This document shows positions 1 to 64,000 of a stretch of DNA of 64,000 nucleotides, piece by piece. Below the pieces are notes generated by a model. That model saw only the letters and a list, made by a program, of their open reading frames with translations. It was not told the DNA's origin and did not search any database. Source of the DNA: a virus (lineage: Duplodnaviria > Caudoviricetes); IMG/VR virus record IMGVR_UViG_2818991472_000001, positions 1 to 64,000 of that record. One strand, given 5' to 3'. A program made the translations under genes and the position numbers. Numbering within the stretch: position 1 is the stretch's first letter; each line of letters begins with the position of its first letter.

Positions 1-2
1 CC

Positions 3-890
3 TGCAAGGCCGGAGGCCGCACCCACACCCTCTCCCTACGGCACTGCGCCGAACTGGCCGGGCTCTCACTGTCCACCACCGTCAAGGCCACCGCCCGAGT
101 CGAAGAGCGGCACCTGATGCGCCGCCTGGACTCCGGCACCGCCGACCACGGCGCCACGTGGCTACTTCTCGCACCGTCTCGTACCCGGCACAGTCCCAAG
201 GGCGGCGCCGCCGGTCCGGAACTTGAGTGTGTCGAGGCTGAGAACCCCGACGAGCGAATGGGCCTGGGGGCCCTTCGCGTCTTCGCCGCAGTCATGTCCC
301 TCGACGCCTTCTCCTTCCGTGGACTGGGTGCCTCCAGCGCCAAGCTGGTAGCCGCGCTCAGCGAGATGGAGCGCCCGACCCTTCCCGAGCTGGCAGCAGC
401 CGCTTCCGTCAGCAGGCCGACCGCGTACCGGCACCTGCCGCGCCTGGTCGACCTTGGCCTGGTGGTTCGGGAGGGCGAGGTCTACCAGCTCTCCCAGGAC
501 TCCTCAGAGGCCATTTCCCGCGCCCTGGCGGCCGAGGAGAACTGGGAGCAGGACTGGGTCGAGGTAGCCGTCGCGCTGGGCTCTGACGGGGTCTCCGAGC
601 GCCGCCGGGTGCTGCACCTGAACCACCGTCGCCGGTGGGCAGAGAAGCTGCAGCGGGTAGTTGAGCGTCGTGGTGCGGACGTCGTTCCTGTACGCGGCGA
701 CGAGATGCCGCAGTGGTGCGAAGCGGTCGGGGGCCGGGTCTATGACATCGGGACCGGGGAGGAGATCTCCCGGTTCATCAGGGCCGATGACGGGCACCTC
801 ATGCTCGAACCAGATCCGAAGGACGAGGACTACGAACGCCTTCGAATGCTTGCCCGAGAAGCGCAAGAAGAGTGGGAATCAGCAGCCTAA
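3..890 (+). CDS. 5'-truncated double winged-HTH protein, RepA-like plasmid replication initiator candidate
   Basis: Frame is open from base 3 (CKAGGRTHTLSLRHCAELAGLSLSTTVKATARV...), giving one HTH upstream of the called ATG117 and a second HTH (PTLPELAAAASVSRPTAYRHLPRLVDLGLV); tandem wHTH layout recalls RepA-like initiators of actinobacterial plasmids/phage-plasmids. Confidence 0.55.
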   Translation, partial: CKAGGRTHTLSLRHCAELAGLSLSTTVKATARVEERHLMRRLDSGTADHGATWLLLAPSRTRHSPKGGAAGPELECVEAENPDERMGLGALRVFAAVMSLDAFSFRGLGASSAKLVAALSEMERPTLPELAAAASVSRPTAYRHLPRLVDLGLVVREGEVYQLSQDSSEAISRALAAEENWEQDWVEVAVALGSDGVSERRRVLHLNHRRRWAEKLQRVVERRGADVVPVRGDEMPQWCEAVGGRVYDIGTGEEISRFIRADDGHLMLEPDPKDEDYERLRMLAREAQEEWESAA

Positions 891-1155
891 ACACTGTAAG
901 CCGCACGACGTACCTGCCACCTGCCACAACGATCTTGCCCTGACTCCGGTCAGCAGCCCCAAGCCCGGCTCCCGGGCCTTTCGAACCTGCCCTGAACGCA
1001 CTTCGTGGGTAGCCGTCTTGTCCGGCAACTCCCAGAAGTCGTAGCCCTGTTGAAGGAATCTGATCTTGGTTTGGTATTGATCTCAGGTTCGGCACATTCG
1101 ATCTCCGGACCAGCTACCGCGCCCCTGGGCATGTGCCGAGGGTGAGAGGGCTCTG

Positions 1156-2643
1156 TCACCGGAGCCAGACCTTGGCAATGGCTGGGGAGAAGATCTCCGG
1201 GTTGCCCTGCAAGGTGAACGTCAGCTGGGTGGTTCCGGCTGGCAGGGACCTTCGGCCGAAGACCCAGACTCGGGACCAGGCGTTCGCCGTGGCCACGGGG
1301 TTGGTGAAGGACAGGGGGAACGGTGTGGTGCCGTTGAGGGTTAGTGCCAGCTGCCCTTCCACGGTGGAGGAGCCGTGGACGTACATCACGAGGGCGAAGT
1401 CCTTCAGGGCTGACGGTCGGGTGTAGGTGAAGGACGACGGTGTGTCGGTGTACTGGCGCTTGAGGTGGTTGGGTCTGTTGTCGAAGGTGGGGGTGGCGCC
1501 GGACTCGATGACCAGGTTCGAGCTGACGTTGGTCACCTTGGACAGGTCGGTGAAGTCGTCAGTGAAGGTGGAGTTGTCGACCGAGTAGATCAGGCCGAGG
1601 CCGTCTAGGGCCTGCACGAGGCTCGCGACCGCGCCGGTGGCGCCTTCGGTGAAGATGACGGCACGGAAGGCTCCCGGAGCGCCCCAGACGCTGAGGTTGG
1701 CCCCTGCACCGCCGAGCATGACGTCGCTCGGAGCGTTGAGGTACCAGGGCACCACGGTGTTGTTGAGCAGGTGCAGGAACGGTCCTGGCCAGTCGCCGGT
1801 GTCGGGGACCGGCGCGCTGCCGAGCAGCAGGTTGCTCTGGAGGTCGCTGCGGAGACCCGGTCCGAGACTCAGGCCCGAGGTGGCGGTGACCCCGGAACCG
1901 ATGACGATCGCCTCTGGAGCGGTCGCTGAGAGCTGACGGCCGATCAGGACTTGTGAGGCTGCCCCGGAGAGGCTGGACGCCCCCAGGACGGTGCTGGAGG
2001 GACCAGCCTGGGCCCCGGCGCCCACCGCCAAGCCCAGGGCCTGTGCTGCGGCGGCTGAACCGATCGCGGTGCCCCCCTCGCCGTGGGCTGCGGTTGCGTG
2101 GCCGACGGCGACAGAGCCGATCCCCTGGTCGGTGACTCCGGCACCGGCCCCATTCCCGATCCACACCTGCCGGGGGGCATAGTCCGTCGGGTCGAGGCTG
2201 CCGAGCACCACCGAGTCCGGGGCGTCACCGCTGTGCTGGTGGGAGGCAAAGGCGTTGGCGGCCTGCCAGGTGGCCGTGCCCGCGTTCCCGCTCGCGAGGA
2301 TCGAGGAGCCGGTGACGCCCCCAGGCGCGGTGACCTTGATCGGAACCTCGGTCTGGGCCAGGCCGTCCGGGGGTGCAGGGATGTCTACGTTCGGCAGCGT
2401 CAGCGTGGAGTTCTGCGCGAAGGTCACCAGCACGGTCACCCGCATCGGCAGGTCCGTCCACAGGTTCACCACCGCAGGGGCGCAGAGGACGGGGAGGTCG
2501 AGAGGACTCCCCCCGACAGGGTCGGAGTAGACCGGGACCGAGACCGGCTGCCCGGTGAGGGTGTCGAGGAGGGAGACCTGGGCGTAGGGGTACAGCTGGC
2601 CGGTGGAGTCGACCAGCGGCAGGTAGAGATGGCAGCGCTCCAC
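1156..2643 (-). CDS. tail fibre/minor tail protein with YadA-like head repeats and C-terminal beta-sandwich
   Basis: GTG2643 preceded by AGGAGG; SVAVG/GTAIG/GLAVG repeats; N-terminus paralogous to 4033..5652 and 5769..8273. Confidence 0.7.
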   Translation of the reverse strand: MERCHLYLPLVDSTGQLYPYAQVSLLDTLTGQPVSVPVYSDPVGGSPLDLPVLCAPAVVNLWTDLPMRVTVLVTFAQNSTLTLPNVDIPAPPDGLAQTEVPIKVTAPGGVTGSSILASGNAGTATWQAANAFASHQHSGDAPDSVVLGSLDPTDYAPRQVWIGNGAGAGVTDQGIGSVAVGHATAAHGEGGTAIGSAAAAQALGLAVGAGAQAGPSSTVLGASSLSGAASQVLIGRQLSATAPEAIVIGSGVTATSGLSLGPGLRSDLQSNLLLGSAPVPDTGDWPGPFLHLLNNTVVPWYLNAPSDVMLGGAGANLSVWGAPGAFRAVIFTEGATGAVASLVQALDGLGLIYSVDNSTFTDDFTDLSKVTNVSSNLVIESGATPTFDNRPNHLKRQYTDTPSSFTYTRPSALKDFALVMYVHGSSTVEGQLALTLNGTTPFPLSFTNPVATANAWSRVWVFGRRSLPAGTTQLTFTLQGNPEIFSPAIAKVWLR

Positions 2644-2658
2644 GGAGCCCTCCTTCAT

Positions 2659-4020
2659 TCAGGTCGTCGGCAGGACCGGCAGGTCGTAGTCGGGCTGGAA
2701 GTAGAAGTACCGGAACTGGGAGGTCGCTCCGGCCGGAGACAGAAGACCGACCCCCTTGGCCTGGGGGAAGTACGGGCCGATGGGCACGCCGGTTGTTAGG
2801 TTGGCGACGTCACCGAGGGATGCTCCGCTGCTCAGGTTGCAGGCCAGCGTGCTGCCGTTGAAGCGCAGCACGACGTCGGTCTCGGCGGTGATCGACGTGC
2901 TACCCGGCAATGTGGCGATGGTGGTGGCGGTGCCCCCGACCACAGCTTGGATCTGGCCGCTCTGGGTGAGCATGAGGTAGTTGGAGGCGTCCTGACGGCG
3001 GAACACCAGCCCACCGGCGGCGGCGACGGCCCCGAACCGCGTCACCAGCCAGCCGCTCCCCCGGTTCGGGGTGACGAACATCGAACTGCCCGAGGCCAGC
3101 AGCACCCCGTCCTTGCTGGCCGTGGCGGTCCCGGTCACCGTCCACCTCCCGTCGGAGGAGTCGAGTGAGGTGGGCGTGTAGGTGCTGGTGCTCGGTTGCT
3201 CGATCGTCCTGCTGGCCTGGTGCCAGAGGAACAGGTCGGCGTAGGACGGCTGGAGGGCCGTCCAAGCGGTGAGCAGGGTGTCCGTGCCCCGGGTGTCGAC
3301 ACCCATGTACGACCCACCGAAGAAGAACATCTGCCGGGGGAAGGACGTGGTCGGAGGGTAGAACAGCCTCGGCTCGTTGAAGATCAACGGCACCTTGTAG
3401 TCGACGAGGCAGACCACCGAGCTGTAGAACTGCGAGACCAGGATGTCGTGCCGCTTGCCGTCCCAGAGGTTCACCTTGCCGCTGAGAGGAATTGCGGCCT
3501 CATCGGATGGCAGGACATCCCAGGGCGCAACCGAGGCGTCGTACCCGAAGTACATCCGGGCCTCCTGGTTGCGCCTGGTGAAGGCGAGGTAGTACCGGTC
3601 CGCGCCCGGGGTGTAGCTGGAGCTTCCGGTGTGCTTCACGCAGAAGGCGAAGTCCTGCACCCCCCAGACGTCCCCGGCGCTTTTGCCGTTGCCCCAGGCG
3701 GGATCGAGCACCACGCCGGTGGTCTGGGGAATCAGCTGGATCAGCACGGAGCCGTCGCTGCTGCCGACGTCTCGCAGCGCGGCCATGCCGTCCGGAGAGC
3801 CCTTCTTGGCACCCCAGCCGGGGAGGACGGCGGAAGCCGAAGGCGAGCCGAAGGACCACTGGGGGCTGCTGAGGCTGGGCCCGAGAGCAGGAGCATAGGT
3901 GTACGGCTTCGGGCTGAAGTCCGGGTTCCCGAGGGTGCCGTCGACGGTGACGCGGCCAAAGGCGTCCAGGACGCCGGTGGCGTACTGATACAGGACGCCC
4001 GGCGCGATGACCATTGACAA
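2659..4020 (-). CDS. minor tail protein, beta-rich (possible lectin-like receptor-binding protein)
   Basis: Gly/Ser/Thr/aromatic-rich 453 aa ORF in the fibre cluster, AGGAGG RBS. Confidence 0.55.
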   Translation of the reverse strand: MSMVIAPGVLYQYATGVLDAFGRVTVDGTLGNPDFSPKPYTYAPALGPSLSSPQWSFGSPSASAVLPGWGAKKGSPDGMAALRDVGSSDGSVLIQLIPQTTGVVLDPAWGNGKSAGDVWGVQDFAFCVKHTGSSSYTPGADRYYLAFTRRNQEARMYFGYDASVAPWDVLPSDEAAIPLSGKVNLWDGKRHDILVSQFYSSVVCLVDYKVPLIFNEPRLFYPPTTSFPRQMFFFGGSYMGVDTRGTDTLLTAWTALQPSYADLFLWHQASRTIEQPSTSTYTPTSLDSSDGRWTVTGTATASKDGVLLASGSSMFVTPNRGSGWLVTRFGAVAAAGGLVFRRQDASNYLMLTQSGQIQAVVGGTATTIATLPGSTSITAETDVVLRFNGSTLACNLSSGASLGDVANLTTGVPIGPYFPQAKGVGLLSPAGATSQFRYFYFQPDYDLPVLPTT

Positions 4021-4032
4021 GATCTGGCCTCC

Positions 4033-5652
4033 TTAGGTGCCTTGGGTGGTGCCGTTGTTGATCAGTCCGGTCGCGGCGAGGGCAGTCAGGACGTTGCGCA
4101 GGGCGAGGTTGTTGCCGTCAGCCCCGGTGACGGTTGGGCGAGTGGTCCCCTCTGTTCCGAAGAAGCCGAGCCTGGACGCATCGGACGAACCGAGATTGAC
4201 GGCGCCGACAGCCGAGAGGCGTCCGGCCACGACCACCTGCCGGTAGACGGACGACGAGCCGAGCATGATCTGCAGCGCTGCGGTCGTCATCGCCGACTCG
4301 CCCAGGGCCGTCGACCCGGTATGGGCGGCCTGCACCTGCGCATTTCGCCCGATGGCGACGCCGTTCGGCGCGAGGCCCTGGGCGCCAGAGCCCAGGGCCA
4401 AAGCCCCGTTCGCTCCGGTGCCGACATACGCGGCCGAGCCGATGGCGGCTGAGTCGGCGCCGTATGCTTTCGCGCCCTTGCCGACGGCCACGCCGTTGGT
4501 CGCGTCAACGTAGGCGCCGCTGCCCACCGCGAGCCAGCGGACCGCGTTGGTGTTGCCGGTGGCTCCGGCACCGATCGCCGTGCTGCTGTCCGAGAACGCT
4601 GCGGCCGAGATGCCGACCGCCGTCGACCCTGGTCCCCACGCCTGGGCCCAGTACCCCACCGCCACGCTGTTGGACCCGGCCGCGTTGGCATTCACCCCAA
4701 CACCAACCGCGCCACTGGACTTCGCCTCGGCCCCGGTCCCGAGGGCGACGGAGTTCGGGCCAGCACCCGGGTGGGTGTGTGCGGGAACCTGGCCTCCGTA
4801 GACGATCCGTACACCCGTCAGCCATGCCTGGTGCCCGGTGTCCGGGACGAACGTCGCCGCGCCCTGGAACTCGAAGGTGGCCGCCAGGTAGCTGCCTGGC
4901 GCGAGTGGGTACCGGTAGTACCCCCAGTCGCGTACCCCTGTGATGGTCTCCAGGATGGTCCGTGTGCCGTCCGGCTTCGTCACCGAGATGCTGACGGACT
5001 CCCCGGCGGACTGGCCGACCTTCAGCCAGCAGCCGACGTATCCGGTTTCCAGGAGGTTGAAGCCCGGGGTGACCACCATCAGGTCACCGGCGTCGCCGGT
5101 GTGGGCGACCTTCAGGGATCGGCTGAGGCCCTGCTGGTCGGGGACATCGGTGCTGTAGGACCGCGAGGTTGTCGTGCGCTGCATCAGAGACCAGCTTGGT
5201 GGGTCCTGACCGGCAGAGAAGCTCTCGGCCAAGACGGTCACCAGGACGGACAGGCCGCTGCTGCTCGGGGGGTCGCCCCACAGCGCCTGGCCCGGGGTCG
5301 CCCCGGCGAGCAGCATCTTCCCGGGGAGCGCCTGGCCCACGATCCTCAGCGAGGAGTCGGTCCACACGACCGTCTCCGGCGCAGCTGTGGCATCGAGGTA
5401 CACCAGGATGTCGCTGTGCCCGGCGGCCTGGACCAGGATGCTGACCCGCTGGGGGGCCTCCACCCAGAAGTCGATGATCCCTCGGTCGGCGATGAATGGG
5501 TTCGGCAGCGTGTCGGTGCCGCTCAGCGAGGTGAACATCGGCTGGTTCAGCGGCACCGACAGCCCGGACTCGCGCACCGTCACCTGCGCGCCGTACAGCA
5601 GCGTCCCGTCAGTGCCCGTGATGGGCTGGTAGACGTGTGCCCTGGCGGTCAT
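4033..5652 (-). CDS. tail fibre with YadA-like head repeats
   Basis: ~11 tandem SVALG/AVGVG/STAVG/STAIG repeats; C-terminal LGFFG..RP.VTG..GN.AL..VLTALA..GLI segment common in actinophage minor tail proteins. Confidence 0.75.
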   Translation of the reverse strand: MTARAHVYQPITGTDGTLLYGAQVTVRESGLSVPLNQPMFTSLSGTDTLPNPFIADRGIIDFWVEAPQRVSILVQAAGHSDILVYLDATAAPETVVWTDSSLRIVGQALPGKMLLAGATPGQALWGDPPSSSGLSVLVTVLAESFSAGQDPPSWSLMQRTTTSRSYSTDVPDQQGLSRSLKVAHTGDAGDLMVVTPGFNLLETGYVGCWLKVGQSAGESVSISVTKPDGTRTILETITGVRDWGYYRYPLAPGSYLAATFEFQGAATFVPDTGHQAWLTGVRIVYGGQVPAHTHPGAGPNSVALGTGAEAKSSGAVGVGVNANAAGSNSVAVGYWAQAWGPGSTAVGISAAAFSDSSTAIGAGATGNTNAVRWLAVGSGAYVDATNGVAVGKGAKAYGADSAAIGSAAYVGTGANGALALGSGAQGLAPNGVAIGRNAQVQAAHTGSTALGESAMTTAALQIMLGSSSVYRQVVVAGRLSAVGAVNLGSSDASRLGFFGTEGTTRPTVTGADGNNLALRNVLTALAATGLINNGTTQGT

Positions 5653-5678
5653 GGCCCTCCCCTCGGAGTCTGCAGTTC

Positions 5679-5712
5679 CACCCCTTCAGGGCCGTCACCG
5701 CCAGCTGAGCAG
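5679..5712 (-). promoter_or_regulatory. degenerate copy of bipartite late motif
   Basis: CACCCCTT-N21-AGCAG on + strand, upstream of 5652 start and directly after a terminator hairpin. Confidence 0.5.
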
Positions 5713-5719
5713 CATCAGT

Positions 5720-5757
5720 GAAGGCCCGGGGTGAAGGCGGCCTTCACCCCGGGCTTC
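5720..5757 (-). terminator. intrinsic terminator hairpin
   Basis: gcccggggtgaaggc / gccttcaccccgggc inverted repeat just after stop of 5769..8273. Confidence 0.7.
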
Positions 5758-5768
5758 GAAGAGCAGCG

Positions 5769-8273
5769 TCAGCCGAGTGCAGCCCAGTACGGGGAGGAGG
5801 ACAGAACGATCGAGCTGATGGCGAGGTTGGACGGCAGCGTCTGCAGGCCGGAGCCGACCGTCCCCCATCGTGCGGTAGCCGCCGTCAGGTTGATGTTCGC
5901 TCCGGCCGCTGAGACGCTCGATCCGCGAGTGAAGGTGGGCAGCGTGGTCCCGTTGGCCAGCAGCGCTACCCAGTAGGACCCGGCCGGAAGAACCACCGGC
6001 CCTCCCACCAGCGCCATGAACTTCGGTCCGCCCGACTGCCACGAGGTCGCCTGGTCGGCGGTCGAACCGACCAGGTTGCCTGTGGCGTCGTACAGCCCCA
6101 CCCAGCACTGACCGGTCGTCAGGCCGCTGCCGCCGGTGACGACCTGCGCGACGATGTTGGTGACGGTCCGGGGAGCCCGAAGAACGATCTTGATCAGCTG
6201 GACGACACCCGCCCCGAAGGCCGAGTTGGCCGTGACCGACCCGGGGTCCTGCGACCAGGCGATCAGACCGTGGTCCGACGGGAGGACGACGTCGGGATTC
6301 AGGACATCGGACACCAGACCACCAGCGCTGGTGAACGCCAGGGACGATGTTGTGACTCTCAGGCCCGGTACGGTGCGTACGGCCTCGGTGCCGGACCGCC
6401 CCTTCTGGTCGGTGACGTTGGGGCCGCGCAGGAGCAGCTCGTTGCCTCCGCCGTCGTGCCAGGGGGTGTCGGTGGCGGCGAGCAGGCCGGACGAGACCGA
6501 CACGTAGCGGCTGTGGTCGGCGTGCACCCCGTACTGGGGCGAGATCCCTCCGCTGGTGCTGCTGTCGTCGGCGCCGACGGTGACGGTGAGGCCGTCAGCG
6601 ACCACCGGGCAGGTCGTGCTGATCACAGCCAGACCGGCCCAGCCGCCCCCACCGCCCGCGCCGTTGTTACGGCCGTCGCGGTACAGGCGGCAACCGCTGA
6701 GGTTGACCACGGAGCCGTCTCCGGCCACGATCCGGATGCCGTGCTGGTTGCTGCGATCGGTCGTGCAGCCGACCAGCCCCACGGGACCGAGCCCTGGGGC
6801 GATCAGGAACCCGTCCTTCCCGGACCAGCCCGACCGGCAGGCCGAGAGGGTGGCACCGCCCGGGTTCGACAGGGACCAGCCGTTCCCGGTCGCGCCGAGC
6901 GACTCGCAGTCCACGAACGTGCTGTTCAGCGGACTGGCCAGGTTGAAGCCGTCCAGAGCGGCCTTGTAGACCACCACTCGCTGCGCCCGAAGTCCGATCG
7001 GAGTGTTGGCACCGAACGCATCCACGACACTGCGAAGACCGTGCCCGCTCACACGCTGGATGTTCAGGCCACGTACCTGGACGCCCTGGACGTTGCCCGC
7101 CAGCTGCACGCCGTCCACGGCGGGCGAGGCGGCCAGGTCCCGGCCGTCGATCGTCAGATCGCAGATCTGCTGCTCCCGGGACAGCTCGGAGTACGAGCCC
7201 ATCACCTGGTCCACGATCCTCACCACCGCGTTGCCCGAGAAGATCGGCAGCGGGCGCAGCGCAGTCGCCGGTACGACGTCGGCGGCCTGCTGCTCGATGT
7301 TGGCGTGCGACCCGAGCAGGGTGACCGACGGCGGGATGTAGAGCGGGGCGGAGGTGCGGTAGACGGCCGGGAGGAGGTAGACCGTGCCCCCCTTGGGGCA
7401 GACGTTGAGCGCGGCCTGCAGGGCCGCCGTGTCGTCGGAGACCCCGTCAGCCTTTGCGCCGAAGTCGCGCGGACTGACCCACCGCAGCACGGTGACCGTT
7501 CCCGCACCCCCGGCCGAGCCGCCTGCTGTGCCGCTGTCGCTGGTGGGCGCGGCCTGGGTGGCGAGCAGACCGCCGTCGCTGACCTGCAGGAGCCAGCGCT
7601 TGCCTCCGGCGCTGCGGACGACGAACGAACCCGCGACCTCGACCATGTCGGTCGGGGTGCCGAGCATGACCTGGCCAGGTGCGGTGGTGGCCGCCCCGGC
7701 GCCGACGGCCGTGGACGAGGCGTGCCGGGCGGTGGCCGCGAAGCCGAGCGCCGTTGACGAGGGCGCGCTGGCTCCGGCGCTCGCGCCCACGGCGGTTGCC
7801 CCGGCTGCGCTAGCCGAGGTGTTCGCTCCGTAGGCGCTGGACACGTCGGCCAGGGCCTGCGCCGCCCGCCCGGCTGCCGCCGAGTCCTTGCCCGTAGCAG
7901 CAGCTGATACACCGGTGGCGGTGGCCCCGACACCGGCGGCGGCAGCGCCGCTGCCCACCTGCATGGAGTTCGCCCCGGAACCGGCGTGGACGGAGTCGAG
8001 GCCCGGTGCGGTGACGTCCAGATCCTCCCAGAACTCCTCCGGGTTGCCCGGGGAGGTGATGCCGATCTTCACCCGGCTGGGCGCGTCCAGGTAGAAGGAG
8101 ACGTCGCCACCGTTGGTGAAGAACGGGTTGGTCTTCACCGCTCCGGTGCTGCCGTCGGTGTAGATGGTCTCGGAGATCTGGACGTTGGTGCCCGCCTCCA
8201 AGATGCGCACCTGTGCCTGCGGGACACGGTTGCCCGCGCTGTCGAGGTACGGGCGGGAGAAGTGCGCCCTCAC
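5769..8273 (-). CDS. tailspike/fibre: YadA-like repeats, pectate-lyase-like beta-helix, C-terminal beta domain
   Basis: VSPRDFGAKADGVSDDTAALQAAL..GGTVYL motif (Pectate_lyase_3 start) followed by beta-helix repeats; shared fibre N-terminus. Confidence 0.8.
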   Translation of the reverse strand: MRAHFSRPYLDSAGNRVPQAQVRILEAGTNVQISETIYTDGSTGAVKTNPFFTNGGDVSFYLDAPSRVKIGITSPGNPEEFWEDLDVTAPGLDSVHAGSGANSMQVGSGAAAAGVGATATGVSAAATGKDSAAAGRAAQALADVSSAYGANTSASAAGATAVGASAGASAPSSTALGFAATARHASSTAVGAGAATTAPGQVMLGTPTDMVEVAGSFVVRSAGGKRWLLQVSDGGLLATQAAPTSDSGTAGGSAGGAGTVTVLRWVSPRDFGAKADGVSDDTAALQAALNVCPKGGTVYLLPAVYRTSAPLYIPPSVTLLGSHANIEQQAADVVPATALRPLPIFSGNAVVRIVDQVMGSYSELSREQQICDLTIDGRDLAASPAVDGVQLAGNVQGVQVRGLNIQRVSGHGLRSVVDAFGANTPIGLRAQRVVVYKAALDGFNLASPLNSTFVDCESLGATGNGWSLSNPGGATLSACRSGWSGKDGFLIAPGLGPVGLVGCTTDRSNQHGIRIVAGDGSVVNLSGCRLYRDGRNNGAGGGGGWAGLAVISTTCPVVADGLTVTVGADDSSTSGGISPQYGVHADHSRYVSVSSGLLAATDTPWHDGGGNELLLRGPNVTDQKGRSGTEAVRTVPGLRVTTSSLAFTSAGGLVSDVLNPDVVLPSDHGLIAWSQDPGSVTANSAFGAGVVQLIKIVLRAPRTVTNIVAQVVTGGSGLTTGQCWVGLYDATGNLVGSTADQATSWQSGGPKFMALVGGPVVLPAGSYWVALLANGTTLPTFTRGSSVSAAGANINLTAATARWGTVGSGLQTLPSNLAISSIVLSSSPYWAALG

Positions 8274-8312
8274 TGGCTCTCCTTCACTCGGGGTTCACTG
8301 AACAAAGGGCGG

Positions 8313-11300
8313 TCATGAGATGGGCTGGACCAGGGCCTCGGCCAGAGAGAACGCGTCCACGCTCGGCGGCGCGGTCTCGCTGGTCCCCTCGACGACCGTG
8401 TGTGGGAGCACGGCCGCATCGGGCGGGGTGACGGTCGGCCAGATGCGGTCCCGCCACAGCCGGGAGGCTGCCCACCACCACTGGGGGATGGGCTCGTGCC
8501 ACGCCTGGAAGTACGGGTCCTGGTGGACCGGCGGGTAGTAGTCGGCCAGGGCGCTCGCGGCCCCGGCGGCCTGCAGGGTGTCCTGGTAGGGGATGGCCCC
8601 GGCCAGGCTCGCGTACCACGGCCGGATGACCACAGCGGAGACCGAGGTGCTCGGCGCGTAGCTGGTCACCCGCCACCGCAGCTGCGTGCCGCCGGTGAGG
8701 TCGTTGACCGGGAGGTCCGGGAAGACCAGGGCCCCGCGCGGGTCGTTGCGGATGTCCAGGACCGGGAACCAGTTCGCGCCGCCGTCCCTGCTGACCTCCC
8801 ACAGCAGCGGGTCGGCGAACAGGGCGAGGCTGTCCACCAGCCACTCCCCTGTGCCGCTCGCGCCGTCCTGGACGATCCGCGCCCGGACGTCGCGTACCCG
8901 CTCGACGTCGAAGTCCTGGGCCACGGTGTCCCAGGAGCCCAGAGCCTCCGCCTGGTCCCAGGTCGAGGCCATGCCCGTGATCACGTCCCAGGTCCTGATG
9001 CCGGTGGTCACCGTGTCGTGCATCGAGTAGTCGACGTACCACTCGGCCACCTGGCTGTCGGCCGGGGCGTCGGCCTCGGCCAGGATGCGCCCGTCGCCGT
9101 TGACCAGCTGCAGCGACACAGGTGTGGCGAGAGGCTTGGTGAAGACCACCCGAGCCGCCGCGAAGAGCCGACCGTGGGACGGCGGCTGCACCCCTCGTAC
9201 GGACTCGATGCCGCCGCTGGTGGACTCGACCTGGGACTGCTCCAGCTCGTTCCACTGCGGCCGGTTCGGGTCAGGGTTGGCATCCTCGATGGCGGCCCAC
9301 GACCGGAACCGGCTCTCCATCGCGTCCCATGACGACCCGGCGTGGCCCCGGGTGACCTGGACCGTCCGGCTCAAGCTGCTCTCGTAGACGTCCGAGGTGG
9401 TCAGCGTCGCGTCACCGACCGGGCGCCAGTGCCGAAGGGTCGGGTCGGAGAACTCCGGGTCGTCGAGCAGCTGGAGCGCGTCGCTCTGCGTCGTGGCGAT
9501 CTGGATGCCGAGCACCTTGCGTCGCGACACGTACGGGACCGACGTCACCCGGACTCCGGCCGTGCCTACGAGATCCGGTGTGACGAGGCCGCCTTCGGTG
9601 AAGACCCAGCTGTCCGGCTTCCCATCGGTGAATCCGTCCAGGTGAGAGGTGTCGTGGAGCAGCTCGACGTACTGCTCGGTGTCCTGCTGGGCGGCCGGGC
9701 TGGTTCGGAACGCCCGTACGCTCTTCACCGCCACGGTGTACGCCGTCTTGGCGTCCATCGTCAGCTCCACCACCCGGTACCTGTGGACCCCGGTGGCCAG
9801 CCACCGGGGAGCCTGGGTGCCGGGGAGCGGCATGAACCTCCACGGCTTCGCTGTACCGGAGCTGCGAAGGCGCTGGGCGTCCTGCGGGTCGACGGCGAAC
9901 AGGGCTTCGGTGGGCAGGTACGGCTGGCCGTCGTACGGCGACGTCGCGGTCCGCTGCGGCGAGTCCTGGAAGGCCACCCCGATACTCCTGGCCGGGCCCA
10001 GGCCCGGCGGGGAGGCCGTCGACGCCTGGTCCGACGCTCGTGCCGTCGTGGCGATGCCTCCGCCAGTGTCGCCCGGGAAGAGCTGCACCCGTACGACGGG
10101 CGACCCGGTCGGGTTGACCAGCATCGGCTGAAGGTTGGTGAATTCCAGCTTGAGGAAGCTGGCCTTCACCGGCCTGAAGGTGAACGCCTGCTTCTGCAGC
10201 TGGAAGTCGCCGTTGATCGGCGTCCACACCGTCGTGCTGTAGTCCACACCAGGGCCGCCGATGAGACCGAGCGGGCACACCGAGTCGTCCCCCGGCGTCA
10301 CCAGCGACCCATCGAAGCGCAGCAGGGCGTTCGCGCACGTGTGCGTCGATGCGTCGACCGCTCCGCCGGGTGTCATGCCGTAGCCGGTCGGATCGCCCCA
10401 GTAGGCGTCGATGGCGCCGATGTCCTGGGCGCGGCCCTGCGCCAGGAACAGCGACGTGATCCGAAGCATCCCCCCAGGGCCACCCGAAACCGGGCCGCCC
10501 AGCATCACTACCGGCCCCGAGGACGTCGGCCCCGATGATCCGATCGGCTGGATGCGGGTGCTCCAGGGAGTGCGCACCGTCAGGTTCTCGCCGTCGAAGG
10601 CGACGGCCCACGGCACGCGCGCGTTGAAGCCGAAGTCGATCGGATCGAGGGAGACCGTCAGCTGGCCGAGCGTGGCCGACACCGCCCCGCTGCTGACGCA
10701 GACGGCCAGGCCACCGGTGTCCAAGATCGTGTGCAGGGTGCCGGAGACGGACGTGAACTGCGGCTGAACGATCCCGGCGACCAGGAACGGCTTCGTGGTG
10801 TCGAACTGCAGCGCCGCTCCGTCGATGCGTACCGCATCGGCGGAGCCCGGCAGGTACAGCCCCTCCTTGCTCGCCTGAACTCCGTCATTAACTGCTCTGA
10901 CCTGCGGAAATCCGAGCGGTTCACTGATCGGCGCGAACCTGAAGACTCCCCAGTCCTTCACTGAATCAACCGGGGCGTAGTACAGGTTCACGGTCGGCCC
11001 GGAGGTCAGCGGATCGCACTCGATCCGGTCGATGACCTGCGGCTTGCCGTCAGCCGAGCGGACGTCGAGGTACAGGTTGACCACCGCGTTCGGCACCGGC
11101 TGCGGAGCACAGCGCCACACCCCTCCGTCACCAAGAACAGAGGCTGCACGGCTACGTCGCACCACGTAGTCGATCGCGGAACCCAGTAGGTCCTGGCCCT
11201 GGGCAATCGGAGTGGTGTGACTGGCATCGGTCATCGGCAGCCACGGCATGTCGCTCGGGGAGGCGAGCCGGTAGCTGAGTGAGACGTCCTTGACCCCGAG

Positions 11301-12539
11301 GGAGTAGGCCACCGGGCTGCCGTCGGTGCTCCTGGGCGCTCCCGAGGAAGGGATGCGGGCCATGATGAGCCGGAAGCGGTCAGCGACCACCGGGGAGACG
11401 TCGACCTCTTGCGCCATCCAGTGCTGGGCGCCGAAGTGTTGCGGGTGCAATCGGAGCGTGCTGGGTACGCCCGCAGGGATGACCTGGGGCTCGGAGTCGG
11501 CGATCGTGAGCTGGGCCGGAGCCCCGCCAGGCTGCGTCAGGGGCCGCCAGACACCGCCCTGGTCCCGGTACTGCAGCCAGACCCGCTGCGGGAAGTGCGC
11601 GAGAGAGAAGGCCAGCCGGTTGACCCGCCGAGCAGTCGACAGGGAGACCTCGTACACCTCGCGCAGCGGGTCGCCGTTGGGGCGCGGCGGCGACGACCAG
11701 AACCGCTCGCCAGCGGTGGTTCCGCCGCCGGTGCCCCGGCGGGCCAGCCGGATCGCCTCGGACACGGCCTCCAGCGGCATGCCGTCGATGAACAGCGGCG
11801 ACAACGCGGCGACCCCGAAGTCACCGGGGAGCTGACCTGCTGCTGGGCCGCGTCGGTTCACCGCCAGCGCGACGGCGCTGACATCCCGCGCATGCTTCGG
11901 CTCGTCGAGTCCCGCCAGGGCCGCCTGGACGGCGGCCACGTACGTGGTGAAGACCGGGGTGCGTGTAGCTGGGCCCCGGTTGGCCCGGGTCAGGTCGCCG
12001 CCGGTGAAGAACGCCTGCCTCTGGGCCAAGGTCAGCTCGACCTGGACGCCCTTGCCCTGCGCGTTGAGGTTGGTGATGTTCGCGGGGTCGGCGCCATCAG
12101 CTTCGGCCGGGCTGCCTGCCGTGACCACAGTGAATCCGGCGGTCCTCAGACTGTCGGTGATCTTCTGGGCGAGAACGGTGTCCAGACCGCTGACGTACGT
12201 GATGGCGTCCGACCCGGCGGAGCCGTGCCAGGAGACGGTGTAGTCCGACCTGGCTACCAGTGCACGAGCGATCGGCTCGTCGAACCGGGGGCCGCCGAGG
12301 AAGAGCACGTTGTTGCCGGTCGGGCGCATGCCGTCGAAGGCGTAGTACAGGTGATCGGCAGCCGTGTCCGTCGACGACAGGACGTCGGCGATCTCCCCGG
12401 TGCCGGGCTCGATGTCGCCCGCGTGGATCGCGATGTGCGCCAGGCGGGAGCCGGACGGGACGCGGGAGAGGATCTGGTAGTCGATGCCGATGCGCTGGGC
12501 TGCGGCCAGCGCGGCGTAGTTCGCGTAGGTGTCCGCCAT
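8313..12539 (-). CDS. large baseplate/tail protein with N-terminal poly-gamma-glutamate hydrolase (PghP-family) domain
   Basis: DTYANYAALAA..GIDYQI, IAIHAGDIEPGTGEIA, FDEP, SWHG, NITN..GVQVEL motifs in first ~210 aa; remainder is a Trp-rich structural protein in baseplate context. Confidence 0.8.
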   Translation of the reverse strand: MADTYANYAALAAAQRIGIDYQILSRVPSGSRLAHIAIHAGDIEPGTGEIADVLSSTDTAADHLYYAFDGMRPTGNNVLFLGGPRFDEPIARALVARSDYTVSWHGSAGSDAITYVSGLDTVLAQKITDSLRTAGFTVVTAGSPAEADGADPANITNLNAQGKGVQVELTLAQRQAFFTGGDLTRANRGPATRTPVFTTYVAAVQAALAGLDEPKHARDVSAVALAVNRRGPAAGQLPGDFGVAALSPLFIDGMPLEAVSEAIRLARRGTGGGTTAGERFWSSPPRPNGDPLREVYEVSLSTARRVNRLAFSLAHFPQRVWLQYRDQGGVWRPLTQPGGAPAQLTIADSEPQVIPAGVPSTLRLHPQHFGAQHWMAQEVDVSPVVADRFRLIMARIPSSGAPRSTDGSPVAYSLGVKDVSLSYRLASPSDMPWLPMTDASHTTPIAQGQDLLGSAIDYVVRRSRAASVLGDGGVWRCAPQPVPNAVVNLYLDVRSADGKPQVIDRIECDPLTSGPTVNLYYAPVDSVKDWGVFRFAPISEPLGFPQVRAVNDGVQASKEGLYLPGSADAVRIDGAALQFDTTKPFLVAGIVQPQFTSVSGTLHTILDTGGLAVCVSSGAVSATLGQLTVSLDPIDFGFNARVPWAVAFDGENLTVRTPWSTRIQPIGSSGPTSSGPVVMLGGPVSGGPGGMLRITSLFLAQGRAQDIGAIDAYWGDPTGYGMTPGGAVDASTHTCANALLRFDGSLVTPGDDSVCPLGLIGGPGVDYSTTVWTPINGDFQLQKQAFTFRPVKASFLKLEFTNLQPMLVNPTGSPVVRVQLFPGDTGGGIATTARASDQASTASPPGLGPARSIGVAFQDSPQRTATSPYDGQPYLPTEALFAVDPQDAQRLRSSGTAKPWRFMPLPGTQAPRWLATGVHRYRVVELTMDAKTAYTVAVKSVRAFRTSPAAQQDTEQYVELLHDTSHLDGFTDGKPDSWVFTEGGLVTPDLVGTAGVRVTSVPYVSRRKVLGIQIATTQSDALQLLDDPEFSDPTLRHWRPVGDATLTTSDVYESSLSRTVQVTRGHAGSSWDAMESRFRSWAAIEDANPDPNRPQWNELEQSQVESTSGGIESVRGVQPPSHGRLFAAARVVFTKPLATPVSLQLVNGDGRILAEADAPADSQVAEWYVDYSMHDTVTTGIRTWDVITGMASTWDQAEALGSWDTVAQDFDVERVRDVRARIVQDGASGTGEWLVDSLALFADPLLWEVSRDGGANWFPVLDIRNDPRGALVFPDLPVNDLTGGTQLRWRVTSYAPSTSVSAVVIRPWYASLAGAIPYQDTLQAAGAASALADYYPPVHQDPYFQAWHEPIPQWWWAASRLWRDRIWPTVTPPDAAVLPHTVVEGTSETAPPSVDAFSLAEALVQPIS

Positions 12540-12550
12540 CGTGGCCTCTC

Positions 12551-13867
12551 TCAGTCGTGCGTCGGGACGACGCGGCGGTCACCGCTGTACGGGTGGGCCA
12601 CCAGGACCCCTTCGGAGGCAGCCCTGGCAGCGAGCAGCTGAGTCGGGTCCAGGAGGCCGCGCACGGCCGCGTAGACGCTCTGGCTGCCGTCCATCCACAC
12701 GACGGTCTGGTCCAGCCCGGGGGCCTCGCTGTCGGGTATCGAGCCGGGAGCCCCCCAGGCGGGCTCGTCGGGCAGGTAGCCGTACGAACGGGCGGACGGC
12801 ACGTGGGCGCCGTACGACCACTCGTCGCCCAGCCGTGTTGCCAGCGGGGGCACCGGCACGACGCGCGGTGCCGTATCGGACAGCCCGGCCGCCTGCTGGG
12901 CCGCTGACAGCGGGTAGAGGGGGGTCGACGTCGGGAGCTGGCTCGGTGTCACCTGGTAGGCCACCTGCCAGTGCTCGCTGTCGCTGCTCGCCGAGGCCAC
13001 ATGGACCTCGCTCTGCACCGTCAGCCCCTGAGCGTCGACCGTCAGCAGCACGGAGGCGGGCTTCAGCTTGCCCAGGACCTTGGTCAGCGCCCACTCGTCG
13101 TCCTGCTGGCGTCGCCGCCCCTCGTCGGTGAAGGGGTAGTCCTGCTGGATTCGGACCAGGACCTCGGCGCGAGTGCCGACCCCCGAGCGGCCGGTGAACG
13201 GCAGGCCCTCCATCGCGGACCACAGCTGCCCGTCGGCCTGCGTCCAGGTCGGCAGTGTCGCCTCCAGGTGGTCCCAGCTGTTGCCGATCTGGCCGCCCGC
13301 CGCCGCTTCCAGGAGGGCCCAGCTCTCGAAGACCTCCACCGGTGCGCCGATGACTGCCTCGGCGGCGGCCTTCAGCCCCGGCAGCGTGCCGCCCAAGCTC
13401 ACGGCACGGGCCAGCGCCGTCATCCGGTCCCGGTAGGAGGCGTCGGCAGCCTCCATCTCCTCCCACTCATCGGGGGTGGCGGTTGCCGTGTCGAGCGCGT
13501 TGACGGCCAGCTGCTCGTCGCTGGTCCGGTCGGCGTTGAAGATGGCGCCGTAGAAGCGGTCGAGGTCGTAGAAGCGGGCGCCCTGTGCCGACACGGCACC
13601 CCACTGCGCGAGCAGCAGCCGCTTGCGCAGCTGCCCCACGCCCGACTCCCCCAGCAGGGCCTGCATCAACCGCATGAGGTGGCTCGTCGGCCGGAGGTCG
13701 TAGAGGTCGGGAAAGTGGGAGAGCTGCGAGGCGAGCGTGGTGTCGGTGACGAGCATGCTCGTCCCGGACGCCAGCGCGGTCGGCTGCGGAGCTGTCACGT
13801 CCAGCTGGAGCGGGACCAGGGTGCTGCTGGCGGCGGCGTACGGCGCGCCGCCCTGGTTCGCGGGCAT
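12551..13867 (-). CDS. baseplate wedge subunit (gpI/gp7-like)
   Basis: True start is ATG13867 overlapping the stop of baseplate J (TGATG); DLDRFYG, YRDRM..GGTLPGL and LKPA motifs. Confidence 0.65.
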   Translation of the reverse strand: MPANQGGAPYAAASSTLVPLQLDVTAPQPTALASGTSMLVTDTTLASQLSHFPDLYDLRPTSHLMRLMQALLGESGVGQLRKRLLLAQWGAVSAQGARFYDLDRFYGAIFNADRTSDEQLAVNALDTATATPDEWEEMEAADASYRDRMTALARAVSLGGTLPGLKAAAEAVIGAPVEVFESWALLEAAAGGQIGNSWDHLEATLPTWTQADGQLWSAMEGLPFTGRSGVGTRAEVLVRIQQDYPFTDEGRRRQQDDEWALTKVLGKLKPASVLLTVDAQGLTVQSEVHVASASSDSEHWQVAYQVTPSQLPTSTPLYPLSAAQQAAGLSDTAPRVVPVPPLATRLGDEWSYGAHVPSARSYGYLPDEPAWGAPGSIPDSEAPGLDQTVVWMDGSQSVYAAVRGLLDPTQLLAARAASEGVLVAHPYSGDRRVVPTHD

Positions 13868-15768
13868 CACGCCACCCCGAAGGAGTTGCGGGCCAGGTTC
13901 TTGAAGACGACGGCGCCCAGGACCGGCAGCTCGTTGTCCTCGAAGTAGGCGTCCGACGCGCGGCCGGTCGCCAGGTCGACGTAGGACACCAGCGCGGGGC
14001 CCAGCGGGCCGGTGCCCAGCGGGTACCAGGTGCTGCTGCCGGAGGCGCCGTTGCTCACCGAGGCGAGGGGGCTGATCTGCTGGATGCCCACGACGCTGGC
14101 GTTCGGATTGGCCGGGGAGTAGCCGCTGACGTCGCCGCCGTTCAGGAACCGCACGTTGTCCACGCCGGGGACCTGGTGGGCCACCGCGAGGACGTCGGAG
14201 ACCTGGACGGTGGAGGCGAACACCATGCGGTTGAGGTAGTCCGACAGCGCGGTGCGGACCGCATTCTGCACCGTTGTGGCGGAGGCGCCGGAGTCGACGA
14301 CCAGGCCCATGGCGAAGCGGAGCCAGCGCTGCTTCGCCTGGTGGACCTTGACGTCGCTGCCGACCAGGCGCCAGCGGTTGATGGCGTCCTGGACGCTGGA
14401 GGGAATCTCGTTGAAGGCGTAGTTGCTGCTTGCCCCAACGAGGAACGGCGTGCCGTTGACCGGCAGGTAGGAGGCATGCCATTCGAGGCCGAACCGGCTG
14501 GTCGGGGTCCAGCCGTCCGCCGTGTCCTCGTGCACCACGGTGTAGGCGTAGGTGACGCCGCCCGAAACCGTGCCGAGCGGGTGGTCCCGGGTGGCCAGGC
14601 CGTAGATGGCGCTCCCGACGGTGAGGGTCGACGGCACGGTGAGGATGGGGCCGAAGGCGAGCGGGATGAAGATGTTGCCGGGGTCGGGCTGGGACTGGTC
14701 GGCCCGCAGCCACACGCCCCGGTAGAGGTCGTTGGCGGGCAGGTTCTGGAACGCCTTGGCGTTGGAGAAGATGACGCTCTGCTGTGCGACCTGGGCTCGG
14801 ACACCGCCGCAGAACACATCGACCCGGTTGGTCACCCCGGTGGTCGGGGAGTTCCGGGACACGAGCGGGAGGTACTGGTAGTCCACGGTGATCAGCTCGC
14901 CCGGCTGAGGGAATGCAGGGGACAGCTGCCGGATGGCTGGCGGGATCGACGGAATCCAGGTGTAGTCGTAGTCCCGGACCAGGGCCGTGCCGTCGGACCT
15001 GGCGACGCGGACCGGAGCCGCGTACACGTACGCGGCGTTCTGGATCTGCGCGACGGTGTCGCCGCTGCTGGGGATCTGGAGGATCTCCGTGCGGGACTTG
15101 GAGGCGCCGATGACGTTCGCCGCGTAGCAGTCGGGGTCGTCCAGCGCGATGCCGGTGAACATGCTCTCGGTCCCGGCCAGGCTCCGGAAGACGGTCCGCT
15201 TCCAGCGCGTGCGCAGCTCCGAGTCGGTCTCCCGGCTGGTGCCACCGGTCATTGCGGTTGGGTTGACGACGGTGCTGACGCCTTGGACGGGGCTCGCCAG
15301 GGTGTCCAGGGCCCCGGCCGCGACGTTGCCCGCTGCGCCTGCGGTGCTGGCCTGGACGGCGACGGAGGCACTGGCGACTCCCGGCAGCAGGATGCCGCCG
15401 GTGACGGTCTGGACGACCTGCGAGGGGTCGGAGGCGGCATTGATCTCGACGCCGACCGGGATGTAGACCGTGGAGTTGAGGTCCTGGCTGCGGGAGAAGG
15501 TGACGGTGCCGACGGCACGGCGGGCCGGGATTCGGCTGATCCCGAAGAGCTGGCAGAAGGAGTCCAAGTCGGCGTCGACCTTGGCGTCTACGTCGTAGGC
15601 GTAGCTCAGCAGGTGGTTCTCGACGTAGGCGTCTGCAACGGACGCAGCCACGGCGTCGAGGATCTTCCGGGCGACGGACCCGACGCCGGTGTCCAGCTCG
15701 GGGTCGGAGATTCGCAGTGCCTCGCGCATCTGCGAGACGATGTCGTTCTGGGATGTGGCCACCTTCAC
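13867..15768 (-). CDS. baseplate J / gp47 family protein
   Basis: GSVARKILDAVA, DLDSF..FGISRIPARRAVGTVTF, GAAGNVAAGAL, MTGGTSRETDSELRTR motifs. Confidence 0.9.
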   Translation of the reverse strand: MKVATSQNDIVSQMREALRISDPELDTGVGSVARKILDAVAASVADAYVENHLLSYAYDVDAKVDADLDSFCQLFGISRIPARRAVGTVTFSRSQDLNSTVYIPVGVEINAASDPSQVVQTVTGGILLPGVASASVAVQASTAGAAGNVAAGALDTLASPVQGVSTVVNPTAMTGGTSRETDSELRTRWKRTVFRSLAGTESMFTGIALDDPDCYAANVIGASKSRTEILQIPSSGDTVAQIQNAAYVYAAPVRVARSDGTALVRDYDYTWIPSIPPAIRQLSPAFPQPGELITVDYQYLPLVSRNSPTTGVTNRVDVFCGGVRAQVAQQSVIFSNAKAFQNLPANDLYRGVWLRADQSQPDPGNIFIPLAFGPILTVPSTLTVGSAIYGLATRDHPLGTVSGGVTYAYTVVHEDTADGWTPTSRFGLEWHASYLPVNGTPFLVGASSNYAFNEIPSSVQDAINRWRLVGSDVKVHQAKQRWLRFAMGLVVDSGASATTVQNAVRTALSDYLNRMVFASTVQVSDVLAVAHQVPGVDNVRFLNGGDVSGYSPANPNASVVGIQQISPLASVSNGASGSSTWYPLGTGPLGPALVSYVDLATGRASDAYFEDNELPVLGAVVFKNLARNSFGVA

Positions 15769-15850
15769 TCCTCCCTGGCCGAGGTCGTACCGAAGTTGAG
15801 AAAGCCCTGGTCAGAGCGGTGAATTTCAGTGATGTGGGCAGGTGAATGGT

Positions 15851-16279
15851 TCACAGGTTCACCGTCCGGGCGATCTTCACCATGGCTCCGGCGCGGGTCT
15901 TCAGCTCCACGGCCACCACCACGGTGTCGAAGGACGGGATGGTGGTGATCGAGACGATCTGGCTGACCACGTCGCCGTAGTCGTACCGGGAGCGAGCGCC
16001 CGACAGGGCGTCTGTGGCGAGATCAGCGGCCTGGCCGTCGACGTACTGCTGCAGCACCCGGACGACCTCGGAGCGCACCAGCAGCTCCAACTCGGCGTCG
16101 AGGGGCTGGCCGATGTACGAGCTGAGAACCGATCCCCAGGTGGGGTGGTACTGGTCGTTGCCGTACGGTTCGGCCAGGGCGAGCGCCAGGTCCTGGCGGA
16201 TGCGAGACGCGCCGGTGAGCATGCCGTATCCGCCCTCCCCCACGATGAGATCCCCGCCTGACAGGGCCAGTCCTTTCAC
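15851..16279 (-). CDS. baseplate wedge initiator (gp25/GpW-like)
   Basis: IRQDL..AL.EPYG...YHPTWGS motif; position next to baseplate J. Confidence 0.8.
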   Translation of the reverse strand: MKGLALSGGDLIVGEGGYGMLTGASRIRQDLALALAEPYGNDQYHPTWGSVLSSYIGQPLDAELELLVRSEVVRVLQQYVDGQAADLATDALSGARSRYDYGDVVSQIVSITTIPSFDTVVVAVELKTRAGAMVKIARTVNL

Positions 16280-16292
16280 CAGCCACCTCCCT

Positions 16293-16327
16293 CACCCCTT
16301 GACCGGTCACCAGCCCCTGGCAGACAG
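16293..16327 (-). promoter_or_regulatory. bipartite late motif
   Basis: CACCCCTT-N22-GACAG. Confidence 0.7.
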
Positions 16328-16969
16328 CCTCAGATCGCTCATGTCGTGGGTGGCGCCGCTCGGGGTGGTCCCCGGGGGGATGTAGGTGTACCAGTGCGGG
16401 GTGATCGTCGTGTCCCCCGGAGCCAAGCCGCTGATCACTCCGAACATGCTGCGCTGCATGCCGTCCTTGGCGGCCACCGCGAGCTGCCAGTCGCCCGCAG
16501 CGGCAGCGGCCGTGGACGCCCCGGTCAGGCCCACGGCGATGCGGAGGGTTCCGGCCGCTGCCCCGATGACCCCGTAGATGGACAGCTCGACCTGACCGAG
16601 CGGGCCGACCAGGACCGTCACCGGCTGCCAGACAGACGCGGGGAACGGAGTCCAGGTCTGCTGTGGGTACGTGCCCGGCACGTAGCTGCCGGGCGCCTGC
16701 CGCGACTGCCCCCACGGCTGAGGGGGCCACGGGTCAGCTGGGAAGGCCGCGTCCACCAGCGCCGCCAGCGTCCACGTGCCCATCGACCGGTCGATGAGCC
16801 AGGTCTGCCCGAGCATCGGCCGGACCACGGTCCGGCGGATCGACAGCGCGACCTCGATGTACTGGCCCTGCGGGTCGACGCACAAGGCCATCCCCTTGGC
16901 CTCGTCGATCTGCCTGATCTGTACCTGCTTCAAGCTGAAGCCGACGCCCTTCACCACTGAATTCACCAC
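16307..16969 (-). CDS. baseplate spike/central protein (putative)
   Basis: N-terminal OB-like segment (RP..GQTWLIDR); between hub and gp25; GTG16969 with GAGGGG RBS. Confidence 0.5.
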   Translation of the reverse strand: MVNSVVKGVGFSLKQVQIRQIDEAKGMALCVDPQGQYIEVALSIRRTVVRPMLGQTWLIDRSMGTWTLAALVDAAFPADPWPPQPWGQSRQAPGSYVPGTYPQQTWTPFPASVWQPVTVLVGPLGQVELSIYGVIGAAAGTLRIAVGLTGASTAAAAAGDWQLAVAAKDGMQRSMFGVISGLAPGDTTITPHWYTYIPPGTTPSGATHDMSDLRLSARGW

Positions 16970-16976
16970 AGCCCCC

Positions 16977-19499
16977 TCACCGGACAGCGCCACCGGCAAC
17001 CGGCAGGCCCAGCAGGCTGCTCGGCCCCTGACGGCTGAGCCGGGCCGGGGCCGCGATCGTCAGGTCCGTGGTGAAGCTGCCGCCTTCCCCGAACTGGAAC
17101 TGGTGGGTCACGGTGGTGACGTAAGCCTGGAAGTCGAAAGCCGGGATCTTGATCAGCATCCCGGGCCACACCTCCGGCATGAAGGTGAGCGGGACCGAAG
17201 CCGAGTACTGGTACGCGAACTGCCGGAGGAACAGGAAGATGGCCGCGAACAGCTCGGCCTTGGGCCCTACCAGACCCGGCATCTCCTGGTAGTCCGGCCT
17301 GGCCCCGAACCGATCCTTGATCCAGGAGGACAGCTTCTGGGCCTCGTCGTCAGAAAGGTCCAGGCCGAAGAGCGCTGACCAGACGGCGGGGATGTCGATG
17401 TTCACCACGCCGGTGGTGAACAACGCCATGTTCTCGATGAACCCGAGGTTGCCCGACTCACCAGTGGCCACGTTGAACTGGTTGCCGTTCAGTGACGACA
17501 CCACCGCGAACTGATGCGTCACCAGGAAGTCGTCACTCCAGTTCACGGTGAAGTCCCGAACCTCGATGGGCTCGATCACCATGGTGGCGGCGGTGCCCCA
17601 CATCCCGTAGTAGTCCGGGTACCACGCCACCAAGTCGCCGTTCGGCGCGCTGCTGAAACTGCGCATGGTCGAGGTGAAGACGTTCTTGAGGTACGGCAGC
17701 AAGGGCTGATCGTTCAGGAGCGCCCGAGGCCCCGACAGGGCCTGGGACAGGAAGAAGTTCCCGTCGGTCTGCGTCGACATGACCGGTAGCCAGGCGTTGT
17801 CGCCAAACATCTTGTCGAATGGGTCGTCCGGGTTGTAGCCGGGGATCTGGTCGCCGGTCGTGAACTGGGGCGGTGTGGGCGCGCCAGTGGGGCTTCCGGT
17901 GCCGGTGGCAACGACTCCGCCTCCGTCGGTGGTGTAGGAGATCCGGGGCAGGAAGCCGCCGTAGTCCCAGTAGGAGGGGTCGTCCGCCGGGTTAGCGCCG
18001 ACCTCGTGGGGCTGGGCCCCCTGGCGGTGCGCGCCGATCGTCGACCGGCCGTCCCCGAGGGACATCTCCACGTGGTGGATCGAGTCCAGGGAGGAGCCCT
18101 TGAACACCAGCGCGCCCGGGGTGCGCAGGGCGACGTCGACCGTGACCTGCTGGCCTTGGTCGCGGCACCACTTCGCCTGGTCGGCCGCCACACGCGGCAG
18201 GTTGTAGAGGCTCCCCAGCGCGCGGAGGTAGATGCTCTGGACGAAGGAGGAGCAGTCCAGGCCCGGTGGCGGGGAGCCGAGCAGTACCGCTTCCTGAGTG
18301 CCGCCATACTGCTGGGTGTACGGGATGTCGGGCCACTTGTTGCACAGGTCGACGGCGGTCTGGGCGAGGACGAGACCCGAGGTCGCGCCCATCGGTCGGC
18401 TGGTGAGGCTGCTGGTGCCGGGAGAGGTCCCGCCGGGGCTGGAGGACATCGCGGACACCATGGCGGCAGCAGCACGCTGGTGGCGTCCGTAGGTCGCCTC
18501 GGGGTCCATGCCGGACACCTCGACCTTCTCGCACTGCTGGCCCAGGGTGAGCTTCGACGTGGGGCCGACCTTGTCGTCCCACTCCTTGAACCAGCGCTCG
18601 GCGGCGGTGGCCACGTCGGTGACCTGGGCGAGGCTCCCCCAGTAGTTGCCCGGCCTCATCTGGAAGATCCCGACGTTGCCGAAGAGGTTCGGGGTCTTCG
18701 AGTTGGGGTCGCTGCCCAGGGTGCTCTCCTGGATCGCCGCCATCAGCGCGGCGGTGATGGTCTCCGTTGCCGAGCCCCGCTTGCGGCCGACGTTGTAGAT
18801 GGTCTCTGCGTTGCGCAGCCCGTCAGCGGGGAAGGTCTCCCCGGCGTACGCGCCGTTCAGGACGTTCGACACGCCGCCTGCGCCCGAGCTGCCGCCGATC
18901 GAAGAGCCGCCGATGGAGGCCAGCATCTGCCGGACTTGCTTGTCGGCGGCGTCGACCTGGTCGTTGACCTGCTTGGCGAGCTTCTCGACGACCTTGAACC
19001 AGTTGTCGGGGATGCGGGCGATGTGGACCTTGTGCTCGGGCCAGCCCACGACCTTCTTCAGGATCGTGAGGATCACGTTGGTCATGCCGCCGTCGCTGAT
19101 CCCGCTGTCCTTCCGGGCGTCGATGAGGGCCTGGTTGACCATCAGCTGCGATGCTTCGGAGTAGCTGTCCCAGTACCAGTACTGCAGGCGCTTCAGTGAA
19201 CAGGAGGCGGTCAGGTTGACGACGCGGGGCCACGCGGTCACCAGTGGGACTGAATTCAGGTAGCCGGTGAAGACCTGCACCCACTGCAGCCGCTTCATCT
19301 GGACGGCGATCCGATCGTTCGGGGTGAAGATGCGGTCGTACTTCCGTCGGGCGTTCTGCAGGGAGAAGGAGAAGGTCGACACGCCATCGCTTCGCCGGAC
19401 CAGCGTGCCGGTCACCAGGTCGTCCGAGACGTCCACGATGCCGTTGTGTTCGGTGTGCACGTACACCTTGACGCCAGGGGCGTAGAGAAACTGGGGCAT
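16977..19499 (-). CDS. baseplate hub with inserted lysozyme-like and NlpC/P60 peptidoglycan hydrolase domains
   Basis: Hub-like N- and C-termini; AAIQESTLG..GIFQMRP (lysozyme-like); GLDCSSFVQ..LPRVAADQ..PGALVF..HHVEM (NlpC/P60). Confidence 0.85.
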   Translation of the reverse strand: MPQFLYAPGVKVYVHTEHNGIVDVSDDLVTGTLVRRSDGVSTFSFSLQNARRKYDRIFTPNDRIAVQMKRLQWVQVFTGYLNSVPLVTAWPRVVNLTASCSLKRLQYWYWDSYSEASQLMVNQALIDARKDSGISDGGMTNVILTILKKVVGWPEHKVHIARIPDNWFKVVEKLAKQVNDQVDAADKQVRQMLASIGGSSIGGSSGAGGVSNVLNGAYAGETFPADGLRNAETIYNVGRKRGSATETITAALMAAIQESTLGSDPNSKTPNLFGNVGIFQMRPGNYWGSLAQVTDVATAAERWFKEWDDKVGPTSKLTLGQQCEKVEVSGMDPEATYGRHQRAAAAMVSAMSSSPGGTSPGTSSLTSRPMGATSGLVLAQTAVDLCNKWPDIPYTQQYGGTQEAVLLGSPPPGLDCSSFVQSIYLRALGSLYNLPRVAADQAKWCRDQGQQVTVDVALRTPGALVFKGSSLDSIHHVEMSLGDGRSTIGAHRQGAQPHEVGANPADDPSYWDYGGFLPRISYTTDGGGVVATGTGSPTGAPTPPQFTTGDQIPGYNPDDPFDKMFGDNAWLPVMSTQTDGNFFLSQALSGPRALLNDQPLLPYLKNVFTSTMRSFSSAPNGDLVAWYPDYYGMWGTAATMVIEPIEVRDFTVNWSDDFLVTHQFAVVSSLNGNQFNVATGESGNLGFIENMALFTTGVVNIDIPAVWSALFGLDLSDDEAQKLSSWIKDRFGARPDYQEMPGLVGPKAELFAAIFLFLRQFAYQYSASVPLTFMPEVWPGMLIKIPAFDFQAYVTTVTHQFQFGEGGSFTTDLTIAAPARLSRQGPSSLLGLPVAGGAVR

Positions 19500-19513
19500 G
19501 TGGCGGCCACCTC

Positions 19514-19548
19514 CACCCCTTCACGGGGCGGAGGTGGTGAAGTGACAG
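19514..19548 (-). promoter_or_regulatory. bipartite late motif
   Basis: CACCCCTT-N22-GACAG. Confidence 0.7.
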
Positions 19549-19560
19549 TGCCTTCACTGA

Positions 19561-19584
19561 AAAGTGTTCCGCGCGGAACACTTT
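19561..19584. repeat. parS-like palindrome 1
   Basis: perfect 24-bp palindrome AAAGTGTTCCGCGCGGAACACTTT. Confidence 0.75.
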
Positions 19585-19606
19585 CGACAGGGGAGGGGGC
19601 CAGGGC

Positions 19607-19632
19607 AAAAGTGTTCCGCGCGGAACACTTTT
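19607..19632. repeat. parS-like palindrome 2
   Basis: perfect 26-bp palindrome AAAAGTGTTCCGCGCGGAACACTTTT, 47 bp from copy 1. Confidence 0.75.
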
Positions 19633-20282
19633 CAGTAGCCGTACCGTATGTTCGGCGGCGTTCCCTCGTTCGGCCCGGGGGTCGGGCTGACCAGATCGCC
19701 GATGTCCGAGCCCGTCCCGCCGGACGGGTTGATCACGGTGGTGTACCCGCCCGAGGGTGCGCTGTCGCCCCCGAGCTGGACCCCGGTCGGCCAGAAGTAG
19801 CGCATATCGGCGTCCGCAGATGTCCCGAGCACCGCCTGCGAGGGGGTGAAGGTATCGGGGTCCTGGGGTTCGCGAGTGGTCTCGAAGACCACCGACGGGG
19901 TCCAGATGATCCCGCCGACCTTGTCCCCCCACTCGATCCCGCGCAGCGGGACTCCCTCTCGGTCGAAGCTGCGTGCAGCGATCAGCACGCGCATGGGGGT
20001 GACCAGACCGGCCCGGCCGGGGTCCATGATGAGGTCGGCGTAGCTCTGCATCCAGTCAGAGAAGGCTGTCCGTTCATCGACGCCCACGAGTAGGGGCTGG
20101 AGGGTGAACTGGGCGGGGGCGGAGCGGTGCGGGTAGTAGGCCCGCCGGTTTCGGCCGGATGACTCGGCGGCGACCATCACGGCACCATGACTCAGCCCCG
20201 CCACGCGCAGCCGGTACTGCCGGGCTGTTCCTCCGGAGCCGTAGGACAGGCTGCAGTTCAGCCCGCGTCGTGAATCCGCCAC
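19632..20282 (-). CDS. tail/baseplate protein (tube-initiator-like)
   Basis: 216 aa ORF between tape measure and hub. Confidence 0.55.
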   Translation of the reverse strand: MADSRRGLNCSLSYGSGGTARQYRLRVAGLSHGAVMVAAESSGRNRRAYYPHRSAPAQFTLQPLLVGVDERTAFSDWMQSYADLIMDPGRAGLVTPMRVLIAARSFDREGVPLRGIEWGDKVGGIIWTPSVVFETTREPQDPDTFTPSQAVLGTSADADMRYFWPTGVQLGGDSAPSGGYTTVINPSGGTGSDIGDLVSPTPGPNEGTPPNIRYGY

Positions 20283-20349
20283 GCCTTCACCTCACCTTCA
20301 GCGTGAACTTCTGTGATCGTCTCGTCCTTCACCTGGCATGGCCTGCGCT

Positions 20350-20589
20350 TCAGGTCCACTCCCGGTCGTGGTCAGCGGCCTCGGCGGCAGGGGCGTCCTC
20401 CTGGAGAGCCGGATCGTACGGGGCGTAGGTCGGTCTGGAGATCCGCTCCCAGTCGGCCTGGCTGAGGTCCGGCCACAAGCCGTTCAGTGTCATCGTGAAA
20501 CCGGTCATGGGCACCAGCCCAACCAGGTCCGGAGGCAGGGGCTGCGGCATCGAGACGGGGACGTCCGCTCCCCACTGGCTGTCCGTCAT
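20350..20589 (-). CDS. small tail-region protein (79 aa)
   Basis: ATG20589 overlaps upstream stop (ATGA) with GGGAGG RBS; MTDSQWG...DREWT. Confidence 0.6.
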   Translation of the reverse strand: MTDSQWGADVPVSMPQPLPPDLVGLVPMTGFTMTLNGLWPDLSQADWERISRPTYAPYDPALQEDAPAAEAADHDREWT

Positions 20590-21224
20590 CCACTGCCTCC
20601 CTTGGTGATGCTGTCGAGGATGCCGCCGTTGAACTCGGACTGCCGCCAGCCGACACCGGCGGAGATTCGCTCGATGTAGCTCGCGATGGCCTGTGCCTGG
20701 GCCTCCTGGAAGCCCCCTTGGGACGATCCGGCCTTCACGATGACGTCCGACCCGGCCTGTACGGGGAAGAGCGTCAGCTGGTAGCCATGAGCGAACTTGG
20801 CGGTGCGGTGCTCGATGCTCCCGTCGCCGTCGACCTCCTGCACGGCCTTGAGGTACACCTGCCAGCGCCAGCCCCGAGCCGGGTAGGAGAACGTCGCGGG
20901 CTCGTGCATGCGGCCGGTGGTCGTGGCATCCCGGGACTGGTACTGCATGATGGCGCGGCACTGGGAGACGAACTTCTCCGCCAGTCGCCACGACACACCG
21001 GGGTGATCGCTCTGTCCCGGTGCAGCTCGTCCCTGGCTGCGGTCCTCTCCGAGCTGGCCGACGATGACCAGGTCGGAGAGCGTGGCGCCGGTGATCTGGA
21101 CCACCCGGCCGCCGACTGTGTCGGTCACCGAGGTGTGGATCTGGAAGCCCCAGTCGATCTGCTCCGGGTTGATCCGGAAGACGATCTGGGGGCCACCGGT
21201 GAAGCCGAGGGATGCGAGAGCCAT
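20586..21224 (-). CDS. baseplate tail-tube initiator (gp48/54-like)
   Basis: FRINPEQI..T.TVGGRVVQ..G tube-fold motif right after tape measure. Confidence 0.6.
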   Translation of the reverse strand: MALASLGFTGGPQIVFRINPEQIDWGFQIHTSVTDTVGGRVVQITGATLSDLVIVGQLGEDRSQGRAAPGQSDHPGVSWRLAEKFVSQCRAIMQYQSRDATTTGRMHEPATFSYPARGWRWQVYLKAVQEVDGDGSIEHRTAKFAHGYQLTLFPVQAGSDVIVKAGSSQGGFQEAQAQAIASYIERISAGVGWRQSEFNGGILDSITKGGSG

Positions 21225-21225
21225 C

Positions 21226-23451
21226 TCAGCCTCCGGTCGCGGGCATCGACGGGAAGGTGGTGTTCGGGTTGGTCGGCGGGGTCGCGGACGCCGCAGCTCC
21301 GTTGGTGCCGCTGGTGTCGAGCAGCATGAGCAGCCGCTTCGCCTCCTGGGTCAGGCCGATCGTGACCCCGCCGCCCGGTGCGGCGTTCTGCTTCTTCCAG
21401 TCGTCCAGGGACTGGCCGCTGTCGTCGGTGGCGTTGGCTTCCGCCTTGAAATCACGCAAGGGGTCGATCTTGTCGCCGCCGAGGATGTCCTTGACGGTCT
21501 GCCCCCGGCCGTTGCTGTCGAGGATGACGGCGTCGCCCTGGGCCAGCTCGTTCCGGTGGTTGGTGACGGCGTCCTCCAGGGAGACGACTCGCTTCTTCCC
21601 CCCGGCGGTGGTCACCACGACCTGGGTCTTCCCGTCGTCCTTGACCTTGCCCAGCAGGGCCTCGACCACGGGGTCCATGTTGCCACCCGTGATCTTGTCC
21701 ATAGCCCACTTGCGGTACGCCTCGTCGGCGGCCGTGTTCCCCAGGTTGATCGGGAGTACCGCCGTGCTCTGACCAATGGCCGGGTTGTAGTTGTCGTTGC
21801 CGCCTCGGTTGATGCCCTCGACCACCTTGTTCTTCTTGCTGGTCTCGGCCTGGTGCTTCTTGTCGGCGTCGCTCAACTCCTGCTTGGCTGCGCCTGCCAG
21901 CCCGCCCTGGGACTTGGCCGCGATCTGCCGCACGACCCAGCGGGCGGCATCCAGCGGCTGCTCGGCGCCCTTGGGAAGGACGAGCGTCAGCGCGGCCACC
22001 AGGTCGTAGGCCACCGGGTACCAGGTCGTCAGCAGACGGCTGGCGATGTCGTCTACCTCGGCGTCGGACAGTGCCTTCTTGCCGCTGACCTTGAGCTTGT
22101 TGGTGATCTCCTTCTCGACCCACTCCTGCACGCCGGGCTTCAACGCGTTCCCCGTGACCAGGCTGTCCAGCTTGCCCTGCGCACTCGCCTGGACGTCTGC
22201 GGACGCGAGGTACTGGGAGGGCGTCACTCCGGCGACGGAGGACGCGAGGAGGGTATAGCTGGAGCCGAGCCGGTTGGAGAAGTCCGTGTCCTGGAACGAG
22301 CGGCCGAGAGAGGTCTTCAGCTGCTGCTGCAGCCTGGCGGCATCGACCGCCGTGTTGCCGCCCATGCCGTTGGAGGCCGCCGTGCCCACCAGGTTGGTGA
22401 ACTCCGCGCGTGCCATCTGCGCGTTGATGCCCGCCTTCCCCGCAGAGTCGCTGACGTCCTTCAGGGCGTCGGAGAGCTGCTTGAAGTTCGTGACGGCGGC
22501 CTTGCTGACAACCTGAAGCGTCTGGAGTGATTCACCGACGCTCGCGCCGTAGGCCGTCTTGCCGTGGTAGATCATGTTGAGCGCGTCCTGGCGCCCGGGG
22601 CCGCCCTCCACCTTCGAGTTGTAGCCGAGCTTGGTCACCCCCTTGAACGCCTGGCGGGCCTCGTCGCTGGAGAACACACCGAGCGTGCTCCACCGGTACG
22701 CCTCCTCGTGGAGCCGCTCCCCGAAGCCCGCGAAGTTCGAGCCGCCCTCCACGCTCTGGTAGAACGCATTCTTGTCCCGCTGAGACCTGATCTCAGCCGG
22801 GATCTGGCTCCCTACGGCGATTGCGGCACCCGCCACAGCCCCCCACGGGCCGAACCGGGCGGCGAGCAGCGAAGGCGCGTTCTGCTGCACCCACTGCCCG
22901 ATCCCGGAACCGCCGGACCAGCTACCGCCCACCCCGCCACCGCCACCGCCGCCACCGCCGCCACCGCTTGATGGCGAAGGTGGCGGCGTGTAGGGGTACG
23001 GGCCCTGCTGCCCCTGCGCTCCCGGCATCATCCACGGCATGCCGCCGACGACTGTCATGGGATGGCCGCCCACGCCCGGCCACGGCGTGGACGCGGGCCC
23101 GGCTGGGGCCGCAGGGGTTTGAGGAGCAGCCGACGCTCCAGCCTGGCCGCGCTGGGGCTGGTTAAGCAGCACCTGGGATGTGAAGCGCTGCGCCTGGGCC
23201 TGGAACCACCCAACCGTAGGCAGGAGAGGGGCCTGCGGGATGCGACCACCCATCAGGGCCTGGACCAGCGCCATCGCTCCGCCCGCAGGGCTCGCTGGCG
23301 GCCCGCCCGGGGTAGGCCCGTACGTGCCCTGCATGTGCACCAGGGCCTGGAGCGTCTGCTGCATCTGCCGGGTGGCAGCCATCTGAGCCTGGGTGCTGGC
23401 GAGCAGTGCCGCGAGCGCAGGCGGCGTGTTCGGAGGCGGTGGAGTCGCCAT
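21226..23451 (-). CDS. tape measure protein
   Basis: Follows frameshifted chaperone; Ala/Gln-rich helical body with Pro/Gly-rich N-terminus; ATG23451 coupled to upstream stop. Confidence 0.65.
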   Translation of the reverse strand: MATPPPPNTPPALAALLASTQAQMAATRQMQQTLQALVHMQGTYGPTPGGPPASPAGGAMALVQALMGGRIPQAPLLPTVGWFQAQAQRFTSQVLLNQPQRGQAGASAAPQTPAAPAGPASTPWPGVGGHPMTVVGGMPWMMPGAQGQQGPYPYTPPPSPSSGGGGGGGGGGGVGGSWSGGSGIGQWVQQNAPSLLAARFGPWGAVAGAAIAVGSQIPAEIRSQRDKNAFYQSVEGGSNFAGFGERLHEEAYRWSTLGVFSSDEARQAFKGVTKLGYNSKVEGGPGRQDALNMIYHGKTAYGASVGESLQTLQVVSKAAVTNFKQLSDALKDVSDSAGKAGINAQMARAEFTNLVGTAASNGMGGNTAVDAARLQQQLKTSLGRSFQDTDFSNRLGSSYTLLASSVAGVTPSQYLASADVQASAQGKLDSLVTGNALKPGVQEWVEKEITNKLKVSGKKALSDAEVDDIASRLLTTWYPVAYDLVAALTLVLPKGAEQPLDAARWVVRQIAAKSQGGLAGAAKQELSDADKKHQAETSKKNKVVEGINRGGNDNYNPAIGQSTAVLPINLGNTAADEAYRKWAMDKITGGNMDPVVEALLGKVKDDGKTQVVVTTAGGKKRVVSLEDAVTNHRNELAQGDAVILDSNGRGQTVKDILGGDKIDPLRDFKAEANATDDSGQSLDDWKKQNAAPGGGVTIGLTQEAKRLLMLLDTSGTNGAAASATPPTNPNTTFPSMPATGG

Positions 23452-23882
23452 CAGGTCCACTCCCTGTCGGTCGGGTCATCGGCGAGCACAGGGGCATCAG
23501 CAGGGTCGTAGGTGTCCCTCACGGTCACTCGCCGGTTGTTCGACATGGCGGCCTGCATCCGGTCCCAGTCGGAGATGCTGGCGCTCTCGTCCCAGTCCAC
23601 TCCGCTGTAGTCGAAGTCCACGTCGTCGTCGTTCTCCGGCCGCCACTCCCGGACCTCGTCCGCGAAGACGCGCTCCGGGTCGACGCCTGCGGCCACGAGG
23701 GCGCGCTTCAGCGCCTCACGGTCCGCGCGGGCGGCCTTGAGGCCGTCGGCGAAGTTGAGCAGGTCGGCCGCCAGGGCCTGGACGGCGGAGGGCCGACGGA
23801 CGTTCAGCAGACCCCGGCGCTCGGCTACTCGGAGGCGCCGTTCGAGCCAGGGGTCGAGTCCGTCGGCCCGAAGGCTTTTCCC
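23451..23882 (-). CDS. tail assembly chaperone, -1 frameshift extension (gpGT-like)
   Basis: Open -1 frame entered at GGGAAAA; no independent RBS/start. Confidence 0.75.
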   Translation of the reverse strand, partial: GKSLRADGLDPWLERRLRVAERRGLLNVRRPSAVQALAADLLNFADGLKAARADREALKRALVAAGVDPERVFADEVREWRPENDDDVDFDYSGVDWDESASISDWDRMQAAMSNNRRVTVRDTYDPADAPVLADDPTDREWT

Positions 23883-24370
23883 ATGGCCTCGACCACCTGA
23901 GCCACCGTGTGCTCCAGCTCCAGGAACTCCTGGAACACCTGGGCGATGGTGAATCCGAACCAGTTCTTCTTCACGTAGTTGAAGCGGGCATGGGCCCACT
24001 CCGCGAGCTGGGAGTCCTCTCCGATGGGTGTGGGAAGCTCCTCGCCGTCCACGGACACGGTCGCCAGCGCCGCGATGGCGGTGGTGTAGGCGAGCTGCTC
24101 GCCCGCAGTCCCGACGTACGGCTTGACCAGGAGAGCGATGGCGAGCTGTTCGTCAGGGCCGAGGGTGCGGAGCACGAAGGAGTGCCCCAGCCACGTGAAA
24201 GTCTTCGTGAGCGCACCGAGGTACAGGAGTCCCTCGAAGGGCTCGGTGTGCCGCTGGTCGAACGTCGGCAGCACGTTGCCGTCGCTGTCCACCAGCGCCC
24301 CAGCCGGAGGAACGCGGTCGGGGGCCCCTGGCCGGACGCTCGCCGGGTCGTACGTGCCGTACTCGCCCAT
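23825..24370 (-). CDS. tail assembly chaperone (gpG-like)
   Basis: ATG24370 overlaps tube stop; between tube and tape measure; ends ...AMGKA at slippery site. Confidence 0.8.
   Translation of the reverse strand: MGEYGTYDPASVRPGAPDRVPPAGALVDSDGNVLPTFDQRHTEPFEGLLYLGALTKTFTWLGHSFVLRTLGPDEQLAIALLVKPYVGTAGEQLAYTTAIAALATVSVDGEELPTPIGEDSQLAEWAHARFNYVKKNWFGFTIAQVFQEFLELEHTVAQVVEAMGKAFGPTDSTPGSNGASE
23876..23882 (-). other. programmed -1 ribosomal frameshift site G GGA AAA
   Basis: XXXYYYZ heptamer in correct phase; frames of the two ORFs differ by -1. Confidence 0.85.
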
Positions 24371-24876
24371 CACGCCCCCAGCCGGGTCGAGTGGGTGTAG
24401 GCAGCAACGATGGGCTTGGCGACGTCCAGGCCGCCGACGGTGATGGTGTCGCCGTCGGCGATGTCCACGATCGTGCAGTTGTGGTACGTCTTCCCGCGCC
24501 AGCGCGACGGGTTGTTCTCGGTGCCTGGCGGCTTGATGATGGTCTGCGCGGTTACAGCATTCGGCGTCGAGGCGAGCCTGTCGAAGATCTCGACGATGTT
24601 GTTCGTCCCGCTCATGTCGGCCAGCTGCTCCCAGATCGCCTCGTTCCACAGCTCCTGGATCGTCATCTGCAGCGTGCCCAGGGACAGCACCCGGGAAGTC
24701 GCGATCTCCACCGGGGTGCGACTGCCGAGCGGGTGGATCGCCGCGTACGCCTGCCCCTTGTCGCTCCAGGCCCGCTGGCCAGAATCTTCCACGCTGAGCA
24801 GGAACGCGATCGGCCTCCCGGCCCACGAGAAGACGCTGTACCCCGATCCGGTGACCCTCGCCTGTGTTGTCGGCAT
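24370..24876 (-). CDS. tail tube protein
   Basis: ATG24876 with AGGGGAG RBS; IHPLG...P.EI, GTL...ELW, YHNC.I tube motifs. Confidence 0.75.
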   Translation of the reverse strand: MPTTQARVTGSGYSVFSWAGRPIAFLLSVEDSGQRAWSDKGQAYAAIHPLGSRTPVEIATSRVLSLGTLQMTIQELWNEAIWEQLADMSGTNNIVEIFDRLASTPNAVTAQTIIKPPGTENNPSRWRGKTYHNCTIVDIADGDTITVGGLDVAKPIVAAYTHSTRLGA

Positions 24877-24903
24877 CGCCGCTCCCCTGTTCAGAACCCC
24901 TGT

Positions 24904-24938
24904 CACCTCTTGAGGGGCCGCAGAACAGGGCGAGACAG
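24904..24938 (-). promoter_or_regulatory. bipartite late motif (variant)
   Basis: CACCTCTT-N22-GACAG upstream of tube gene. Confidence 0.65.
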
Positions 24939-25098
24939 GGCAGCGGCGCGGTCAGGTCGGAATGCCGGTTCTGCGCAATAGGGATGGCGCGTGGCGGTAT
25001 CGTCCCAACGGGCACTGCACCAATGCTGGGGCGGTTCGGACCGCACACTTCAGCACGGAGAGAATGAGTGCCCCGCTGCCAACCATGAGGACCCATCT

Positions 25099-25932
25099 AT
25101 GACGATCACCCTCCCCGAACCGGCCGCACCACCCGACGAGGAAAGCACCGAAACCCGTGTGATCACGGTCGGTGTTCTCAAGGGGGGAACCGGGAAGTCC
25201 CGCCTGGCCATGCTCATCGCCCTCATCCTGGCCGTCGTCTTCCGGCGCCGTGTGGTCGTCTTCGATGCCGACTCGGCCAGCCAGACGTCGATGAAGTGGA
25301 TGGACAAGGCGAAGCTCCGTGGCTACGCATGGCCCTTCGAGGTCATCCGGCACCCCTTCGAGACCCTGGACCAGGAGATCGACAAGATCCGGGCCAGGGG
25401 CGATGTGGATGACATCATCGTGGACGTCGGCGGCGGCAACCTCGCCTCGTTCCTGGCAGCGGTCAGGCGCTCGAACATCCTCCTGGTCCCCCTGTGTCCC
25501 GACGAGGGGGACATCGAGCAGGCCCCGCAGACCCGGGAAGCGGCTCTCATGGGCGCCGCACGCAACACCGTCGGCGGCGTGGTCATGTTCTACCTTCTCA
25601 ACCGGTGCAGCATGACCAGCAACGACCGAGTCAGCGCCCGCAACGTTCTCCTCGACGAGCGCCAGGCTGACGGCCCGTTCCCGCTGTGCGACATCGAGTT
25701 GCCGCAGCTGGTTGCCTACCAGCGTTCCTTCGGACGCATCCCGGGGCAGAAGGTGCCCGACGATGCTGAGGACCACATCCGCTGGAAGGACCTGAGCAAC
25801 TTCGCCCCCCTCCTGATCGAGACTGGTGTGCTCACTGCTCAACAAGCCGTCGATGCCAGTCTGATCACCCACCGCGAGCTGAAGGACGCCAACATCTTGA
25901 CCCCCGAAGAGCTTGAGGCGGTGACGGTCTGA
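25099..25932 (+). CDS. parA: ParA family partition ATPase
   Basis: Deviant Walker A KGGTGKS, VVVFDAD, IIVDVGG; ATG25099 with GAGGA RBS. Confidence 0.9.
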   Translation: MTITLPEPAAPPDEESTETRVITVGVLKGGTGKSRLAMLIALILAVVFRRRVVVFDADSASQTSMKWMDKAKLRGYAWPFEVIRHPFETLDQEIDKIRARGDVDDIIVDVGGGNLASFLAAVRRSNILLVPLCPDEGDIEQAPQTREAALMGAARNTVGGVVMFYLLNRCSMTSNDRVSARNVLLDERQADGPFPLCDIELPQLVAYQRSFGRIPGQKVPDDAEDHIRWKDLSNFAPLLIETGVLTAQQAVDASLITHRELKDANILTPEELEAVTV

Positions 25933-26762
25933 TGGCCAAGGGACAGATGCTGCCCCCTAGCACGGGCGCGCCTCTCGAAGTGACGCCCGAGTTCGTAGAG
26001 CAGGAGGCCCGATCGGGCGCGGCCTCCGGCTCCAAGGCCAACGCGAAGCAGCCTGCCAAGGTGGTCAAGGCCAGCACCCCGGAGGAGGCCACCACTCCTC
26101 TGCCTGCTGTTGATGCCCCCCCGGCAGAGATCTGCGAGGTGGTCGACAAGGTCATCGCAGAGGCCAACGCCGAACTCGCGGTCAACCAGGCCACGGCCGC
26201 CATCATCTGGGTCAACAAGGTCGGCCCCGTGGTGCGGCTCGCCAAGGAGTCCGGCTCGTGGAAAGAGGCCGTCGACCCGGCTACCGACAAGGTCTACAGG
26301 AGCTGGATCAAGTGGGGTGACGACCGGGGCATCTCCAAGACCCATCTCTACCGGCTGGTCAAGGAGGTGCCCGTCTCCAAGGCCCTGGAAGGGGTCTACA
26401 CCGGCCAGCTGACCACCCGCCAGGTCGACTTCCTCTACACCGTCATGCGCAAGCACGGCGGGGAAGCCATGGCGGGGATGTGGCAGAAGGCGGTCGAGTT
26501 CGGCGGCCCGACCCTGGCCAACCTGGAGAAGGCCAAGCAGGCCCTCAACCTCTCGACCACCGCGTCCGACGACGAGGATGCCGACGAGCTAGAGGCGAAG
26601 AACGGCCGAATGCTGCAGTTGAAGGCAGTCCGGGTGGACTTCGACCCAGACCGCCTTCGCGCCGATGCGGCCCGCGATCCGAAGGCCGCCCGCGAGTACG
26701 CCGACCTTCTTGGGACCGTCCGCAACATCGTTCTCGAAGCCATCGGCCAGGACGCGCAGTAA
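25932..26762 (+). CDS. ParA partner, HTH centromere-binding protein (ParB-like, no recognisable CTPase motif)
   Basis: Translationally coupled to parA (TGATG); YRSWIKWGDDRGISKTHLYRLV HTH like Streptomyces plasmid partition adaptors. Confidence 0.7.
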   Translation: MAKGQMLPPSTGAPLEVTPEFVEQEARSGAASGSKANAKQPAKVVKASTPEEATTPLPAVDAPPAEICEVVDKVIAEANAELAVNQATAAIIWVNKVGPVVRLAKESGSWKEAVDPATDKVYRSWIKWGDDRGISKTHLYRLVKEVPVSKALEGVYTGQLTTRQVDFLYTVMRKHGGEAMAGMWQKAVEFGGPTLANLEKAKQALNLSTTASDDEDADELEAKNGRMLQLKAVRVDFDPDRLRADAARDPKAAREYADLLGTVRNIVLEAIGQDAQ

Positions 26763-26763
26763 G

Positions 26764-26785
26764 AACCGTTCCGCGCGGAACGGTT
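26764..26785. repeat. parS-like palindrome 3
   Basis: perfect 22-bp palindrome AACCGTTCCGCGCGGAACGGTT immediately after adaptor stop. Confidence 0.75.
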
Positions 26786-26788
26786 TCC

Positions 26789-26825
26789 GGCCCGGCCCCC
26801 GCCAGTTCGGCAGGGCGGCCGGGCC
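26789..26825. terminator. hairpin between convergent par and sheath genes
   Basis: ggcccggcc...ggccgggcc imperfect stem. Confidence 0.55.
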
Positions 26826-26842
26826 GATCCATGTCCAAAAGT

Positions 26843-26856
26843 GTTCCGCGCGGAAC
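26843..26856. repeat. parS-like palindrome 4
   Basis: GTTCCGCGCGGAAC core with left flank of copies 1/2 and right flank of copy 3. Confidence 0.75.
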
Positions 26857-26862
26857 GGTTTC

Positions 26863-28386
26863 CTACTGCTGCTGCTGCGCGGAGGTGTCGCCGGTGGTCA
26901 GGTCCACGGACAGGGACACGGTGATGTAGTTGAGCGGCGCAGCGGGCTTGTACTGGAAGGTCGCTGCGATCACCGACGGGTCCGGGGAGAGCTGGCGAAC
27001 CTGGAGGTTGGCGTAGGCGATGATCGTGCCGTCTGCCACAGCCCGTTCGAGGATTCCGGCGAGGGCGCCCTTGACGTTCATCGTCATGTCGGCGTCGATC
27101 GGGGCGCCGATCAGCCCCGAGGAGTCGAGGCCCGTCTGCACCATCTGCAGCAGGGTGTCGCCGATGCGAACCATGCTGATTTCGGAGGTCAGCAGTGCCG
27201 ACATGTTGGTGGTCACGCCATGGCGAACCATCAGCTGGGAGGTGCGGTTGATCTCGGCGACCGCGACCCCGCTCTTGCTGAGGGTGTTCTTCGCAGCCAT
27301 CGTCATGGCCTGGGCGACACTGGCAGGCAGGCCACTGAAGGACGACAGGACCGACCGGGTCAGACCTCGGTTGACGGCGTTGCGGGCGAGCTGCCCGGCC
27401 ATGGCCGCCGCGAGGTAGTAGCCATCCACCTCGGTCGAGGCGTTCACCGCCGCGTTGAAGAGCAGGAGCCGGTTCGGGTAGGCGAGCACGACGCGCTTGG
27501 AGGCCGTCTGGATGGCGAGCTGGTCGTGCGTGGAGGCGTTGTCGTAGTTGCGGGGCAGGCCGACGAAGGCGAGGCGGCCGTACCCGGCTGCTGCGGCGTT
27601 CTCGCAGTGGTTCTTGATGTCCGTCAGCAGGTTGGCGACGTTCGTTGAGCTGTGGGTGTTGTAGGCCCCGTCGACCCAGAGCGGCACGATCAGTTGGATC
27701 AGGTAGTTGGCTTCGAGCTTCGCGTAGGCCGCGCGCAGCTGCTCCCGGAAGTCGATGCCTTCGGCCGGGTTGGTCGGGAGGCAGATCACCGAGGCAGCGC
27801 CGTTCTCCAAGGCCACCTTGGCGGCCAGAGTCAGAGGCGACGTCACCTGACTGGCACTCGGGTCCAACGGCGCGGTCGTCAGCATCGGCGCCCCGTACGT
27901 CGCCACCACGTCCGCGAAGGACTCGAACTGCTGCGGGGTGTAGTACGACGGCGAGGTGAACTGGTAGGCGATGCGGACGAGGTCCCCGTCCTTCAGGCCG
28001 TTGGGGCTCGGCTTGGTCAGGTCGCCGCTGTCCGCGCTCAGTCGTTTGAGCACGGTGACCGCCGTGGACGCACCGTCGGTGCCCGCCAGCGTGGTCAGGG
28101 AGTAGTCGACTCCCACGGTGAGGAGGGTGCCGTCGAGCTTGCGCACGACGGGTGCCGGGATGGCAGGCGGTCCGACCACGGCCTGCGTGTAGGCGCCGGT
28201 CTGTGCGAGCGCGACGTTGCTCGCGGAGTAGACGGCGAGCACCTCGGAGGCCGTCTGGTAGCCGAGGGCCGGGCCGACGAGTGTGACCGCGTTCGTCGTC
28301 ACCGAGCGCGGGGCCACCGACGGCGCGGTGACATCGCTTACCGACACCCCAGGCGGCGTGTACGTCGTACCGGAGACATCCACCAT
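26863..28386 (-). CDS. tail sheath protein
   Basis: YTPPGV N-terminus, RVVLAYP, YLAAAMAG, VRHGVTT, EISMVRIGD, YKPAAPLNYITV C-terminus. Confidence 0.9.
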   Translation of the reverse strand: MVDVSGTTYTPPGVSVSDVTAPSVAPRSVTTNAVTLVGPALGYQTASEVLAVYSASNVALAQTGAYTQAVVGPPAIPAPVVRKLDGTLLTVGVDYSLTTLAGTDGASTAVTVLKRLSADSGDLTKPSPNGLKDGDLVRIAYQFTSPSYYTPQQFESFADVVATYGAPMLTTAPLDPSASQVTSPLTLAAKVALENGAASVICLPTNPAEGIDFREQLRAAYAKLEANYLIQLIVPLWVDGAYNTHSSTNVANLLTDIKNHCENAAAAGYGRLAFVGLPRNYDNASTHDQLAIQTASKRVVLAYPNRLLLFNAAVNASTEVDGYYLAAAMAGQLARNAVNRGLTRSVLSSFSGLPASVAQAMTMAAKNTLSKSGVAVAEINRTSQLMVRHGVTTNMSALLTSEISMVRIGDTLLQMVQTGLDSSGLIGAPIDADMTMNVKGALAGILERAVADGTIIAYANLQVRQLSPDPSVIAATFQYKPAAPLNYITVSLSVDLTTGDTSAQQQQ

Positions 28387-28419
28387 GGTCCACCACCCGC
28401 GTTGAGGAGTTGCTGCATT

Positions 28420-28453
28420 CACCCCTTCGCGGAGACGACTGGACGGCAGACAG
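28420..28453 (-). promoter_or_regulatory. bipartite late motif
   Basis: CACCCCTT-N21-GACAG. Confidence 0.75.
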
Positions 28454-28455
28454 GA

Positions 28456-29085
28456 TCAGTGCCAGATACCGAAGCCGCCGCCGTTGCTCTCGATGGACAT
28501 GTCCGGGGTGGCGGTGACCTGGAAGCGGCTCAAGGGGACGAGGGTGTTGGTGGCCGGGTCGGGGATGAACTCGCCCTGGAGGTCGATGGTCAGGGTGCGC
28601 TCGTAGACGATCTCGTCCGTCTCCCAGGGGGTACCGGGACTGGCATCGTCCCCGGTCGGCTCCGCCTGGTCCCACTGGACGTTCACCGCGATCAGGTCGT
28701 TCGTCTCGAAGGTGCGCCGGAACCGGCCGAGGATCTGGTCCTGGCCGCCGAACGCGGTGACCCGCAGCAGTTGGTCGAAGATGCGGTCGCGCTGGAGCGA
28801 GGACAGCGCCACCACGGTGTAGCTCAGCGAGCCGTGGAACCGCCAGCGGGTGTAGGGGGCGACCAGGCCCCCGGTAGTCGGGTGCGTTGTTTCTAGGTGG
28901 GCGACGCCCGCCCGCTCGATCTTGTCGGTGTCGGAGTAGTTGATCCAGACGCTGGGGAAGGCTGTCTTGCTGACGGGGTATTCCAGGCTGCACGGCAGAT
29001 CGCGGAACTCGGGGTCGTCGTACTGGGAGTCGAAGACGACCTTGAACGCTTCCAGCCCGATCGTCTTGATCCGGGTTACGAACAT
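28456..29085 (-). CDS. tail terminator/neck protein
   Basis: EYP....FPSVWI motif; directly upstream of sheath. Confidence 0.6.
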   Translation of the reverse strand: MFVTRIKTIGLEAFKVVFDSQYDDPEFRDLPCSLEYPVSKTAFPSVWINYSDTDKIERAGVAHLETTHPTTGGLVAPYTRWRFHGSLSYTVVALSSLQRDRIFDQLLRVTAFGGQDQILGRFRRTFETNDLIAVNVQWDQAEPTGDDASPGTPWETDEIVYERTLTIDLQGEFIPDPATNTLVPLSRFQVTATPDMSIESNGGGFGIWH

Positions 29086-29861
29086 CAGCCCCAGTGCTCC
29101 TCGTCGTCCTCGTCGTGAGCCTCGTGCCGTGACGGCTCCTCGCCGACCACGGTGAAGCCGTGCTTGGAGCGGACGTCGTCAGCGAAGTTGCCCCGGCTGT
29201 TGCCGTGCTGGTCGTACCTCGGGTCTTCCTCCACTGGCCCCCTCGGGCTGACCTCGTAGACGTGCGGTGTGCCGCCGTACGCTCCGGCGGCGCGCTCGGC
29301 GTAGTGCCAGGCGTTCTCCTTGCCGGTGGCGTAGGCGTATCCGGCCTCGTGGGTGAAGCGGCCGAAGTTCCCGTTCGAGCCGTGGTTGGGGTGGACGTGC
29401 TCCAGGTCCTCGGCGGTGGTGCCGTGGTAGTAGCGGGGAGCCGAGGTGCCGTCTTCGTCCGAGCGCTGGTCGTGGATGTGCACCGGCACCGGGCCGTGGC
29501 CGCTGTCCTTCAGGGCCTGCAGGAGGTGCTCGTGGTGAACGTCATGGTAGGCCGGGTCGGTCGGGTGCGAGCCCGGCCCGGTGTTGTAGAGGTTCTCCCC
29601 GTGGTCGGTGACGTTCAGGTTCACCTGGCCGTGGCGCTCGGGGCTGTACCCGTGCTGGCGGATGGAGTTGGCCAGACTGCGGACGTTCTCGCTGGCCTGC
29701 CCACCCCAGACGTCGTGGTGGGACAGGCCGCCGTCGCCCGCACCGCTGTGCGGGTAGTAGCCGCCTTCGAGGTCGTTCGGGTGGATTTCGTCGGTCCCCT
29801 CCCACGGCTGCCACCCGGCAGTCCGGCTCAGCTGCGCGGCGTTCTTCCACAGCAGGCTCAT
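29085..29861 (-). CDS. His-rich protein: degenerate ParB-N-like domain fused to Arr-like ADP-ribosyltransferase
   Basis: YYHGT...YAYAT...VYEVSPRGPVEEDP...RS..GFTVVGE matches Arr-type ART motifs; LANSIRQHG...HH..LLQALKDSG..PVPVHI resembles ParB/Srx. Confidence 0.65.
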   Translation of the reverse strand: MSLLWKNAAQLSRTAGWQPWEGTDEIHPNDLEGGYYPHSGAGDGGLSHHDVWGGQASENVRSLANSIRQHGYSPERHGQVNLNVTDHGENLYNTGPGSHPTDPAYHDVHHEHLLQALKDSGHGPVPVHIHDQRSDEDGTSAPRYYHGTTAEDLEHVHPNHGSNGNFGRFTHEAGYAYATGKENAWHYAERAAGAYGGTPHVYEVSPRGPVEEDPRYDQHGNSRGNFADDVRSKHGFTVVGEEPSRHEAHDEDDEEHWG

Positions 29862-30586
29862 TTGAAGTCCTCTCCGTGCAGGCGGACGAAGTTCCGCCAG
29901 CCTCTGTCACCGACATAGACCCGCTGGGCCACGAGGCCGCAGCGCTGGGCTGCGGCGGTCATCGACGTGTTCAGGAACGAACGAGGGTGGAGCCCGGGGT
30001 GCCGCCACCGGACGCCGACGTTACCGGGAGCGATGGCACCGGGGCGGCGGCCTGGAGTGGTCCACGGCTGGGCGGCCTCCCGCCTGGAGATCCGGCCTGG
30101 GGCTCCGGGGTACGACATGGGCTTGTCCGAGACCAGGATGCGCTGACCGGTCTTCCGGTCGACCCGGTACGTCTTGCGTCGGGCACCGATCGGTGCGGCC
30201 CGCCTGAAGATCAGGACCTGGACTTTGCCGCTGGCCGTGGTGCGGGTCTTGGCCTTCGGGTTCTTCTCCCGTTCCATGCCCGTGGGGTCGTCGATCCACA
30301 TCGGGATGGTCTTGCCCGCCAGGCTGCGCATGGTGAAGGCCCGGGTGCCGTGGTCCTGGTACCAGACGTAGTCGTCGGCCCACTGCACGCCGAAGTAGCC
30401 CCGGCCGTAGAGAGGCTGGACCCTTCGGGCGGCTGCCCCGCTCAGCTTAGGCATCTTGCGTCGTACGTCGCGCACAGCGATCAGCGCGGCCTGGCGGGCT
30501 GGTCCCGGTGCCAGCCCCTTCTCCACCATGATCATCCTGTCCGGGTGTGCGGACAGGTGGACCTCCGGGACCTCGACCTGAGGCAC
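29858..30586 (-). CDS. neck/tail completion protein (HK97 gp10-like)
   Basis: Basic protein with YQDHGT and HPGL.PR.FL motifs in head-tail region. Confidence 0.6.
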   Translation of the reverse strand: MPQVEVPEVHLSAHPDRMIMVEKGLAPGPARQAALIAVRDVRRKMPKLSGAAARRVQPLYGRGYFGVQWADDYVWYQDHGTRAFTMRSLAGKTIPMWIDDPTGMEREKNPKAKTRTTASGKVQVLIFRRAAPIGARRKTYRVDRKTGQRILVSDKPMSYPGAPGRISRREAAQPWTTPGRRPGAIAPGNVGVRWRHPGLHPRSFLNTSMTAAAQRCGLVAQRVYVGDRGWRNFVRLHGEDFK

Positions 30587-31011
30587 TACAGCTCCTGCTG
30601 CGACTTCGCAGCAGGCAGCGGAAGCTCAGGGGTGCTGTCTGCAGGGATGAGCCCATGGTGCTGTGCGATCAGGTGCACGAGTTCGTTGGTGCGCTCGTCC
30701 ACCGCATAGTCATGCTCTGCGCGGAGTCTGTCGTGCCTGCTCTGCCGGTTCTGGGAGAGCAGCAGGATTGGTCCGGTGAATCCGGCCTGGAAGGAGTAGA
30801 CCAGGTTCAGCAGGACGTACGGGTAGGAGTCCCAGGCATGTATCCAGCCGTGCGAGCTGTTGAGGACGATCCATGCCATCGTGAAGGCGGCTTGCCCGAG
30901 GATGAAGGTCCAGGTGCCCATGCTGTTGGCGACGCCGTCGGCAAGCCGGTCGCCGAGCTTGCGATCTTCATGGACAGCGATGTTGGCGGGGTGCCGGTGC
31001 AGGGCGAACAA
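30586..31011 (-). CDS. DUF1003 family membrane protein
   Basis: GDRLAD.V...GTWTFI, D.YPYVLLNL, PILLLSQNRQ..DR..AE.DY. Confidence 0.85.
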   Translation of the reverse strand: MFALHRHPANIAVHEDRKLGDRLADGVANSMGTWTFILGQAAFTMAWIVLNSSHGWIHAWDSYPYVLLNLVYSFQAGFTGPILLLSQNRQSRHDRLRAEHDYAVDERTNELVHLIAQHHGLIPADSTPELPLPAAKSQQEL

Positions 31012-31013
31012 GC

Positions 31014-31685
31014 TCAGTTCCTCTCACGGAGCGGTATCAGGGGCCCCCGCAGAACCTCGACGTCGCCGAAGGACTGAGGGGTGGGCCCGGTGCGGCTCAA
31101 TATCGAGACCAGGGCGGTGGTGTTCGGTGGGATGAGGTAGGCGACCGAGTCCTGGTCCTCCGCCGCTGCGCGGGCGAGGTTGTAGGAGATCGCCGCATCA
31201 CGCTGGTAGGGCGTTCCCATGCCGGTGCGGACGGTCGTCCTGGCAGGAACGCGCAGTTGGAGGCGCTCGCCGGTAGCGCGCATGCAGAAGTCGCCGGAGT
31301 GAGCGCGGAAGTCACTCGTGGTCTCCAGGTTGACTTCCTGGGGAGCGACGACCCCCCGGGCGGTGAAGCTCTGAGAGTCGTCACCGTCGGTGAAGATGGC
31401 AGGCCGAACGATCAGGGCCCGGTAGCCGCCCTCGAACCGCGTGCCGTAGCAGCTCGGGCATTTGTTGCGTTCCGGCTGGCCGTAGGCGGCCGAGACCCGG
31501 CTGGTGGAGCACACCGGACACAGGCCGACGTCACCAGCCTCGTGGTCCTGGGCGGTCCAGAGCAGAACGAACAGCGCGTACTCACCGAGGGCATAAAGCG
31601 CCTGGGTGTGGGCAGCGCGCTCCTGCTCCACCTCCCAGTCCTGGACTCGGCGAGTGTAGGTCCCGATGGGGTGGATGTTGACCAT
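31014..31685 (-). CDS. head-tail connector with Zn ribbon
   Basis: CPVC...CPSCYGTRFEGGY; neck-region position. Confidence 0.6.
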   Translation of the reverse strand: MVNIHPIGTYTRRVQDWEVEQERAAHTQALYALGEYALFVLLWTAQDHEAGDVGLCPVCSTSRVSAAYGQPERNKCPSCYGTRFEGGYRALIVRPAIFTDGDDSQSFTARGVVAPQEVNLETTSDFRAHSGDFCMRATGERLQLRVPARTTVRTGMGTPYQRDAAISYNLARAAAEDQDSVAYLIPPNTTALVSILSRTGPTPQSFGDVEVLRGPLIPLRERN

Positions 31686-31843
31686 CAGGACTCCGGGGTA
31701 CCAGCGACTGACGCAAGCACCGCAGCACGGGTTTCCTGCGGCACGGTGGCGCCCACCTTGGCCCCGGCCAGCGTGATGTTGCTGGCCGGGGCCACGCTGC
31801 TGCAGATCCAGCGTCTTGCCAGGATGGTCACGCTGTACGCCAC
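31685..31843 (-). CDS. small 52-aa protein not in ORF track
   Basis: AGGAGG RBS, GTG31843, stop overlaps next ATG (TGATG); MAYSVTILARRWICSS... Confidence 0.5.
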   Translation of the reverse strand: MAYSVTILARRWICSSVAPASNITLAGAKVGATVPQETRAAVLASVAGTPES

Positions 31844-31905
31844 CGGCGGCCTCCTAGGCAGAAGAGCAGAACCTGAGACAGGCAGATGCGGAGATAAGCA
31901 ACTAG

Positions 31906-32400
31906 CTAGAAGGCTTGCTGGCCCGGCTGGTCGACGGTGTGGGTATCGGCCGGGGCTTCGGCCGGGACCGGCGGGAGCGCCGGGGTGTGGGTGTCAGCCG
32001 GGGCTTCGGCCGGGACCGGCGGGAGCGCCGGTGCCGAGCCCGTTCCGCTGCCGGGGGCGGGCGTGGGAGCGGGCGGCGCGGTCTCCAGCCCGGCGGTCAC
32101 CCGCAGCTCCTTGAGGGGCTTCTTGATCGCCGCCACGAGGTCCGGCACCGACGCGGCGACCTCGGCCTGGCTGGGCACGTCCGGCTGAACGGTGTGGGTG
32201 GCGACGACGGGCAGCTTCTCCTGGAAGGTCCGCGTCTGGACGCGCGTCTGCAGCGAGACCCCGTCAGCTGCGACCTCCACGTTGGCTACAACGATCAGGT
32301 TCGTCACCCAGGGCTCGTCCCCCCACACCTTGGCGATCTCGGTACCCAGCCACGTCTCGATGAGGCGTCCGGCCTCGACACGGTCCAACACGGTCAGCAT
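31906..32400 (-). CDS. hypothetical virion protein with Pro/Ala tail
   Basis: ATG32400 downstream of late motif; C-terminal duplicated PALPPVPAEAPADTHT. Confidence 0.6.
   Translation of the reverse strand: MLTVLDRVEAGRLIETWLGTEIAKVWGDEPWVTNLIVVANVEVAADGVSLQTRVQTRTFQEKLPVVATHTVQPDVPSQAEVAASVPDLVAAIKKPLKELRVTAGLETAPPAPTPAPGSGTGSAPALPPVPAEAPADTHTPALPPVPAEAPADTHTVDQPGQQAF
31937..32031. repeat. 48-bp in-frame tandem duplication
   Basis: two near-identical units starting 31937 and 31985. Confidence 0.85.
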
Positions 32401-32442
32401 CTTGTTCCCCTTCTCCGGCCTGGGACAGTCAACGGACTCGTC

Positions 32443-32476
32443 CACCCCTTGAGCACCGCAGCACGGTCCGGGACAG
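32443..32476 (-). promoter_or_regulatory. bipartite late motif
   Basis: CACCCCTT-N21-GACAG. Confidence 0.75.
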
Positions 32477-32478
32477 GA

Positions 32479-33339
32479 TCAGTAGAAGCGGGTGGAGAAG
32501 CGCGGCCTCGCAGCCGCCGACAGCGGGAACCGCGTCGGTCCGAACCGGCCGTACACCCCTCCGCTCGCCAGAACCCGGGGCCTGCCCAGCCCCATGTTCG
32601 CGATCTTGAAGGTCTGGAGTTGGCTAGTAAGGACCGGCTCTTCGCCTGCCAGGATGTTCTGCCACCGGTCCATGTAGTCCCGCCGGTCGAACCGAGAGAC
32701 GCCGGAGCCGGAGGAGAACTCGGGCTGCTCGACGTAGGAGCGCACCAGGTGGCGCAGGCACTCCACATACAAGGCCGACTCCAGCAGCGATCCCCACTGG
32801 GTGACCGGGAAGCCCGCTCCGCCGTCACCGTCGATCGTGTAGGTCTGGTACGGCTGCGCCGTGGTGTTGAGCTTCCCCACCGCGATGCGCAGCAGCTGTG
32901 CCACGCGGTTGCGGCCCCAGTTGGCCTGGACGTACGCCTGCAGGTGCGGACCGCCCACCTCGAAGTCGTAGAGGTCGACAAAGCGGATCATGACGCCCTC
33001 GACGATGGCCTTCATCGGATCGGCCAGCTTGTCGTAGTCCGGCGCGGAGGAGCCCACCTCGACGTCCAGGCGGTAGCTGTCGGGAGTGCCCGCCACCGTG
33101 TAGGTCCACAGCAGGTAGTAGTACCCGGGGGCGGCGGTCTCCGCGCTCGTCAGACGCACGGTGTACTCGCCGGGCCCACCGTGGTCAGCGGCCCGGGAGA
33201 AGACCTGGGCATTGGTCGTATCGTCGTGGGCCAGAACGACCGTCACTGGACCGTCTGCGTCACCAGGTTGGCCATCGCGGTGCACCAGGAGGCCGAAGGT
33301 CCCGGCGCCGTAGCGGGAGACGTAGGCGCGGTCGAGCAT
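32479..33339 (-). CDS. head-to-tail adaptor
   Basis: ATG33339 coupled to upstream stop; Ig-like N-terminus plus helical adaptor (DRRDYMDRW). Confidence 0.6.
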   Translation of the reverse strand: MLDRAYVSRYGAGTFGLLVHRDGQPGDADGPVTVVLAHDDTTNAQVFSRAADHGGPGEYTVRLTSAETAAPGYYYLLWTYTVAGTPDSYRLDVEVGSSAPDYDKLADPMKAIVEGVMIRFVDLYDFEVGGPHLQAYVQANWGRNRVAQLLRIAVGKLNTTAQPYQTYTIDGDGGAGFPVTQWGSLLESALYVECLRHLVRSYVEQPEFSSGSGVSRFDRRDYMDRWQNILAGEEPVLTSQLQTFKIANMGLGRPRVLASGGVYGRFGPTRFPLSAAARPRFSTRFY

Positions 33340-33992
33340 CAGCTGTCCGTGTAGTTCGTCAGGATGCAGGCAGCCCGCACCGTGGGGAGCATGATCTGGC
33401 CGATCGGGGTCAGGTTGCCCGCGTGGACGCGCAGGCCGTACGTGGCTGTGCCGGGTACGACGTTGGCCGCGCCGATCGCCGCGCTGATCTCGCTGCGGTA
33501 GTACCCGGCGCCCCAGGGCGAGGTGTTGGGCATCACCTGCCAGTTCGTGCCCCCGCCGACGATGCAGTCGTTGCCGTTCACCTGAGGTGCGACCTCGTAA
33601 GTCATCGCCATGTCGCTGTAGCAGGCGACCTCGGTGGTGACGATTATGAAGAGTGTGCCAGGCCGGTTGATCTGGATGCTGCCGACGACGAAGGAGCCGC
33701 CAGCACCGCCGACGAAGGTCGTCCAGGGGCGCAGCCAGCCGATGAACAGCGGGGGCGCGGTCAGCGGCTCGCGCCACGAGGAGCCGTTCCAGATCAGCTC
33801 CCTGCGGGTGTCGCTCTCGATGATCTTCATCCCGGCCTGCGCAGCGCCCCAGCTCGGCCGGGTGCTGGAGGTGCAGATGTACGCGCCGGGGTAGGAGTCG
33901 ATCTTCCTGAAGTTGTCGTTGAAGTCCGACCGGAGGAAGGGATCGCTCCCGTCCCAGGTCTTCAGGCCCGTACGTGGTGTGCTCGCCGACAT
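33339..33992 (-). CDS. minor structural/fibre protein
   Basis: TPRTGL..NDNF..ID..CTSSTRP..ESDT..WNG..W motif typical of actinophage fibres. Confidence 0.6.
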   Translation of the reverse strand: MSASTPRTGLKTWDGSDPFLRSDFNDNFRKIDSYPGAYICTSSTRPSWGAAQAGMKIIESDTRRELIWNGSSWREPLTAPPLFIGWLRPWTTFVGGAGGSFVVGSIQINRPGTLFIIVTTEVACYSDMAMTYEVAPQVNGNDCIVGGGTNWQVMPNTSPWGAGYYRSEISAAIGAANVVPGTATYGLRVHAGNLTPIGQIMLPTVRAACILTNYTDS

Positions 33993-34017
33993 GGCGCTCC
34001 TCCTCGTCCTCCGCTAC

Positions 34018-34051
34018 CACCCCTTCCGGGGCGCTGAGGGAGTCTGGACAG
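34018..34051 (-). promoter_or_regulatory. bipartite late motif
   Basis: CACCCCTT-N21-GACAG, abutting a terminator palindrome. Confidence 0.75.
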
Positions 34052-34089
34052 CACGGCGCCCCTCCCCCGGCCGGGGGAGGGGCGCCGTG
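34052..34089 (-). terminator. perfect 38-bp palindrome, probable terminator
   Basis: cacggcgcccctcccccgg/ccgggggaggggcgccgtg just after stop 34101. Confidence 0.7.
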
Positions 34090-34100
34090 GCGCAAGGGCT

Positions 34101-35192
34101 TCACGCCACGGTGTAGGAGGCGGACGGGGCGCTGAGCGCGTTCTGCAGCGCGCCGATCGCCTTGACGGTGAAGGTCACCTGGGCCGCCACCGTCAGGCCG
34201 GGTACGTTGGCCGAGACGACGGCACTGCCCACGTGGATGGTCTGCCCGGAGGACGCGGTGACGTCGTACCCGCCTGCCGGAGCCGGGGTGGAGGGGGCCC
34301 AGGACACTGTGGCCGTGCCCGCAGTCCCCTGGGGCGCGACGGTCGGCTGGCCCGGCAGAGTCGGCGCGCCCCACGATCCGGGGACAACCGTGCCGTCCTG
34401 ACGGTAGATCGGGTTCACGGCGTTGGCCGCTGTCAGCCCCCCCGCTGCCACTTCGTCGGAGTTGGTCGCCACCGCCCCGGACGCGGACCACGGCGACCAC
34501 GGGCCCGTACCGTTGCGGTTCTCCGCCCGTGCCCGGAAGAGGTAGCCCCGGCCGCCGACGACCTGGGTGAACCGAAGGGCCGTGGCGTTCCGACCGGCGT
34601 CAGCGTGGCCCCCGGTGTCGCTCTCGATCTCGTACCGCAGTACCGGGGCGTCGGCCGCTGGGTCTGCGACGGCCACCCACGTCACCACGATCGCCCGGTC
34701 CGCCCCTGCGAGGGTGGGGGCGGCCGGGGCCGCCGGGACCAGAACCGATCCCTTCGGCACGGCGCCGATCGACAGCGTCTCCACCGTCCCCGTCACCGGT
34801 GGGGCGTTCGGGTCCGGGCGCGTCGCGCCCTGGCCGTCCGTGGTCTTCAGATCCGTCCGGGTCGTGTCCAGCACGGACCCGGGCACCCCGGCAGCGTTCG
34901 GCTTCTGGTACTTCTGCTGGACGTCCACCACGGTTCCCAGCGTGGTCTCCCGCTGACCCGTCACAGCGGTGCTGGAGGGCTTCCAGCCGCCAGGCGCAGC
35001 TGCGACCCTCGCCACCCCGGTGGTGTCGACGAAGGACGCGGGGACAGGGCCCGTGGGGGCCTGCCCACGGGTACCGATCGCCCCGTCGGTTTCGACCACG
35101 GCCCCGGACGTGTCCGCCGTGGTCACCCGGGGACCGGTCTTGCCCGCGACGCCCTCGGTGTCGAGCGTGCTGGTCACATCACCGCTTGCCAC
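34101..35192 (-). CDS. fibronectin type III domain virion protein
   Basis: Two Fn3 repeats (VTW..Y.FRARA.N..G.GPWS; VSW..Y.V..FTVKA). Confidence 0.75.
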   Translation of the reverse strand: MASGDVTSTLDTEGVAGKTGPRVTTADTSGAVVETDGAIGTRGQAPTGPVPASFVDTTGVARVAAAPGGWKPSSTAVTGQRETTLGTVVDVQQKYQKPNAAGVPGSVLDTTRTDLKTTDGQGATRPDPNAPPVTGTVETLSIGAVPKGSVLVPAAPAAPTLAGADRAIVVTWVAVADPAADAPVLRYEIESDTGGHADAGRNATALRFTQVVGGRGYLFRARAENRNGTGPWSPWSASGAVATNSDEVAAGGLTAANAVNPIYRQDGTVVPGSWGAPTLPGQPTVAPQGTAGTATVSWAPSTPAPAGGYDVTASSGQTIHVGSAVVSANVPGLTVAAQVTFTVKAIGALQNALSAPSASYTVA

Positions 35193-35195
35193 CCC

Positions 35196-35543
35196 TTACT
35201 CCTCACCCTGAGCGCCGCGACGGCGAGTCCGCTTGGCCGGTGTCGCGGGGGCCTCGGCCTCGGCAGCCATCGGCGCCTCGGACTCCTCCTCAACGGTCTC
35301 CGGGACCTCCGGGTCGGATTCCGGGCCGTCCTGCTCCACAGCTTCCGGGTTGCCGCCCTCGGAGTCGCCGTTCTCCACGGGATCGAGGGCGCCCTCCAGG
35401 AGGGGCTCCGGCACGGCATCGGGCAGCTGTACCGGACCTGAGAACGCGGTGGACACGGCGGTCAGATCACCGTGCTCCCCCGCTCCCACGCCGCTCGTGT
35501 CGAGCGTGCCGCTGACCAGAAGCATCTGCTCGTAGTTGCTCAC
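35196..35543 (-). CDS. small acidic protein with basic C-terminus
   Basis: GGAG RBS, tight packing, acidic disordered sequence. Confidence 0.6.
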   Translation of the reverse strand: MSNYEQMLLVSGTLDTSGVGAGEHGDLTAVSTAFSGPVQLPDAVPEPLLEGALDPVENGDSEGGNPEAVEQDGPESDPEVPETVEEESEAPMAAEAEAPATPAKRTRRRGAQGEE

Positions 35544-35546
35544 GGA

Positions 35547-35915
35547 CTACTCCTTGACCAGCGGGCGGATGATGACCGGGATGCTCTGGACGACCGGCTT
35601 GCCCTCCTCGTCGAAGACCACTCGCTGCGCCGTCAGCTCGGCGTTGGCCTTCTTCGGGTTCCCCTGGCACACGAGGACGCGGGCGAGCGGGTCGGCCGGG
35701 TCCAGGTCGTCCGCGATGAGCAGGCCCTTGCGGACGGCGGCGGTCGTGGCCGGGAGGCTCGCGATCTCCCGGGTGACCCAGTGCTGGTCGCCGCCGTTCT
35801 CGTCCCCGGCGCCCTCGAAGCGAAGGAAGAAGTCGGGCCGCTCGGGGTTGGGGGTGAGCACGGTGACCCCGGAGCTGGGGTTGCGGAGCTGGATCTGCTG
35901 CTGGACGAACGACAT
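35547..35915 (-). CDS. hypothetical head-associated protein
   Basis: GGGAGG RBS; first gene after major capsid. Confidence 0.65.
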   Translation of the reverse strand: MSFVQQQIQLRNPSSGVTVLTPNPERPDFFLRFEGAGDENGGDQHWVTREIASLPATTAAVRKGLLIADDLDPADPLARVLVCQGNPKKANAELTAQRVVFDEEGKPVVQSIPVIIRPLVKE

Positions 35916-35943
35916 CTCGGTCCTCCCAGGTGGTTGTGTCGGT

Positions 35944-35977
35944 CACCCCTTGCGTGCGGCTGGGTCGGGGAAGACAG
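35944..35977 (-). promoter_or_regulatory. bipartite late motif
   Basis: CACCCCTT-N21-GACAG, abutting a terminator. Confidence 0.75.
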
Positions 35978-35978
35978 C

Positions 35979-36015
35979 AGCGGGCCCCCTGGTGGGAGGT
36001 ACCAGGGGGCCCGCT
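35979..36015 (-). terminator. terminator downstream of major capsid gene
   Basis: agcgggccccctggt / accagggggcccgct 15-bp stem. Confidence 0.7.
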
Positions 36016-36123
36016 ATCGGAGGGTTTCCGGCCTTAGTGGCCCGCTCGGGGCCCCACCACAAAGCCCTTTTCCATTCCTCGGATAAATGGGAGCGGATAA
36101 GGCCAGATTCCGTGGCTCATTTA

Positions 36124-37122
36124 CTACTGCTTTACCACCTGGGCCAGGCCGCGCGGGTTCAGGATGGCGAAGCTAACCATCTCGTCGAAAACCCAGCCCT
36201 TCCAGAAGGACTCGACCTTGTGGTTTTCCTCGACGTCCAGGGAGTAGAGGACGGGGAAAACCCCCAGGAAGTTCGGCTCGGGGGTGAGGAACATCTTTCC
36301 CTGGGGAATGACGATGCTCCGCTGGATCTGGAACTCGCCGAAGGAGGTAATGGTCTCCCCGGCCACCACACGGTCCTTGAAAGCCCAGCCCGTTTGGTTG
36401 ATGTCCCACCGGTACATGTCCCGGAAGTCCATCGGGTTGATGAGAATTCGGGAGGACTGCAGCTCGTGCATGTCGGTCATGGAGACCGCGCTGTAGAAGC
36501 TGCCCGGGGTGAGGTAGCCGGATGCCTCGGTGATCGTGTGGTTGGGGGTAACCACGTGGTCAGCGCGACCGGCGTAGTCCGTGATGGCGGCCTGGAGGAT
36601 CGCGATCAGGCGCGAATCCTCCTGCTTGAGAATTGCCTGCTTGGTTTCGTCCTGCGCCTGCTCGACGACGTTGATTCGCAAGTAGAAAAGGTCTTCCTTG
36701 CGAATTGCCGGGCGGGCGGCAATTCGGAAGAACTTCACGTCGACGCGCTTGCCCTCGAAGGGCGTGATCTTGACTTCGCCCTCGGTCCCGGACATCAGGT
36801 AAGCCTGGCCGAGATCATCCCAGACGTCATACTGGACCGGCGTCCCGGGCGTCACCGGGTCCTCCATGAGGACATTCCTGGTGATTCCCTGGTAGCGCAG
36901 CTTGAGCTGAATCGGGCCGATCATGCCGACACCGAGACGCTTGATGCCGTTGTTTTCGTCCTGAACCACCAGAGCGAGGCGCTTTACCTTCGCTTCATGG
37001 GTGATCGGCGCGGCACCGGCCTTCTGGCTGTTCTCCAGCATCTCGGCGACGTAGGAATCCGAACGCCGGGAGGTGGAGCCCTTCTTGTGCAGCGGGCCAC
37101 CGCTGAGCACGGAAGTGGACAT
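36124..37122 (-). CDS. major capsid protein (Bxz1/cluster C-like HK97 fold)
   Basis: MIGPIQLKLRYQGITRNVL.ED, AILKQED, GWVFDE..FAILNPRG; follows decoration and scaffold genes. Confidence 0.85.
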   Translation of the reverse strand: MSTSVLSGGPLHKKGSTSRRSDSYVAEMLENSQKAGAAPITHEAKVKRLALVVQDENNGIKRLGVGMIGPIQLKLRYQGITRNVLMEDPVTPGTPVQYDVWDDLGQAYLMSGTEGEVKITPFEGKRVDVKFFRIAARPAIRKEDLFYLRINVVEQAQDETKQAILKQEDSRLIAILQAAITDYAGRADHVVTPNHTITEASGYLTPGSFYSAVSMTDMHELQSSRILINPMDFRDMYRWDINQTGWAFKDRVVAGETITSFGEFQIQRSIVIPQGKMFLTPEPNFLGVFPVLYSLDVEENHKVESFWKGWVFDEMVSFAILNPRGLAQVVKQ

Positions 37123-37156
37123 GTTTTTGTGAATTCCTTTCCGCTTGCTCGCGCGG

Positions 37157-37660
37157 TTAGCGCAGGCCGCCGATGGTGATCTTCGAGGGGCTGTTGACCT
37201 TCAGCAGGCGCGCGATCGGCAGCGCCGAGGCACCGGCGGTTCCGGCGGGCACGAGCTTGCCCCGGGTGGCACCGGTGGTCTGGGCGTAGATGAGCTTCTC
37301 CGTGCCGTCACCGACCTCGGTCCAGGTGCCGAGGGAGTCGTCGAACGCGGGGCTGAGGACCTCGAACTCGGCGTCCGGCGCCAGCACCCACACCGCCATG
37401 GCGTTGAGGCCCACTTCGAGCAGCTCGTCGATGCCGTCCCCGCCGATGTAGTGGCCGATGAAGCCGTACGGAGCACCGGTGGCGTTGATGAGGGTGGCCT
37501 GCTCACCGACCGTCTTCATGGCGACCATGCCGGGCCAGATCGGCACGCTGCGGTCCCACGCGGGGTCCAGGAACATGGTCTTGGGGGTGCTCTGCGTGAA
37601 GCCGTAGAGCTGGCGAAACGTCCGCTTCAGGTGGGCCGTGGCGAGACGAGTCCTGATCAT
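37157..37660 (-). CDS. capsid decoration/cement protein
   Basis: IWPGMVAM..G, 167 aa, directly upstream of MCP. Confidence 0.65.
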   Translation of the reverse strand: MIRTRLATAHLKRTFRQLYGFTQSTPKTMFLDPAWDRSVPIWPGMVAMKTVGEQATLINATGAPYGFIGHYIGGDGIDELLEVGLNAMAVWVLAPDAEFEVLSPAFDDSLGTWTEVGDGTEKLIYAQTTGATRGKLVPAGTAGASALPIARLLKVNSPSKITIGGLR

Positions 37661-37745
37661 CCTGGGGAGTCCTCTCCTTATGACTCGGACATGTACGGCT
37701 CCCCGGGTGGCCGGTGGGCCTGGTGGAGTGGAAGAAGCCGTTCCT

Positions 37746-37779
37746 CACCCCTTGCGAGAGCCGCAGAGCCCGCAGACAG
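37746..37779 (-). promoter_or_regulatory. bipartite late motif
   Basis: CACCCCTT-N21-GACAG upstream of decoration-MCP genes. Confidence 0.75.
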
Positions 37780-37855
37780 GGACCAGGGCCACGGAATTTC
37801 CCCACGAACGGACGGAGGCCCCCAGCACCTGCTCGCCGGGGGCCTCGTGCGCGGA

Positions 37856-38767
37856 TCAGAGCCCGGCGAGATCCGAGGCGGACAGGAAGAGCATCGAGTC
37901 GTCGACGGACGACCCCTCCGGGCTCAGCGGCATCGGCGCGGACGCCATCGACGGGGCCGTGCGGGTGCTCGCGGAGCGGCGCGGCACCGCCTCGGGGCTC
38001 GGCACCCGGGACGCCGCCTTCACCACACCGTCGAGGGTCCGGATCTCGTGCTCGATCACCTCACCGGTCATCCCGGTGTCCGACTGGATCGACGCCGCCA
38101 GCGAGATGTCGTCGCCCGACGCGAGGCCAGCGTTGATGCGCAGCCGGGCCAGACGCAGCGACGCCGCGAACCGGCCCTCCAGCGCGGCGTGGCGCGCCCC
38201 CTGGCCCATCTCCCCGTCGCTCGGCGGCGCGGAGTTGGAGCGGTTCTCGGAGATCGTCCAGGGGAACGCCACCTCCGGCTGCATCGGGTCACCGACCCGC
38301 ACATCCGTCTCGATCCGGGTCTGCTCCGGGCTCAGCTCCCCGGGCTGGGTGCCCACGGTCGGAGCGGTGACGTCGACCAGGTTGGTGTACGGCTGGGTCG
38401 GCAGCGTGCCACCGGGGTTGATCGCCACGTCGGTGGCCGCTGCCGGAACGCCGCTGGTCGACCCCGGCGTCTGCCCCGGAGAGCGGACGTCGTCGTAGGT
38501 GGCCGGGGTGACCGCCTGCTCGGTGGTCTCCGTGGCGGCCTGCGACGCCGGGTCTGGCCAGGGCTGCGCCGGGTTGTTCACGTCGGCCACCTTGGCGATC
38601 TCGTCGGTGATGCCCGCGAGCCGGGCGATCATCGCGATCTGCTGCCTCTGCGCGGCCAGTTCACGGGCCTGGGCCTGGATCACGGCGCCCTGCTGGCCTA
38701 CCGTGGCGCGCAGCTGGTCCAGGACCGTCTGCTGCGCCGCGACAGCGGTCATGAGCGGTCGGCTCAT
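37856..38767 (-). CDS. scaffold protein (putative)
   Basis: ATG38767 with AAGGAG RBS; N-terminal coiled coil, Pro/Thr linker; between protease and capsid. Confidence 0.6.
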   Translation of the reverse strand: MSRPLMTAVAAQQTVLDQLRATVGQQGAVIQAQARELAAQRQQIAMIARLAGITDEIAKVADVNNPAQPWPDPASQAATETTEQAVTPATYDDVRSPGQTPGSTSGVPAAATDVAINPGGTLPTQPYTNLVDVTAPTVGTQPGELSPEQTRIETDVRVGDPMQPEVAFPWTISENRSNSAPPSDGEMGQGARHAALEGRFAASLRLARLRINAGLASGDDISLAASIQSDTGMTGEVIEHEIRTLDGVVKAASRVPSPEAVPRRSASTRTAPSMASAPMPLSPEGSSVDDSMLFLSASDLAGL

Positions 38768-38828
38768 AGCTACTGGGTCTCCTTCGCTGTGCGGACCGCT
38801 CCCGGCGTCTGCCGTAGCGGTGGTGCCT

Positions 38829-38862
38829 CGCCCCTTCATCGCCGGACGGGCATCGCGACAGG
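38829..38862 (-). promoter_or_regulatory. bipartite late motif
   Basis: CGCCCCTT-N21-GACAG, partly inside protease 3' end. Confidence 0.7.
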
Positions 38863-41226
38863 AGGCGGGACCGAGTCGGCCCCCTGCAGTTCGGCCGGGG
38901 TGAGCAGCTGGGCCTGGCCGCAGTTGGGGCAGACGTCGCCCGCCACGGTGCCGTCAGCCGCCGCCATCGGATCGCCCATGTTCTGGCTGGTCGGCAGCGT
39001 GGCTGCCGCCTGGAACCCGCAGCTCGGGCACATCAGGTCCGGCACCGAGTCCCCCGGAGTGCCGGGCATCGCCATCTCGGCCTCCGCCCGGTCCTCTTCA
39101 GGGGGCAGCACGTCCGGGCCCTCGGGCTCCTCCGGCCGGTCCGGCATGTCCGGACCCGGGGTGAAGGGATCACCGGTGTGGTCCTGCGCCCTCCACGGAA
39201 GCACCCGGGGCGTTGCCTGCCCCCCGGCCTCGGGCGGGATGACCTCGCCGTCCAGGCCGATCTCGTCGGGCTGGACGATGCCATCGCCGTTCCCGTCGAC
39301 CGCTGTCGGGGCGCCGTTGAGCTGCGTTCCATCCAGGGCCTGGCCCGAGGGCAGTACCTGGCCGTCCGGCCCGATCATCGAGGGGTCGACGGCCTGTCCG
39401 CCGGTCGGATCGGCGAGCGGGTCGCGCGGGTCCAGCGTGCCGTCGCCGTCCGGGCCGCCGACCGGGGTGAGCGTGCCGTCGTCGTCGACCATGCTGGGGT
39501 CGACGACCTGCTTGCGGAGGTCGAGCTGCTTGGCCATGTCGAGGTCGGGATCGCGGAACTGCTGCGGCGGGCTGATGAACCCACAGATGCGGCACATCTC
39601 CCCGTCGTAGGTGACGGAGTCGCCGCACACCGGGCAGGAGTCCTCCCGCAAGGTGTCCACGTCAGCCGGGGCCTTCGTCTCGCCGTACGCCAGGTGCTGT
39701 CGGGCAGTGTGGGAGTTGTCCTCGGCCTTGAGCTGCGGAACGTGCTCGCTCGACAGCCCGCGCCACTTCTCCCGCTGGTTGCGCATGTTGGTCTGGCGGC
39801 CCTTGCCGCCCGGCGAGGATGCGTCCTCATCGGCGTTCAGGCGCTGGCGCACAAGCCAGGTGGTGGCCTGCACCTCGTGCGGGGCGACGGTGCGCCCCTC
39901 GGAGCCGGAGATCTGCGCGGCGGCCGTGCGGTACTGCTGGGCGGCGTGCTCGTAGTAGTGCCGGGAGCCGCTCGGGAACTCGCCGCCCTCCTCTGAGCCG
40001 ACCCGGCGTCCGGCCGCCACGGAGAGCGCGTGCCGGTCGACGACCACCCGGTGCGAGTGGGCGGGCGGCGTGCCGCTGGCCTTCTCCTCGTCGGTCTGGG
40101 GCTCGTAGCCGCCGTGCTCGATCAGGTGGGCGAAGTCCTGCGTCTTCGGGCCCTTGAGGGCCTTCTGGTGGTGCTCGCCGTCCATGATCTTTTGGGCAGC
40201 GTTGGCGTGCGAGCCCATGATCATCAGGCCCTCGCCCTTGCCGAGGGCCCGCTGCTCGACGAAGGACCTCGCGGCGTTGTGCATGTTCGCCCACCAGTTC
40301 TGCTGGGGCGAGTACGCGGAGAGGACGCCCGCGCCCTTGTGGGCGGCCTCGGCGTCGTCGGTGATGTCGGGGTTCAGCTTGGCGATGGCCTTGGCCACGT
40401 GGTGCGCGTCGGGGTACCACCGGGCGCCCTGGGTCTTCTCCTCGTCGGTGGCCTGGTTCCAGTGGTCGACGATGTGGCTGTGGTGCAGCGGCACCTTCTT
40501 GTAGAAGGGGTGGTCCGCCGGGTTCTGGAACTGCGGGGCGGCGGCCTCGGCCTGGAGGCCCGCCGCCTTGCCCAGACCGGAGGCGTCGACCCCGAGGAAG
40601 TGCGCGGTCGGGTCGGCGGGCGGCTCGACCAAGAGGGAGTTCTCGAAGAAGCCCAGCCCGAAGCAGACCTCGCGGATCAGCTCTCCGACCCGCTGCCCGG
40701 AAGCGGTGTGCCGGTAGATCCGCTGGCCCTTGGAGCGAGGGATGTGCTGGCAGTACTCGGCCGGGGTGGTGGCGCGGTTGCCGCACGCGCTGCAGACCGA
40801 GTAGGCGACGTCGCAGCCCATCGAGGTGCGGTCGACGTCGCCGTCCAGGATGGCCTTGGCCAGCTTGGGGAACCTGCGTGCGTCGACTTCCATAAGAACT
40901 TCACACCAGGTGTCCGGTGTGCCGTCGGGGTTGCGGTCCTCGTGGAGCGCCGCGTCGATGACCACCCCTCGGGCTCGGCGGTGGTCGCTGTTCTCGTGGT
41001 TGACGAATACCGGCTTGCCGACGAATGTCTTATAAGCGGCCTTGATCTCTTCTGCGGGGAATTCGTCGAAGTTGTCGTTGCATCGCGAGCTGATGGCCCG
41101 GGACCGGACGTAGAGGTATCCCGGGCGTGCTGTGTACTCGAACGTGTGACGGTGGGCCTGCTTCGGCAGGCGCGCAGTGCCGTCGAGCTGGGCCGCGAGG
41201 ATCGTGGCAGCGGCGTACTTCCGCAC
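38836..41226 (-). CDS. prohead (capsid maturation) protease polyprotein with inserted glycosylase-like domain and Zn ribbons
   Basis: GTG41226 with GGGAGG; N.N.D.F, YKTFVGKPVFVNH, TSMGC, FENSLLVEPPADP protease motifs; central WY..AH..A / LSAYSPQ / GPKT..F / VVVDRH / VQATTW domain; C-terminal CxxC pairs. Confidence 0.75.
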   Translation of the reverse strand: MRKYAAATILAAQLDGTARLPKQAHRHTFEYTARPGYLYVRSRAISSRCNDNFDEFPAEEIKAAYKTFVGKPVFVNHENSDHRRARGVVIDAALHEDRNPDGTPDTWCEVLMEVDARRFPKLAKAILDGDVDRTSMGCDVAYSVCSACGNRATTPAEYCQHIPRSKGQRIYRHTASGQRVGELIREVCFGLGFFENSLLVEPPADPTAHFLGVDASGLGKAAGLQAEAAAPQFQNPADHPFYKKVPLHHSHIVDHWNQATDEEKTQGARWYPDAHHVAKAIAKLNPDITDDAEAAHKGAGVLSAYSPQQNWWANMHNAARSFVEQRALGKGEGLMIMGSHANAAQKIMDGEHHQKALKGPKTQDFAHLIEHGGYEPQTDEEKASGTPPAHSHRVVVDRHALSVAAGRRVGSEEGGEFPSGSRHYYEHAAQQYRTAAAQISGSEGRTVAPHEVQATTWLVRQRLNADEDASSPGGKGRQTNMRNQREKWRGLSSEHVPQLKAEDNSHTARQHLAYGETKAPADVDTLREDSCPVCGDSVTYDGEMCRICGFISPPQQFRDPDLDMAKQLDLRKQVVDPSMVDDDGTLTPVGGPDGDGTLDPRDPLADPTGGQAVDPSMIGPDGQVLPSGQALDGTQLNGAPTAVDGNGDGIVQPDEIGLDGEVIPPEAGGQATPRVLPWRAQDHTGDPFTPGPDMPDRPEEPEGPDVLPPEEDRAEAEMAMPGTPGDSVPDLMCPSCGFQAAATLPTSQNMGDPMAAADGTVAGDVCPNCGQAQLLTPAELQGADSVPPPVAMPVRR

Positions 41227-41257
41227 GGTGATGGGCCTCCCGGGCTTGTCGGGGTCT

Positions 41258-41291
41258 CGCCCCTTCCGGTCCTGGGAGGCCGTGCAGACAG
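41258..41291 (-). promoter_or_regulatory. bipartite late motif
   Basis: CGCCCCTT-N21-GACAG. Confidence 0.75.
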
Positions 41292-41490
41292 CGTCCGGCA
41301 ATTTTTAACCCGCGAGATGGCGCGTACACGGGGAGTTCTGCCTTAACCTCTGTATGAGCCAGCCTTAATCCATCTCGCGGTAGAGTGTCTTTTGCGACAT
41401 GTGTACTGCCGTGCCGCCAACGCGATCTGATGCACTGTCAGCTTCTGCGAGAGATAGCCCGCGCCGGTCTGCGGGTAGTTGAAATAGGAA

Positions 41491-41539
41491 GGACCCCGGT
41501 CGACCACCCGGGCAAGGGAATTGAGGTCGACCGGGGTCC
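41491..41539 (-). terminator. terminator after holin
   Basis: 15-bp stem ggaccccggtcgacc/ggtcgaccggggtcc followed by T-rich run on minus strand. Confidence 0.65.
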
Positions 41540-41576
41540 AGGGGCTCCGGAGTTAGCGGGGTGGGTAGTGGCAGGT

Positions 41577-41879
41577 CTACCCGAGGCCCCCCGGAGTCGG
41601 GTCGCCCGACGGCTCGGCAGTCGTCGACGGGCTGGGAGGGGTGGTCTTGGTGTAGGTCGGCTGGGACGTCGATCCGAGGAGCACCGAGAAGGCGGGCCAC
41701 CGGCTCTCCAGCAGGTGGACCAGGGTGTAGTAGGCCGCGATGACCACGCCGGTCAGACCGGTGATCAGGGCGGCCTTGGAAGTCGAGTCCACGTTCACGC
41801 CGATGTCCGCGAGGGCGGTGACGGCAGAGCCGACTGCCACGGGCACGTAGGTACGGATGAGGGCCTGGGGCTGGGGCAT
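41577..41879 (-). CDS. holin-like membrane protein
   Basis: ATG41879 with AGGAG; IRTYVP..VG, YY..V..LE.RWP..LLG, two hydrophobic helices. Confidence 0.65.
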   Translation of the reverse strand: MPQPQALIRTYVPVAVGSAVTALADIGVNVDSTSKAALITGLTGVVIAAYYTLVHLLESRWPAFSVLLGSTSQPTYTKTTPPSPSTTAEPSGDPTPGGLG

Positions 41880-41905
41880 GCGCTCTCCTGGAAGAGGGGT
41901 GATCT

Positions 41906-41939
41906 CACCCCTTCCGAGGGCCAGCCCGCCTTGGGACAG
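41906..41939 (-). promoter_or_regulatory. bipartite late motif
   Basis: CACCCCTT-N21-GACAG. Confidence 0.75.
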
Positions 41940-42212
41940 GAGCTGAGCGGTGAACCATTTTTGGCCACCACCGCGCGGAGACGCCACCGCGATCGACACC
42001 GCGCCCCCACCCCCCTGTCACAGTTCGCCCGGATGCCGATCATCGTAGGCTTATGCATACAGAGCGTGTCAAGGTCACTTTCACGGAAGTTGGCTGGACG
42101 GTCTCTCGTGAAACTGGCTTGACTGTGTAGCATCTGGCCCCAGTTGCGTACCACTCGTGCGGCGAGACCTCCATGTCGCGTCCCTCGGACCCGGAAAGGC
42201 CCAGGTGGCAAG

Positions 42213-42743
42213 GTGTCAGGAAGTCTGGCAGGCCGACTGGAACGACTGTTTGACCTCAAGCGCAAGACTGACGGCACGCGTTGGCCGTACTCCGAGGTGG
42301 CTGAACAGATCAACCAGCGTCATCACTGTGCGTTGATGACCGAACTCGCCGCAACGCTTAAATCCGAGGGAAGAAGCGCTGAGGAGATTGCGGAGGCTGT
42401 CGCCCAGCAGGCCGTCAAGTCGGTCATCACGGGACAGTACATCGGGCAGCTCGTCAGCGGCGCCGCCGACAACCCGACCAGAATCCGGATGCAGTGCCTC
42501 GCCGAGTTCTTTGACATGGACCCATCCTTCTTCTTTGACGGGGAGAAGGCGGCGATGATGGACCGGGAGTTGGAGATGCTCCAGCTCCTGAAGAACCCGC
42601 ACGTCCGAACGCTCGCGCGCGCCGCCGACAGGCTCGACAAGTCGGGACTGGCGGCGGTGCTCGCCATCATGGGCCACATGAAGGTCGCCCCCCAAGTGTC
42701 CGTCCCCGATGAAGACGATCAAGCTCGCCCCGACGGTTCCTGA
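42213..42743 (+). CDS. EspR-like XRE family regulator
   Basis: LAGRLERLF..YSEVA..I.GQYI.QL.SG..DNPT...LAEFF...P.FF. Confidence 0.8.
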   Translation: MSGSLAGRLERLFDLKRKTDGTRWPYSEVAEQINQRHHCALMTELAATLKSEGRSAEEIAEAVAQQAVKSVITGQYIGQLVSGAADNPTRIRMQCLAEFFDMDPSFFFDGEKAAMMDRELEMLQLLKNPHVRTLARAADRLDKSGLAAVLAIMGHMKVAPQVSVPDEDDQARPDGS

Positions 42744-42824
42744 CGTCAGTCATATGCCATACGCTGAGGCGGCCCCGGAACTGACCGGATTTCGGGGGCG
42801 AAATTAGGACGGAATCGGGCGAAT

Positions 42825-43370
42825 ATGCATGGAGTCAGTCGCAGGGTACGTAAACGATGGAATGAGACGCTCCGGACACTCGTCGTTGACGAGCCATTTA
42901 CCACGGAGTCGCTTCGCGCTGCCGTGGAGAGCCACCGTGGCCGTCCGCTGGAGATCGTCCAAGGAGACTTCCGCTCGCTCGGGGACACCCCGTGCGGGCT
43001 CTGGGTGAAGAGCTGCGACCGGGACCTGATCCTCATCGACAGCAGTGTCACCGGACCCCAGTACGACCAGACCGTGGGCCACGAGATCGGCCACATCCTC
43101 ATGGGCCACGAGCCGCTCTCCCCGGCCATGCTCGTCTCCGAGATGGCACAGCTGGTCGACATGTTCCAGATCCTGCCGCCCAGCCTCGTCCGCGACGCCC
43201 TCAGCGGCGTCGCCCTCGGGCGCACCACCTACGAGGACCACAAGGAGCGCGAGGCCGAAGGGTTCGGCACCCTCGTGGCCCTCCACATCAAGCGCGAGGC
43301 CATGCGCCACGCTGACGCCCAGGCGGATGAGGTCCTCTCCGGCCTGCGCGACTCCCTCGGCTTCCGCTAG
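42825..43370 (+). CDS. ImmA/IrrE-like metallopeptidase regulator component
   Basis: PCGLWV, HEIGHILMGH (HExxH), Y....EREAE. Confidence 0.8.
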   Translation: MHGVSRRVRKRWNETLRTLVVDEPFTTESLRAAVESHRGRPLEIVQGDFRSLGDTPCGLWVKSCDRDLILIDSSVTGPQYDQTVGHEIGHILMGHEPLSPAMLVSEMAQLVDMFQILPPSLVRDALSGVALGRTTYEDHKEREAEGFGTLVALHIKREAMRHADAQADEVLSGLRDSLGFR

Positions 43371-43385
43371 CCCCAGGAACCCCAC

Positions 43386-44663
43386 ATGATCATCTGGCTC
43401 TTCGTCATCCTGCCGCTGTGGGTCGTGGTGATCGCCCGGACCCCGGTGGCGATCCGGCAGCGAAGATCACGGCCCCTCTACGGAAGCTTCCTCTCCCTCT
43501 CGATCTCACTGACCGCCATACGACCCCAGGTCGTCGACCTGCTGTACCGCTGGACCCACATCGCGGGCCTCGCCGACCTGATCAAGCAGGTCAGCGGCAT
43601 GGTGGCGATGGCCTTCATCCTCAGCTGGGTCGTCTCGGTGACACCGCCGCCCAGGCCAGGCCAGGCCAACCGCCTCTACTTCCGCATCGCACGAGGCCGG
43701 ACCCGCCACGTCGTCACCACCATCTGCGTCTCCCTCGCCGTCGGCCTGTTCCCCTTCATGGACACCGCCGACCGGGCGCTGCCGGACAGCCCCGACCTCG
43801 CGCTCACCCAGATCGGCCACCCGCTTGGCGCGGTCAGCATGCAGACCTTCCAGATCTACCTGTGCTTCAGCATGATCAGCTGCGCACTGATGTGCTGGGA
43901 CGCCTGGCACCGGGACCGCCGGAGCATCCTCGGCCTGAGCATGTGGTGCGTCGCCTTCGGCTGTGCCGCCGGGTTCTGCTACGGCTTCCTCCGCCTGACC
44001 TACCTGGTCGGCATCATGGCCGGAGCCAGCCTCCCCAGCTGGGTGCTCTACGTGGGCACCAACGGCTTCGTACTACTCTCGGTCGGCTTCATCCTTGTTG
44101 GCACGTCCCTGCCGGTCCTTGAACGGATCAAGACCGAGCTGTCGTACCGCTCCTCGCTGATCAAGCTCCGGGCACTGTGGGACGAGGTCACCAGCGCGGT
44201 GCCAGCCGTGGTCTACTGCGGTCCCCGCAAGACCACCCGGCTCAACGACCGCTTGAACCTCCGCCACCTCGACGAGCGGCTCCACCGCCGGATCGTCGAG
44301 ATCGAGGACGGCGCGATGGCCCTGCAGACCTGGTGCTCGGCCTCCCTCGGCCACGCCGTCCGCGAGGCCGCCTCCGGTGCGGACCTGCTGTTCGCCCAGG
44401 CCCTCATCATCCGGATCGCGGCGAACCGCAAGCGCCAGGGCAGCCCGGCCGCCGAGGTCCAGGACACCGAACCCCTCCTGCCCACCTCGCCGAGCCCCAG
44501 GGTCCGCCTCGCCTACCTCGAACAGCTCTCCTGGGCGATCGAGCCCCGCCCCGAGATGCCCGACGAAGAGCAGATCAACCAGCTGCTCCCCAACCTCGAC
44601 ACCGAGTTCCTCAACCAGATCCGCTTCTCCCTCGGCCTGCGGACACGCCAGGAGACCCAATGA
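43386..44663 (+). CDS. MAB_1171c-family membrane sensor/transporter with DUF6545-like C-terminus
   Basis: ~7 TM helices then L.ALW..VT.AVP..LHRRIVEIEDG..AL motif. Confidence 0.8.
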   Translation: MIIWLFVILPLWVVVIARTPVAIRQRRSRPLYGSFLSLSISLTAIRPQVVDLLYRWTHIAGLADLIKQVSGMVAMAFILSWVVSVTPPPRPGQANRLYFRIARGRTRHVVTTICVSLAVGLFPFMDTADRALPDSPDLALTQIGHPLGAVSMQTFQIYLCFSMISCALMCWDAWHRDRRSILGLSMWCVAFGCAAGFCYGFLRLTYLVGIMAGASLPSWVLYVGTNGFVLLSVGFILVGTSLPVLERIKTELSYRSSLIKLRALWDEVTSAVPAVVYCGPRKTTRLNDRLNLRHLDERLHRRIVEIEDGAMALQTWCSASLGHAVREAASGADLLFAQALIIRIAANRKRQGSPAAEVQDTEPLLPTSPSPRVRLAYLEQLSWAIEPRPEMPDEEQINQLLPNLDTEFLNQIRFSLGLRTRQETQ

Positions 44664-45292
44664 CCGCCACAGCCGCCCCCGCCCGCCCGCAGAACAACGA
44701 CGGCACCAGAGCCCGACGTTGGGCACAGATGATCACCGACGGGATGGAGCCCAAGAACATCATCACCGCCGTCTGCGCGATCATCGGGTCCGGCCGCTTC
44801 GGCCTGCCCGGACTCGGCTGGGCGGCGATCTGTGTCGTCTTCGCTGCCGTACTGCCCGTCCTCTTCATCCACCGGGTGGTCAAGCGCGAAGGCGGAGGCT
44901 GGGCGCAGCGCCACCTGACCGAGGTCCAGCTGCGGATCGTCGTCATCCCGATCATCCTGCTGATGGTGACAGCGGGACTCCTTCTCCTGGTCGCCCTGCA
45001 CGCCCCGAAGGCGATCATCGCGATGCAGGCCGCCATGCTGGCCACCCTCGGAGCCGTCTACCTGATCACCGTGTGGTGGACCTGGAAGATCAGCGGGCAC
45101 ACCTCGGTCTACGCGGGGGCCGTGGCGATGGCCGCTGTGGAACTCGGCCCCTGGTGGTGGCTGGCGCTTCCCCTCGTGGTCATCATCGCCTGGGCCCGGG
45201 TCACGCTGCGCGAGCACACCCTGGCCCAGACCGTTGCCGGTGCCGCGCTCGGGGTCACCGTCGCCGGGACGGTCTTCGCCCTGCTGAACTAG
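44660..45292 (+). CDS. PAP2-superfamily membrane phosphatase-like protein
   Basis: ATGA coupling; WKISGH and WARV.L.EHTLAQ..AG motifs. Confidence 0.75.
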   Translation: MTATAAPARPQNNDGTRARRWAQMITDGMEPKNIITAVCAIIGSGRFGLPGLGWAAICVVFAAVLPVLFIHRVVKREGGGWAQRHLTEVQLRIVVIPIILLMVTAGLLLLVALHAPKAIIAMQAAMLATLGAVYLITVWWTWKISGHTSVYAGAVAMAAVELGPWWWLALPLVVIIAWARVTLREHTLAQTVAGAALGVTVAGTVFALLN

Positions 45293-45310
45293 GGCCGCGA
45301 CATCAGCATG

Positions 45311-45348
45311 GGCTGCGCCCCGGGAGCGAATCGCCCCGGGGCGCAGCC
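45311..45348. terminator. bidirectional terminator
   Basis: 14-bp stem between convergent genes. Confidence 0.7.
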
Positions 45349-45354
45349 GTGTCC

Positions 45355-46110
45355 TCAGATCTTCGTCGCACACTCCGGGCCGATCAGGCGGTCGAGCGAC
45401 TCCGGCGTGGTCAGCGGGAGCCCGCACCGCCAGCAGCACTGCGATGCCCGTGCCCACGCCTTCCCAGCGGTGATCTGGTCACCGGCGAGTGCGGCCAGGG
45501 CCTGGCGCAGCCGCGTGCTGCCCTGGTGGGCCTTCCAGACGAACAGGGTCTTGTCGGCTTCGTCGGCGTTGGCGAAGTTGGTGTAGTCCGCCGTGTTCTC
45601 CGGCCCGCTGAGGTAGGCCACCAGGAAGCGGCCCGGCATGAACTTCTCGCCCGCCTTCTGCCGCCGGACCCGCAGGGTGACGTGCCCGCCGCCGTCGACG
45701 CCCTCCACGGTGAAGTAGCCCGGGAGGAGAACGGTGCCGCTGGGCAGGCGCACCGGACCCGACTTCGGCGAGCTGGCGGAGGAGGCCGGGGTAGCCGTCT
45801 TCTTGACGGGCGCGGCGGCCTTGGGCTCGGCCGAGGCGGTCGTCAGGCAGCGGCCGTTGTCGTCAGTGCGGTGGCGGACGGTCCAGGCAGTCCCGGTCTT
45901 CTCCCGCAGACCTGCACCGGCGGCCACCGTGGTGCCGCAGACGGTGCAGGTGCCGGGGTAGGCGTTCGCGGCCTCCCGGACGGGCTTGGAGGCGGTCTTC
46001 GGGGCCTCGGGCGCGGGGAGGGGCGCGGTTCGGGGGGTCTCGTACGAGAAGACCGGCCTGCCGTTCTCGATGCCCAGGACCCGGAGGGGCCCCGAAATGA
46101 AATGCGCCAT
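45355..46110 (-). CDS. DUF6011-type Zn-finger protein
   Basis: C-terminal CWRCGLPLTTPES....IGPEC; N-terminal NAYPGTCTVCG ribbon. Confidence 0.75.
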   Translation of the reverse strand: MAHFISGPLRVLGIENGRPVFSYETPRTAPLPAPEAPKTASKPVREAANAYPGTCTVCGTTVAAGAGLREKTGTAWTVRHRTDDNGRCLTTASAEPKAAAPVKKTATPASSASSPKSGPVRLPSGTVLLPGYFTVEGVDGGGHVTLRVRRQKAGEKFMPGRFLVAYLSGPENTADYTNFANADEADKTLFVWKAHQGSTRLRQALAALAGDQITAGKAWARASQCCWRCGLPLTTPESLDRLIGPECATKI

Positions 46111-46140
46111 AACTGCTTCCTCCCGAGCTTGAATAAGAAG

Positions 46141-46169
46141 ACCGTAACCTAGATATCTAGGTTACGCAA
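46141..46169 (-). promoter_or_regulatory. housekeeping-type promoter with overlapping palindromic operator
   Basis: -35 TTGCGT, 17 bp, -10 TACGGT; perfect 24-bp palindrome CGTAACCTAGATATCTAGGTTACG at 46143..46166. Confidence 0.7.
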
Positions 46170-46253
46170 ACACTTTCTGGAAACGCGAAGAGCGGCCGGG
46201 CCCGCAGGCACCGACCGCTCTTCAACCCTCCGCCGCCACTTGGCGGCCCTGGC

Positions 46254-46685
46254 TCACGCCCTCATCAGGACCTTCAGCGCCAACGTCAGCTCCTCCGGCG
46301 TCAACTCCTGCCCGGCCGCGACCTTCTGCCGGACCTGGATGACCAGCCGCTCCTCCGCCGAAGCCCCGTAGTACGGGTCCGGACGGTGGGCCGCCAGCAG
46401 CGACCGCAGCTGCGTCGGGTCCACCGACGACGGCGACACGAACAGCGTCAGCGGGTGGTCCGCGTCCACCGGAATCTCCGCGCCGGGCAAGTTGCCCACC
46501 GGCGCCTCGCGGGGCACGTACACCGCCAGCTGGACTGCATCGCCCAGCGCGTCGCGCAGCTCGTGCTGGAACTGGCCCAGGTTGATCGGCGACGTCCAGG
46601 TCACCATCTGCGAGTTGCCGCCGAACGGGTCCAGGGCTCCGACCCCGGCGTCCTGCGTCATGCCCTCGTCTGCCACAACGATCAC
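46254..46685 (-). CDS. hypothetical phage protein
   Basis: GGGAGG RBS, downstream of late motif. Confidence 0.6.
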   Translation of the reverse strand: MIVVADEGMTQDAGVGALDPFGGNSQMVTWTSPINLGQFQHELRDALGDAVQLAVYVPREAPVGNLPGAEIPVDADHPLTLFVSPSSVDPTQLRSLLAAHRPDPYYGASAEERLVIQVRQKVAAGQELTPEELTLALKVLMRA

Positions 46686-46726
46686 TCCTCCCGTGAACCG
46701 GCACTGCTGGTGGTCCGCAGTGCTTC

Positions 46727-46760
46727 CGCCCCTTCCCCGCTCAGTCCAGCCACGGGACAG
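46727..46760 (-). promoter_or_regulatory. bipartite late motif
   Basis: CGCCCCTT-N21-GACAG. Confidence 0.7.
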
Positions 46761-48279
46761 GGTCGAGGTCGGCGTAGTGCGTGCCCTCGATCTGGAGCGA
46801 GCCGAGGTTCCTGGCCAGCACGTCCTCCCCCTCCTCGATCAGGGCCCGGCGCTCGGCCGGGGTGAAGTCCCGCAGCGCGTGCTTCGCGAACCGGCGCGCC
46901 GTATACGGCGTCAGCGCCTCGTCCTCCGCCGGAATCCCGAGGTCACCGCCGTCGGTCGAGGGCAGCGCACCGTCCGGCTGGTCGTGCAGAACGGCCTGCG
47001 CCCCTGCCTCGTCCGGGGCCAGCGTCCCCAGCCGGTCGTCGAGCGATCCGGGCAGAGCGTGGCTCCAGCCCTCCGGATCGGCTCCGGCCAGCGGCCCGGC
47101 CGACACCGGGTTCTCCCCGGCACGCGGCGGGGACGTCGCCCCCAGCGCCGGGGGCGCCAGCACGCTGCCGCTGCCGGGCTCACCGAACGGTGAACCGACC
47201 GACGCCACGACCCCTGCCGCCGCCAGCGCCAACCGGACCTCCGCCGGGTCCTCTCCCGACTCCACCATGGCCCGCGCGACCAGCCGCAGCGGCGCCTCGG
47301 CCACCGCGAGCGAGGACGCCCGGCCGAACTCGTTCCGGGCCTGGTCGATGTCCCACTTGACCACGACATGCCTGGGCACCCAGTCCGGCCGCTCCTGGTC
47401 CGCCATCACATCCCGGCCGAACATCCCCCGGCTCTGCGCCTCGTACGTCAGCGCGAGAGCGTGGCTGCACATCCGCCCGGCGAAGCGCGAGAAGTCGTCG
47501 CTGGCCCCCCAGTGGTACGCGCCCCACTTGCAGCCGCAGCTCCATGCCTGGATCGAGGACCTGCCCGGCAGCCGCTGCAGGCCCGTCTCGTAGACCTCGT
47601 GGTCACCCCGGACCTCGCCGACGACCAGGCCGTCCGTGGCCAGGGTGACCCGGACGCCGCCCTCGGTCCTGATCCGCTTGGCCTTCGCAACGACGTCCCT
47701 CCACGCGGCGGTGATCTGGAACCGGAAGTCGCCGTCGGTCGCTGCGATGACCAGCATCGAGGTGAAGGGGAAGGAGTCCTTGCCGTCGTCCTTCTTGCCG
47801 TCCTTGTCGTCGTCGCCGTTGCCCTTGTCGTCGTCGGAGTCGTCCTTCTTGCCGTCGTCCGAGTCAGAGTCAGAGTCATCGTCGTCCTGGTCATCCCGAT
47901 CGTCGTCGTCGGAGTCGCCGTCCTGCTTCGCCGCGACGTGGCGCAGCCCGGCCGGATCAGGCCGGGAGACGAGAACCTCGGCCAACTCCGGGTAGTCGTC
48001 GGCCGCCGTCCCCCGGGCCGCCAGCGCGGTCGGAGCAGGACGCAGCTGAGAAGCGGTGTACGACCCGCCGCCAAGACCCCCATGCAGGTCGACCTTGTAC
48101 TCCTCCCAGCCCGGGAACGGGCCGTCGAGCACAGCCCGGACGGTTCCGGGCAGTCCCTCGGGAGTCATCACCACCTGGTCCGGCCGGTACTCCCAGTACT
48201 CCTCCGAGGCCACAGCAAGGCGCTGGGCCGCCAGGGTCTGGTGACCAGCCGTCCGCCGCATCCGCCGCCTGCTCGCCAT
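46741..48279 (-). CDS. SWIM Zn-finger head-region protein with acidic tract
   Basis: ATG48279 with GGAGG; WSCGCKW...MCSH (CxC..CxH); Asp-rich linker. Confidence 0.65.
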   Translation of the reverse strand: MASRRRMRRTAGHQTLAAQRLAVASEEYWEYRPDQVVMTPEGLPGTVRAVLDGPFPGWEEYKVDLHGGLGGGSYTASQLRPAPTALAARGTAADDYPELAEVLVSRPDPAGLRHVAAKQDGDSDDDDRDDQDDDDSDSDSDDGKKDDSDDDKGNGDDDKDGKKDDGKDSFPFTSMLVIAATDGDFRFQITAAWRDVVAKAKRIRTEGGVRVTLATDGLVVGEVRGDHEVYETGLQRLPGRSSIQAWSCGCKWGAYHWGASDDFSRFAGRMCSHALALTYEAQSRGMFGRDVMADQERPDWVPRHVVVKWDIDQARNEFGRASSLAVAEAPLRLVARAMVESGEDPAEVRLALAAAGVVASVGSPFGEPGSGSVLAPPALGATSPPRAGENPVSAGPLAGADPEGWSHALPGSLDDRLGTLAPDEAGAQAVLHDQPDGALPSTDGGDLGIPAEDEALTPYTARRFAKHALRDFTPAERRALIEEGEDVLARNLGSLQIEGTHYADLDPVPWLD

Positions 48280-48306
48280 GTGCTCTCCTCCGTGGCTCCC
48301 GACTCT

Positions 48307-48341
48307 CACCCCTTGATCCGGTCGGGAACGCGCCCCGACAG
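48307..48341 (-). promoter_or_regulatory. bipartite late motif
   Basis: CACCCCTT-N22-GACAG. Confidence 0.7.
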
Positions 48342-48345
48342 CAGA

Positions 48346-48732
48346 TCACTTGCCGAGCGGGCTCCACAGCGCCACCAGGACCGGCACGATGATGGCCGAC
48401 ACCGGGATCACGACCTTGAACCACACGTTCATCCGGCGCTGGTGGGCGACTTCCCGGCGCTGCTCCTCACGCCGCAGCTGCTCGACATGCTCACGCCGAA
48501 CCCGCTCCTCCAAGGCCGCACGCTTGCGGTCCTGCTCGGCCAGCTCCTGCTCAGCTCGCCCCAGCCGCAGTTCCAGCAGCGCCTTCTCCGCCGACCACTG
48601 CTCCCGGGTCAGGAAGGAGTCCAACCGCTCCCGCACATCGGTGAGTACCTCGTGGATCTGACGGCGCGTCTGTTCCGCGTCCTTCTGGATCAGCTCCCAC
48701 AGCGCGCCGGTGCTCATCTGGTCGTCCGACAT
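48346..48732 (-). CDS. coiled-coil protein with C-terminal TM helix (lysis accessory candidate)
   Basis: Heptad-rich, single C-terminal TM, downstream of endolysins. Confidence 0.6.
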   Translation of the reverse strand: MSDDQMSTGALWELIQKDAEQTRRQIHEVLTDVRERLDSFLTREQWSAEKALLELRLGRAEQELAEQDRKRAALEERVRREHVEQLRREEQRREVAHQRRMNVWFKVVIPVSAIIVPVLVALWSPLGK

Positions 48733-48762
48733 CCTGCGCCCCCTGCGGTGTGAGTCCTGATT

Positions 48763-48796
48763 CACCCCTTCCTTGGGCCGGGCGCAGGCGGAACAG
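48763..48796 (-). promoter_or_regulatory. bipartite late motif
   Basis: CACCCCTT-N21-AACAG after terminator. Confidence 0.7.
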
Positions 48797-48811
48797 GGAA
48801 GGCCAGGAACG

Positions 48812-48846
48812 CCGGAGGGCCCGCCAGCAGCTGGCGGGCCCTCCGG
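48812..48846 (-). terminator. terminator after endolysins
   Basis: 16-bp stem ccggagggcccgccag/ctggcgggccctccgg. Confidence 0.7.
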
Positions 48847-48860
48847 TCAAGCTCTCCCGA

Positions 48861-49637
48861 TCACGTGATCGGCGCGGTCCAGGCGGCGGACCAGGTCTTG
48901 GGCCCGATGATCCCGTCGGTGCCCAGCTGCTTCTCGTCCTGGAACTGCCGGACGACCCGGTCGGTCTGCGGACCGAAGATCCCGTCGACGCCGATCGTCC
49001 AGCCCCGGTGGCTCATCTGCGCCTGCCACTGCCGCACGTCGTCGCCGCTCATGCCCTGCTGCAGGTACCGGCCGGGCCACGCGGGCGCGGACGACGCCGG
49101 GGGCTGCGGCGTCGGGGACGGGGTGGGCTGGCCGCCCGGCCTCGGCGCACCGGCCTGGACCCAGGCGTAGAGCGGCTCACCCGGGCAGTCGGTCGCGTAC
49201 CCGTCGCGGTGGCCCTTGATCTCCGGCCCGGCCCCGTTGGCCTGGAGCAGCTCGATCGCGTCGCGCAGCGCGCCGAGCATCGCGTCGGTCGGCTGCGTCA
49301 TCCCCTCCGAGCCGAGGAGCCCGCACACTGCGTAATCGGCGTGGTTCAGCGGCTGGTTCCCGTTCGCGCCGGTTTCCTTGCGCAGGCCACGGCCCTCGAA
49401 GACCCAACCATGCTGGCAGCAGCCGTAGTTGTACGCGATGTCCACCCAGCCCTGGACCGGGTCGGACATGTGCGCGACGCGGATGTCCTTCCACAGCTGG
49501 ATGCACTGGCTGTGATCGCCAGCCAGGGTCGTGGGGACGTTGCCGCCCTCGTAGTGGACCTTGACGCCCTGGGTGGTCGGCTGATCGGCGGCTGCCGTCG
49601 CGGGCCAGCCCAGCTGGTCGCGGGTGAGAAGCTGCAT
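48861..49637 (-). CDS. endolysin 2: Amidase_2 plus PG_binding_1
   Basis: VHY, WVDIAYN, EGRG, GHRD, TDCPG; VDGIFGPQT..FQ..DGIIGPKTW. Confidence 0.9.
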   Translation of the reverse strand: MQLLTRDQLGWPATAAADQPTTQGVKVHYEGGNVPTTLAGDHSQCIQLWKDIRVAHMSDPVQGWVDIAYNYGCCQHGWVFEGRGLRKETGANGNQPLNHADYAVCGLLGSEGMTQPTDAMLGALRDAIELLQANGAGPEIKGHRDGYATDCPGEPLYAWVQAGAPRPGGQPTPSPTPQPPASSAPAWPGRYLQQGMSGDDVRQWQAQMSHRGWTIGVDGIFGPQTDRVVRQFQDEKQLGTDGIIGPKTWSAAWTAPIT

Positions 49638-49667
49638 TCCTTTACCCCTTTGGTAGTTGAGTTGACG

Positions 49668-50714
49668 TCAGTTCGCCGGAACGCGCAGCTGGGCCCAGCT
49701 GGTGGGGCCCGGGATGCCGTCGGCGGCGTCGCCGGAGTAGCCGAGCGAGCGCTGGAAGGCCGCGTAGGACGCCTGGTCGGCCGGGCCCCAGTCGGGGCCG
49801 GGGCCGACGCGGTACTGGGAGAAGCCAAGGGCGACCAGGCGCTGGCCCATCCGGGTGATCACGTCGGAGTGCTGGCCGTCGTGGAAGAAGTCCTGGCCGG
49901 GGAAGGGCTCCAGGGCGGCGTCGAGGAGCTGGTGCAGGGACTGCTCGCCCGGGACGCCGTCGGCCGCCGCTCCGCTGTAGCCCAGGGAGCGCTGGTAGTC
50001 GGCGTAGTTGAGGGTGTCGGCGTCCGTCCAGTCGGGGCCCGGACCGACCTGGTAGTGGCTGCCGAAGCCGCGTGCCACCAGGGCCTGGCCGACCCGGGTG
50101 ACCTGGTCTCCGTGGGCGCCGTAGCCGTAGACTTGGCCGTCGATCGTGACCTGGTAGCGGGCGATGGCCGGGGTGGGCGGCTGCTCGGGCTGCGGTGCCG
50201 GGGAGGTGCCGCCCGGCCGGGGCGCACCGGCCTGCACCCAGGAGTACAGGGGGTCACCCGGGCACTCGGTCGGGTACCCGTCGCGGTGGCCCTTGATCTC
50301 CGGCCCGGCCCCGTTGGCCTGGAGCAGCTCGATCGCGTCGCGCAGCGCGCCGAGCAGTGCGTCGGTGGGCTGGGTGAGCCCCTCGGAGCCGATCAGGGCG
50401 ACGACGGCGTAGTGGTCCCGGTTGAGCTGCTGGTTCCCGTTGGCCCCGGTGCGCTTGCCGATGCCACGGCCCTCCAGCACGTAACCGTGCTGGCACGAGG
50501 CGTAGTTGTACGCGACGTCTACCCAGTTCTCGGTCTTGTTGGCGAGGTGGCTGGCCCGGATCGACTGCCACTCCTGGATGCACCGGCTGTGGTCGCCGAG
50601 CAGGTCGGTGGAGACCGGAGTGCCCTCGTAGTGAATCTTGACGCCCTGGGTGGTCGGCTGGTCGGCCGCCGCCGAGGCGGGCCAGCCCAGCTGGGCGCGG
50701 GTGATGAGCTGCAT
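49668..50714 (-). CDS. endolysin 1: Amidase_2 plus two Streptomyces-type PG-binding repeats
   Basis: Same amidase motifs; two Y.VGPGPDW..AD...YA..QRSLGYSG.AADG.PG repeats. Confidence 0.9.
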   Translation of the reverse strand: MQLITRAQLGWPASAAADQPTTQGVKIHYEGTPVSTDLLGDHSRCIQEWQSIRASHLANKTENWVDVAYNYASCQHGYVLEGRGIGKRTGANGNQQLNRDHYAVVALIGSEGLTQPTDALLGALRDAIELLQANGAGPEIKGHRDGYPTECPGDPLYSWVQAGAPRPGGTSPAPQPEQPPTPAIARYQVTIDGQVYGYGAHGDQVTRVGQALVARGFGSHYQVGPGPDWTDADTLNYADYQRSLGYSGAAADGVPGEQSLHQLLDAALEPFPGQDFFHDGQHSDVITRMGQRLVALGFSQYRVGPGPDWGPADQASYAAFQRSLGYSGDAADGIPGPTSWAQLRVPAN

Positions 50715-50742
50715 GCTCTGCTCCTCCAGAGAGGGTGGGTTC

Positions 50743-50776
50743 CACCCCTTCCGGAGGTCTGCTGCCCCTGGGACAG
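50743..50776 (-). promoter_or_regulatory. bipartite late motif
   Basis: CACCCCTT-N21-GACAG. Confidence 0.75.
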
Positions 50777-50785
50777 GACCGGAGG

Positions 50786-51382
50786 TCAGCCCAGTCCGGC
50801 CCAGAAGGTCATCACGTTCGCCAGGCTGTTGCTGGACGGAGTGATGCTGGACGGGAGAGCAGTCTGGCCGGTTCCGTTGGTGCAGTACCTGTACTGCGCT
50901 GCCGCGAGGTTGGCATTCGGGGTGCTGGAGAACCCGGAGGCACGGCCGAGCTGCGCTGGCGTGGTCGCGTTGTTGACGAACGCGACCCAGTAGGCACCGG
51001 CAGCCGCAGCGTAGGGGCTGGTGAAAGTGCCCGGGAGCGTTCCGGAGGAGGTGAGGGCCGCGTCGAGGGCGCCCGCTGCGGTGACTGCGACCCGGTTTCC
51101 GCTGGAGTCGTAGAGGCCGATGAAGTTCTGATTGGCGACCACGCCGGATGCTGCGCCAGTCAGGCTGAGGATGGCCTTGCTGACGGTCTGCGGGGTACGG
51201 AGGATCACCTGGGCCAGGTAGACGGTTCCGGATACCGTGGCGGAGGAGTTGCTGGTGCCGCTCGGGTCGTAGTTCCAGGCGAGGAGACCATGGTCGGAGG
51301 GCAGGTACATGCCTGCCGGGGTCTGCACACCGTTGACGGAGAAGACGCCGACTATGTTGTGGATCGGGTTCGGGCCGGACAT
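50786..51382 (-). CDS. stand-alone paralog of tailspike C-terminal domain
   Basis: LPSDHGL.AW..DP, GLYD..GN, YWVA...N.TT, W..LG shared with C-terminus of 5769..8273. Confidence 0.7.
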   Translation of the reverse strand: MSGPNPIHNIVGVFSVNGVQTPAGMYLPSDHGLLAWNYDPSGTSNSSATVSGTVYLAQVILRTPQTVSKAILSLTGAASGVVANQNFIGLYDSSGNRVAVTAAGALDAALTSSGTLPGTFTSPYAAAAGAYWVAFVNNATTPAQLGRASGFSSTPNANLAAAQYRYCTNGTGQTALPSSITPSSNSLANVMTFWAGLG

Positions 51383-51395
51383 GCGGGGCTCCTAA

Positions 51396-53591
51396 TCAGG
51401 CCGTCAGGATGGACAGGATGGTGTTGGCGGTGAACTGGTGGCCCGCATCCGACATGTGGATGGTGTCGGTACCTGCGTTGCCGACGCTGGCCTCGTTGCC
51501 CCAGTAGCCCAACGAGGCCCAGTAGTTCCAGCTGTTCCTGCCCATGGGCCAGAGGTCGACGAAGGCCGCACCGTAGGCTTCGGCCACCATGCGCCCCCGC
51601 GCGGCGTAGTCCTGGTACCGGTAGTTGGCGTTGTCGTAAGCGCCGATGTGCTGCATCACGATCATCACGTCGGAGGTCCCGGTGACGGCGGTACCGCCGA
51701 CGGTGGTGCCGTCCTTGACCGCCGACAGGTACTGCCTGAGGTTCGATGACCAGGTGTCCGCCGTCATGCCGGTCAGGACATCGTTCGATCCCAACATGTA
51801 GATGACCAGGTCAGCCGGGTAGTCCGGGCCGCCCGACCAGTTCGCGACAGCGGTTCCGACCGTGTTGTACGCGAAGGAAGCGCTACCGGCCCCTGCGAGG
51901 CCGTAGTTGTTCACGACGATGCCACTGGCGTTCTCCGCCGTGACACCGCAGACGGAGAGATAGCTGCCAGCGGCTCCGTTGTGGGTGATCGTGACAGTGT
52001 GGGTTCCGCTGGACAGCCCGGTGATGGTCGTCACCTGGATGCTGGACTGGGCGGTTCCGCTGTCGGCCACCGAGACGGCCGCGTTGCCGTCGATCGAGTA
52101 GGTCCAGTTGACCCGTCCCGCACCGCTGAGGGTGTAGACGCGGACCGTGCTGCCCCGCACGGTGAAGGTCAGGCTGCTGCCGTTGGTGCTGGTGTAGATG
52201 AAGTTCGCGCCGGGCCCGTAGCGGTTTCCGACACCCCAGGTGCCGGACTGGGTGACCAGGTTCCCGGGAGTCCCCTGCCAGGCAGTAACCGAGGCGCCTG
52301 TACCGAGGAATGCCGCGCTGCGGCCGGTGCTGAAGTAGCCACTGCCGCCATCCCCGTAGGTGGCCTGGAGGCTGCTGGCCAGGCGCCCGACCCAGGAAGT
52401 GGAGACCAGGTTGGACGCGTACAGGCCCTGGGTGCTGGAGCTGCCGACGGCCGCGACGGTCGCAAGCCCAGTGCTCGCGGCACTGCGCTTCGCCCGCCAG
52501 AACTGGCCCCACCCGGGCGGGACGTAGATACCCAGGGGGGCACCGAGCGGGGCCTGCGACGCGGGTACGCGGCCGGTGGTGTCCAGGGTCGCGATGCCGC
52601 TCGTGACGCCGACCTGAGCCTGCGTCACGACGTTCGAGGGCAGCTGCGCGGCGGCCAGGTGTCCGGTCGCGTCCAGTGCGGCGACGCCGTTCGCCGCGCC
52701 CACGTCGCTCGCGGGGACCGCCCGGACGTCGCCCGCGCCCAGGACGACCACGCCGGTCTTGCCGTTGACCTGCAGCACGGGAAGCTGGGACGGCTGGACG
52801 TACCGGCCGTCGGCCGCAGCCTGGGTGAGCGCGCCGATGTCGGCGGCCGAGACCACCACGGCGCCCGTGCGGCCGAACACGGAGGTGACCAGCGATGTCG
52901 GCAGCTGCGCGGTGGTGGCGTAGCGGGCGTCGGCGTCGGCCTGGCTGAGCGCGCCGACGTCGCCCGCGCTCAGCACGACCACGCCGATCTTGCCGTTGAC
53001 CGACGTCAGCCCCGACCCCTTGGTGGCGTAGCGGGCGTCGGCGTCGGCCTGGCTGAGCGCCCCCAGGTCGGCGGCCGTCAGCACCACGGCGGCAGTCTTG
53101 CCGTTGACCGAGGTGACGCCCCCAGTTCCGCCCCCGCCGGTTCCGCCGCCGGGCGTCAGCCCGTCCGGCAGCTGCACGGCCAGGATCTTCCCCGAGCCGT
53201 CCAGCTCCGGGTAGCCGCCCGGCAGACCCCGCTGGTTGAGGGACTGCAGCACCACGATCTGCGGCGGCGGGGTCGTCTGCCGCACCACCGCCTGCAGGTC
53301 CACCACCGACCCGTCGGCGGGCACCTTGATGTAGTAGGTGCTCACCGGCTGCCCGGTCAGCGCCTCGTCGACGCGGTACATCACCCCGACGGGAAACGTG
53401 CCGTCGTCCATCGGCGACGGCACGGTGAAGGAGACCTTGCCCTGCGCGTCCAGGGCCTTGGACACCGGCACCGGCTCGGCGATCTGCCCGCCGTTGATCA
53501 CCGGCGCCGTCAGCTGCAGCTGCACCGTCCCCGCGCTCGGCGTCGTCCCCGTCACGTACGTCCCGCGCACGGTCACCTGCGTGATCCCCAC
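51396..53591 (-). CDS. fibre protein with VTSVNGK repeats and C-terminal SGNH/GDSL hydrolase
   Basis: four V.SVNGK.G.VVL.A.D.GA repeats; VGSSSTQG, NYGLAG, LGSND, DTIH SGNH blocks. Confidence 0.8.
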   Translation of the reverse strand: MGITQVTVRGTYVTGTTPSAGTVQLQLTAPVINGGQIAEPVPVSKALDAQGKVSFTVPSPMDDGTFPVGVMYRVDEALTGQPVSTYYIKVPADGSVVDLQAVVRQTTPPPQIVVLQSLNQRGLPGGYPELDGSGKILAVQLPDGLTPGGGTGGGGTGGVTSVNGKTAAVVLTAADLGALSQADADARYATKGSGLTSVNGKIGVVVLSAGDVGALSQADADARYATTAQLPTSLVTSVFGRTGAVVVSAADIGALTQAAADGRYVQPSQLPVLQVNGKTGVVVLGAGDVRAVPASDVGAANGVAALDATGHLAAAQLPSNVVTQAQVGVTSGIATLDTTGRVPASQAPLGAPLGIYVPPGWGQFWRAKRSAASTGLATVAAVGSSSTQGLYASNLVSTSWVGRLASSLQATYGDGGSGYFSTGRSAAFLGTGASVTAWQGTPGNLVTQSGTWGVGNRYGPGANFIYTSTNGSSLTFTVRGSTVRVYTLSGAGRVNWTYSIDGNAAVSVADSGTAQSSIQVTTITGLSSGTHTVTITHNGAAGSYLSVCGVTAENASGIVVNNYGLAGAGSASFAYNTVGTAVANWSGGPDYPADLVIYMLGSNDVLTGMTADTWSSNLRQYLSAVKDGTTVGGTAVTGTSDVMIVMQHIGAYDNANYRYQDYAARGRMVAEAYGAAFVDLWPMGRNSWNYWASLGYWGNEASVGNAGTDTIHMSDAGHQFTANTILSILTA

Positions 53592-53594
53592 CTG

Positions 53595-55724
53595 CTACCC
53601 CTTCTCCAGCGGCACAGCCGCGTCGATCTTCAGGAACCTGCGGGCACCGACATGGACCGGGTCGCCGTACCGGCCGTGCGGGCGCCGGTGCTCCGGCGCG
53701 ACCGTGCTATCCGGCCCGTACACCACCGGCGCGTTGTACGCGCGGCCCAACGCCCGCATCCGCGCCGCGCCCTTGAACAGCGCGGCGGGCTTGGGCATCC
53801 CGCCGCGCTGCTCGCTGCTCTCCGGCGGCACCGCCGAGCCCTCCCCGGCCGCCGCCCCGTCGCTCCCGTCGCCCTGGCCCGCGTCGACCGGCTGCGCACC
53901 GAAGCCCGGCACCGGCACTCCCCCGGCGGGCGGCATGCCCGCGATGTCGGTCGTGGTCGGCGCGAGCGTCGGCTGCAGCGCCACCGGGTCGAGGCCCATC
54001 AGCGGCGCCCGGATCATGTCCATCGCCGGGTCCTGGCCCTCGGGCAGAGCACGCGGCTCGAAGTCCGCCCGCAGGTCGGCCGGGATCGGCAGCCCCTCGG
54101 CCCGCAGCCGCTGGTACAGCTCCTTGCGGGTGCGCTGCTCCTCGACGGCCAGCTCGATCTGCTCCTCGCGGGTCTTGTTGACCTCGTCGTCGAAGTCGAT
54201 GGAGACGTTGTGGAGCCGGGTGCGCATGGAGATCGGCACCCCGGCCTCGCGCAGTGCCTCGAAGAACTCGGTCTGCCGGGCCTCGTCCTGCAGGGACATG
54301 GTCCGGAACTCAATCTCGGGGATCAGCAGCTTGGGCTGCTCGACGATCCGCTCCTCGCCGGTCTCCTCGTCGACCTCCAGGACCTCCTCCATACGCACGA
54401 ACCGCTGGCCGCCCCGGGTCTCGTAGTCGTAGTGCTCCTGGGCCTCCGCTACCACCAGGGCGCGCTGCCGGTAGTGGCGGCGCACGAGCTTCTGGTAGTC
54501 CGTCAGGAGCTGGGTGACGAGGTCGCGGTTCAGGGCGTCGGCGGCGTACGTCTCACCGGAGCTGGCGCCGGACAGCATGGTCTGGGACAGGCCGAAGACC
54601 TGGAGAATCCGGCCCTCGATCCGGTCGAAGTCGTCGGTGAAGTCCGGCATGTCCTCTTTCCCGAGGACCGGGGCCATGTCGATGCCGAAGTGATGGGTGA
54701 TCACCCGGAAGTCAGCGGCGAGCGCGGAGTCCAGGGCCTCCTCGAAGTCGGCCAGGTCGTCCTGGGTGGGAATCCACGGGACCTCGGTGCCCAGGTCGGA
54801 GGCGGACGCGCCGAGCTTGGCCAGGATCAGGGGGGTGTAGAGCCGATCGGCGACCGCGTCGACGGCCGCGTTCAGCATCTCCTCCTGCATCAGGCTGCGC
54901 ATCCCCCGGTACAGCAGCGGCACGCCCCGTTTGGCGTTCGGGCCGCCGCCGTGGAATTTCAGCTGCCGCAGGAGGATGTTGCTGACCGGCATGAGGACGT
55001 TGTCGGCGGCGTAGGCGGCCAGCTCCGGGTAGGCGGCCATGAGCTTGTCGTACTCCCAGGCCGGGGTGCGGGTGCGGATCAGCTCCCGCATGGCCTCCGG
55101 CAGCCGGATCGTGTACCTCGGGTCGCGCAGGAACGGGCTCCGCTGGACCTCGATGTTGTCCGGGTCCAGCAGTTCCTCGTCGTCCCAGACCCCGAGCGCC
55201 TCGTTGAAGGTCCCCAGCGGCCACGCCTCGCCGACCAGCCAGTACTCGCGCCCCATCGAGACGAGGAACTCGTCGTAGTTCAGCCCGTGCTCCTCGTCGA
55301 AGAACAAGTCCGAGTAGAACTCCGTGAGGCGCTCGTCCTTGCAGGACAGCTTCATCCCGAGCAGCGGATACTTCGCGTAGATGTCGATGCACGACCCGAC
55401 GATGGGATGGGCCGCGTACACCAGGCGGCAGTACGCCCGAAGGCGCTTCATCTGCTCCGAGTCGTCGAACTCGAACGGGAGGTTGTTCTGCTTCCAGTAG
55501 AAGAGCGGGTCGCGCGGCCGGGAGGTGGCGAACCCGAGGCTCGGCCCGGAGCGCCCGGAGCCGTCGGCCTCCTTGCGCATCCGCACCCGCCGGTTGTGCC
55601 GCATCTCGGAGACCTCGGGCGACTCCGAGTCGCTCCCGGCCGTCCTCGACGCCCGCCGGAAGAGCTTCGACATGCGCGTCAGCGCTGCCTCGCTCGGCCC
55701 TCGGTCCCTCGCCGTGCCCGCCAT
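53595..55724 (-). CDS. portal protein
   Basis: ATG55724 with GGGAGG; HPIVGSCIDIY.KYPL, EYW..GE, RG.PLL, YTPLILAKLG motifs of Bxz1-like portals. Confidence 0.8.
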   Translation of the reverse strand: MAGTARDRGPSEAALTRMSKLFRRASRTAGSDSESPEVSEMRHNRRVRMRKEADGSGRSGPSLGFATSRPRDPLFYWKQNNLPFEFDDSEQMKRLRAYCRLVYAAHPIVGSCIDIYAKYPLLGMKLSCKDERLTEFYSDLFFDEEHGLNYDEFLVSMGREYWLVGEAWPLGTFNEALGVWDDEELLDPDNIEVQRSPFLRDPRYTIRLPEAMRELIRTRTPAWEYDKLMAAYPELAAYAADNVLMPVSNILLRQLKFHGGGPNAKRGVPLLYRGMRSLMQEEMLNAAVDAVADRLYTPLILAKLGASASDLGTEVPWIPTQDDLADFEEALDSALAADFRVITHHFGIDMAPVLGKEDMPDFTDDFDRIEGRILQVFGLSQTMLSGASSGETYAADALNRDLVTQLLTDYQKLVRRHYRQRALVVAEAQEHYDYETRGGQRFVRMEEVLEVDEETGEERIVEQPKLLIPEIEFRTMSLQDEARQTEFFEALREAGVPISMRTRLHNVSIDFDDEVNKTREEQIELAVEEQRTRKELYQRLRAEGLPIPADLRADFEPRALPEGQDPAMDMIRAPLMGLDPVALQPTLAPTTTDIAGMPPAGGVPVPGFGAQPVDAGQGDGSDGAAAGEGSAVPPESSEQRGGMPKPAALFKGAARMRALGRAYNAPVVYGPDSTVAPEHRRPHGRYGDPVHVGARRFLKIDAAVPLEKG

Positions 55725-55742
55725 CCCGTCCTCCCTGTCGGT

Positions 55743-55776
55743 CACCCCTTCCGGGTGGCGGGCAGGCGGCGAACAG
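55743..55776 (-). promoter_or_regulatory. bipartite late motif
   Basis: CACCCCTT-N21-AACAG. Confidence 0.7.
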
Positions 55777-55865
55777 GAGACGCAGACCGGTATGACTGAT
55801 CGCGGAGTCTCCCGCAACCAGGCCACGCTCGGTGCCTTGGGGGACGGCCCGTCGTTGAGTAGGGC

Positions 55866-56249
55866 ATGGACCAGTCACCTGTGGCACAGAGCGAGAACGC
55901 GAAGGCGCGGCGGGACCTGCCGGGCGAGTTGTCGGCCCTGATGGACGGCCAGGACGCCCTCCGCAGCGCCCAGTGGTACCCGGCCCAGTCTGGGGACCTG
56001 CTGACGGTCCGCTGGCCCGCCAGCGGTGCCCTGCCCGCAATCGAGGAGATGTACGAGGTTGTCCGCGATGAGTGGGATGAGCTGACTCTGCAGCTCCGCT
56101 CCCACACCTACCCGGAGACGTTCGCCAGCAGTGCTGGGGCGTTCGCACGAGAGTGCACGCCGGACGATCCGTTCTTCGGGCCCTGGATGGAAGCCGGGCC
56201 ACACCGCCTCACGATCGTGCGAGGGGGCATGGTCATCCACGGCGGCTGA
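55866..56249 (+). CDS. hypothetical protein (opposite-strand insertion)
   Basis: 127 aa ORF filling the gap between two minus-strand genes. Confidence 0.6.
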   Translation: MDQSPVAQSENAKARRDLPGELSALMDGQDALRSAQWYPAQSGDLLTVRWPASGALPAIEEMYEVVRDEWDELTLQLRSHTYPETFASSAGAFARECTPDDPFFGPWMEAGPHRLTIVRGGMVIHGG

Positions 56250-56261
56250 CCAAGATCGCGG

Positions 56262-56735
56262 TCAGCCGCGCAGGCTGGAAGCGAGGTAGGCCACGTACGC
56301 CTCCCGCCCCACCGTCGCCCCTGCCGCCGTCCGGTAGGACTCCTTCTTCCCGAACGGTGGCCCGCCGCCGGAGTCATCACCGTCCTCCGACTTGCCGTCA
56401 CCGCCATCAGCGCTGCCGTCATCGAACGGCGGGCCGCCGTCGCCCTGGCTGCCATCCTCCGGGGCACCCGGCTGCGCCCCGGGAGCGCCCGGCGGCACCG
56501 CGCCGGGCGCTGGGGCAGGGGCGGGCATGCCCGGGATCTGCACCGGCATGCCCCCGACACTCTGCGGGAACGCCGAGTACATCGGCTGTACGCGCACGAT
56601 GAAGGCGGTGTTGCAGAACTGGCACTCGATGTTGCCGTCCGACCGTCCGATCACCTGCCCGCTGCCGCACATCGGGCAGTGCATCACCTGGACGCCGTCC
56701 CCGGACTGGTGCGCGTGCCGGACCAGCTGCGTCAT
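56262..56735 (-). CDS. Zn-ribbon protein, Pro/Gly/Asp-rich tail
   Basis: ATG56735 with GGAGG; CPMCGS...ECQFC. Confidence 0.65.
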   Translation of the reverse strand: MTQLVRHAHQSGDGVQVMHCPMCGSGQVIGRSDGNIECQFCNTAFIVRVQPMYSAFPQSVGGMPVQIPGMPAPAPAPGAVPPGAPGAQPGAPEDGSQGDGGPPFDDGSADGGDGKSEDGDDSGGGPPFGKKESYRTAAGATVGREAYVAYLASSLRG

Positions 56736-56749
56736 CGCTACCTCCATGA

Positions 56750-57472
56750 TCATCCGGTCCAGGCGTCCGGGTGCAGCGAGGACAACTGCTTGACGTTCTG
56801 CGGCCAGTACGAGGGCAGCCCGTCGTACGGGTTGCCCGCCGCGAGGTTCGGGGAGTTGTAGCAGAACACCGTCCGGATGCCCCGCGCGTACGCGCGGGCG
56901 ATGGCCTGCTGAGACGACGCCAGGTCCGGCACGGACTTCAGCACCACCGCGTACCGGCTCGGCGGGAAGTTGCCCAGCCACGTCGGCGGCGTCCAGGCCA
57001 TCCAGTCCTGCACGGTGCCCTCGAAGATCACCGTCTGGTCGGCCATCGCGATGTACGCCGGGTCCGGCACCACCCCGGGGTTGAGCACCACGAAGCGGGC
57101 GCCGTGCTTGCGCAGGCCCAGGACAGTCGTGGCCGTCGACTGGATGTGCCCGGGGTCGGGCGGGCACTGGTCCAGGAAGACCGCACTGAAGCCCCGGCCC
57201 CGCCAGGTGTCCATGTCCTGGAAGACGTTGAAGTCCAGCCGAGTCCCGTAGGTGTACGCGATGTAGGCGGCCACCGTGGTGCCAGCGGCCATCACGGCCT
57301 TGCCCACGTCGGAGAGCACGGTGTCCTCGGTCGTGCCGGGCCCGTTGAACTGGTTGAGCACCACCCAGTCCACCGGCAGCCCCGGGACCGCAAGGTCGGC
57401 CCAGGGCGCCCCGTTGATGCCGGGGTGCACGTACAGCGGCACCCCGGCGCCCATCGTTGACGGTGCGAGCAT
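56750..57472 (-). CDS. spherulin-4 family (GH135-like) glycoside hydrolase
   Basis: PLYVHP, VVLN..GPG, Y..YG.R, VFLDQ, VVLNPG, D..V.FEG, NPYD.LP motifs. Confidence 0.8.
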   Translation of the reverse strand: MLAPSTMGAGVPLYVHPGINGAPWADLAVPGLPVDWVVLNQFNGPGTTEDTVLSDVGKAVMAAGTTVAAYIAYTYGTRLDFNVFQDMDTWRGRGFSAVFLDQCPPDPGHIQSTATTVLGLRKHGARFVVLNPGVVPDPAYIAMADQTVIFEGTVQDWMAWTPPTWLGNFPPSRYAVVLKSVPDLASSQQAIARAYARGIRTVFCYNSPNLAAGNPYDGLPSYWPQNVKQLSSLHPDAWTG

Positions 57473-57475
57473 CGC

Positions 57476-57592
57476 TCAGTTCCCCCCGTAGATGACGTAC
57501 GGCACGAACCAGGCGGTCAGCGCGAGCCAGCACAGGGCCGCGCACAGCCCGGCGCAGGCGCTCACCAGGAGCGGCCAGAGCTTCTCCTTCAT
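57476..57592 (-). CDS. 38-aa single-TM protein
   Basis: GGAGGGG RBS, ATG57592, hydrophobic helix. Confidence 0.55.
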   Translation of the reverse strand: MKEKLWPLLVSACAGLCAALCWLALTAWFVPYVIYGGN

Positions 57593-57602
57593 CGGCCCCT
57601 CC

Positions 57603-58541
57603 TCAGGCTCGGAAGAGCGGCAGTTCAGGCGGACCGGCCGGACGCGGACGCGGAACGTGCGGCGGCGCCTGGTGGCTGAAGCCCGGCCCGGCCGCCGGAG
57701 CGGACGGCGGGGCCACCGGGGACTGCGACTCGGGGTGGCTGAACGTGGCCTCCGGGTCCGTCGGCAGGTGCAGCTGCACCGGCCCGGACGGCTGCGACAT
57801 CCCGTCCTCGAACGACACCTGCGGCGCCGGGCCGGTCGACCTCGGCGCGCTGTCCGCACCGGGAAGGTCCGAGAACGACGGTGCTGAAGCCGGACCGGAC
57901 GGCTGCACCGGGGTGTCCGGCTTCGGCGCGTCCGAGAACACCGCCGGAGACGGCCCGCCACCGCCCGTACCGCCGCCACCGGCCGACGGAGCCGCACTGC
58001 CGCCTCCGGCCGAGGGCGTGCCCGGGAGCTGGTCCATGGACGGCTTCCAGTGCTTCGCCCGGTCAGTGAACGGGCCATCCGCGACGTTGCCGAAGTTCTC
58101 GTACGCGAGCGGGTACGCGGTCGCCATCTTCGCGTGCTGCTCCGCCGCAGCCTCGGCCAGCTCCAGGCAGCGCGCCAGCGGCAGCCCGGGGTTGTCGGCC
58201 GCCGCCCGCGCCGCGAGCTTCGCCACCGCCGCCACCCGGGCACTGTCGTCCTGCCGCACCGGCGGCGGCACGCTGGCGGCGCGGGCCTCGCTCAGCAGCT
58301 TCCAGCGCCGCACCAGGTCCTGCTCCAGGGCCTCCACCGGGTACCCGCGCTGAGCCGCCGCCCGCCGCAGCGGCTCGGCCGCCAGCGCCAGCCGGTGCAG
58401 CGCGTCCCGCTCGTCCACGGCTGCCGACAGCAGCGGCCACACCGACACCTCGACGTCCTGCAGCGCCGCGCTGCGGGCCAGCTGCTCCTGCTCGGCCTCC
58501 AGGTCCCGGGCCGCGTTGTTCCACATCATGTCCGCGAACAT
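57603..58541 (-). CDS. hypothetical head-region protein, Pro-rich C-terminus
   Basis: ATG58541 overlapping upstream stop. Confidence 0.6.
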   Translation of the reverse strand: MFADMMWNNAARDLEAEQEQLARSAALQDVEVSVWPLLSAAVDERDALHRLALAAEPLRRAAAQRGYPVEALEQDLVRRWKLLSEARAASVPPPVRQDDSARVAAVAKLAARAAADNPGLPLARCLELAEAAAEQHAKMATAYPLAYENFGNVADGPFTDRAKHWKPSMDQLPGTPSAGGGSAAPSAGGGGTGGGGPSPAVFSDAPKPDTPVQPSGPASAPSFSDLPGADSAPRSTGPAPQVSFEDGMSQPSGPVQLHLPTDPEATFSHPESQSPVAPPSAPAAGPGFSHQAPPHVPRPRPAGPPELPLFRA

Positions 58542-60517
58542 CAGCTCTGCTCCCCGTTCCGCTCCTGCAGCAGCCCGGCCTGCACCCGACGTCGGAACGC
58601 CGCCGCCGACGCGGGCAGCGCGTACTGAGGCGGCGTCATGCCGCTGTCCGGCAGCGTCTGCACCACACCCGGCGAGTCCACGCCGCGCGAGGCCGGAACC
58701 ACCGGCGCCCCCGTCGGAGCCGCTCCGTTGTACGGCGACGGCCCACCGGCCGCCGCCGCGTCCATCCCGCCTGCCAGCGGCCCCGGCCGTCCGGGCCCGT
58801 TGATCGGCGTCGACCCCGACGGGTCCGCCGACGTCCCCGGCGCGGTCGTGTCCATCTGCAGCGTCGTCGCCGCCTGCGCCTGCAGGTACGTGCCGTCCGT
58901 CGGCAGGCCGTGCTCGGCCGCCACCTGGTGGGTGAACCGGCGGTGCAGCGCGATCCGCTGGCCCAGCGCCGGAGCCCGACCGGCCAGCCGCTGGTGCTCC
59001 TTGATCCACTCCCCGCGCTGCGCCGGGTGGTCGGTCAGCCCGGCGTAGATCCCGGCCTCCATCTCCGCCGTCCCCGCCAGCACCAGCGGAGTCCCCGGCC
59101 GCCACCGCATCGCGTACCGGTACCCCCGCTGGAAGTCCGGGTGCTGCATCTCCTGACGGGTCGCCACGTGCCGCGAGGCGTACACCTGCTGCGGCTTCTT
59201 CGTGCCCTGCCCGTTGTCGCCCCCCAGGCTCACCGGCACGTCCTGGCCCACGGAGGCGGGCTGCGCCGAGGTGTACGCATCCACGTACGACCGCGCCGCG
59301 TGCCCGTCGGAGAACGACGGCGCCTGCCCGGCCGGGTCCTTGCCGTCAGCCGCGCCCTGCGCGGCCGTACCCGGCGCAGCGGGCGGCGTGGACGCCGGGG
59401 TGTTGGCGATGTTCGGCTGCACCGTCTGGTGCGGGTGGCTCCACTGGTCGGCCTGCACCTGCCGACCGGCCGTGGTGTGCTGCGCAGGGCGGGCCGGTAC
59501 GCCGCCGGGGACGGCGTGGCCGCCCTCGTCGTGCTCTTCGCCGCTCATCTCCCACGGGAACATCACCTGCTCCGGCAGCGGGGTCGGGGCGGGGTGGTCA
59601 TGGACGTCGATGGCCTGCTGGATCTGCGGCAGCCCGGAGGCGGCCTGGGCCCGCCGGGGCACGTCCCCGCCGTCCTGGTGGCCGCCGAGCTGCTCGGGAC
59701 TGCCCTGGCCGCCGTCTCCGGCCGGAGCGGGGGACGGCCCGTTACCGCCGCCGGGCGGGTTCCAGCTCAGCTCGTCGGTGGTGGAGTGCCCGCCCGGCTT
59801 CTCCGGGGTGCCCTGGCCGCCGTTGCCGGACATGATCTCCTGCAGCAGCGGGTTCCGCTCGGAGGTCTCGGTGCCGACGGAGCCGGAGTTCAGCTCGTGC
59901 ACGGGCGGAGCGAAGTTGTCGAAGACGTCGGTCGGCAGCTCGGTCGGCTTGTTCGTCACGCCGTCCGGGGCGGTGGTCTGCTGGATCTGGTCCAGGCCCG
60001 AGCCCGCCTGGGCGCGCAGGAACGCGGCGTAGTCGGTGAAGACCTGGACGGCCTCCTCCCGGCCAGCGCCGTACCCGGCGGCCACCCGGTGGGCCAGCCC
60101 CTTGGCCTGCTCGGTGAACTCGGCCTCGTCGGCCCGGACTTCAGGCGACAGCTGGGAGAACCACAGCCCTGCCTGCGCGACGATCGCCGACCGGTCGACC
60201 TCGGGTTCGCCGAGACCGGCCAGCCAGTCGCTGGCGGAGCTGGTGCGCTCGAACGTCGGGGCCGGGGTGAGGGTCTCGGTCACCACGGTGGCCGCCCAGT
60301 CGATCTCGCGTTCCCGGGCGGCGTCCACGGCGGCCGTGCGGTCCATCTCGTCGAGCTGGGCGACCAGCCGGGCCTGCGCCGCCAGGGTCGGGGCGGCGTT
60401 GATGGCCCGCAGGATCGCGCCCCGGTCCTTGGGGGTCGTCACAATCTCCTCCAGTGCGGCTGCGGCAAGGTCGGCGGAGGAGAGGCGACCAAGCCAACGC
60501 GACAGGCGACGCAGCAT
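58541..60517 (-). CDS. large Pro/Gly-rich head-region (internal/scaffold-like) protein
   Basis: GGGAGG RBS downstream of late motif; internal repeat A.SGL.QIQQ. Confidence 0.6.
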   Translation of the reverse strand: MLRRLSRWLGRLSSADLAAAALEEIVTTPKDRGAILRAINAAPTLAAQARLVAQLDEMDRTAAVDAAREREIDWAATVVTETLTPAPTFERTSSASDWLAGLGEPEVDRSAIVAQAGLWFSQLSPEVRADEAEFTEQAKGLAHRVAAGYGAGREEAVQVFTDYAAFLRAQAGSGLDQIQQTTAPDGVTNKPTELPTDVFDNFAPPVHELNSGSVGTETSERNPLLQEIMSGNGGQGTPEKPGGHSTTDELSWNPPGGGNGPSPAPAGDGGQGSPEQLGGHQDGGDVPRRAQAASGLPQIQQAIDVHDHPAPTPLPEQVMFPWEMSGEEHDEGGHAVPGGVPARPAQHTTAGRQVQADQWSHPHQTVQPNIANTPASTPPAAPGTAAQGAADGKDPAGQAPSFSDGHAARSYVDAYTSAQPASVGQDVPVSLGGDNGQGTKKPQQVYASRHVATRQEMQHPDFQRGYRYAMRWRPGTPLVLAGTAEMEAGIYAGLTDHPAQRGEWIKEHQRLAGRAPALGQRIALHRRFTHQVAAEHGLPTDGTYLQAQAATTLQMDTTAPGTSADPSGSTPINGPGRPGPLAGGMDAAAAGGPSPYNGAAPTGAPVVPASRGVDSPGVVQTLPDSGMTPPQYALPASAAAFRRRVQAGLLQERNGEQS

Positions 60518-60531
60518 CGTGGACCTCCCTC

Positions 60532-60565
60532 CGCCCCTTCCCACCGGGCAGAGGCGGCCGGACAG
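60532..60565 (-). promoter_or_regulatory. bipartite late motif
   Basis: CGCCCCTT-N21-GACAG. Confidence 0.75.
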
Positions 60566-60625
60566 GACCCGGACTGTCCCCTGAGTGCGCTACCGTTCGG
60601 GGAGACCAGCAGGACGGAGGCAGCG

Positions 60626-61435
60626 GTGCTCAAGATCAGGGGGTTCGACGGCACCCCGGACGTCGTCCCGGGCTGGGAGGCGCGGGAGTCCGCCAGCGAG
60701 GCGGACGCCGACGTCCTGGAGCAGACGGCGCAGAGCACCGCCGACACGGTCGCCAGCGCCTGGCGGCAGCTCACCGACCGCCACGCGAGCAGCGTGACGG
60801 GGGCGCCGTCCCCGCTGCAACAGCTGCTTCTCAACGCCTGGCCGTACCGGGCGGTCGTCGAAGAGACTGACGCATCGTCACCTCATCGGGTGACCCGCGT
60901 GCGCCTGGAGTGCTACCTGGGCAGCGGACGCATCCACGACCTGCTCCACAGCTCCACCGGGCGCCACGTGCTCGCCCTGCTCCAGGCCGAGACTGGCATC
61001 GCCTTCACCCTGCCGATCTGCAGCACCCGCTGGCTCACCCTCGGCATCATCCACTGCACGCCGCGCGCACCCAGGCAGAGCCGTCCGGCCCGAACCGCGC
61101 AGGACGAAGCGGCCTTCAAGGCCAGGGTTGACGCGATCATCAACGGCAGCCTCGTCGAGGACAGCCTGACCTTCCCCGCCGACCGGCTCAACTACGCCCT
61201 GCGCAAGCACCTCGGGGTGAGCGCGACCACCTTGAGCTGGGCAGCAGCCCCCGAAGGACACTGCGCCGTCTACTTCGAGCGCAAGGCCGCCGCACGGCTG
61301 GCCGACTTCGGGATGCCGGTCGAAGGCGTACCGGGCCCCCACAACCCCAGCATGGTGCAGTACCTGCTCACAGACGCCCAGTGCCACGAGATCGCGGACC
61401 GCGCGGCCGGACGGCAGTCTGCCCTTACGGCGTAG
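60626..61435 (+). CDS. hypothetical protein
   Basis: GTG60626 with GGAGG RBS; coding-like part of called ORF 58910..61435. Confidence 0.6.
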   Translation: MLKIRGFDGTPDVVPGWEARESASEADADVLEQTAQSTADTVASAWRQLTDRHASSVTGAPSPLQQLLLNAWPYRAVVEETDASSPHRVTRVRLECYLGSGRIHDLLHSSTGRHVLALLQAETGIAFTLPICSTRWLTLGIIHCTPRAPRQSRPARTAQDEAAFKARVDAIINGSLVEDSLTFPADRLNYALRKHLGVSATTLSWAAAPEGHCAVYFERKAAARLADFGMPVEGVPGPHNPSMVQYLLTDAQCHEIADRAAGRQSALTA

Positions 61436-61862
61436 CTTCGCCCTGCTCCGGCTTGGTGTTGATCGTGCCGCCCGCCGCCAGCAGCTCCTTCTTCGGCACC
61501 GGCCTCATCGTGAGCCGTACGCTCGCACCCCCGAGTCCGGGGGAGTTGGAGATGTAGGCGGCCTTGTCCACGTTGCCTTCGTCCAGGAGGGCGTAGGTGT
61601 AGTCCTTGTCGTCGTGCTCGACGTCCCCGGCCAGGTGCATGAGCCAGCGGGTGTACAGCGCCAGCTCCTTGCCGATGTCCCGCTTGGCGTCCATGCCGTA
61701 GACGGCGTGCACTTCGCCGATGAGCACGCCGCCGTGGCTGATGGTCCAGTTGATCGGCTCCATGTCGGCCTTGGCAGCCCTGCTGAACAGCTTGCCCAGC
61801 GCCCGGTAGCCAGCACGCTGGTACTCGATGCTGTACGTGTGCTGCGGTGGGGAGAAGGCCAT
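61425..61862 (-). CDS. hypothetical protein
   Basis: 145 aa ORF with host-like codon use. Confidence 0.6.
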   Translation of the reverse strand: MAFSPPQHTYSIEYQRAGYRALGKLFSRAAKADMEPINWTISHGGVLIGEVHAVYGMDAKRDIGKELALYTRWLMHLAGDVEHDDKDYTYALLDEGNVDKAAYISNSPGLGGASVRLTMRPVPKKELLAAGGTINTKPEQGEATP

Positions 61863-61910
61863 GGCCGGAGTCTAGAGGACTCTGGCCATGGCTATGGTCA
61901 CTTTCTGTTG

Positions 61911-63827
61911 TCACATCTTCGCTGTCAGGGTGTTCGGGAGGTGGGGTCCGATGTACCCGATGTGGATCTTTCCGTCAGCCCGGGTCGAGTCGAACAGGTG
62001 CAGCCGGGGGTAGGGGACCTGGGCTCCGAGCCGGATGTGCGCGCCCATGTACGCCCGCTCCGACGGGTGGGCGGACCTCGGCACCGGGAACACCCGGGCG
62101 TTGAACCACTCGTCGCGGGCCTTGACGGCCGCCGACTCGTCCGGGACGAACGCGCTGGCGGAGATCGGGTTCAGGGCACCGGGCCAGCGCAGGTACTGGT
62201 AGATCGACGACAGCTCGGGCCGGTCGCTTCCGGCGGTCGCGCGGGCCTGCCCGTAGGACTCCAGCATCTCCAGCGCGCCCCAGGCGCGATTGATCCACAA
62301 CGCGCTGTGCGGTGAGTCCAGCTCGGCGATGCTGTCGGGCACCCGGTCCCCGAGCACCACGTACTCCAGCAGCTCGTGGCCCATTTCGAGGAACTCGTCC
62401 CACGAGGCGGCCACCGGCCGGGCGGCGGGCACGGCCTCGTCGAAGGGGGCCTTCTGCAGGTCGGCGAGCTTGCGGCGCAGGAAGGCGATCTCCCGGACCT
62501 GGTCGTCGCCTTCGGCTTCCAGCTCCACCACCCGCTGGTTGGCCGCGTCGCGGTCGCGTACGGCGGCCACCGCGACTTGCCGCAGCGCCGCCGTGTCCGG
62601 GCGGGCCCGCAGCTCCTCGACCTCGGCCCTGGCCGCCGTCAGCTGGATCTTGGTGTCCTCAAGCTCCTCCAGGGTGCCGTTCAGCTCGCCGAGGATCTCC
62701 TCCCGGCCTTCGGCGAGCATGGCGATCTCCTCCTGTGGAGAGGGCCCGGTGACCTCCTGGACGGTGATGCCCTCGGGCCCGACGTCGACGCGGGTGAGGG
62801 AGCCGAACAGCTCGACCAGGTCCCCCAGCATGAAGCCGCTGCGCTCTTCCTCGTGCTCCTCGATGGTCTCGGCGATCCCGACGGTGTTGCGGACGTTGTT
62901 CTCCACCCACTGGGTCATGTCGCACGGCATCTGGTGGTAGACCTGCAGACCCCGGGCGGCGCGGCCGGAGACGACATCGTCGTGGGTGAACATCACGTTC
63001 GAGGAGCGCAGGCCCTCACGCAGGGTGGGCAGGATGAACGCGCCACCGGGATGCAGGCGCATGTCGTACTGGTGGGCGAGGGCCTCGTTGAGCTGGTCGT
63101 ACTCAGGGCCGGAGACGGTCCACAGGACCGTGTTGCCGTGCATGGAGGGAGTGAAGTCCTCCACCAGGGCCTTCGCGTTGGTGGCCTTGACCAGGTCGTC
63201 GTCGTGGACGAAGACGGTGGTCGTGTCGGCGTACCTGCCCAACTCCTGCAGCTGGACCTGGAGGCTCTTGGTGTTCCCGAAGCTGCTCTTCGTCAGGCGG
63301 TTGATCTTCAGCATGCGCCCGCCGAGACCACCGTGGGCCCGGTCCCAGCCGACGTTCTTGTTCTCCGGCATCAGCCTGACCGCTGGGGAGAGCCAGTGGC
63401 TCTGCCAGGTCGGCTCGCCCGGGGCGTAGGCGACGATCGTCCAGGCGCCTCGCTTGTCCGCGCCCTTGGCCTTGCTCACTGGGAGGCCAGGCCCTGGGGA
63501 GAACGACTCGTCGGAGGCGCGGATGTCGGCGATGTTGCAGTGGCTGGTGTCGAGGACGGTGAGGGTGGCGTAGATCCGCACCGGGGTGGGGTCGTTCGTC
63601 CTGCGGGGCTCGGTCCACCGGGCGGCGAAGCCGTACCCGTTGGCCTTGCTGACGTCGGCGGCCCGGATGTCGAGCAGCTCGAACCTCGGCTCGGGGTGGT
63701 CCTCCTGCCGCTCGGCGTGGGTCAGGATCTCGTGGAGCTGCGCGGGTGCGTCGCGCAGCAGTCCCCTACCGAGCCAGGAGTTGAGAGGGCGGCAGCGGAT
63801 CGTCAGCGTCTTGGGCCGGATGGCCAT
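61911..63827 (-). CDS. coiled-coil protein with C-terminal RelE/BECR-like nuclease domain (putative defence effector)
   Basis: Central coiled coil; C-terminal M.AHIRLG...PRLHLFD...GKIHIGYIGPHLPN. Confidence 0.5.
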   Translation of the reverse strand: MAIRPKTLTIRCRPLNSWLGRGLLRDAPAQLHEILTHAERQEDHPEPRFELLDIRAADVSKANGYGFAARWTEPRRTNDPTPVRIYATLTVLDTSHCNIADIRASDESFSPGPGLPVSKAKGADKRGAWTIVAYAPGEPTWQSHWLSPAVRLMPENKNVGWDRAHGGLGGRMLKINRLTKSSFGNTKSLQVQLQELGRYADTTTVFVHDDDLVKATNAKALVEDFTPSMHGNTVLWTVSGPEYDQLNEALAHQYDMRLHPGGAFILPTLREGLRSSNVMFTHDDVVSGRAARGLQVYHQMPCDMTQWVENNVRNTVGIAETIEEHEEERSGFMLGDLVELFGSLTRVDVGPEGITVQEVTGPSPQEEIAMLAEGREEILGELNGTLEELEDTKIQLTAARAEVEELRARPDTAALRQVAVAAVRDRDAANQRVVELEAEGDDQVREIAFLRRKLADLQKAPFDEAVPAARPVAASWDEFLEMGHELLEYVVLGDRVPDSIAELDSPHSALWINRAWGALEMLESYGQARATAGSDRPELSSIYQYLRWPGALNPISASAFVPDESAAVKARDEWFNARVFPVPRSAHPSERAYMGAHIRLGAQVPYPRLHLFDSTRADGKIHIGYIGPHLPNTLTAKM

Positions 63828-64000
63828 GCGGTACTTCCTCTGTACTTGGGGCGCGGCAGCGGTTCCATCATCGCGCGCGGCGCCGACATCGGTCGGTCGA
63901 GTCCTAGTTAAGCAACTGAGCAGGTCATCCGGTGCGACGTTCCCGGAACTGCCCAACTCCCCCGTGGAGTAGGGCTACCATCCTGCGCAACATTTTTCTA

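Follow-up and report, generated by a model that had tools for sequence, protein, structure and literature searches.

A contractile-tailed phage genome that is probably maintained as a low-copy circular plasmid in Streptomyces

Results

Organisation of the window

The stretch of DNA analysed here (the window; 64,000 nucleotides) corresponds to positions 1-64000 of C8, a 155,259-bp contig of a 10-Mb Streptomyces-type genome, with a GC content of 69.6% versus ~73% in the genome's other contigs. The principal features are listed below, with positions beyond the window given as C8 coordinates.

3..890 (+): 3' part (final 295 of 447 codons) of the gene for a double winged-helix protein, with a start near C8 154806
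1156-2658, 2659-4020 and 4033-5652 (-): three tail-fibre-like genes, in the same order as the orthologues in relatives; the third (4033-5652) has a YadA-head repeat
5769..8273 (-): pectate-lyase-fold tailspike or minor tail protein (PF12708, 5.5e-10; phrog_11699, 1.3e-53)
8313..12539 (-): minor tail protein, 1408 aa (phrog_2840 and phrog_4175), with an N-terminal poly-gamma-glutamate hydrolase domain (PF05908, 9.5e-46)
12551..13870 (-): virion structural protein (DUF7297; PF23970, 7.6e-30; phrog_2813; pRLB1-9.1 annotation), the start being set against the 444-aa gene of relatives
13867-15768 and 15851-16279 (-): baseplate J and a small baseplate protein (PF04865, 2.3e-28; phrog_2669, 5.5e-18)
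16977..19499 (-): NlpC/P60 tail protein, 840 aa, hub or tail-lysin candidate (PF00877; orthologues 60% identical)
19560..19632: second palindrome pair, located between genes of the tail operon and with AAAAGT...ACTTTT flanks; the two copies (19566; 19613) are 47 bp apart
21226..23460 (-): tape-measure candidate by position only, 744 aa, with orthologues in relatives and no family match in Pfam, PHROG and NCBIfam searches
24370..24906 (-): virion structural protein, tail-tube candidate (phrog_2756, 3.7e-29; 75-84% identical in relatives)
24991..25932 (+): ParA-type partition ATPase, likely start ATG at 25096
25932..26762 (+): partner gene, 276 aa, with an HTH-like stretch; the ATG shares one base with the stop codon of parA
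26764..26863: candidate centromere, with palindrome copies at 26768 and 26843 either side of a G+C-rich hairpin
26863..28422 (-): tail sheath (phrog_2839, 2e-60)
36124..37122 (-): HK97-fold major capsid protein (phrog_2522, 9e-103; 80-83% identical in relatives)
53595..55826 (-): portal protein (phrog_2833, 5e-146)
C8 128343-130442, beyond the window: terminase

A near-complete myovirus structural set had been assigned to positions 3-26856 in the initial annotation. Genes for tail fibres, baseplate and the tape-measure and tail-tube candidates do lie in this interval, whereas the sheath gene begins at 26863, the capsid and portal genes are located further to the right and the terminase gene is outside the window. 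C8 also encodes a protease, and as a whole has the complete set of virion and packaging genes that is used to define phage-plasmids (Pfeifer et al. 2021), together with plasmid-type maintenance genes, namely those for ParA and the winged-helix protein. The major virion genes are all full length and are 60-96% conserved among relatives, with dN/dS values of 0.18-0.39 denoting purifying selection. The portal protein is ~40% identical to the portals of cluster C mycobacteriophages and has no match among Streptomyces phages on record. The kinship to Bxz1-like phages proposed in the initial annotation thus stands as a relationship: homologous portal, capsid and sheath proteins and a genome of ~155 kb place C8, by sequence comparison, as a distant relative of the Bxz1-type lineage and, at ~40% portal identity, not as a member of the cluster.

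C8 is a separate replicon with plasmid relatives

The ORF at the left edge of the window is the in-frame continuation of one at the other end of the contig, such that a 524-codon frame is open across the end-to-start junction, and both halves of this ORF form one contiguous gene in pRLB1-9.1, cg35, A0642, MH60 and NPDC021080. Unitigs from three runs in two studies reach past window position 1, the same organism having held the element in both studies, a year apart, and no second copy of C8 was found within the other contigs of the genome. C8 is therefore a separate closed replicon, whose ends are circular or circularly permuted, and is not integrated, in keeping with the extrachromosomal state that had been predicted. 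A closed contig is also the expected outcome of assembling a circularly permuted lytic phage genome.

Two syntenic relatives, with matches to 67-72 of the 162 called C8 genes, have been deposited as plasmids. One, pRLB1-9.1 of Streptomyces sp. RLB1-9 (NZ_CP041653.1; 154,158 bp), is recorded as circular; the other, a 151,251-bp plasmid from Streptomyces sp. cg35 (NZ_CP191269.1), is recorded as a complete sequence. Both records carry plasmid annotation only, and the sole place in which pRLB1-9.1 is marked as viral is a supplementary table of Sharma et al. (2023), where it is entered as a 'remnant'. C8 forms the deepest branch of its clade, and a capsid gene of its type is present on 344 IMG/VR contigs. 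Homologues of the winged-helix protein are located on contigs of 150-158 kb in ~20 Streptomyces assemblies and never on a contig of Mb size, and no member of the C8 family was found on a chromosome-sized contig. All eight members of one major capsid protein clade have both ParA and the winged-helix protein, and all eight members of its sister clade (complete metagenomic genomes) have neither; this co-occurrence maps to one branch of the tree and so counts as one evolutionary event.

A putative partition cassette within the tail operon

The parA gene reported in the initial annotation was confirmed at 25096-25932 (+). The encoded protein contains a deviant Walker A motif (KGGTGKS), as in type I ParABS systems, and matches phrog_164 (7e-17) and NF041546 (1e-16), in both cases under the curated cut-offs. 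At 59% identity, its closest relative is a protein of pZL1, a conjugative Streptomyces plasmid; no match was found among phages on record. The coupled HTH adaptor that had been described corresponds to the 276-aa partner; the stop codon of parA overlaps the start of the gene for an all-helical partner in every replicon examined. Searches of Pfam, NCBIfam and PHROG returned no match to the partner, which is without a solved homologue, structural matches to KorB (Z 4.8) and SopB (E 1.8) being at noise level. Assignment of the partner as a ParB with an N-terminal CTPase domain, or as a ribbon-helix-helix binder, was rejected given this lack of a family match and a predicted model that is all-helical, with an N-terminus devoid of beta strand; a ParB_N domain was not found anywhere on C8. 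The partner, which is translationally coupled to ParA, is a candidate centromere-binding protein.

The repeated palindromes that had also been noted are four copies of the 14-bp sequence GTTCCGCGCGGAAC in the window (19566, 19613, 26768 and 26843), where 0.07 are expected, with a fifth copy at C8 135188. The arrangement of ParA, overlapping partner and a palindrome pair straight after the partner stop is present in six of six replicons, the same centromere layout being associated with different palindromes in the five relatives and in metagenomic relatives. Four palindrome types match four ParA/partner lineages, between which identity is 40% for ParA and 27% for the partner, as compared with 76-84% for the flanking tail genes. 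The C8 cassette differs from those of its relatives in lineage, palindrome and site within the tail operon, and the tail-tube candidate adjoins the sheath gene in G406 and G409, relatives that have no cassette. Metagenomic relatives with a partner 40% identical to that of C8 share its layout with yet another palindrome, and ParA, partner and a related palindrome are present on a 272-kb contig in an NCBI assembly. Repeated sites beside the operon that co-vary with partner lineage are a further attribute of type I ParABS systems, and comparison across the six replicons supports the view that a ParA-based partition module and its cognate palindromes are present on C8, much as the initial annotation had suggested.

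The winged-helix protein at the contig junction

The gene at the left edge, annotated initially as RepA-like with a double winged HTH, spans the contig junction, with matches to the family profile at C8 154812-155252 and 3-869. An AlphaFold model of an orthologue has two winged-helix domains (WH1 and WH2), and Pfam searches identified an IclR/MarR HTH, with a winged-helix domain spanning residues 115-157 of the portion encoded in the window. Two winged-helix domains were therefore correctly predicted, but no specific likeness to RepA or RepE was evident: the structural matches listed are of generic MarR/IclR type, with RepE, RepA and pi absent from among them, and the sequence matches only generic HTH families, with none to a phage RepA. 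No recognised Rep family was found on C8.

The association of this protein with plasmids is real, in that homologues are encoded on 20 other large Streptomyces or Kitasatospora plasmids and are absent from all phages on record; of three plasmids inspected, two have the gene next to one for ParA. The family co-occurs with ParA as described above. It is also found in chromosomal islands, where the gene is followed by one for a small ParA-like ATPase, and one G096 contig encodes three paralogues. The gene is the fastest-evolving of the conserved genes (dN/dS 0.5-0.67). Just upstream of it, C8 has a pair of 25-nt direct repeats at a distance of 36 bp from each other, with other conserved blocks in their place in relatives, and no iterons are conserved across relatives. 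A conserved non-coding region of ~1 kb separates the gene from a divergent helicase/replication operon.

Tyrosine recombinases

The initial annotation recorded no integrase, which holds for the window, where no integrase family match was obtained, but not for the replicon, since a probable tyrosine recombinase is encoded at C8 109584-110678 (PF00589, 24.1 bits, under the cut-off). The protein is 45% identical to an annotated recombinase of pRLB1-9.1, the only other one of the six replicons with this type. At least one tyrosine recombinase is encoded by every replicon; those of the six replicons are not orthologous, and their genes sit in the variable region. Recombinase sizes of around 280-370 aa are also compatible with Xer/Cre-like dimer resolution.

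Discussion

Taken together, the data argue, with a probability of about 0.78, that C8 represents a contractile-tailed phage kept in Streptomyces as a low-copy circular plasmid instead of integrating as a prophage. Genes for the virion, for packaging and for the replisome (Pol III alpha, DnaB and helicases), which appear to derive from a lineage shared with Bxz1-type (cluster C) mycobacteriophages, would serve lytic growth. Inheritance in the plasmid state would depend on a three-part module, inserted between the genes for sheath and tube in the opposite orientation, comprising the ParA ATPase, a coupled helical and putatively DNA-binding partner that is not a ParB, and perfect palindrome pairs. 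The partner is proposed to bind the palindromes as centromeres: two copies located after the operon, a further two within the tail operon at a distance of 7 kb, and a fifth in the early region. More tentatively, replication or its control probably involves the junction-spanning winged-helix protein, perhaps acting with the ~1-kb conserved non-coding region.

Several other explanations for the element as a whole were considered. The presence of a tyrosine recombinase on each replicon could feasibly reflect an integrating temperate phage captured in its excised circular form, but this is barely credible when chromosome-sized contigs are devoid of family members, the other contigs of the genome contain no C8 sequence, and the recombinases are non-orthologous, encoded in the variable region and of a size that suits dimer resolution as well. 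Phages of cluster C are regarded as lytic, and a virulent or pseudolysogenic phage in a carrier state in culture, with the ParA cassette serving another purpose, would bring its own replisome, as C8 does, and if circularly permuted would assemble as a circle. Such a state is nevertheless decidedly improbable for an element that is present in ~20 independent isolates, that persisted in one organism between studies conducted a year apart, that encodes plasmid-type proteins (ParA, partner and winged-helix protein) absent from phages on record, and in which par cassettes and palindromes diversify jointly, in the manner of incompatibility determinants. Domestication of C8 to a defective, phage-derived plasmid that forms no infectious virions would be in accord with the 'remnant' designation of pRLB1-9.1 (Sharma et al. 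2023), with the absence of an isolated Streptomyces phage of this lineage from the phage collection, and with the replicon in isolates being its only known state. The intact and conserved virion genes, evolving under purifying selection, the retention of terminase, portal and protease, and the 344 IMG/VR contigs with a C8-type capsid gene render this improbable also.

Other interpretations concern individual parts of the proposed plasmid system. The palindromes are intergenic, at gene ends, with A-tract/T-tract flanks, as would befit bidirectional transcription terminators; that they are terminators only is considered unlikely, however, as their cores are identical within a replicon yet differ between par lineages, every core type is self-complementary through its centre, a distinct G+C-rich hairpin lies beside them, and a terminator scan gave no call at these positions. 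The alternative that the winged-helix protein is a prophage repressor or other regulator, as opposed to a replication initiator, is a good deal stronger, if somewhat short of even odds. Its matches to folds of MarR/IclR type only among those listed, its divergent orientation with respect to the early operon, as is typical of immunity repressors, its rapid evolution, the paralogues on the G096 contig and the lack of conserved iterons are all consistent with regulation. Conversely, its absence from every phage on record, its single-copy presence on 20 other large plasmids, close to par genes in two of three inspected, and the ParA-like ATPase that follows it in chromosomal islands weigh against this alternative.

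The preferred reading of C8, as a phage that is also a plasmid, has precedents in P1 (ParAB/parS, RepA and Cre-lox) and N15 (SopAB), which are likewise tailed phages maintained as low-copy extrachromosomal replicons. The ParA-type ATPase, putative DNA-binding partner and repeated centromere-like sites are common to all three, the candidate sites in C8 are dispersed among late genes as in N15, and its tyrosine recombinase could resolve dimers as does Cre. In contrast to P1 and N15, C8 has an unrelated virion lineage, a partner without a ParB CTPase domain, no RepA homologue that could be found, and a cassette that is sited within the tail operon and subject to exchange among relatives. Among actinobacterial phages, extrachromosomal members of cluster A such as RedRock and Miko have parABS in place of integration functions, such phages being almost exclusive to that cluster, with pZL12 of Streptomyces as the one exception (Wetzel et al. 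2020, PMC7157519). These temperate elements, of which some encode RepA and many do not, are siphoviruses of ~50-90 kb, whereas C8 is a 155-kb element with a contractile tail and its own Pol III alpha and DnaB, and its ParA and winged-helix protein have no sequence match in the phage collection. In size, C8 is closer to cluster C phages, Gordonia phage Pupper and Rhodococcus phage Finch (mostly ~150-157 kb; Finch 139 kb), with which it shares a portal of ~40% identity and PHROG families for capsid, sheath and baseplate. Unlike these phages, C8 encodes a WhiJ-like regulator set as well as ParA, its partner and the winged-helix protein, and it probably lives as a plasmid, in Streptomyces; no tRNA genes were found on C8, as opposed to the large set in cluster C.

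The window, then, probably represents the virion half of a circular replicon of 155 kb, at once contractile-tailed phage and plasmid, which would be expected to produce virions and to switch between these states as a temperate element. C8 belongs to an undescribed Streptomyces family, the members of which always assemble as a separate contig, and which carries swappable plasmid-segregation cassettes within its tail genes.

Replicon status

The 10.09-Mb genome carrying the window is assembled in nine contigs, and the window corresponds to positions 1-64,000 of contig C8, which has a GC content of 69.6% over 155,259 bp as opposed to 71.6-73.9% in the remaining contigs. Terminal overlap of C8, either direct or inverted, was not found. 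The open reading frame at the left edge of the window (3-890, + strand) runs on from the last bases of C8, with 524 codons open across the junction, the far-side part comprising 229 codons with a GC3 of 0.87. Additionally, C8 154623-155258 and window 3-890 map side by side on one gene in pRLB1-9.1 (Streptomyces sp. RLB1-9), in the plasmid of Streptomyces sp. cg35 and in three more relatives, and unitigs reaching past window position 1 were present in public sequencing data for the same organism (three runs, two studies). The two ends of C8 are joined. A search of the rest of the genome revealed no second copy of C8, only eight short weak matches, and no tRNA genes were found on C8. The view that the element is an independent replicon as opposed to an integrated one, a check named beforehand, is therefore upheld, since the ends join in frame and the other contigs hold no copy. 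Two further contigs of the same genome, C7 (72,434 bp) and C9 (310,729 bp), have no sequence in common with C8 and may be further plasmids.

The initial annotation saw no integrase in view, and for the window this stands, with no integrase family match in the window or, at E <= 0.01, on C8 as a whole. A probable tyrosine recombinase is encoded beyond the window at C8 109584-110678, and each relative has one or two tyrosine recombinases, located in the variable region and not orthologous across the family. Since no integrated copy was found anywhere, we infer that the recombinase more probably serves to resolve dimers.

Virion genes

Gene calling on C8 was GC3-based, yielding 162 genes with approximate boundaries. 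The virion genes, which lie on the minus strand and are read from right to left, are listed below, with the large terminase added as a last entry.

Virion genes of C8 (window coordinates unless stated)
53595-55826, minus: portal (phrog_2833, 5e-146)
38836-41301, minus: prohead protease fusion (PHROG matches including phrog_18299, head maturation protease)
36124-37122, minus: major capsid protein (phrog_2522, 9e-103)
26863-28422, minus: tail sheath (phrog_2839, 2e-60)
24370-24906, minus: virion protein, tube candidate (phrog_2756)
21226-23460, minus: tape-measure candidate (by position only)
16977-19499, minus: NlpC/P60 protein (PF00877)
13867-16279, minus: small baseplate protein and baseplate J (phrog_2669, PF04865)
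12551-13870, minus: DUF7297 structural protein (PF23970)
8313-12539, minus: 1408-aa minor tail protein with poly-gamma-glutamate hydrolase head (PF05908)
5769-8273, minus: pectate-lyase tailspike (PF12708)
1156-5652, minus: three fibre-like genes, the last with a YadA-head repeat
C8 128343-130442, beyond the window: large terminase

The contractile-tailed structural set that had been placed at 3-26856 is thus genuine, although those coordinates take in no more than its tail half. The portal is 38-41% identical to the portals of 209 Mycobacterium phage genomes (∼155 kb), Rhodococcus phage Finch and Gordonia phage Pupper, while no Streptomyces phage in the phage collection matched it, and megablast of 25 kb against the same collection gave no DNA match. 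Between relatives the virion genes have dN/dS values of 0.18-0.39.

Two loci among these genes are recorded as separate observations. A 258-aa protein encoded amid the tail and head-tail genes (29085-29861, minus) has a C-terminal domain resembling rifampin ADP-ribosyltransferase (Arr), with below cut-off matches to PF12120 (5e-08) and NF033144 (9e-08); cg35 has a counterpart with 55% identity, and none was found in pRLB1-9.1. Within the head-gene region, a pair of genes runs in the opposite direction (42825-44663, plus), the second matching what is annotated in pRLB1-9.1 as a 'MAB_1171c family putative transporter'; each of the six plasmid-clade replicons has the pair, which the two sister-clade genomes examined lack.

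Family and distribution

The sole relative in PLSDB by DNA and capsid protein is pRLB1-9.1 (154,158 bp, circular). Among species-representative genomes, further relatives are the complete plasmid of cg35 (151,251 bp) and entire contigs in strains A0642 (152,548 bp), MH60 (156,949 bp) and NPDC021080 (155,672 bp). Between 67 and 72 of the 162 genes called on C8 are matched in pRLB1-9.1 and cg35, with order kept. Homologues of the left-edge protein were located on contigs of 150-158 kb in ∼20 Streptomyces assemblies, none of them chromosome-sized, and the capsid gene is carried by 344 IMG/VR contigs, several of 154-166 kb. Judged from its sequence and its relatives, C8 is a phage-plasmid and belongs to a new family that is widespread in Streptomyces, with virion production predicted. 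Members are filed in databases simply as "plasmid", and no paper on the family was found in literature on RLB1-9, Streptomyces phage-plasmids, extrachromosomal prophages and linear-plasmid replication loci; in a supplementary table, pRLB1-9.1 is scored 100% viral and classed as a "remnant" and as a singleton (Sharma et al. 2023).

Two longer contigs were also encountered, namely NCBI contig JBEZLN010000005.1 (303,881 bp), in which the phage-plasmid context is present, and a 309,833-bp JGI contig carrying the same winged-helix gene. Each is about twice unit length; possible explanations are dimerisation, concatenation during assembly and cointegrate formation.

Proposed partition cassette and palindromes

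The ParA gene (24991/25096-25932, plus) encodes a deviant Walker A motif, KGGTGKS, and matches ParA families below their curated cut-offs. Its stop codon is overlapped by one base by the ATG of a gene for a 276-aa partner (25932-26762), for which no family match was obtained; a ParB_N domain was not found on C8. The partner model (pLDDT 82) is all-helical, and fold searching gave no solved relative above noise (best Z 6.3, KorB 4.8, SopB E 1.8). Exhaustive searching recovered 36 representatives of the partner family, as opposed to only two by word-based search, and homologues joined to ParA by the same one-base overlap occur on metagenomic contigs with the exact C8 layout and also in an NCBI assembly, on a 272-kb contig. 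The nearest ParA is that of the conjugative Streptomyces plasmid pZL1 (59% identity), and no phage match to the C8 protein was found. In pZL1, a DUF2637 gene lies right behind the ParA and partner pair; C8 encodes a DUF2637 protein, specific to the plasmid clade, at 121628-123151 (minus).

Directly after the partner stop codon, two copies of GTTCCGCGCGGAAC surround a G+C-rich hairpin, with further copies at 19566, 19613 and C8 135188. The four copies in the window compare with 0.07 expected, and with a density of 0.8 per Mb in C1, the largest chromosome contig. All five relatives repeat this layout, with a ParA gene, a partner gene overlapping it and palindromes past the partner stop; the palindromes form a pair in four of them, whereas A0642 has one copy, at the contig end. 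The palindrome type tracks the ParA/partner lineage.

Palindrome cores in relatives
pRLB1-9.1, MH60 and A0642: GTGACATGCATGTCAC
cg35: GTGGCCCA-C-TGGGCCAC
NPDC021080: GAGACCCATGGGTCTC
C8-like metagenomic contigs and the 272-kb contig: GTGTCCCA..TGGGACAC variants

The palindromes could alternatively be transcription terminators, a reading that their A/T-tract flanks keep alive. However, the cores are palindromic through the centre, each replicon carries identical copies, and a simple terminator scan misses them, all of which favours protein-binding centromeres over plain terminators. The partition system proposed in the initial annotation, in which ParA, its coupled partner and the palindromes act together, is well supported by the comparison across relatives, centromere binding by the partner being predicted. 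The position and type of the cassette vary. In cg35, NPDC021080 and pRLB1-9.1 it lies between the NlpC/P60 and baseplate genes, and at this same site the ParA proteins of cg35 and NPDC021080 are only 40% and the partners 27% identical to those of pRLB1-9.1, as against 76-84% for the flanking tail genes. The C8 cassette instead separates the sheath gene from the tube-candidate gene, and these two are direct neighbours in cassette-free relatives.

Left-edge winged-helix gene

The junction-spanning gene encodes a 447-aa protein, and a model of the cg35 orthologue (pLDDT 82) has, besides a helical N-domain and a C-terminal helix, two winged-helix domains, a helical stretch and a small beta unit. 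In searches by sequence and by fold (Foldseek and VIA-align for the model), the matches listed were all generic MarR/IclR-type winged-helix ones, such that the earlier description of the gene as RepA-like gains no positive support past the two-winged-helix architecture; RepE, RepA and pi structures were not among the matches listed by Foldseek and VIA-align, a listing that is no proof of absence. No phage match was obtained, while near full-length homologues occur on 20 other large Streptomyces or Kitasatospora plasmids, close to ParA genes in two of the three plasmids examined. This distribution argues for a role in plasmid biology, and the protein is possibly an initiator, a copy controller or a repressor. 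Its gene is the fastest evolving of the conserved genes tested (dN/dS 0.5-0.67).

The winged-helix profile also matches chromosomal low-GC islands in which a small ParA-like ATPase gene lies next, and these islands may be remnants of integrated plasmids. Examples are G156:C1 3041614-3042903 and G168:C1 7199788-7201071, each followed by a small CbiA/ParA-like ATPase gene, with an RHS-repeat protein as neighbour in the former genome and transposases in the latter.

In every phage-plasmid the winged-helix gene and a helicase and replication operon are transcribed divergently from a spacer of 0.6-1.1 kb containing conserved non-coding blocks. In C8 the upstream region (153667-154800) includes, as blocks conserved in relatives, one around ATGATGTTGAATGGCCT, a GCTGGCATG..CCAGC hairpin after GGAGG and a GAGGGGCGC hairpin, together with a pair of 25-nt direct repeats (36 bp apart) that is present in C8 only and not kept in relatives. 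No Rfam family matched the window or this upstream region. Both this 25-nt pair and repeats of TCACCTGCCAC were considered as iterons; the latter contain the CTGCCA leader motif and are probably not iterons.

Clade comparison

Since a whole-genome scan with Pfam CbiA was too noisy for detection of ParA in relatives, a family-specific ParA profile was used instead. Among ten IMG/VR relatives, with positive controls included, the ParA and winged-helix profiles matched the same two, and neither gene was found with these profiles in the eight genomes rated 100% complete. In a capsid-protein tree, eight replicons with both genes are split from eight with neither by one branch (support 100/99), C8 being the deepest of the former. 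Division on one branch counts as a single evolutionary event as opposed to repeated co-occurrence. The sister clade (IMG/VR genomes G405-G411 and G413) consists of complete genomes of 124-166 kb whose capsid proteins are 76-80% identical; the two that were fully fetched have 65.6-66.9% GC and 2-7 tRNA genes.

C8 shares 42 genes with these two fully fetched genomes. Thirteen genes are present in C8 and all five other clade members and in neither sister genome, including ParA, both winged-helix gene halves, a WhiJ-like HTH-DUF5753 regulator group, the DUF2637 protein and the transporter-like pair. The WhiJ-like set (C8 93984-96993; six of six replicons, neither sister-clade genome) comprises an HTH_31-DUF5753 regulator, which is a candidate lysogeny regulator, and an ATP-binding protein, the latter assigned by homology to the pRLB1-9.1 annotation; next to it C8 has a small ORF where pRLB1-9.1 has a DUF397 gene.

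Discussion

The Bxz1-type source lineage of the C8 family is regarded as lytic. The joint reading of these data, which is tentative and is given a probability of roughly 0.4, is that a 155-kb Bxz1-related myovirus clade became Streptomyces plasmid-prophages by way of a plasmid-derived maintenance set, consisting of the winged-helix protein and a swappable, novel partition module. The winged-helix protein would then be the initiator or copy controller of an uncharacterised replicon type common to large Streptomyces plasmids, whereas the partition module would be of a new type, in which ParA acts with a non-ParB helical centromere binder and palindromes framed by AAGTG...CACTT. Partition specificity would be exchanged among relatives, much like an incompatibility determinant. 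Dispersed palindromes within the tail operon may additionally couple late-gene expression to plasmid state, as dispersed sites do in N15.

According to Wetzel et al. 2020 (PMC7157519), temperate actinophages with an extrachromosomal lifestyle belong nearly all to cluster A, pZL12 being the exception. The cluster A extrachromosomal phages are siphoviruses, whereas the C8 family are large contractile-tailed phages; a family of this kind living as plasmids in many Streptomyces isolates would constitute a new group of extrachromosomal actinophages. The sister clade, with neither ParA nor the winged-helix protein, provides a way to ask what makes a lytic phage a plasmid prophage, and the unnamed family of ParA partners offers four or more candidate centromere specificities that are directly testable. 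Members of the family may also be of use in Streptomyces genetics as large-capacity vectors and, possibly, as transducing phages.

Follow-up and report, generated by a model that had tools for sequence, protein, structure and literature searches.

Late genes and copies of the motif

The window analysed here is the whole stretch of 64,000 nucleotides corresponding to bases 1-64000 of contig C8, a contractile-tailed Streptomyces phage-plasmid of 155,259 bp and 69.6% GC. Its late genes, assigned by PHROGs to baseplate, hub, tube, sheath, scaffold/capsid, protease, endolysin and portal functions, are preceded by copies of a two-box signal. In short form this signal reads CTGTC (box 1), a spacer of about 21 bases and AAGGGGTG (box 2); the full consensus is T-S-CTGTC, followed by 21 (20-22) bases without conservation, a C-rich stretch and AAGGGGTGA. 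An earlier note on this DNA had listed 17 clear copies in a single orientation, and all of them are present, on the minus strand. They are given below with weaker elements and neighbouring hairpins.

5679-5712, minus strand: weak copy, CTGCT-N21-AAGGGGTG (box 2 perfect), 19.8 bits
16293-16327, minus strand: copy, spacer 22; precedes a gp25-like baseplate gene (15851-16279; phrog_2669 baseplate protein)
19514-19548, minus strand: copy, spacer 22; precedes the gene of an 840-aa hub/virion protein with a lysin domain
about 19550-19597: perfect 11-bp hairpin directly upstream of the 19514 copy
24904-24938, minus strand: copy (AAGAGGTG), spacer 22; precedes the gene of a tube-like virion protein (phrog_2756)
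25351-25385, minus strand: possible weak copy, CTTGTC-N22-AAGGGGTG, 16.9 bits; antisense to plus-strand partition genes; absent from the earlier list
28420-28453, minus strand: copy, spacer 21; precedes the tail sheath gene (phrog_2839)
32443-32476, minus strand: copy, spacer 21; precedes a 154-aa gene with no assigned function
34018-34051, minus strand: copy, spacer 21; box 1 abutted by a very strong hairpin (about 34050-34097, -43.7 kcal/mol)
35190-35197, minus strand: AAGGGGTG lacking box 1, 14 bits; at a stop/start gene junction
35944-35977, minus strand: copy, spacer 21; directly after the terminator-like hairpin behind the major capsid gene
about 35977-36018: this terminator-like hairpin, -36 kcal/mol
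37746-37779, minus strand: copy, spacer 21; precedes a scaffold-like gene (37157-37660), then the major capsid gene (36124-37122)
about 37814-37849: hairpin near the 37746 copy
38829-38861, minus strand: copy (AAGGGGCG), spacer 20; box 2 overlaps the stop codon of the protease-fusion gene, the copy lying in the 3' end of that gene
41258-41291, minus strand: copy, spacer 21; precedes a head maturation protease fusion gene (phrog_18299)
41906-41939, minus strand: copy, spacer 21; top score, 30.2 bits; precedes a 97-aa gene
46727-46760, minus strand: copy, spacer 21; precedes a 143-aa gene
48307-48341, minus strand: copy, spacer 22; precedes a 509-aa gene (relative of ScottMcG gp93)
48763-48796, minus strand: copy (CTGTT), spacer 21; a strong hairpin (about 48807-48854, -40 kcal/mol) lies ahead of it
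50743-50776, minus strand: copy, spacer 21; precedes the endolysin gene (49668-50714; phrog_1493)
55743-55776, minus strand: copy (CTGTT), spacer 21; precedes the portal gene (phrog_2833)
60532-60565, minus strand: copy (AAGGGGCG), spacer 21; precedes a 658-aa gene

The spacer tally first reported (13 of 21 nt and four of 22 nt) has to be corrected: 12 copies have 21 nt, four (16293, 19514, 24904 and 48307) have 22 nt and the copy at 38829 has 20 nt. The spacer sequence is indeed not conserved. Two degenerate copies had also been proposed. The one at 5679 can be kept as a weak member; it lies after a hairpin and ahead of the ribosome-binding site and ATG of a 539-aa gene, whose orthologue in plasmid pRLB1-9.1 likewise carries a copy. 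The element at 35190 is probably a look-alike composed of a ribosome-binding site and a GTG start rather than a member of the motif, since the next gene probably starts at this GTG.

Replicon and strand specificity

The pattern CTGTY-N20-22-AAGRGGYG has 17 matches in the window, where 100 dinucleotide shuffles gave 0.03 on average, and all 17 are on the minus strand, which is the gene strand. With the spacer held to 21-22 nt, this strict pattern occurs 17 times on C8 (16 copies in the window and one at C8:130459, before the large terminase gene), never on the other C8 strand and never in the other eight contigs (9.9 Mb, 73% GC). With a two-block weight matrix, 18 sites of the C8 minus strand score more than 23 bits; the top plus-strand site of C8 reaches 15.5 bits, and the top host sites, every one of them imperfect, reach 19-24 bits.

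Strong copies are confined to the region from 16 to 61 kb and to the position ahead of the large terminase gene, despite the fact that nearly the whole 155-kb replicon is minus-stranded. The weight-matrix scan placed no copy in front of any plus-strand gene, in agreement with the earlier remark on the plus-strand accessory genes. Early genes bear another repeat, TTGCGT-N18-TAGATT. An origin of the motif as a mobile repeat or by chance is ruled out because the spacers are unrelated and the positions orthologous.

Genes and signals around the copies

Box 2 lies 13-85 nt from the start codon in the window, and the ribosome-binding sites are separate from it; both the distances and the PHROGs assignments agree with the initial description of copies ahead of late genes with their own Shine-Dalgarno sequence. 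The copies occupy the gap from the upstream stop codon or strong hairpin to the downstream ribosome-binding site, and no other recurrent element is found in these gaps. At 28420 box 1 starts 2 nt after the stop codon of the upstream gene, and at 38829 the copy lies within the end of the protease-fusion gene, which bears out the reported overlap with upstream coding sequences. Terminator-like hairpins directly precede several copies. Strong upstream hairpins are present at 5-6 of the 18 sites only, and over all 18 sites the upstream hairpin energies do not differ from those at random positions. A 5' hairpin test, in which windows at increasing distance from box 2 were folded, did not discriminate.

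Conservation in relatives

Plasmid pRLB1-9.1 carries 22 copies, all of them on the gene strand and each 11-56 nt ahead of an annotated start, and 15-16 of the 18 orthologous positions are kept. The position ahead of orthologous genes is maintained although the proteins of the relatives are only 33-84% identical. In 86 related loci (1.08 Mb) there are 266 copies versus 3 on the opposite strand, and 174 of 226 non-identical sites (77%) have the 21-nt spacer. Strand counts in the complete relatives that have terminal repeats are 7:0, 0:15 and 0:11; the last of these genomes has a GC content of 46% and retains CTGTC-N21-AAAGGGTA. Motif-bearing relatives span 46-70% GC, and the variants found are AAGGGGTG, AAAGGGTA, CCTGTGAAGGGGTG and CCCCRGAAGG.

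About 20 relatives share the layout seen behind the capsid gene at 35944, a hairpin followed by the motif. In the orthologous leader that follows the capsid gene, box 2 is immediately succeeded by a hairpin showing compensatory changes. The shortest distance from box 2 to a start codon is 11-14 nt, which leaves just enough room for a ribosome-binding site. Two lineages depart from the pattern: G002 lacks CTGTC and has a single-box variant fixed 3-4 nt ahead of the ribosome-binding site, and G001 lacks both motif variants. For ScottMcG, a simple scan of AAG-type spacing showed no enrichment, which appeared only with a pattern refined after the sites had been inspected.

Promoter reading and its alternatives

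Conserved boxes, near-fixed spacing, a single orientation and a position upstream of genes are features of a two-box promoter of the sigma-70 family, and all are present here. The motif probably represents the late promoters of this family, used by host RNA polymerase that a replicon-encoded factor would redirect. The case is circumstantial and includes specificity for the replicon, specificity for one strand and restriction to virion, lysis and packaging genes. The core of the host RNA polymerase would start transcription at box 2 or immediately downstream of it, the simplest choice being the invariant purine in position 9 of the box. CCTGTC would then be the -35 element (-35 to -30), the -10 region would consist of the C-rich stretch and AA, and GGGGTG would be the discriminator. 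Specificity for the motif would come from a replicon-encoded protein, since the host genome lacks such sites.

It had been argued that the spacer is too long for a sigma-70 -35/-10 pair. This argument is unsafe because the assumed purine start puts CCTGTC at -35 to -30, and part of the conserved block may be the discriminator. For a start at the invariant purine that directly follows AAGGGGTG, CCTGTC and the hexamer from -12 to -7 would be 17 bp apart, within the range of 16-19 bp; this range is missed if AAGGGGTG itself is taken as the -10 element. A scan for the sigma-70 consensus found no site in the 20-kb late region and none in the early region that holds TTGCGT-N18-TAGATT. As it misses these visible early elements, the scan is insensitive here and proves nothing.

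An action of the motif at the RNA level is unlikely. It would then be transcribed and serve either as a ribosome standby site or translation enhancer, in the manner of the Start-Associated Sequences (SAS) of Cluster K mycobacteriophages, or as a processing site giving monocistronic late messages. Its constant sense orientation upstream of starts would suit such a role, as would the G002 single-box variant at its fixed distance from the ribosome-binding site. SAS elements resemble the motif in being phage-specific, of single orientation and missing from the host (PMC3203893). Box 2, if transcribed, could also pair with the host 16S tail GGAUCACCUCCUUUCU, with a single bulge and an energy of -12.4 kcal/mol (-8.7 for GGAGG), but this anti-Shine-Dalgarno pairing is not retained in relatives, where AAAGGGTAG gives -8.5 and the G002 form -6.9. 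Furthermore, the 13-85 nt between box 2 and start codons that have their own ribosome-binding sites, and the restriction to late genes, do not fit a general translation signal, and several copies stand right behind terminator-like hairpins that would stop transcripts coming from upstream. RNA structure would not be expected to give a second box at a constant 21 nt either. Among 174 sites with a 21-nt spacer no covariation stands out between or around the boxes (largest z about 4 among several thousand pairs), so that the conserved columns do not show the covarying pairs of a structured RNA; with no base-pair covariation between them, the boxes are probably read as DNA.

It is quite improbable, on the present analysis, that the motif is instead bound by a maintenance repressor that would keep late genes off in the plasmid state, in the manner of the stoperators of Cluster A mycobacteriophages, the true promoters lying elsewhere. 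A plasmid-prophage with ParA/ParB genes must silence about 50 kb of lethal genes, and numerous asymmetric sites that all face the same way with respect to transcription and are missing from the host would be compatible with this task. Against it, the two boxes are dissimilar and therefore not the half-sites of a repressor dimer; stoperators are also found in early and replication regions, which have no copies here; and the copies occupy the very place that a promoter would require, between strong hairpins and ribosome-binding sites, with no other recurrent element there to take this part.

Finally, recognition by one of the about 50 alternative sigma factors of the host, with any phage factor dispensable, is very improbable: the host has 51 sigma region 2 matches, no complete sigma factor was found on the replicon and some actinobacterial ECF groups have -35 elements containing TGTC, but a host sigma factor normally has its own regulon, 9.9 Mb of host DNA hold no strict copy and only imperfect weight-matrix matches, and the motif persists in relatives whose GC content ranges from 46 to 70% and whose hosts must differ.

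A candidate factor

For the favoured promoter reading, the earlier note had supposed a phage-encoded sigma factor, activator or RNA polymerase outside the window. Outside the window there is indeed a candidate, an orphan sigma-region-4-like protein of 130 aa (C8:133289-133681), but neither an RNA polymerase nor a complete sigma factor was found on the replicon. The protein has a sigma-4-type helix-turn-helix (Pfam, 22 bits). Its AlphaFold model has a pLDDT of 84, and 23 of the top 26 fold matches are to sigma region 4 (Z 5.5-7.2, all matches being below Z 8 and Foldseek E-values above 0.1). It is present in 10 of 10 related records tested, among them ScottMcG, where it corresponds to the N-terminal part of gp211 in a syntenic position; Bxz1-like phages have it at the same gene position. 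The ScottMcG match was found by profile only, tblastn with the single protein having given no match in the phage collection. Longer homologues (279 and 306 aa) have no annotated extra domain.

The 130-aa protein is the leading candidate as reader of box 1, though we would not call it a probable one; it may act as half of a split sigma factor or replace region 4 of the host sigma factor. Its recognition helix shows no visible co-variation with the motif variants, and the protein is still carried by the lineages G002, which lacks CTGTC, and G001, which lacks both motif variants. No match to sigma region 2 was obtained on C8 or in five complete relatives even at E <= 10, a search that highly divergent forms could escape. 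Divergent polymerases would similarly be missed by the searches for a T7-like polymerase (PF00940), which gave no match anywhere, controls included, and for a second beta-prime subunit (PF00623), for which host rpoC was the sole match. Two neighbouring proteins were rejected as sigma factors: the one of 229 aa gave a weak UvsY lead and the one of 210 aa weak small-terminase leads, in both cases with no PDB sequence match.

A wider model, which we hold to be rather doubtful, concerns the Bxz1-like supergroup, comprising Ceeclamvirinae mycobacteriophages, Streptomyces phage-plasmids and low-GC metagenomic relatives. In this late system the orphan sigma-region-4 protein (ScottMcG gp211 family) would read CCTGTY at -35, and a remodelled host sigma factor or an unrecognised region-2 analogue would recognise the -10/discriminator AAnnRGTGA. 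Such a split or appropriated sigma mechanism, if true, would be new for actinophages.

Significance

If confirmed, the motif would provide the first defined late-promoter consensus for the actinobacterial myoviruses and phage-plasmids of about 155 kb, and late operons could be annotated from sequence alone. The family reaches hundreds of metagenomic relatives and probably Bxz1-like mycobacteriophages as well. A literature search (box sequence, Bxz1 promoters, Streptomyces phage-plasmids) found no published description of the motif, with incomplete coverage, so that its novelty is unproven. Confirmation would also supply expression tools with a short, possibly orthogonal promoter absent from the Streptomyces host genome, together with a candidate cognate factor, and a small protein consisting of sigma region 4 only would be a possible new way to redirect actinobacterial RNA polymerase. 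Given the contrast of the motif with the early TTGCGT-N18-TAGATT elements, the temporal switch would be directly testable.

Comparison with known systems

T4 late promoters (TATAAATA) are read by gp55 with gp33 and the sliding clamp; gp55 is region-2-like, and gp33 binds the beta flap in place of region 4, so that the sigma functions are divided among small proteins. As in T4, host promoter signals ahead of virion genes would give way to a consensus peculiar to the phage, and the G002 single-box variant resembles the -35-less layout of T4 late promoters. In contrast, C8 has a conserved second upstream box at a fixed distance and no identified gp55-like protein, and its candidate factor has a DNA-binding region-4 helix-turn-helix, which gp33 lacks. 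At T4 middle promoters, a MotA box at -30 together with AsiA ('sigma appropriation') allows host polymerase to be used. The candidate reading for C8 similarly puts a phage box, to be recognised by a phage protein, in the -35 place, whereas T4 middle promoters keep a normal sigma-70 -10 element; in C8 the downstream block AAGGGGTGA lacks TANNNT. The sigma factors gp28 and gp33/34 of Bacillus phage SPO1 use two-box promoters of phage-specific consensus, and SigO-RsoA of B. subtilis shows that a sigma factor can be divided between two polypeptides. Unlike the C8 system, in which the search in five complete relatives found none, all of these have a recognisable region 2.

The stoperators of Cluster A mycobacteriophages, the sites of L5 gp71, are single 13-bp repressor sites spread over the whole genome in one orientation to transcription. 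The C8 motif shares with them the many asymmetric sites in one orientation, but is made of two unlike boxes and restricted to the late region. SAS elements sit a few bp upstream of the start codon. The SAS/ESAS of Cluster K mycobacteriophages, described along with a mention of stoperators, are 13-bp single boxes (GGGATAGGAGCCC) present in 11-19 copies near gene starts, in one orientation, absent from the host and of unknown function (PMC3203893). SAS contains GGAG, which suggests a role in translation; the C8 motif, rather than a 13-bp box near the start that overlaps the ribosome-binding site, is a two-box signal found 13-85 nt upstream of late genes only.

The replicon and its relatives

The C8 replicon, whose first 64 kb form the window, comprises 155,259 bp at 69.6% GC and belongs to a host assembly of 10 Mb (73% GC) with 51 sigma-factor matches. 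The genes of C8 lie almost exclusively on the minus strand; PHROGs assignments include the baseplate, hub, tube, sheath, scaffold-like protein, major capsid, protease, endolysin, portal and large terminase. Its capsid protein shares 82% identity with the one encoded by pRLB1-9.1, a circular plasmid of Streptomyces sp. RLB1-9 that carries a ParA gene and encodes a ParB-family protein; identity to the capsid proteins of Bxz1-like mycobacteriophages and of myoviruses of Rhodococcus and Gordonia is about 58%. Several metagenomic relatives are true phage genomes, since they possess direct terminal repeats. Some relatives are of low GC content (46% in loci L046 and L047, 50% in L012 and 47% in L013), with capsid proteins 75-80% identical to that of the window, which would imply that the hosts of this family are very different; L012 was binned as Gammaproteobacteria and L013 as Anaerolineales, binning errors being possible.

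A strand-specific motif ahead of late genes

A two-box motif precedes the late genes of C8 and is probably the late promoter of this phage-plasmid family. The pattern CTGTY-N20-22-AAGRGGYG has 17 matches in the window, every one of them on the minus strand, against a mean of 0.03 in dinucleotide shuffles, which bears out the 17 copies in one orientation reported from the sequence alone by the earlier note. Spacers measure 21 nt in 12 copies, 22 nt in four and 20 nt in one (38829), a small correction to the 13 of 21 nt and four of 22 nt given in the earlier note. The strict N21-22 pattern has an additional copy at C8:130459, upstream of the large terminase gene, and is absent from the other C8 strand and from the remaining 9.9 Mb of the genome. 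With a two-block weight matrix, 18 C8 sites scoring 23-30 bits were set apart from the weak ones, and the best matches in the host genome were all imperfect. Taken by itself, box 2 has 26 minus-strand and two plus-strand occurrences.

Weak weight-matrix sites on C8 (box 2 kept, box 1 degenerate)
5679, weak copy
25351, weak copy, minus strand (25351-25385)
119747, weak copy
128307, weak copy
144510, weak copy

A degenerate copy formerly proposed at 35190 is not counted, as it has no box 1 and is located at a stop/start junction. The weak copy at 25351-25385 is antisense to the plus-strand partition genes and might either be a source of antisense transcription in late infection or have arisen by chance.

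The extended consensus reads T-S-CTGTC, 21 unconserved bases with a C-rich end, AAGGGGTGA and then purines. Copies occupy short gaps, the stop codon of the upstream gene often lying 2-12 nt ahead of box 1; the copy at 38829 falls within the 3' end of the preceding gene. A strong hairpin touches box 1 or lies shortly upstream of it at 34018, 35944, 48763, 37746, 19514 and 55743. Start codons follow box 2 after 13-85 nt and have a separate ribosome-binding site. No copy stands ahead of the plus-strand partition and accessory genes of C8, in line with the earlier note as regards the accessory genes.

Conservation and lineage variants

The motif is widely conserved among relatives. In pRLB1-9.1, all 22 weight-matrix matches are on the gene strand, each 11-56 nt ahead of an annotated start, and 15-16 of the 18 motif-preceded C8 genes have an orthologue there that is likewise preceded by the motif (protein identity 33-84%). 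Across 86 loci that surround related capsid genes and total 1.08 Mb, 266 matches were found on the gene strand against three on the opposite one, and the spacer is 21 in 77% of 226 non-identical sites. Whole complete relatives gave strand counts of 7:0, 0:15 and 0:11, with reversed-pattern controls of 0; the last of these is a 46% GC genome with the form CTGTC-N21-AAAGGGTA.

Variants occur in some lineages. In record G004 (contains L068), all 15 copies read CTGTC-N16-CCTGTG-AAGGGGTG (CTGTG in 14, CAGTG in one), so that a second CTGT stands directly ahead of box 2 and the CTGT direct repeats are about two helical turns apart. In G002, a 165-kb relative (loci L114-L122), the upstream box is absent and a single box, gCCCCRGAAGG, replaces the two-box motif (21 on the gene strand, two opposite). 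Eleven of these boxes are followed within about 12 nt, typically after 3-4 nt, by a ribosome-binding site, and some boxes lie immediately downstream of terminator T-runs.

Example single-box sites in G002
6686, single box
79023, single box
96905, single box
139888, single box

Promoter geometry and the level of action

A spacing of 21-22 bp had been judged too long for a -35/-10 pair, an argument that is unsafe because it presupposes that AAGGGGTG is the -10 hexamer. Were transcription to start at the invariant purine immediately 3' of AAGGGGTG, CCTGTC would span -35 to -30, CCnSAA would be the hexamer at -12 to -7, 17 bp apart from CCTGTC, and GGGGTG would be a G-rich discriminator. Three indirect points favour a start at or before this purine: it never varies, a ribosome-binding site opens the shortest leaders (11-14 nt) directly after box 2, and the hairpin of the orthologous post-capsid leaders, which shows compensatory changes, opens at the same place. 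In the relatives (L010-L057; window counterpart 35916-35943) this short hairpin, ACGG...CCGT with variable loops, could be a 5'-terminal transcript stabiliser.

The fixed distance between two unlike boxes and the freedom of the spacer speak for DNA read by a protein, and no column pair among 174 spacer-21 sites shows base-pair covariation. Action at the RNA level, in translation or processing, is a minority reading: box 2 as RNA can pair with the host 16S tail (-12.4 kcal/mol, one bulge), but the box 2 variants of other lineages pair weakly, the distance to start codons is too large and the downstream genes carry their own ribosome-binding sites.

The sequence behind this duplex, AAGGGGTGA in box 2 of the window copies (16293-60565), is complementary to the 3' end of the host 16S rRNA except for one missing A, which may be mere chance or hint at a second function in read-through transcripts.

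A candidate factor

The earlier note suggested a phage factor encoded outside the window. No T7-like polymerase, second beta-prime or sigma region 2 was found on C8, nor any sigma region 2 in five complete relatives even at E <= 10; a candidate does lie outside the window, at C8:133289-133681 (minus strand; L005:8289-8681). This 130-aa protein matches the sigma-70 region 4 helix-turn-helix at 22 bits, under the Pfam cut-off. When its model (pLDDT 84) was put through an all-against-representatives fold search, sigma region 4 domains accounted for 23 of the top 26 rows (Z 5.5-7.2); LuxR/GerE-type domains match less well, and residues 1-60 form a small domain with no fold match. The gene ends the replication/recombination block, about 3 kb ahead of the terminase promoter in transcription order. 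All 10 related records that were tested contain a homologue: the Bxz1-like mycobacteriophage ScottMcG and nine relatives, complete or partial, among them the genome of 46% GC. In ScottMcG the profile match (E 4e-7) is to the N-terminal portion of gp211, which occupies the syntenic position, and residues 66-94 of gp211 give the same Pfam match. Flanking genes are also common to ScottMcG: C8:132343-132975 (gp213), a weak lead to small terminase, and C8:133842-134531 (gp210), a weak lead to UvsY.

Fold, family-wide presence and synteny make this sigma-4-like protein the best candidate reader of box 1, a tentative and rather doubtful assignment because no visible correspondence links its recognition helix to the motif variants and because the protein is kept in G002, which lacks CTGTC, and in the relative G001, which lacks both motif variants. 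A second candidate is a gene of the WhiB family, annotated on pRLB1-9.1.

Comparison with known systems

Early genes of C8 bear a different repeat, TTGCGT-N18-TAGATT/TAGCTT with GTGCACTAG overlapping, an arrangement that resembles a housekeeping-sigma promoter plus operator; C8 would thus have two promoter classes.

Early repeat on C8
73101, minus strand
79901, minus strand
81751, minus strand
83958, minus strand
84958, minus strand
90774, minus strand

The late class may reach into Ceeclamvirinae, as ScottMcG sites suggest. CCTGT-N22-AAnnRGWR occurs six times there, against 0-1 times for any one of the remaining spacings between 14 and 29 and 0 on the other strand, counts whose weight is limited by refinement of the pattern after site inspection. 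The downstream genes are gp85, gp93, a protease fusion, gp102, gp114 and LysA, and three of them (gp93, the protease fusion and LysA) are counterparts of motif-bearing C8 genes.

ScottMcG sites (NC_011269.2), form CCTGTR-N21-AAnnRGWGA
31433, ahead of late gene
40132, ahead of late gene
44194, ahead of late gene
52483, ahead of late gene
60428, ahead of late gene
141580, ahead of late gene

Late promoters that are specific to a phage and read via phage-encoded factors are a well-known kind, as in T4 and SPO1. No description of the present consensus was found in the searchable literature, the coverage of which is incomplete. Among actinophage repeats, the C8 motif comes nearest to the SAS/ESAS of Cluster K (PMC3203893) and the stoperators of Cluster A, and it differs from both in form, position and distribution.

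What the first reader, a model, noticed from the sequence alone, without database searches (positions are those of the whole stretch)
39690..40540. DNA glycosylase-like enzyme domain embedded inside the prohead protease
Seen: a ~280 aa domain lies between the protease domain (ending ADPTAHFLGVD..LGKAA) and the YGETKAP..VDTLR..CxxC segment. Its motifs are WY..AH..A, GVLSAYSPQ..W..N, LKGPKT..F, VVVDRHA, Y......Y..AA and VQATTW. I recognise these from stand-alone phage proteins with a HhH-GPD/endonuclease III-like fold (DUF7178-like); the VVVDRH Asp matches the position of the HhH-GPD catalytic Asp. Inference: the protease polyprotein packages a DNA-acting enzyme into the head, releases it by cleavage and may inject it, analogous to MuF-fused effectors.
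Basis: partly seen in the sequence, partly recalled or inferred. Interest (0 to 1): 0.75.

Follow-up and report, generated by a model that had tools for sequence, protein, structure and literature searches.

The report
Glycosylase-fold cargo inside phage head protease
A 155-kb Streptomyces-type phage element makes its capsid-maturation protease as one long protein that also holds an enzyme domain shaped like a DNA base-excision glycosylase, so the enzyme is probably loaded into the phage head and delivered with the DNA; what it acts on is not known.

Summary
The gene at 38836-41226 (minus strand; the ORF runs up to 41301) encodes a 796-821 aa protein with three parts.

- **Residues 253-534 (window 39700-40545):** a complete Pfam DUF7178 cassette (E 5e-32).
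- **C-terminus:** two zinc ribbons and an acidic Pro/Gly-rich tail.

The cassette is a clean insertion. Streptomyces relatives with 75-78% identical proteases lack it or carry NUDIX, GNAT, DUF6582 or Arr-like modules instead. One 157-kb metagenomic relative encodes protease, DUF7178 and zinc-ribbon tail as three coupled genes.

Packaging, cleavage, injection and substrate are inferred, not shown. The MuF analogy is wrong; T4 gp21-processed internal proteins and polyvalent proteins are closer.

This scan reached the same reading earlier on other genomes (e1-5685039 and others). I rate it a new variant of a known kind.

The parts
38836..41226 (-). Protease-cargo polyprotein gene. The public call is 796 aa starting with GTG at 41226; the open frame continues upstream to a TTG at 41301, giving 821 aa. 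Residue numbers in this report use the 821-aa frame.
   Evidence: GC3 0.92; P0215, 100% identical, 796 aa
40579..41226 (-). Prohead (capsid maturation) protease domain, residues 26-241. His102 (codon 40996-40998) and Ser160 (codon 40822-40824) are invariant. An internal CSAC...C-x-H zinc-type insert lies at residues 170-186.
40534..40578 (-). Junction between protease and cargo, GLGKAAGLQAE|AAAP (residues 242-256). It is a candidate processing site.
   Evidence: An E-A-A-(G)-P motif lies 11 residues before DHP(W/F) in 44 of 86 embedded DUF7178 copies. Reading it as a cleavage site is inference.
39700..40545 (-). DUF7178 cassette with HhH-GPD glycosylase fold, residues 253-534. The putative HhH lysine is Lys386 (codon 40144-40146) and the putative catalytic aspartate is Asp422 (codon 40036-40038).
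39580..39690 (-). Conserved box AYGE-x-KAP-x-DVDTLRE followed by the first zinc ribbon (CPVCG...CRICG), residues 538-574. It is present in all relatives, with or without cargo.
   Evidence: (DZR E 0.003)
39031..39579 (-). Acidic Asp/Pro/Gly-rich low-complexity region, residues 575-757 (pI about 4).
38839..39030 (-). Second zinc ribbon (CPSCG...CPNCG) and conserved C-terminal tail, residues 758-821. It may be the capsid-binding end (inference).
37856..38839 (-). Scaffold-like 327-aa protein with a coiled-coil N-terminus. Its start overlaps the polyprotein's stop codon.
   Evidence: only weak coiled-coil hits. The position is equivalent to the 315-aa gene in L038. The function is inferred.
37157..37660 (-). 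Phage cement (decoration) protein.
   Evidence: Pfam Phage_cement_3 E 6.8e-26
36124..37122 (-). HK97-fold major capsid protein, 58% identical to the capsid proteins of Mycobacterium phage Cali and Gordonia phage Stormageddon.
   Evidence: PHROG 2522 E 9e-103; NCBIfam NF042927 E 1.4e-102
53595..55826 (-). Portal protein of the same head module.
   Evidence: PHROG 2833 E 4.7e-146

Best explanation
The gene encodes a modular head-assembly polyprotein. It has a T4 gp21-type prohead serine protease at the N-terminus and a constant zinc-ribbon and acidic tail at the C-terminus. Between them sits a swappable cargo slot, filled here by a complete DUF7178 enzyme.

DUF7178 is a previously unassigned clade of the HhH-GPD base-excision fold. 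It is closest in shape to Ogg2-type 8-oxoguanine glycosylase/AP lyases and keeps the Lys/Asp pair (Lys386, Asp422).

The protease must be built into the procapsid to act. The cargo is therefore carried into the head in tens of copies. It is probably cut free at the junctions that flank the cassette and trapped with the packaged DNA. It then probably enters the next host cell with the genome, as T4 internal proteins and Alt do. There it would cleave an N-glycosidic bond in DNA, either repairing or conditioning the incoming genome or attacking or countering host DNA chemistry.

Shown: the domain identities, the folds, the residue conservation, the cassette nature, and the head-module context. 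Inferred: encapsidation of the cargo, the cleavage sites, injection, and the substrate.
For: - **Architecture.** The protease domain is supported by PHROG 18299 and PHROG 2774 and by the gp21/assemblin fold. DUF7178 is hit at E 4.8e-32. The zinc ribbons and tail are conserved in all relatives.
- **Active-site candidates.** Lys386 is kept in 268/269 and Asp422 in 269/269 DUF7178 domains; His424 is kept in 267/269. In the model a short helix, a K-G-P turn and a helix starting at the Lys are followed by a Gly/Pro-rich loop, and the Asp caps the next helix. The mouse MBD4 alignment ends at model residue 161 against chain residue 534. Residue 534 is that enzyme's catalytic Asp, from my own knowledge.
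- **Swappable slot.** Of the 120 best proteins sharing this protease (67-100% identity), about 70 carry DUF7178. Others carry nothing recognisable, or NUDIX, DUF6582 or GNAT. Arr-like and GNAT modules also occur. Mycobacterium phage Cali gp93 carries an L5-gp82-like domain instead. Alignment A4 shows a clean indel.
- **Split form.** On a 157-kb metagenomic contig, protease (260 aa, 53% identical), DUF7178 (359 aa) and tail (244 aa) are adjacent overlapping genes upstream of scaffold, cement and capsid genes.
- **Junction motifs.** E-A-A-G-P lies before the cassette in 44/86 copies. NSH(V/T)A(R/L) lies 53 residues after QATTW in 22/40 copies. [KR]-T-A-[AS] is 4-6 times over-represented and sits at module borders in long relatives.
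- **Links to delivered effectors.** The fold recurs in phage proteins annotated ART-PolyVal or large polyvalent protein-associated. A stand-alone DUF7178 lies in a conjugative-element-like locus in Lentzea. PMC5512222 argues that such proteins travel with the DNA.
Against: - No experiment or proteome bears on packaging, processing or injection.
- No sequence profile connects DUF7178 to HhH-GPD (PF00730) or Ogg-HhH (PF22175).
- Foldseek alone found no PDB hit with E<=0.001.
- The hairpin reads G-P-K, not the canonical G-h-G of DNA-binding HhH motifs.
- This copy is mildly acidic (pI 6.5; family median 8.0).
- The cleavage motif is not resolved. Two candidate motifs exist and neither was found convincingly in the capsid protein N-terminus.
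- The split-gene relative shows that fusion to the protease is not required for the enzyme to be kept in the head module.
Confidence: 0.6

Rival explanations
1. The cargo is a nucleotide or nucleoside N-glycosidase rather than a DNA enzyme. It would resemble QNG1, which frees queuine from queuosine-5'-monophosphate. Once delivered it would act on a free nucleotide pool or on a nucleotide signal of host defence.
Confidence: 0.2
2. The domain is a non-catalytic structural or DNA-binding module of the head core. It would form part of the scaffold or inner body, or act as a DNA organiser, and be degraded or retained without enzymatic action.
For: It sits in a protein that otherwise looks like a protease plus scaffold-like tail. 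In cluster C mycobacteriophages the equivalent protein is 1,089-1,286 aa with mostly unassigned sequence. HhH folds can serve as DNA binders.
Against: Lys386, Asp422, His424 and a set of aromatic pocket residues (W, Y, S, W, N, Q, T, W) are conserved in more than 95% of 269 homologues, down to about 31% identity to this copy. That is hard to explain without catalysis. Close relatives dispense with the domain altogether, so it is not needed for assembly.
Confidence: 0.1
3. The enzyme is not delivered to the next host. It would work in the producing cell or inside the maturing head, for example proofreading or repairing the genome as it is packaged, and the fusion would only ensure co-localisation with packaging.
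For: Nothing here shows ejection. A folded domain of about 30 kDa must unfold to pass through the tail. The split-gene form shows that the enzyme can be made as a free protein in the late operon.
Against: The same fold occurs in phage polyvalent proteins and in a conjugative-element locus, which are settings tied to DNA entry (PMC5512222). T4 provides a precedent for ejection of gp21-processed proteins as large as Alt (my own knowledge).
Confidence: 0.1

Closest known systems
Ogg2-type 8-oxoguanine DNA glycosylase/AP lyases (M. jannaschii Ogg 3KNT; T. maritima Tm1821 3N0U), within the HhH-GPD superfamily
   Different: No detectable sequence relationship exists: Pfam PF22175 and PF00730 give no hit even at E<=10, and identity is 11%. 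The hairpin is G-P-K instead of G-h-G. The loop between Lys and Asp is longer by my estimate (about 17 residues; Lys-Asp spacing 36 here against 19 in hOGG1). The family has its own invariant set (RWY, YSPQ..W..N, QA.TW). The setting is a phage head polyprotein, not a cellular repair gene. The substrate is unknown.
T4 gp21 prohead protease with its processed, DNA-co-injected head proteins (IPI-III, Alt)
   Different: In T4 the cargo proteins are separate genes that carry a short capsid-targeting peptide. Here the cargo is covalently inserted between the protease and its C-terminal tail. The cleavage specificity here is unknown (T4 uses L/I-x-E). No Pfam or NCBIfam protease family matches by sequence.
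Polyvalent proteins of phages and conjugative elements (Iyer, Burroughs, Anand, de Souza, Aravind 2017, PMC5512222)
   Same: These are large multi-enzyme polypeptides of portal-terminase phages and conjugative elements, proposed to travel with the invading DNA. Sister proteins here reach 2,557 aa and carry NUDIX, GNAT, ART and ParB-like modules. The DUF7178 fold recurs in proteins annotated ART-PolyVal or LPD.
   Different: [quoted passage not shown] Here it is always at the N-terminus, with a constant tail at the other end and the cargo in the middle.
Cluster C mycobacteriophage (Bxz1/Cali gp93) and Gordonia phage Stormageddon gp13 'capsid maturation protease'
   Same: These are homologous proteases (42-47% identity over about 200 aa). 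The gene order is the same: long protease protein, then cement, then capsid. Genome size is the same at about 155 kb (Cali; Stormageddon is 136 kb), and the capsid protein is 58% identical.
   Different: They lack DUF7178. Cali gp93 carries an L5-gp82-like domain, and Stormageddon gp13 has no Pfam domain.
QNG1/DUF2419 queuine salvage glycosylase
   Same: It has the HhH-GPD-type fold with a Lys/Asp pair, and it gives the longest structural overlap.

Membership tests
Pfam DUF7178 (PF23802) | Match to the family profile above the gathering score | tested here: met
   111.9 bits against a cut-off of 27, E 4.8e-32, profile positions 17-189 of 193. Confirmed on the DNA.
HhH-GPD superfamily (structural) | Two-lobed all-helical fold shared by EndoIII, MutY, AlkA, OGG1, Ogg2, MagIII and AGOG | tested here: met
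HhH-GPD superfamily (structural) | Conserved catalytic Asp at the N-terminus of the helix that follows the HhH and a Gly/Pro-rich loop | tested here: met
   Asp422 is kept in 269/269. It directly precedes helix 162-169 of the model, after a Gly/Pro-containing loop. The mouse MBD4 alignment ends at model 161 against chain 534, which is the catalytic Asp by my own knowledge. Only range end-points were available, not a full residue map.
HhH-GPD superfamily (structural) | Canonical helix-hairpin-helix with a G-h-G hairpin; a Lys at the start of helix 2 in bifunctional members | tested here: inconclusive
   The helix-turn-helix at model residues 117-134 has Lys386 (268/269) as the second residue of helix 2. 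The turn reads K-G-P, not G-h-G. A residue-level superposition was not possible.
Pfam HhH-GPD (PF00730) / Ogg-HhH (PF22175), by sequence | Detectable match to the family profile | tested here: not met
   None of the 42 DUF7178 members matches at E<=10. PF22175 gives no match in the assembly at E<=10. hhalign against a 32-sequence EndoIII/MutY profile gave probability 1.3%. A profile search of PDB sequences found nothing. I therefore do not file it in these families; the link is at fold level only.
T4 gp21 / assemblin-fold prohead proteases | Assemblin-like beta-barrel fold | tested here: met
T4 gp21 / assemblin-fold prohead proteases | Catalytic His and Ser in that order | tested here: inconclusive
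   His102 and Ser160 are invariant in 26 diverse homologues, with a spacing of 58. Their superposition on the gp21 catalytic residues was not checked residue by residue.
T4 gp21 / assemblin-fold prohead proteases | Head-module position and role | tested here: met
   The gene lies directly upstream of the scaffold-like, cement and major capsid genes. PHROG 18299 'head maturation protease' matches at E 8e-25. Proteolytic activity itself cannot be tested here.
Polyvalent proteins (PMC5512222) | Several unrelated effector domains in one polypeptide of a phage or conjugative element | tested here: inconclusive
   This copy has one enzymatic cargo plus the protease. Sisters have up to several cargo modules. 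The position of the peptidase differs from the published rule.
   No MuF family appears among the Pfam or PHROG hits of the protein.

The most novel reading that the evidence does not exclude
The 'protease - cargo slot - zinc-ribbon tail' protein is a general, evolvable loading device in a large clade of roughly 150-kb actinobacterial phages and phage-plasmids. These elements use it to stock the capsid with interchangeable enzymes: DUF7178, NUDIX, GNAT, Arr-like ART and ParB-like modules. On this reading DUF7178 is a new HhH-GPD clade whose target is not classical oxidative damage. Its target would be a defence-related base or nucleotide, for example bases altered by host anti-phage deaminases or modification systems, or a nucleotide immune signal. 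It would act at the moment of DNA entry.
Probability: 0.3. Interest if true: 0.8.

Novelty: new variant of a known kind. Interest (0 to 1): 0.6.

Why it matters
Phages are known to inject a few proteins with their DNA. The repertoire and the loading rules are known for only a handful of model phages.

Here the loading rule is visible in the gene. The cargo sits between a gp21-type protease and a constant tail. It is exchanged like a cassette among hundreds of relatives and is sometimes split into coupled genes.

The work also assigns a fold and a candidate Lys/Asp active site to a Pfam family of unknown function. A full-library search found 805 cluster representatives of that family.

If the enzyme is delivered, it would be the first base-excision-type enzyme known to be shipped in a capsid. 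That would open a new route for phage genome protection or counter-defence in Streptomyces and its relatives. It would also offer a natural scaffold for packaging foreign proteins into capsids.

Tried and rejected
- **Sequence links to known glycosylases all failed.**
  - A profile search of PDB sequences with alignment A1 gave 0 hits at E<=10.
  - hhalign of A1 against the host's own EndoIII and against a 32-sequence EndoIII/MutY alignment from 30 actinobacterial genomes gave probabilities of 0.04% and 1.3%. The register was not credible.
  - A Pfam scan of 42 members at E<=10 gave no HhH-GPD-clan family.
  - PF22175 found nothing in the assembly at E<=10.
- **Foldseek against PDB** gave no hit at E<=0.001 for either domain. 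The family-coherent signal came from VIA-align.
- **The protease domain** has no PDB sequence match and no Pfam or NCBIfam protease match.
- **7-deazaguanine or queuosine link rejected.** There is no TGT/DpdA match in the whole assembly. None of the 45 NUDIX matches lies on contig C8.
- **Cleavage motif not resolved.** Alignment of the capsid protein N-terminus with Cali and Stormageddon shows no clear shared site. The comparison of the E-A-A motif between embedded and stand-alone forms had only 2 usable stand-alone sequences.
- **Literature.** 'DUF7178' occurs in 0 papers. No paper combining glycosylase with prohead protease describes such a fusion. No Bxz1 or I3 virion proteome bearing on the homologue was found.
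- **Fusion artefact rejected.** At least 124 retrieved proteins carry both domains in one frame.
- **Unpublished genomes.** None of the loci used came from them.
Full report
**What is there**

The finding lies in one open frame on the minus strand, 38836-41301 (821 aa). It has strong high-GC coding bias, with GC3 of 0.92. The public protein collection holds the identical product as a 796-aa protein that starts at residue 26, window 41226 (P0215). I use the numbering of the 821-aa frame throughout.

**Context**

The window is the first 64 kb of contig C8 of a 10.09-Mb, 9-contig actinomycete assembly. C8 is 155,259 bp at 69.6% GC, against 72-74% for the other contigs.

On the minus strand the gene is followed by:
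- a 327-aa scaffold-like protein whose start overlaps the polyprotein's stop;
- a phage cement protein (Pfam Phage_cement_3, E 7e-26);
- an HK97-fold major capsid protein (PHROG 2522, E 9e-103; NCBIfam NF042927).

A tail sheath gene lies at 26863-28422 and the portal at 53595-55826.

The capsid protein is 58% identical to those of Mycobacterium phage Cali (cluster C, 155 kb) and Gordonia phage Stormageddon. In both phages a very long 'protease' gene precedes the cement and capsid genes.

Many close homologues sit on 150-157-kb contigs of Streptomyces assemblies. One of these is labelled a plasmid. The element is therefore a large myovirus-type phage or phage-plasmid.

**The N-terminal domain is a prohead protease**

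Residues 47-233 match PHROG 18299 'head maturation protease' (E 8e-25) and PHROG 2774 (E 2.7e-69). No Pfam, NCBIfam or PDB sequence match exists.

I folded the domain with an alignment of 26 homologues. The model has pLDDT 83, with the core above 90.
- Foldseek's top three PDB hits are chains of T4 gp21, at probability 0.96-0.98.

His102 and Ser160 are invariant, as is a CxxC...C-x-H insert. Stand-alone versions of about 221-260 aa end just after the conserved PADPTA motif.

**The insert is DUF7178 with an HhH-GPD fold**

Pfam DUF7178 hits residues 275-485 at E 4.8e-32. It is the only copy in the assembly and is absent from 14 control genomes.

A 42-sequence alignment gave an AlphaFold model with pLDDT 95.6 and pTM 0.91. 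The model is all helical.

Foldseek found no PDB hit at E<=0.001, though OGG1, MjaOgg and AGOG appear among its weak hits.

|---|---|
| Tm1821 Ogg2 | 11.7 |
| MagIII | 8.7 |
| QNG1/DUF2419 | 8.5 and 8.2 |
| Mag1 | 7.8 |
| hOGG1 | 7.8 |
| AGOG | 7.5 |
| EndoIII | 7.4 |
| First unrelated chain | 4.8 |
| MBD4 | 4.7 and 4.5 |

**Catalytic residues**

Across 269 DUF7178 domains retrieved here:
- the Lys of G-P-K (Lys386) is kept in 268;
- the Asp of V-D-R-H-A (Asp422) is kept in all 269;
- the following His is kept in 267.

Other nearly invariant residues form the motifs RWY, YSPQ..W..N and QA.TW.

In the model, a short helix (117-120), a K-G-P turn and a helix starting at 124 are followed by a Gly/Pro-containing loop. 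The Asp sits immediately before helix 162-169. This is the HhH-GPD signature layout.

One residue-level anchor is available. The mouse MBD4 alignment ends at model residue 161 (which is Asp422) against chain residue 534. That residue is, from my own knowledge, the MBD4 catalytic Asp.

Linear interpolation of the OGG1, EndoIII and QNG1 ranges (my own arithmetic from the ranges) places their catalytic Asp within about 8 residues of Asp422. It places their Lys consistently once the longer Lys-to-Asp loop here (36 residues) is allowed for. I could not make a full superposition because coordinates are not exposed.

The Lys equivalence is probable but not proven.

**Limits of the family assignment**

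No sequence method links DUF7178 to PF00730, PF22175 or any PDB chain. The link is a fold-level relationship, not membership of the Ogg2 or EndoIII families.

Three points weaken the 'DNA-acting' reading.
- The hairpin is G-P-K, not G-h-G.
- This copy has pI 6.5 (family median 8.0; EndoIII set 8.6).
- QNG1, a glycosylase for a free nucleotide with Lys199 and Asp231, aligns over the longest stretch.

So 'N-glycosidase with an Ogg2-like active site' is well supported. 'DNA glycosylase' is the more likely reading of two.

**The insert is a cassette in a swappable slot**

A full-library HMMER search with the domain found 805 cluster representatives. Most are embedded in proteins of 500-2,557 aa, at positions ranging from about 20 to 1,600. 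At least 63 of the top 146 begin with the same protease at 55-80% identity.

The reverse search with the protease domain found 747 longer proteins. Of the best 120, about 70 carry DUF7178. The others carry nothing recognisable, or NUDIX, DUF6582 or GNAT. A Pfam tally of 34 long members adds NUDIX_4 and Arr-type ADP-ribosyltransferase. Some are named ParB-like by NCBI. Cali gp93 carries an L5-gp82-like domain.

Alignment A4 compares five Streptomyces proteins that have 75-78% identical proteases but no DUF7178 with four that carry it (including this gene). It shows a clean indel between the conserved GLGKAA end of the protease and the conserved AYGE-x-KAP-x-DVDTLRE-x-x-CPVCG box.

In a 157-kb metagenomic relative the same modules are separate genes: protease (260 aa, 53% identical), DUF7178 (359 aa) and a 244-aa zinc-ribbon tail. 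Their starts and stops overlap, and they lie upstream of scaffold, cement and capsid genes.

A stand-alone DUF7178 in Lentzea lies beside relaxase-like, FtsK/TraB-like, DprA-like and NlpC/P60 genes. That locus looks like a conjugative element.

In the viral structure library the fold recurs in proteins annotated ART-PolyVal and 'large polyvalent protein associated'.

**How it most likely works**

Shown:
- a gp21-type protease, a complete Ogg2-shaped enzyme with a conserved Lys/Asp pair, and a constant tail are made as one chain in the head operon;
- the middle module is exchangeable.

Inferred:
- The prohead protease has to be co-assembled into the procapsid. In HK97 the protease's C-terminal tail mediates encapsidation and can carry foreign proteins in (my own knowledge, Duda et al. 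2013). The cargo would therefore enter the head with it.
- The flanks of the cassette carry recurrent short motifs that could be cut sites:
  - E-A-A-G-P lies 11 residues before DHP(W/F) in 44 of 86 embedded copies. This is roughly where stand-alone proteins begin.
  - NSH(V/T)A(R/L) lies 53 residues after QATTW in 22 of 40 copies.
- In longer relatives [KR]-T-A-[AS] is 4-6 times over-represented and sits at module borders.
- gp21-type proteases cut after Glu (my own knowledge), which fits LQAE/AAAP. The site remains unproven, and I found no convincing shared site in the capsid protein.
- A freed folded domain of about 30 kDa would stay in the capsid and, by analogy with T4 Alt and the internal proteins, leave with the DNA.

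**Comparison with the known, and novelty**

The closest systems are:
- Ogg2 enzymes, for the fold;
- T4 gp21 with its processed and injected head proteins, for the logic;
- polyvalent proteins, for the domain repertoire.

The 2017 polyvalent-protein paper lists no glycosylase and states that assemblin-like peptidases are always C-terminal. Here the peptidase is N-terminal and the cargo is internal. 'DUF7178' appears in no paper in the library.

This scan had already reached the same reading on other genomes. Finding e1-5685039 covers a 156-kb actinobacterial phage. Several reports cover Mx1-like phages in which an HK97-type protease carries a glycosylase-like module. I did not test those. They are not independent evidence, but they suggest that the theme is widespread.

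I rate this a new variant of a known kind. It is interesting chiefly as a readable, modular capsid-loading system and as a fold and active-site assignment for a large family of unknown function.

Noticed in passing
window 46741-48309 (-); L002:2054-5890; L001:3038-5959; L038:678-4790: There is a second variable head-module protein family (PHROG 2940 / 30974). It is 522 aa here. It is 1,278 aa with LysM/transglycosylase in phage Cali, 973 aa with a SWIM finger in Stormageddon, and 1,370 aa with a NUDIX domain in a 157-kb metagenomic relative. In Stormageddon it sits between portal and protease, and in Cali and L038 upstream of the protease. It may be a second cargo carrier.
   Followed up: partly
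window 42144-44663 (+): A plus-strand insert sits in the minus-strand late region just upstream of the protease gene. It holds a 199-aa protein with no family hit (noted elsewhere in this scan as XRE-like), an IrrE/ImmA-like metallopeptidase (Peptidase_M78, weak) and a DUF6545 membrane protein.
   Followed up: no
window 48861-49637 and 49668-50714 (-): Two adjacent endolysin genes (PHROG 1493, E 2e-50 and 5e-49) lie between the portal and the head genes.
   Followed up: no
window 51396-53591 (-): A 731-aa tail-like protein (PHROG 15881) with a C-terminal GDSL/CE2 esterase domain lies directly after the portal gene. It is a likely surface-glycan deacetylase.
   Followed up: no
window 56750-57472 (-): A Spherulin4-family protein (Pfam PF12138, E 1e-23) is encoded on the phage contig.
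   Followed up: no
L037 (Lentzea chromosome) 8001-8816 and flanks: A stand-alone DUF7178 lies in a conjugative-element-like locus with Replic_Relax, DUF87/TrwB-like ATPase, NlpC/P60, DprA-like and YgjP-like genes. The family is therefore not restricted to phage heads.
   Followed up: partly
window 40744-40794 (-), residues 170-186: The protease domain carries an invariant C-x-x-C ... C-x-H insert, probably a zinc site. T4 gp21 is much shorter (165 residues in the crystal chain).
   Followed up: no
contig C8 as a whole (155,259 bp): The contig has 69.6% GC, against 72-74% for the other contigs of the assembly. It matches the 150-157-kb size of many Streptomyces contigs that carry homologous proteases, one of which is annotated as a plasmid. 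It is possibly an extrachromosomal phage-plasmid.
   Followed up: partly
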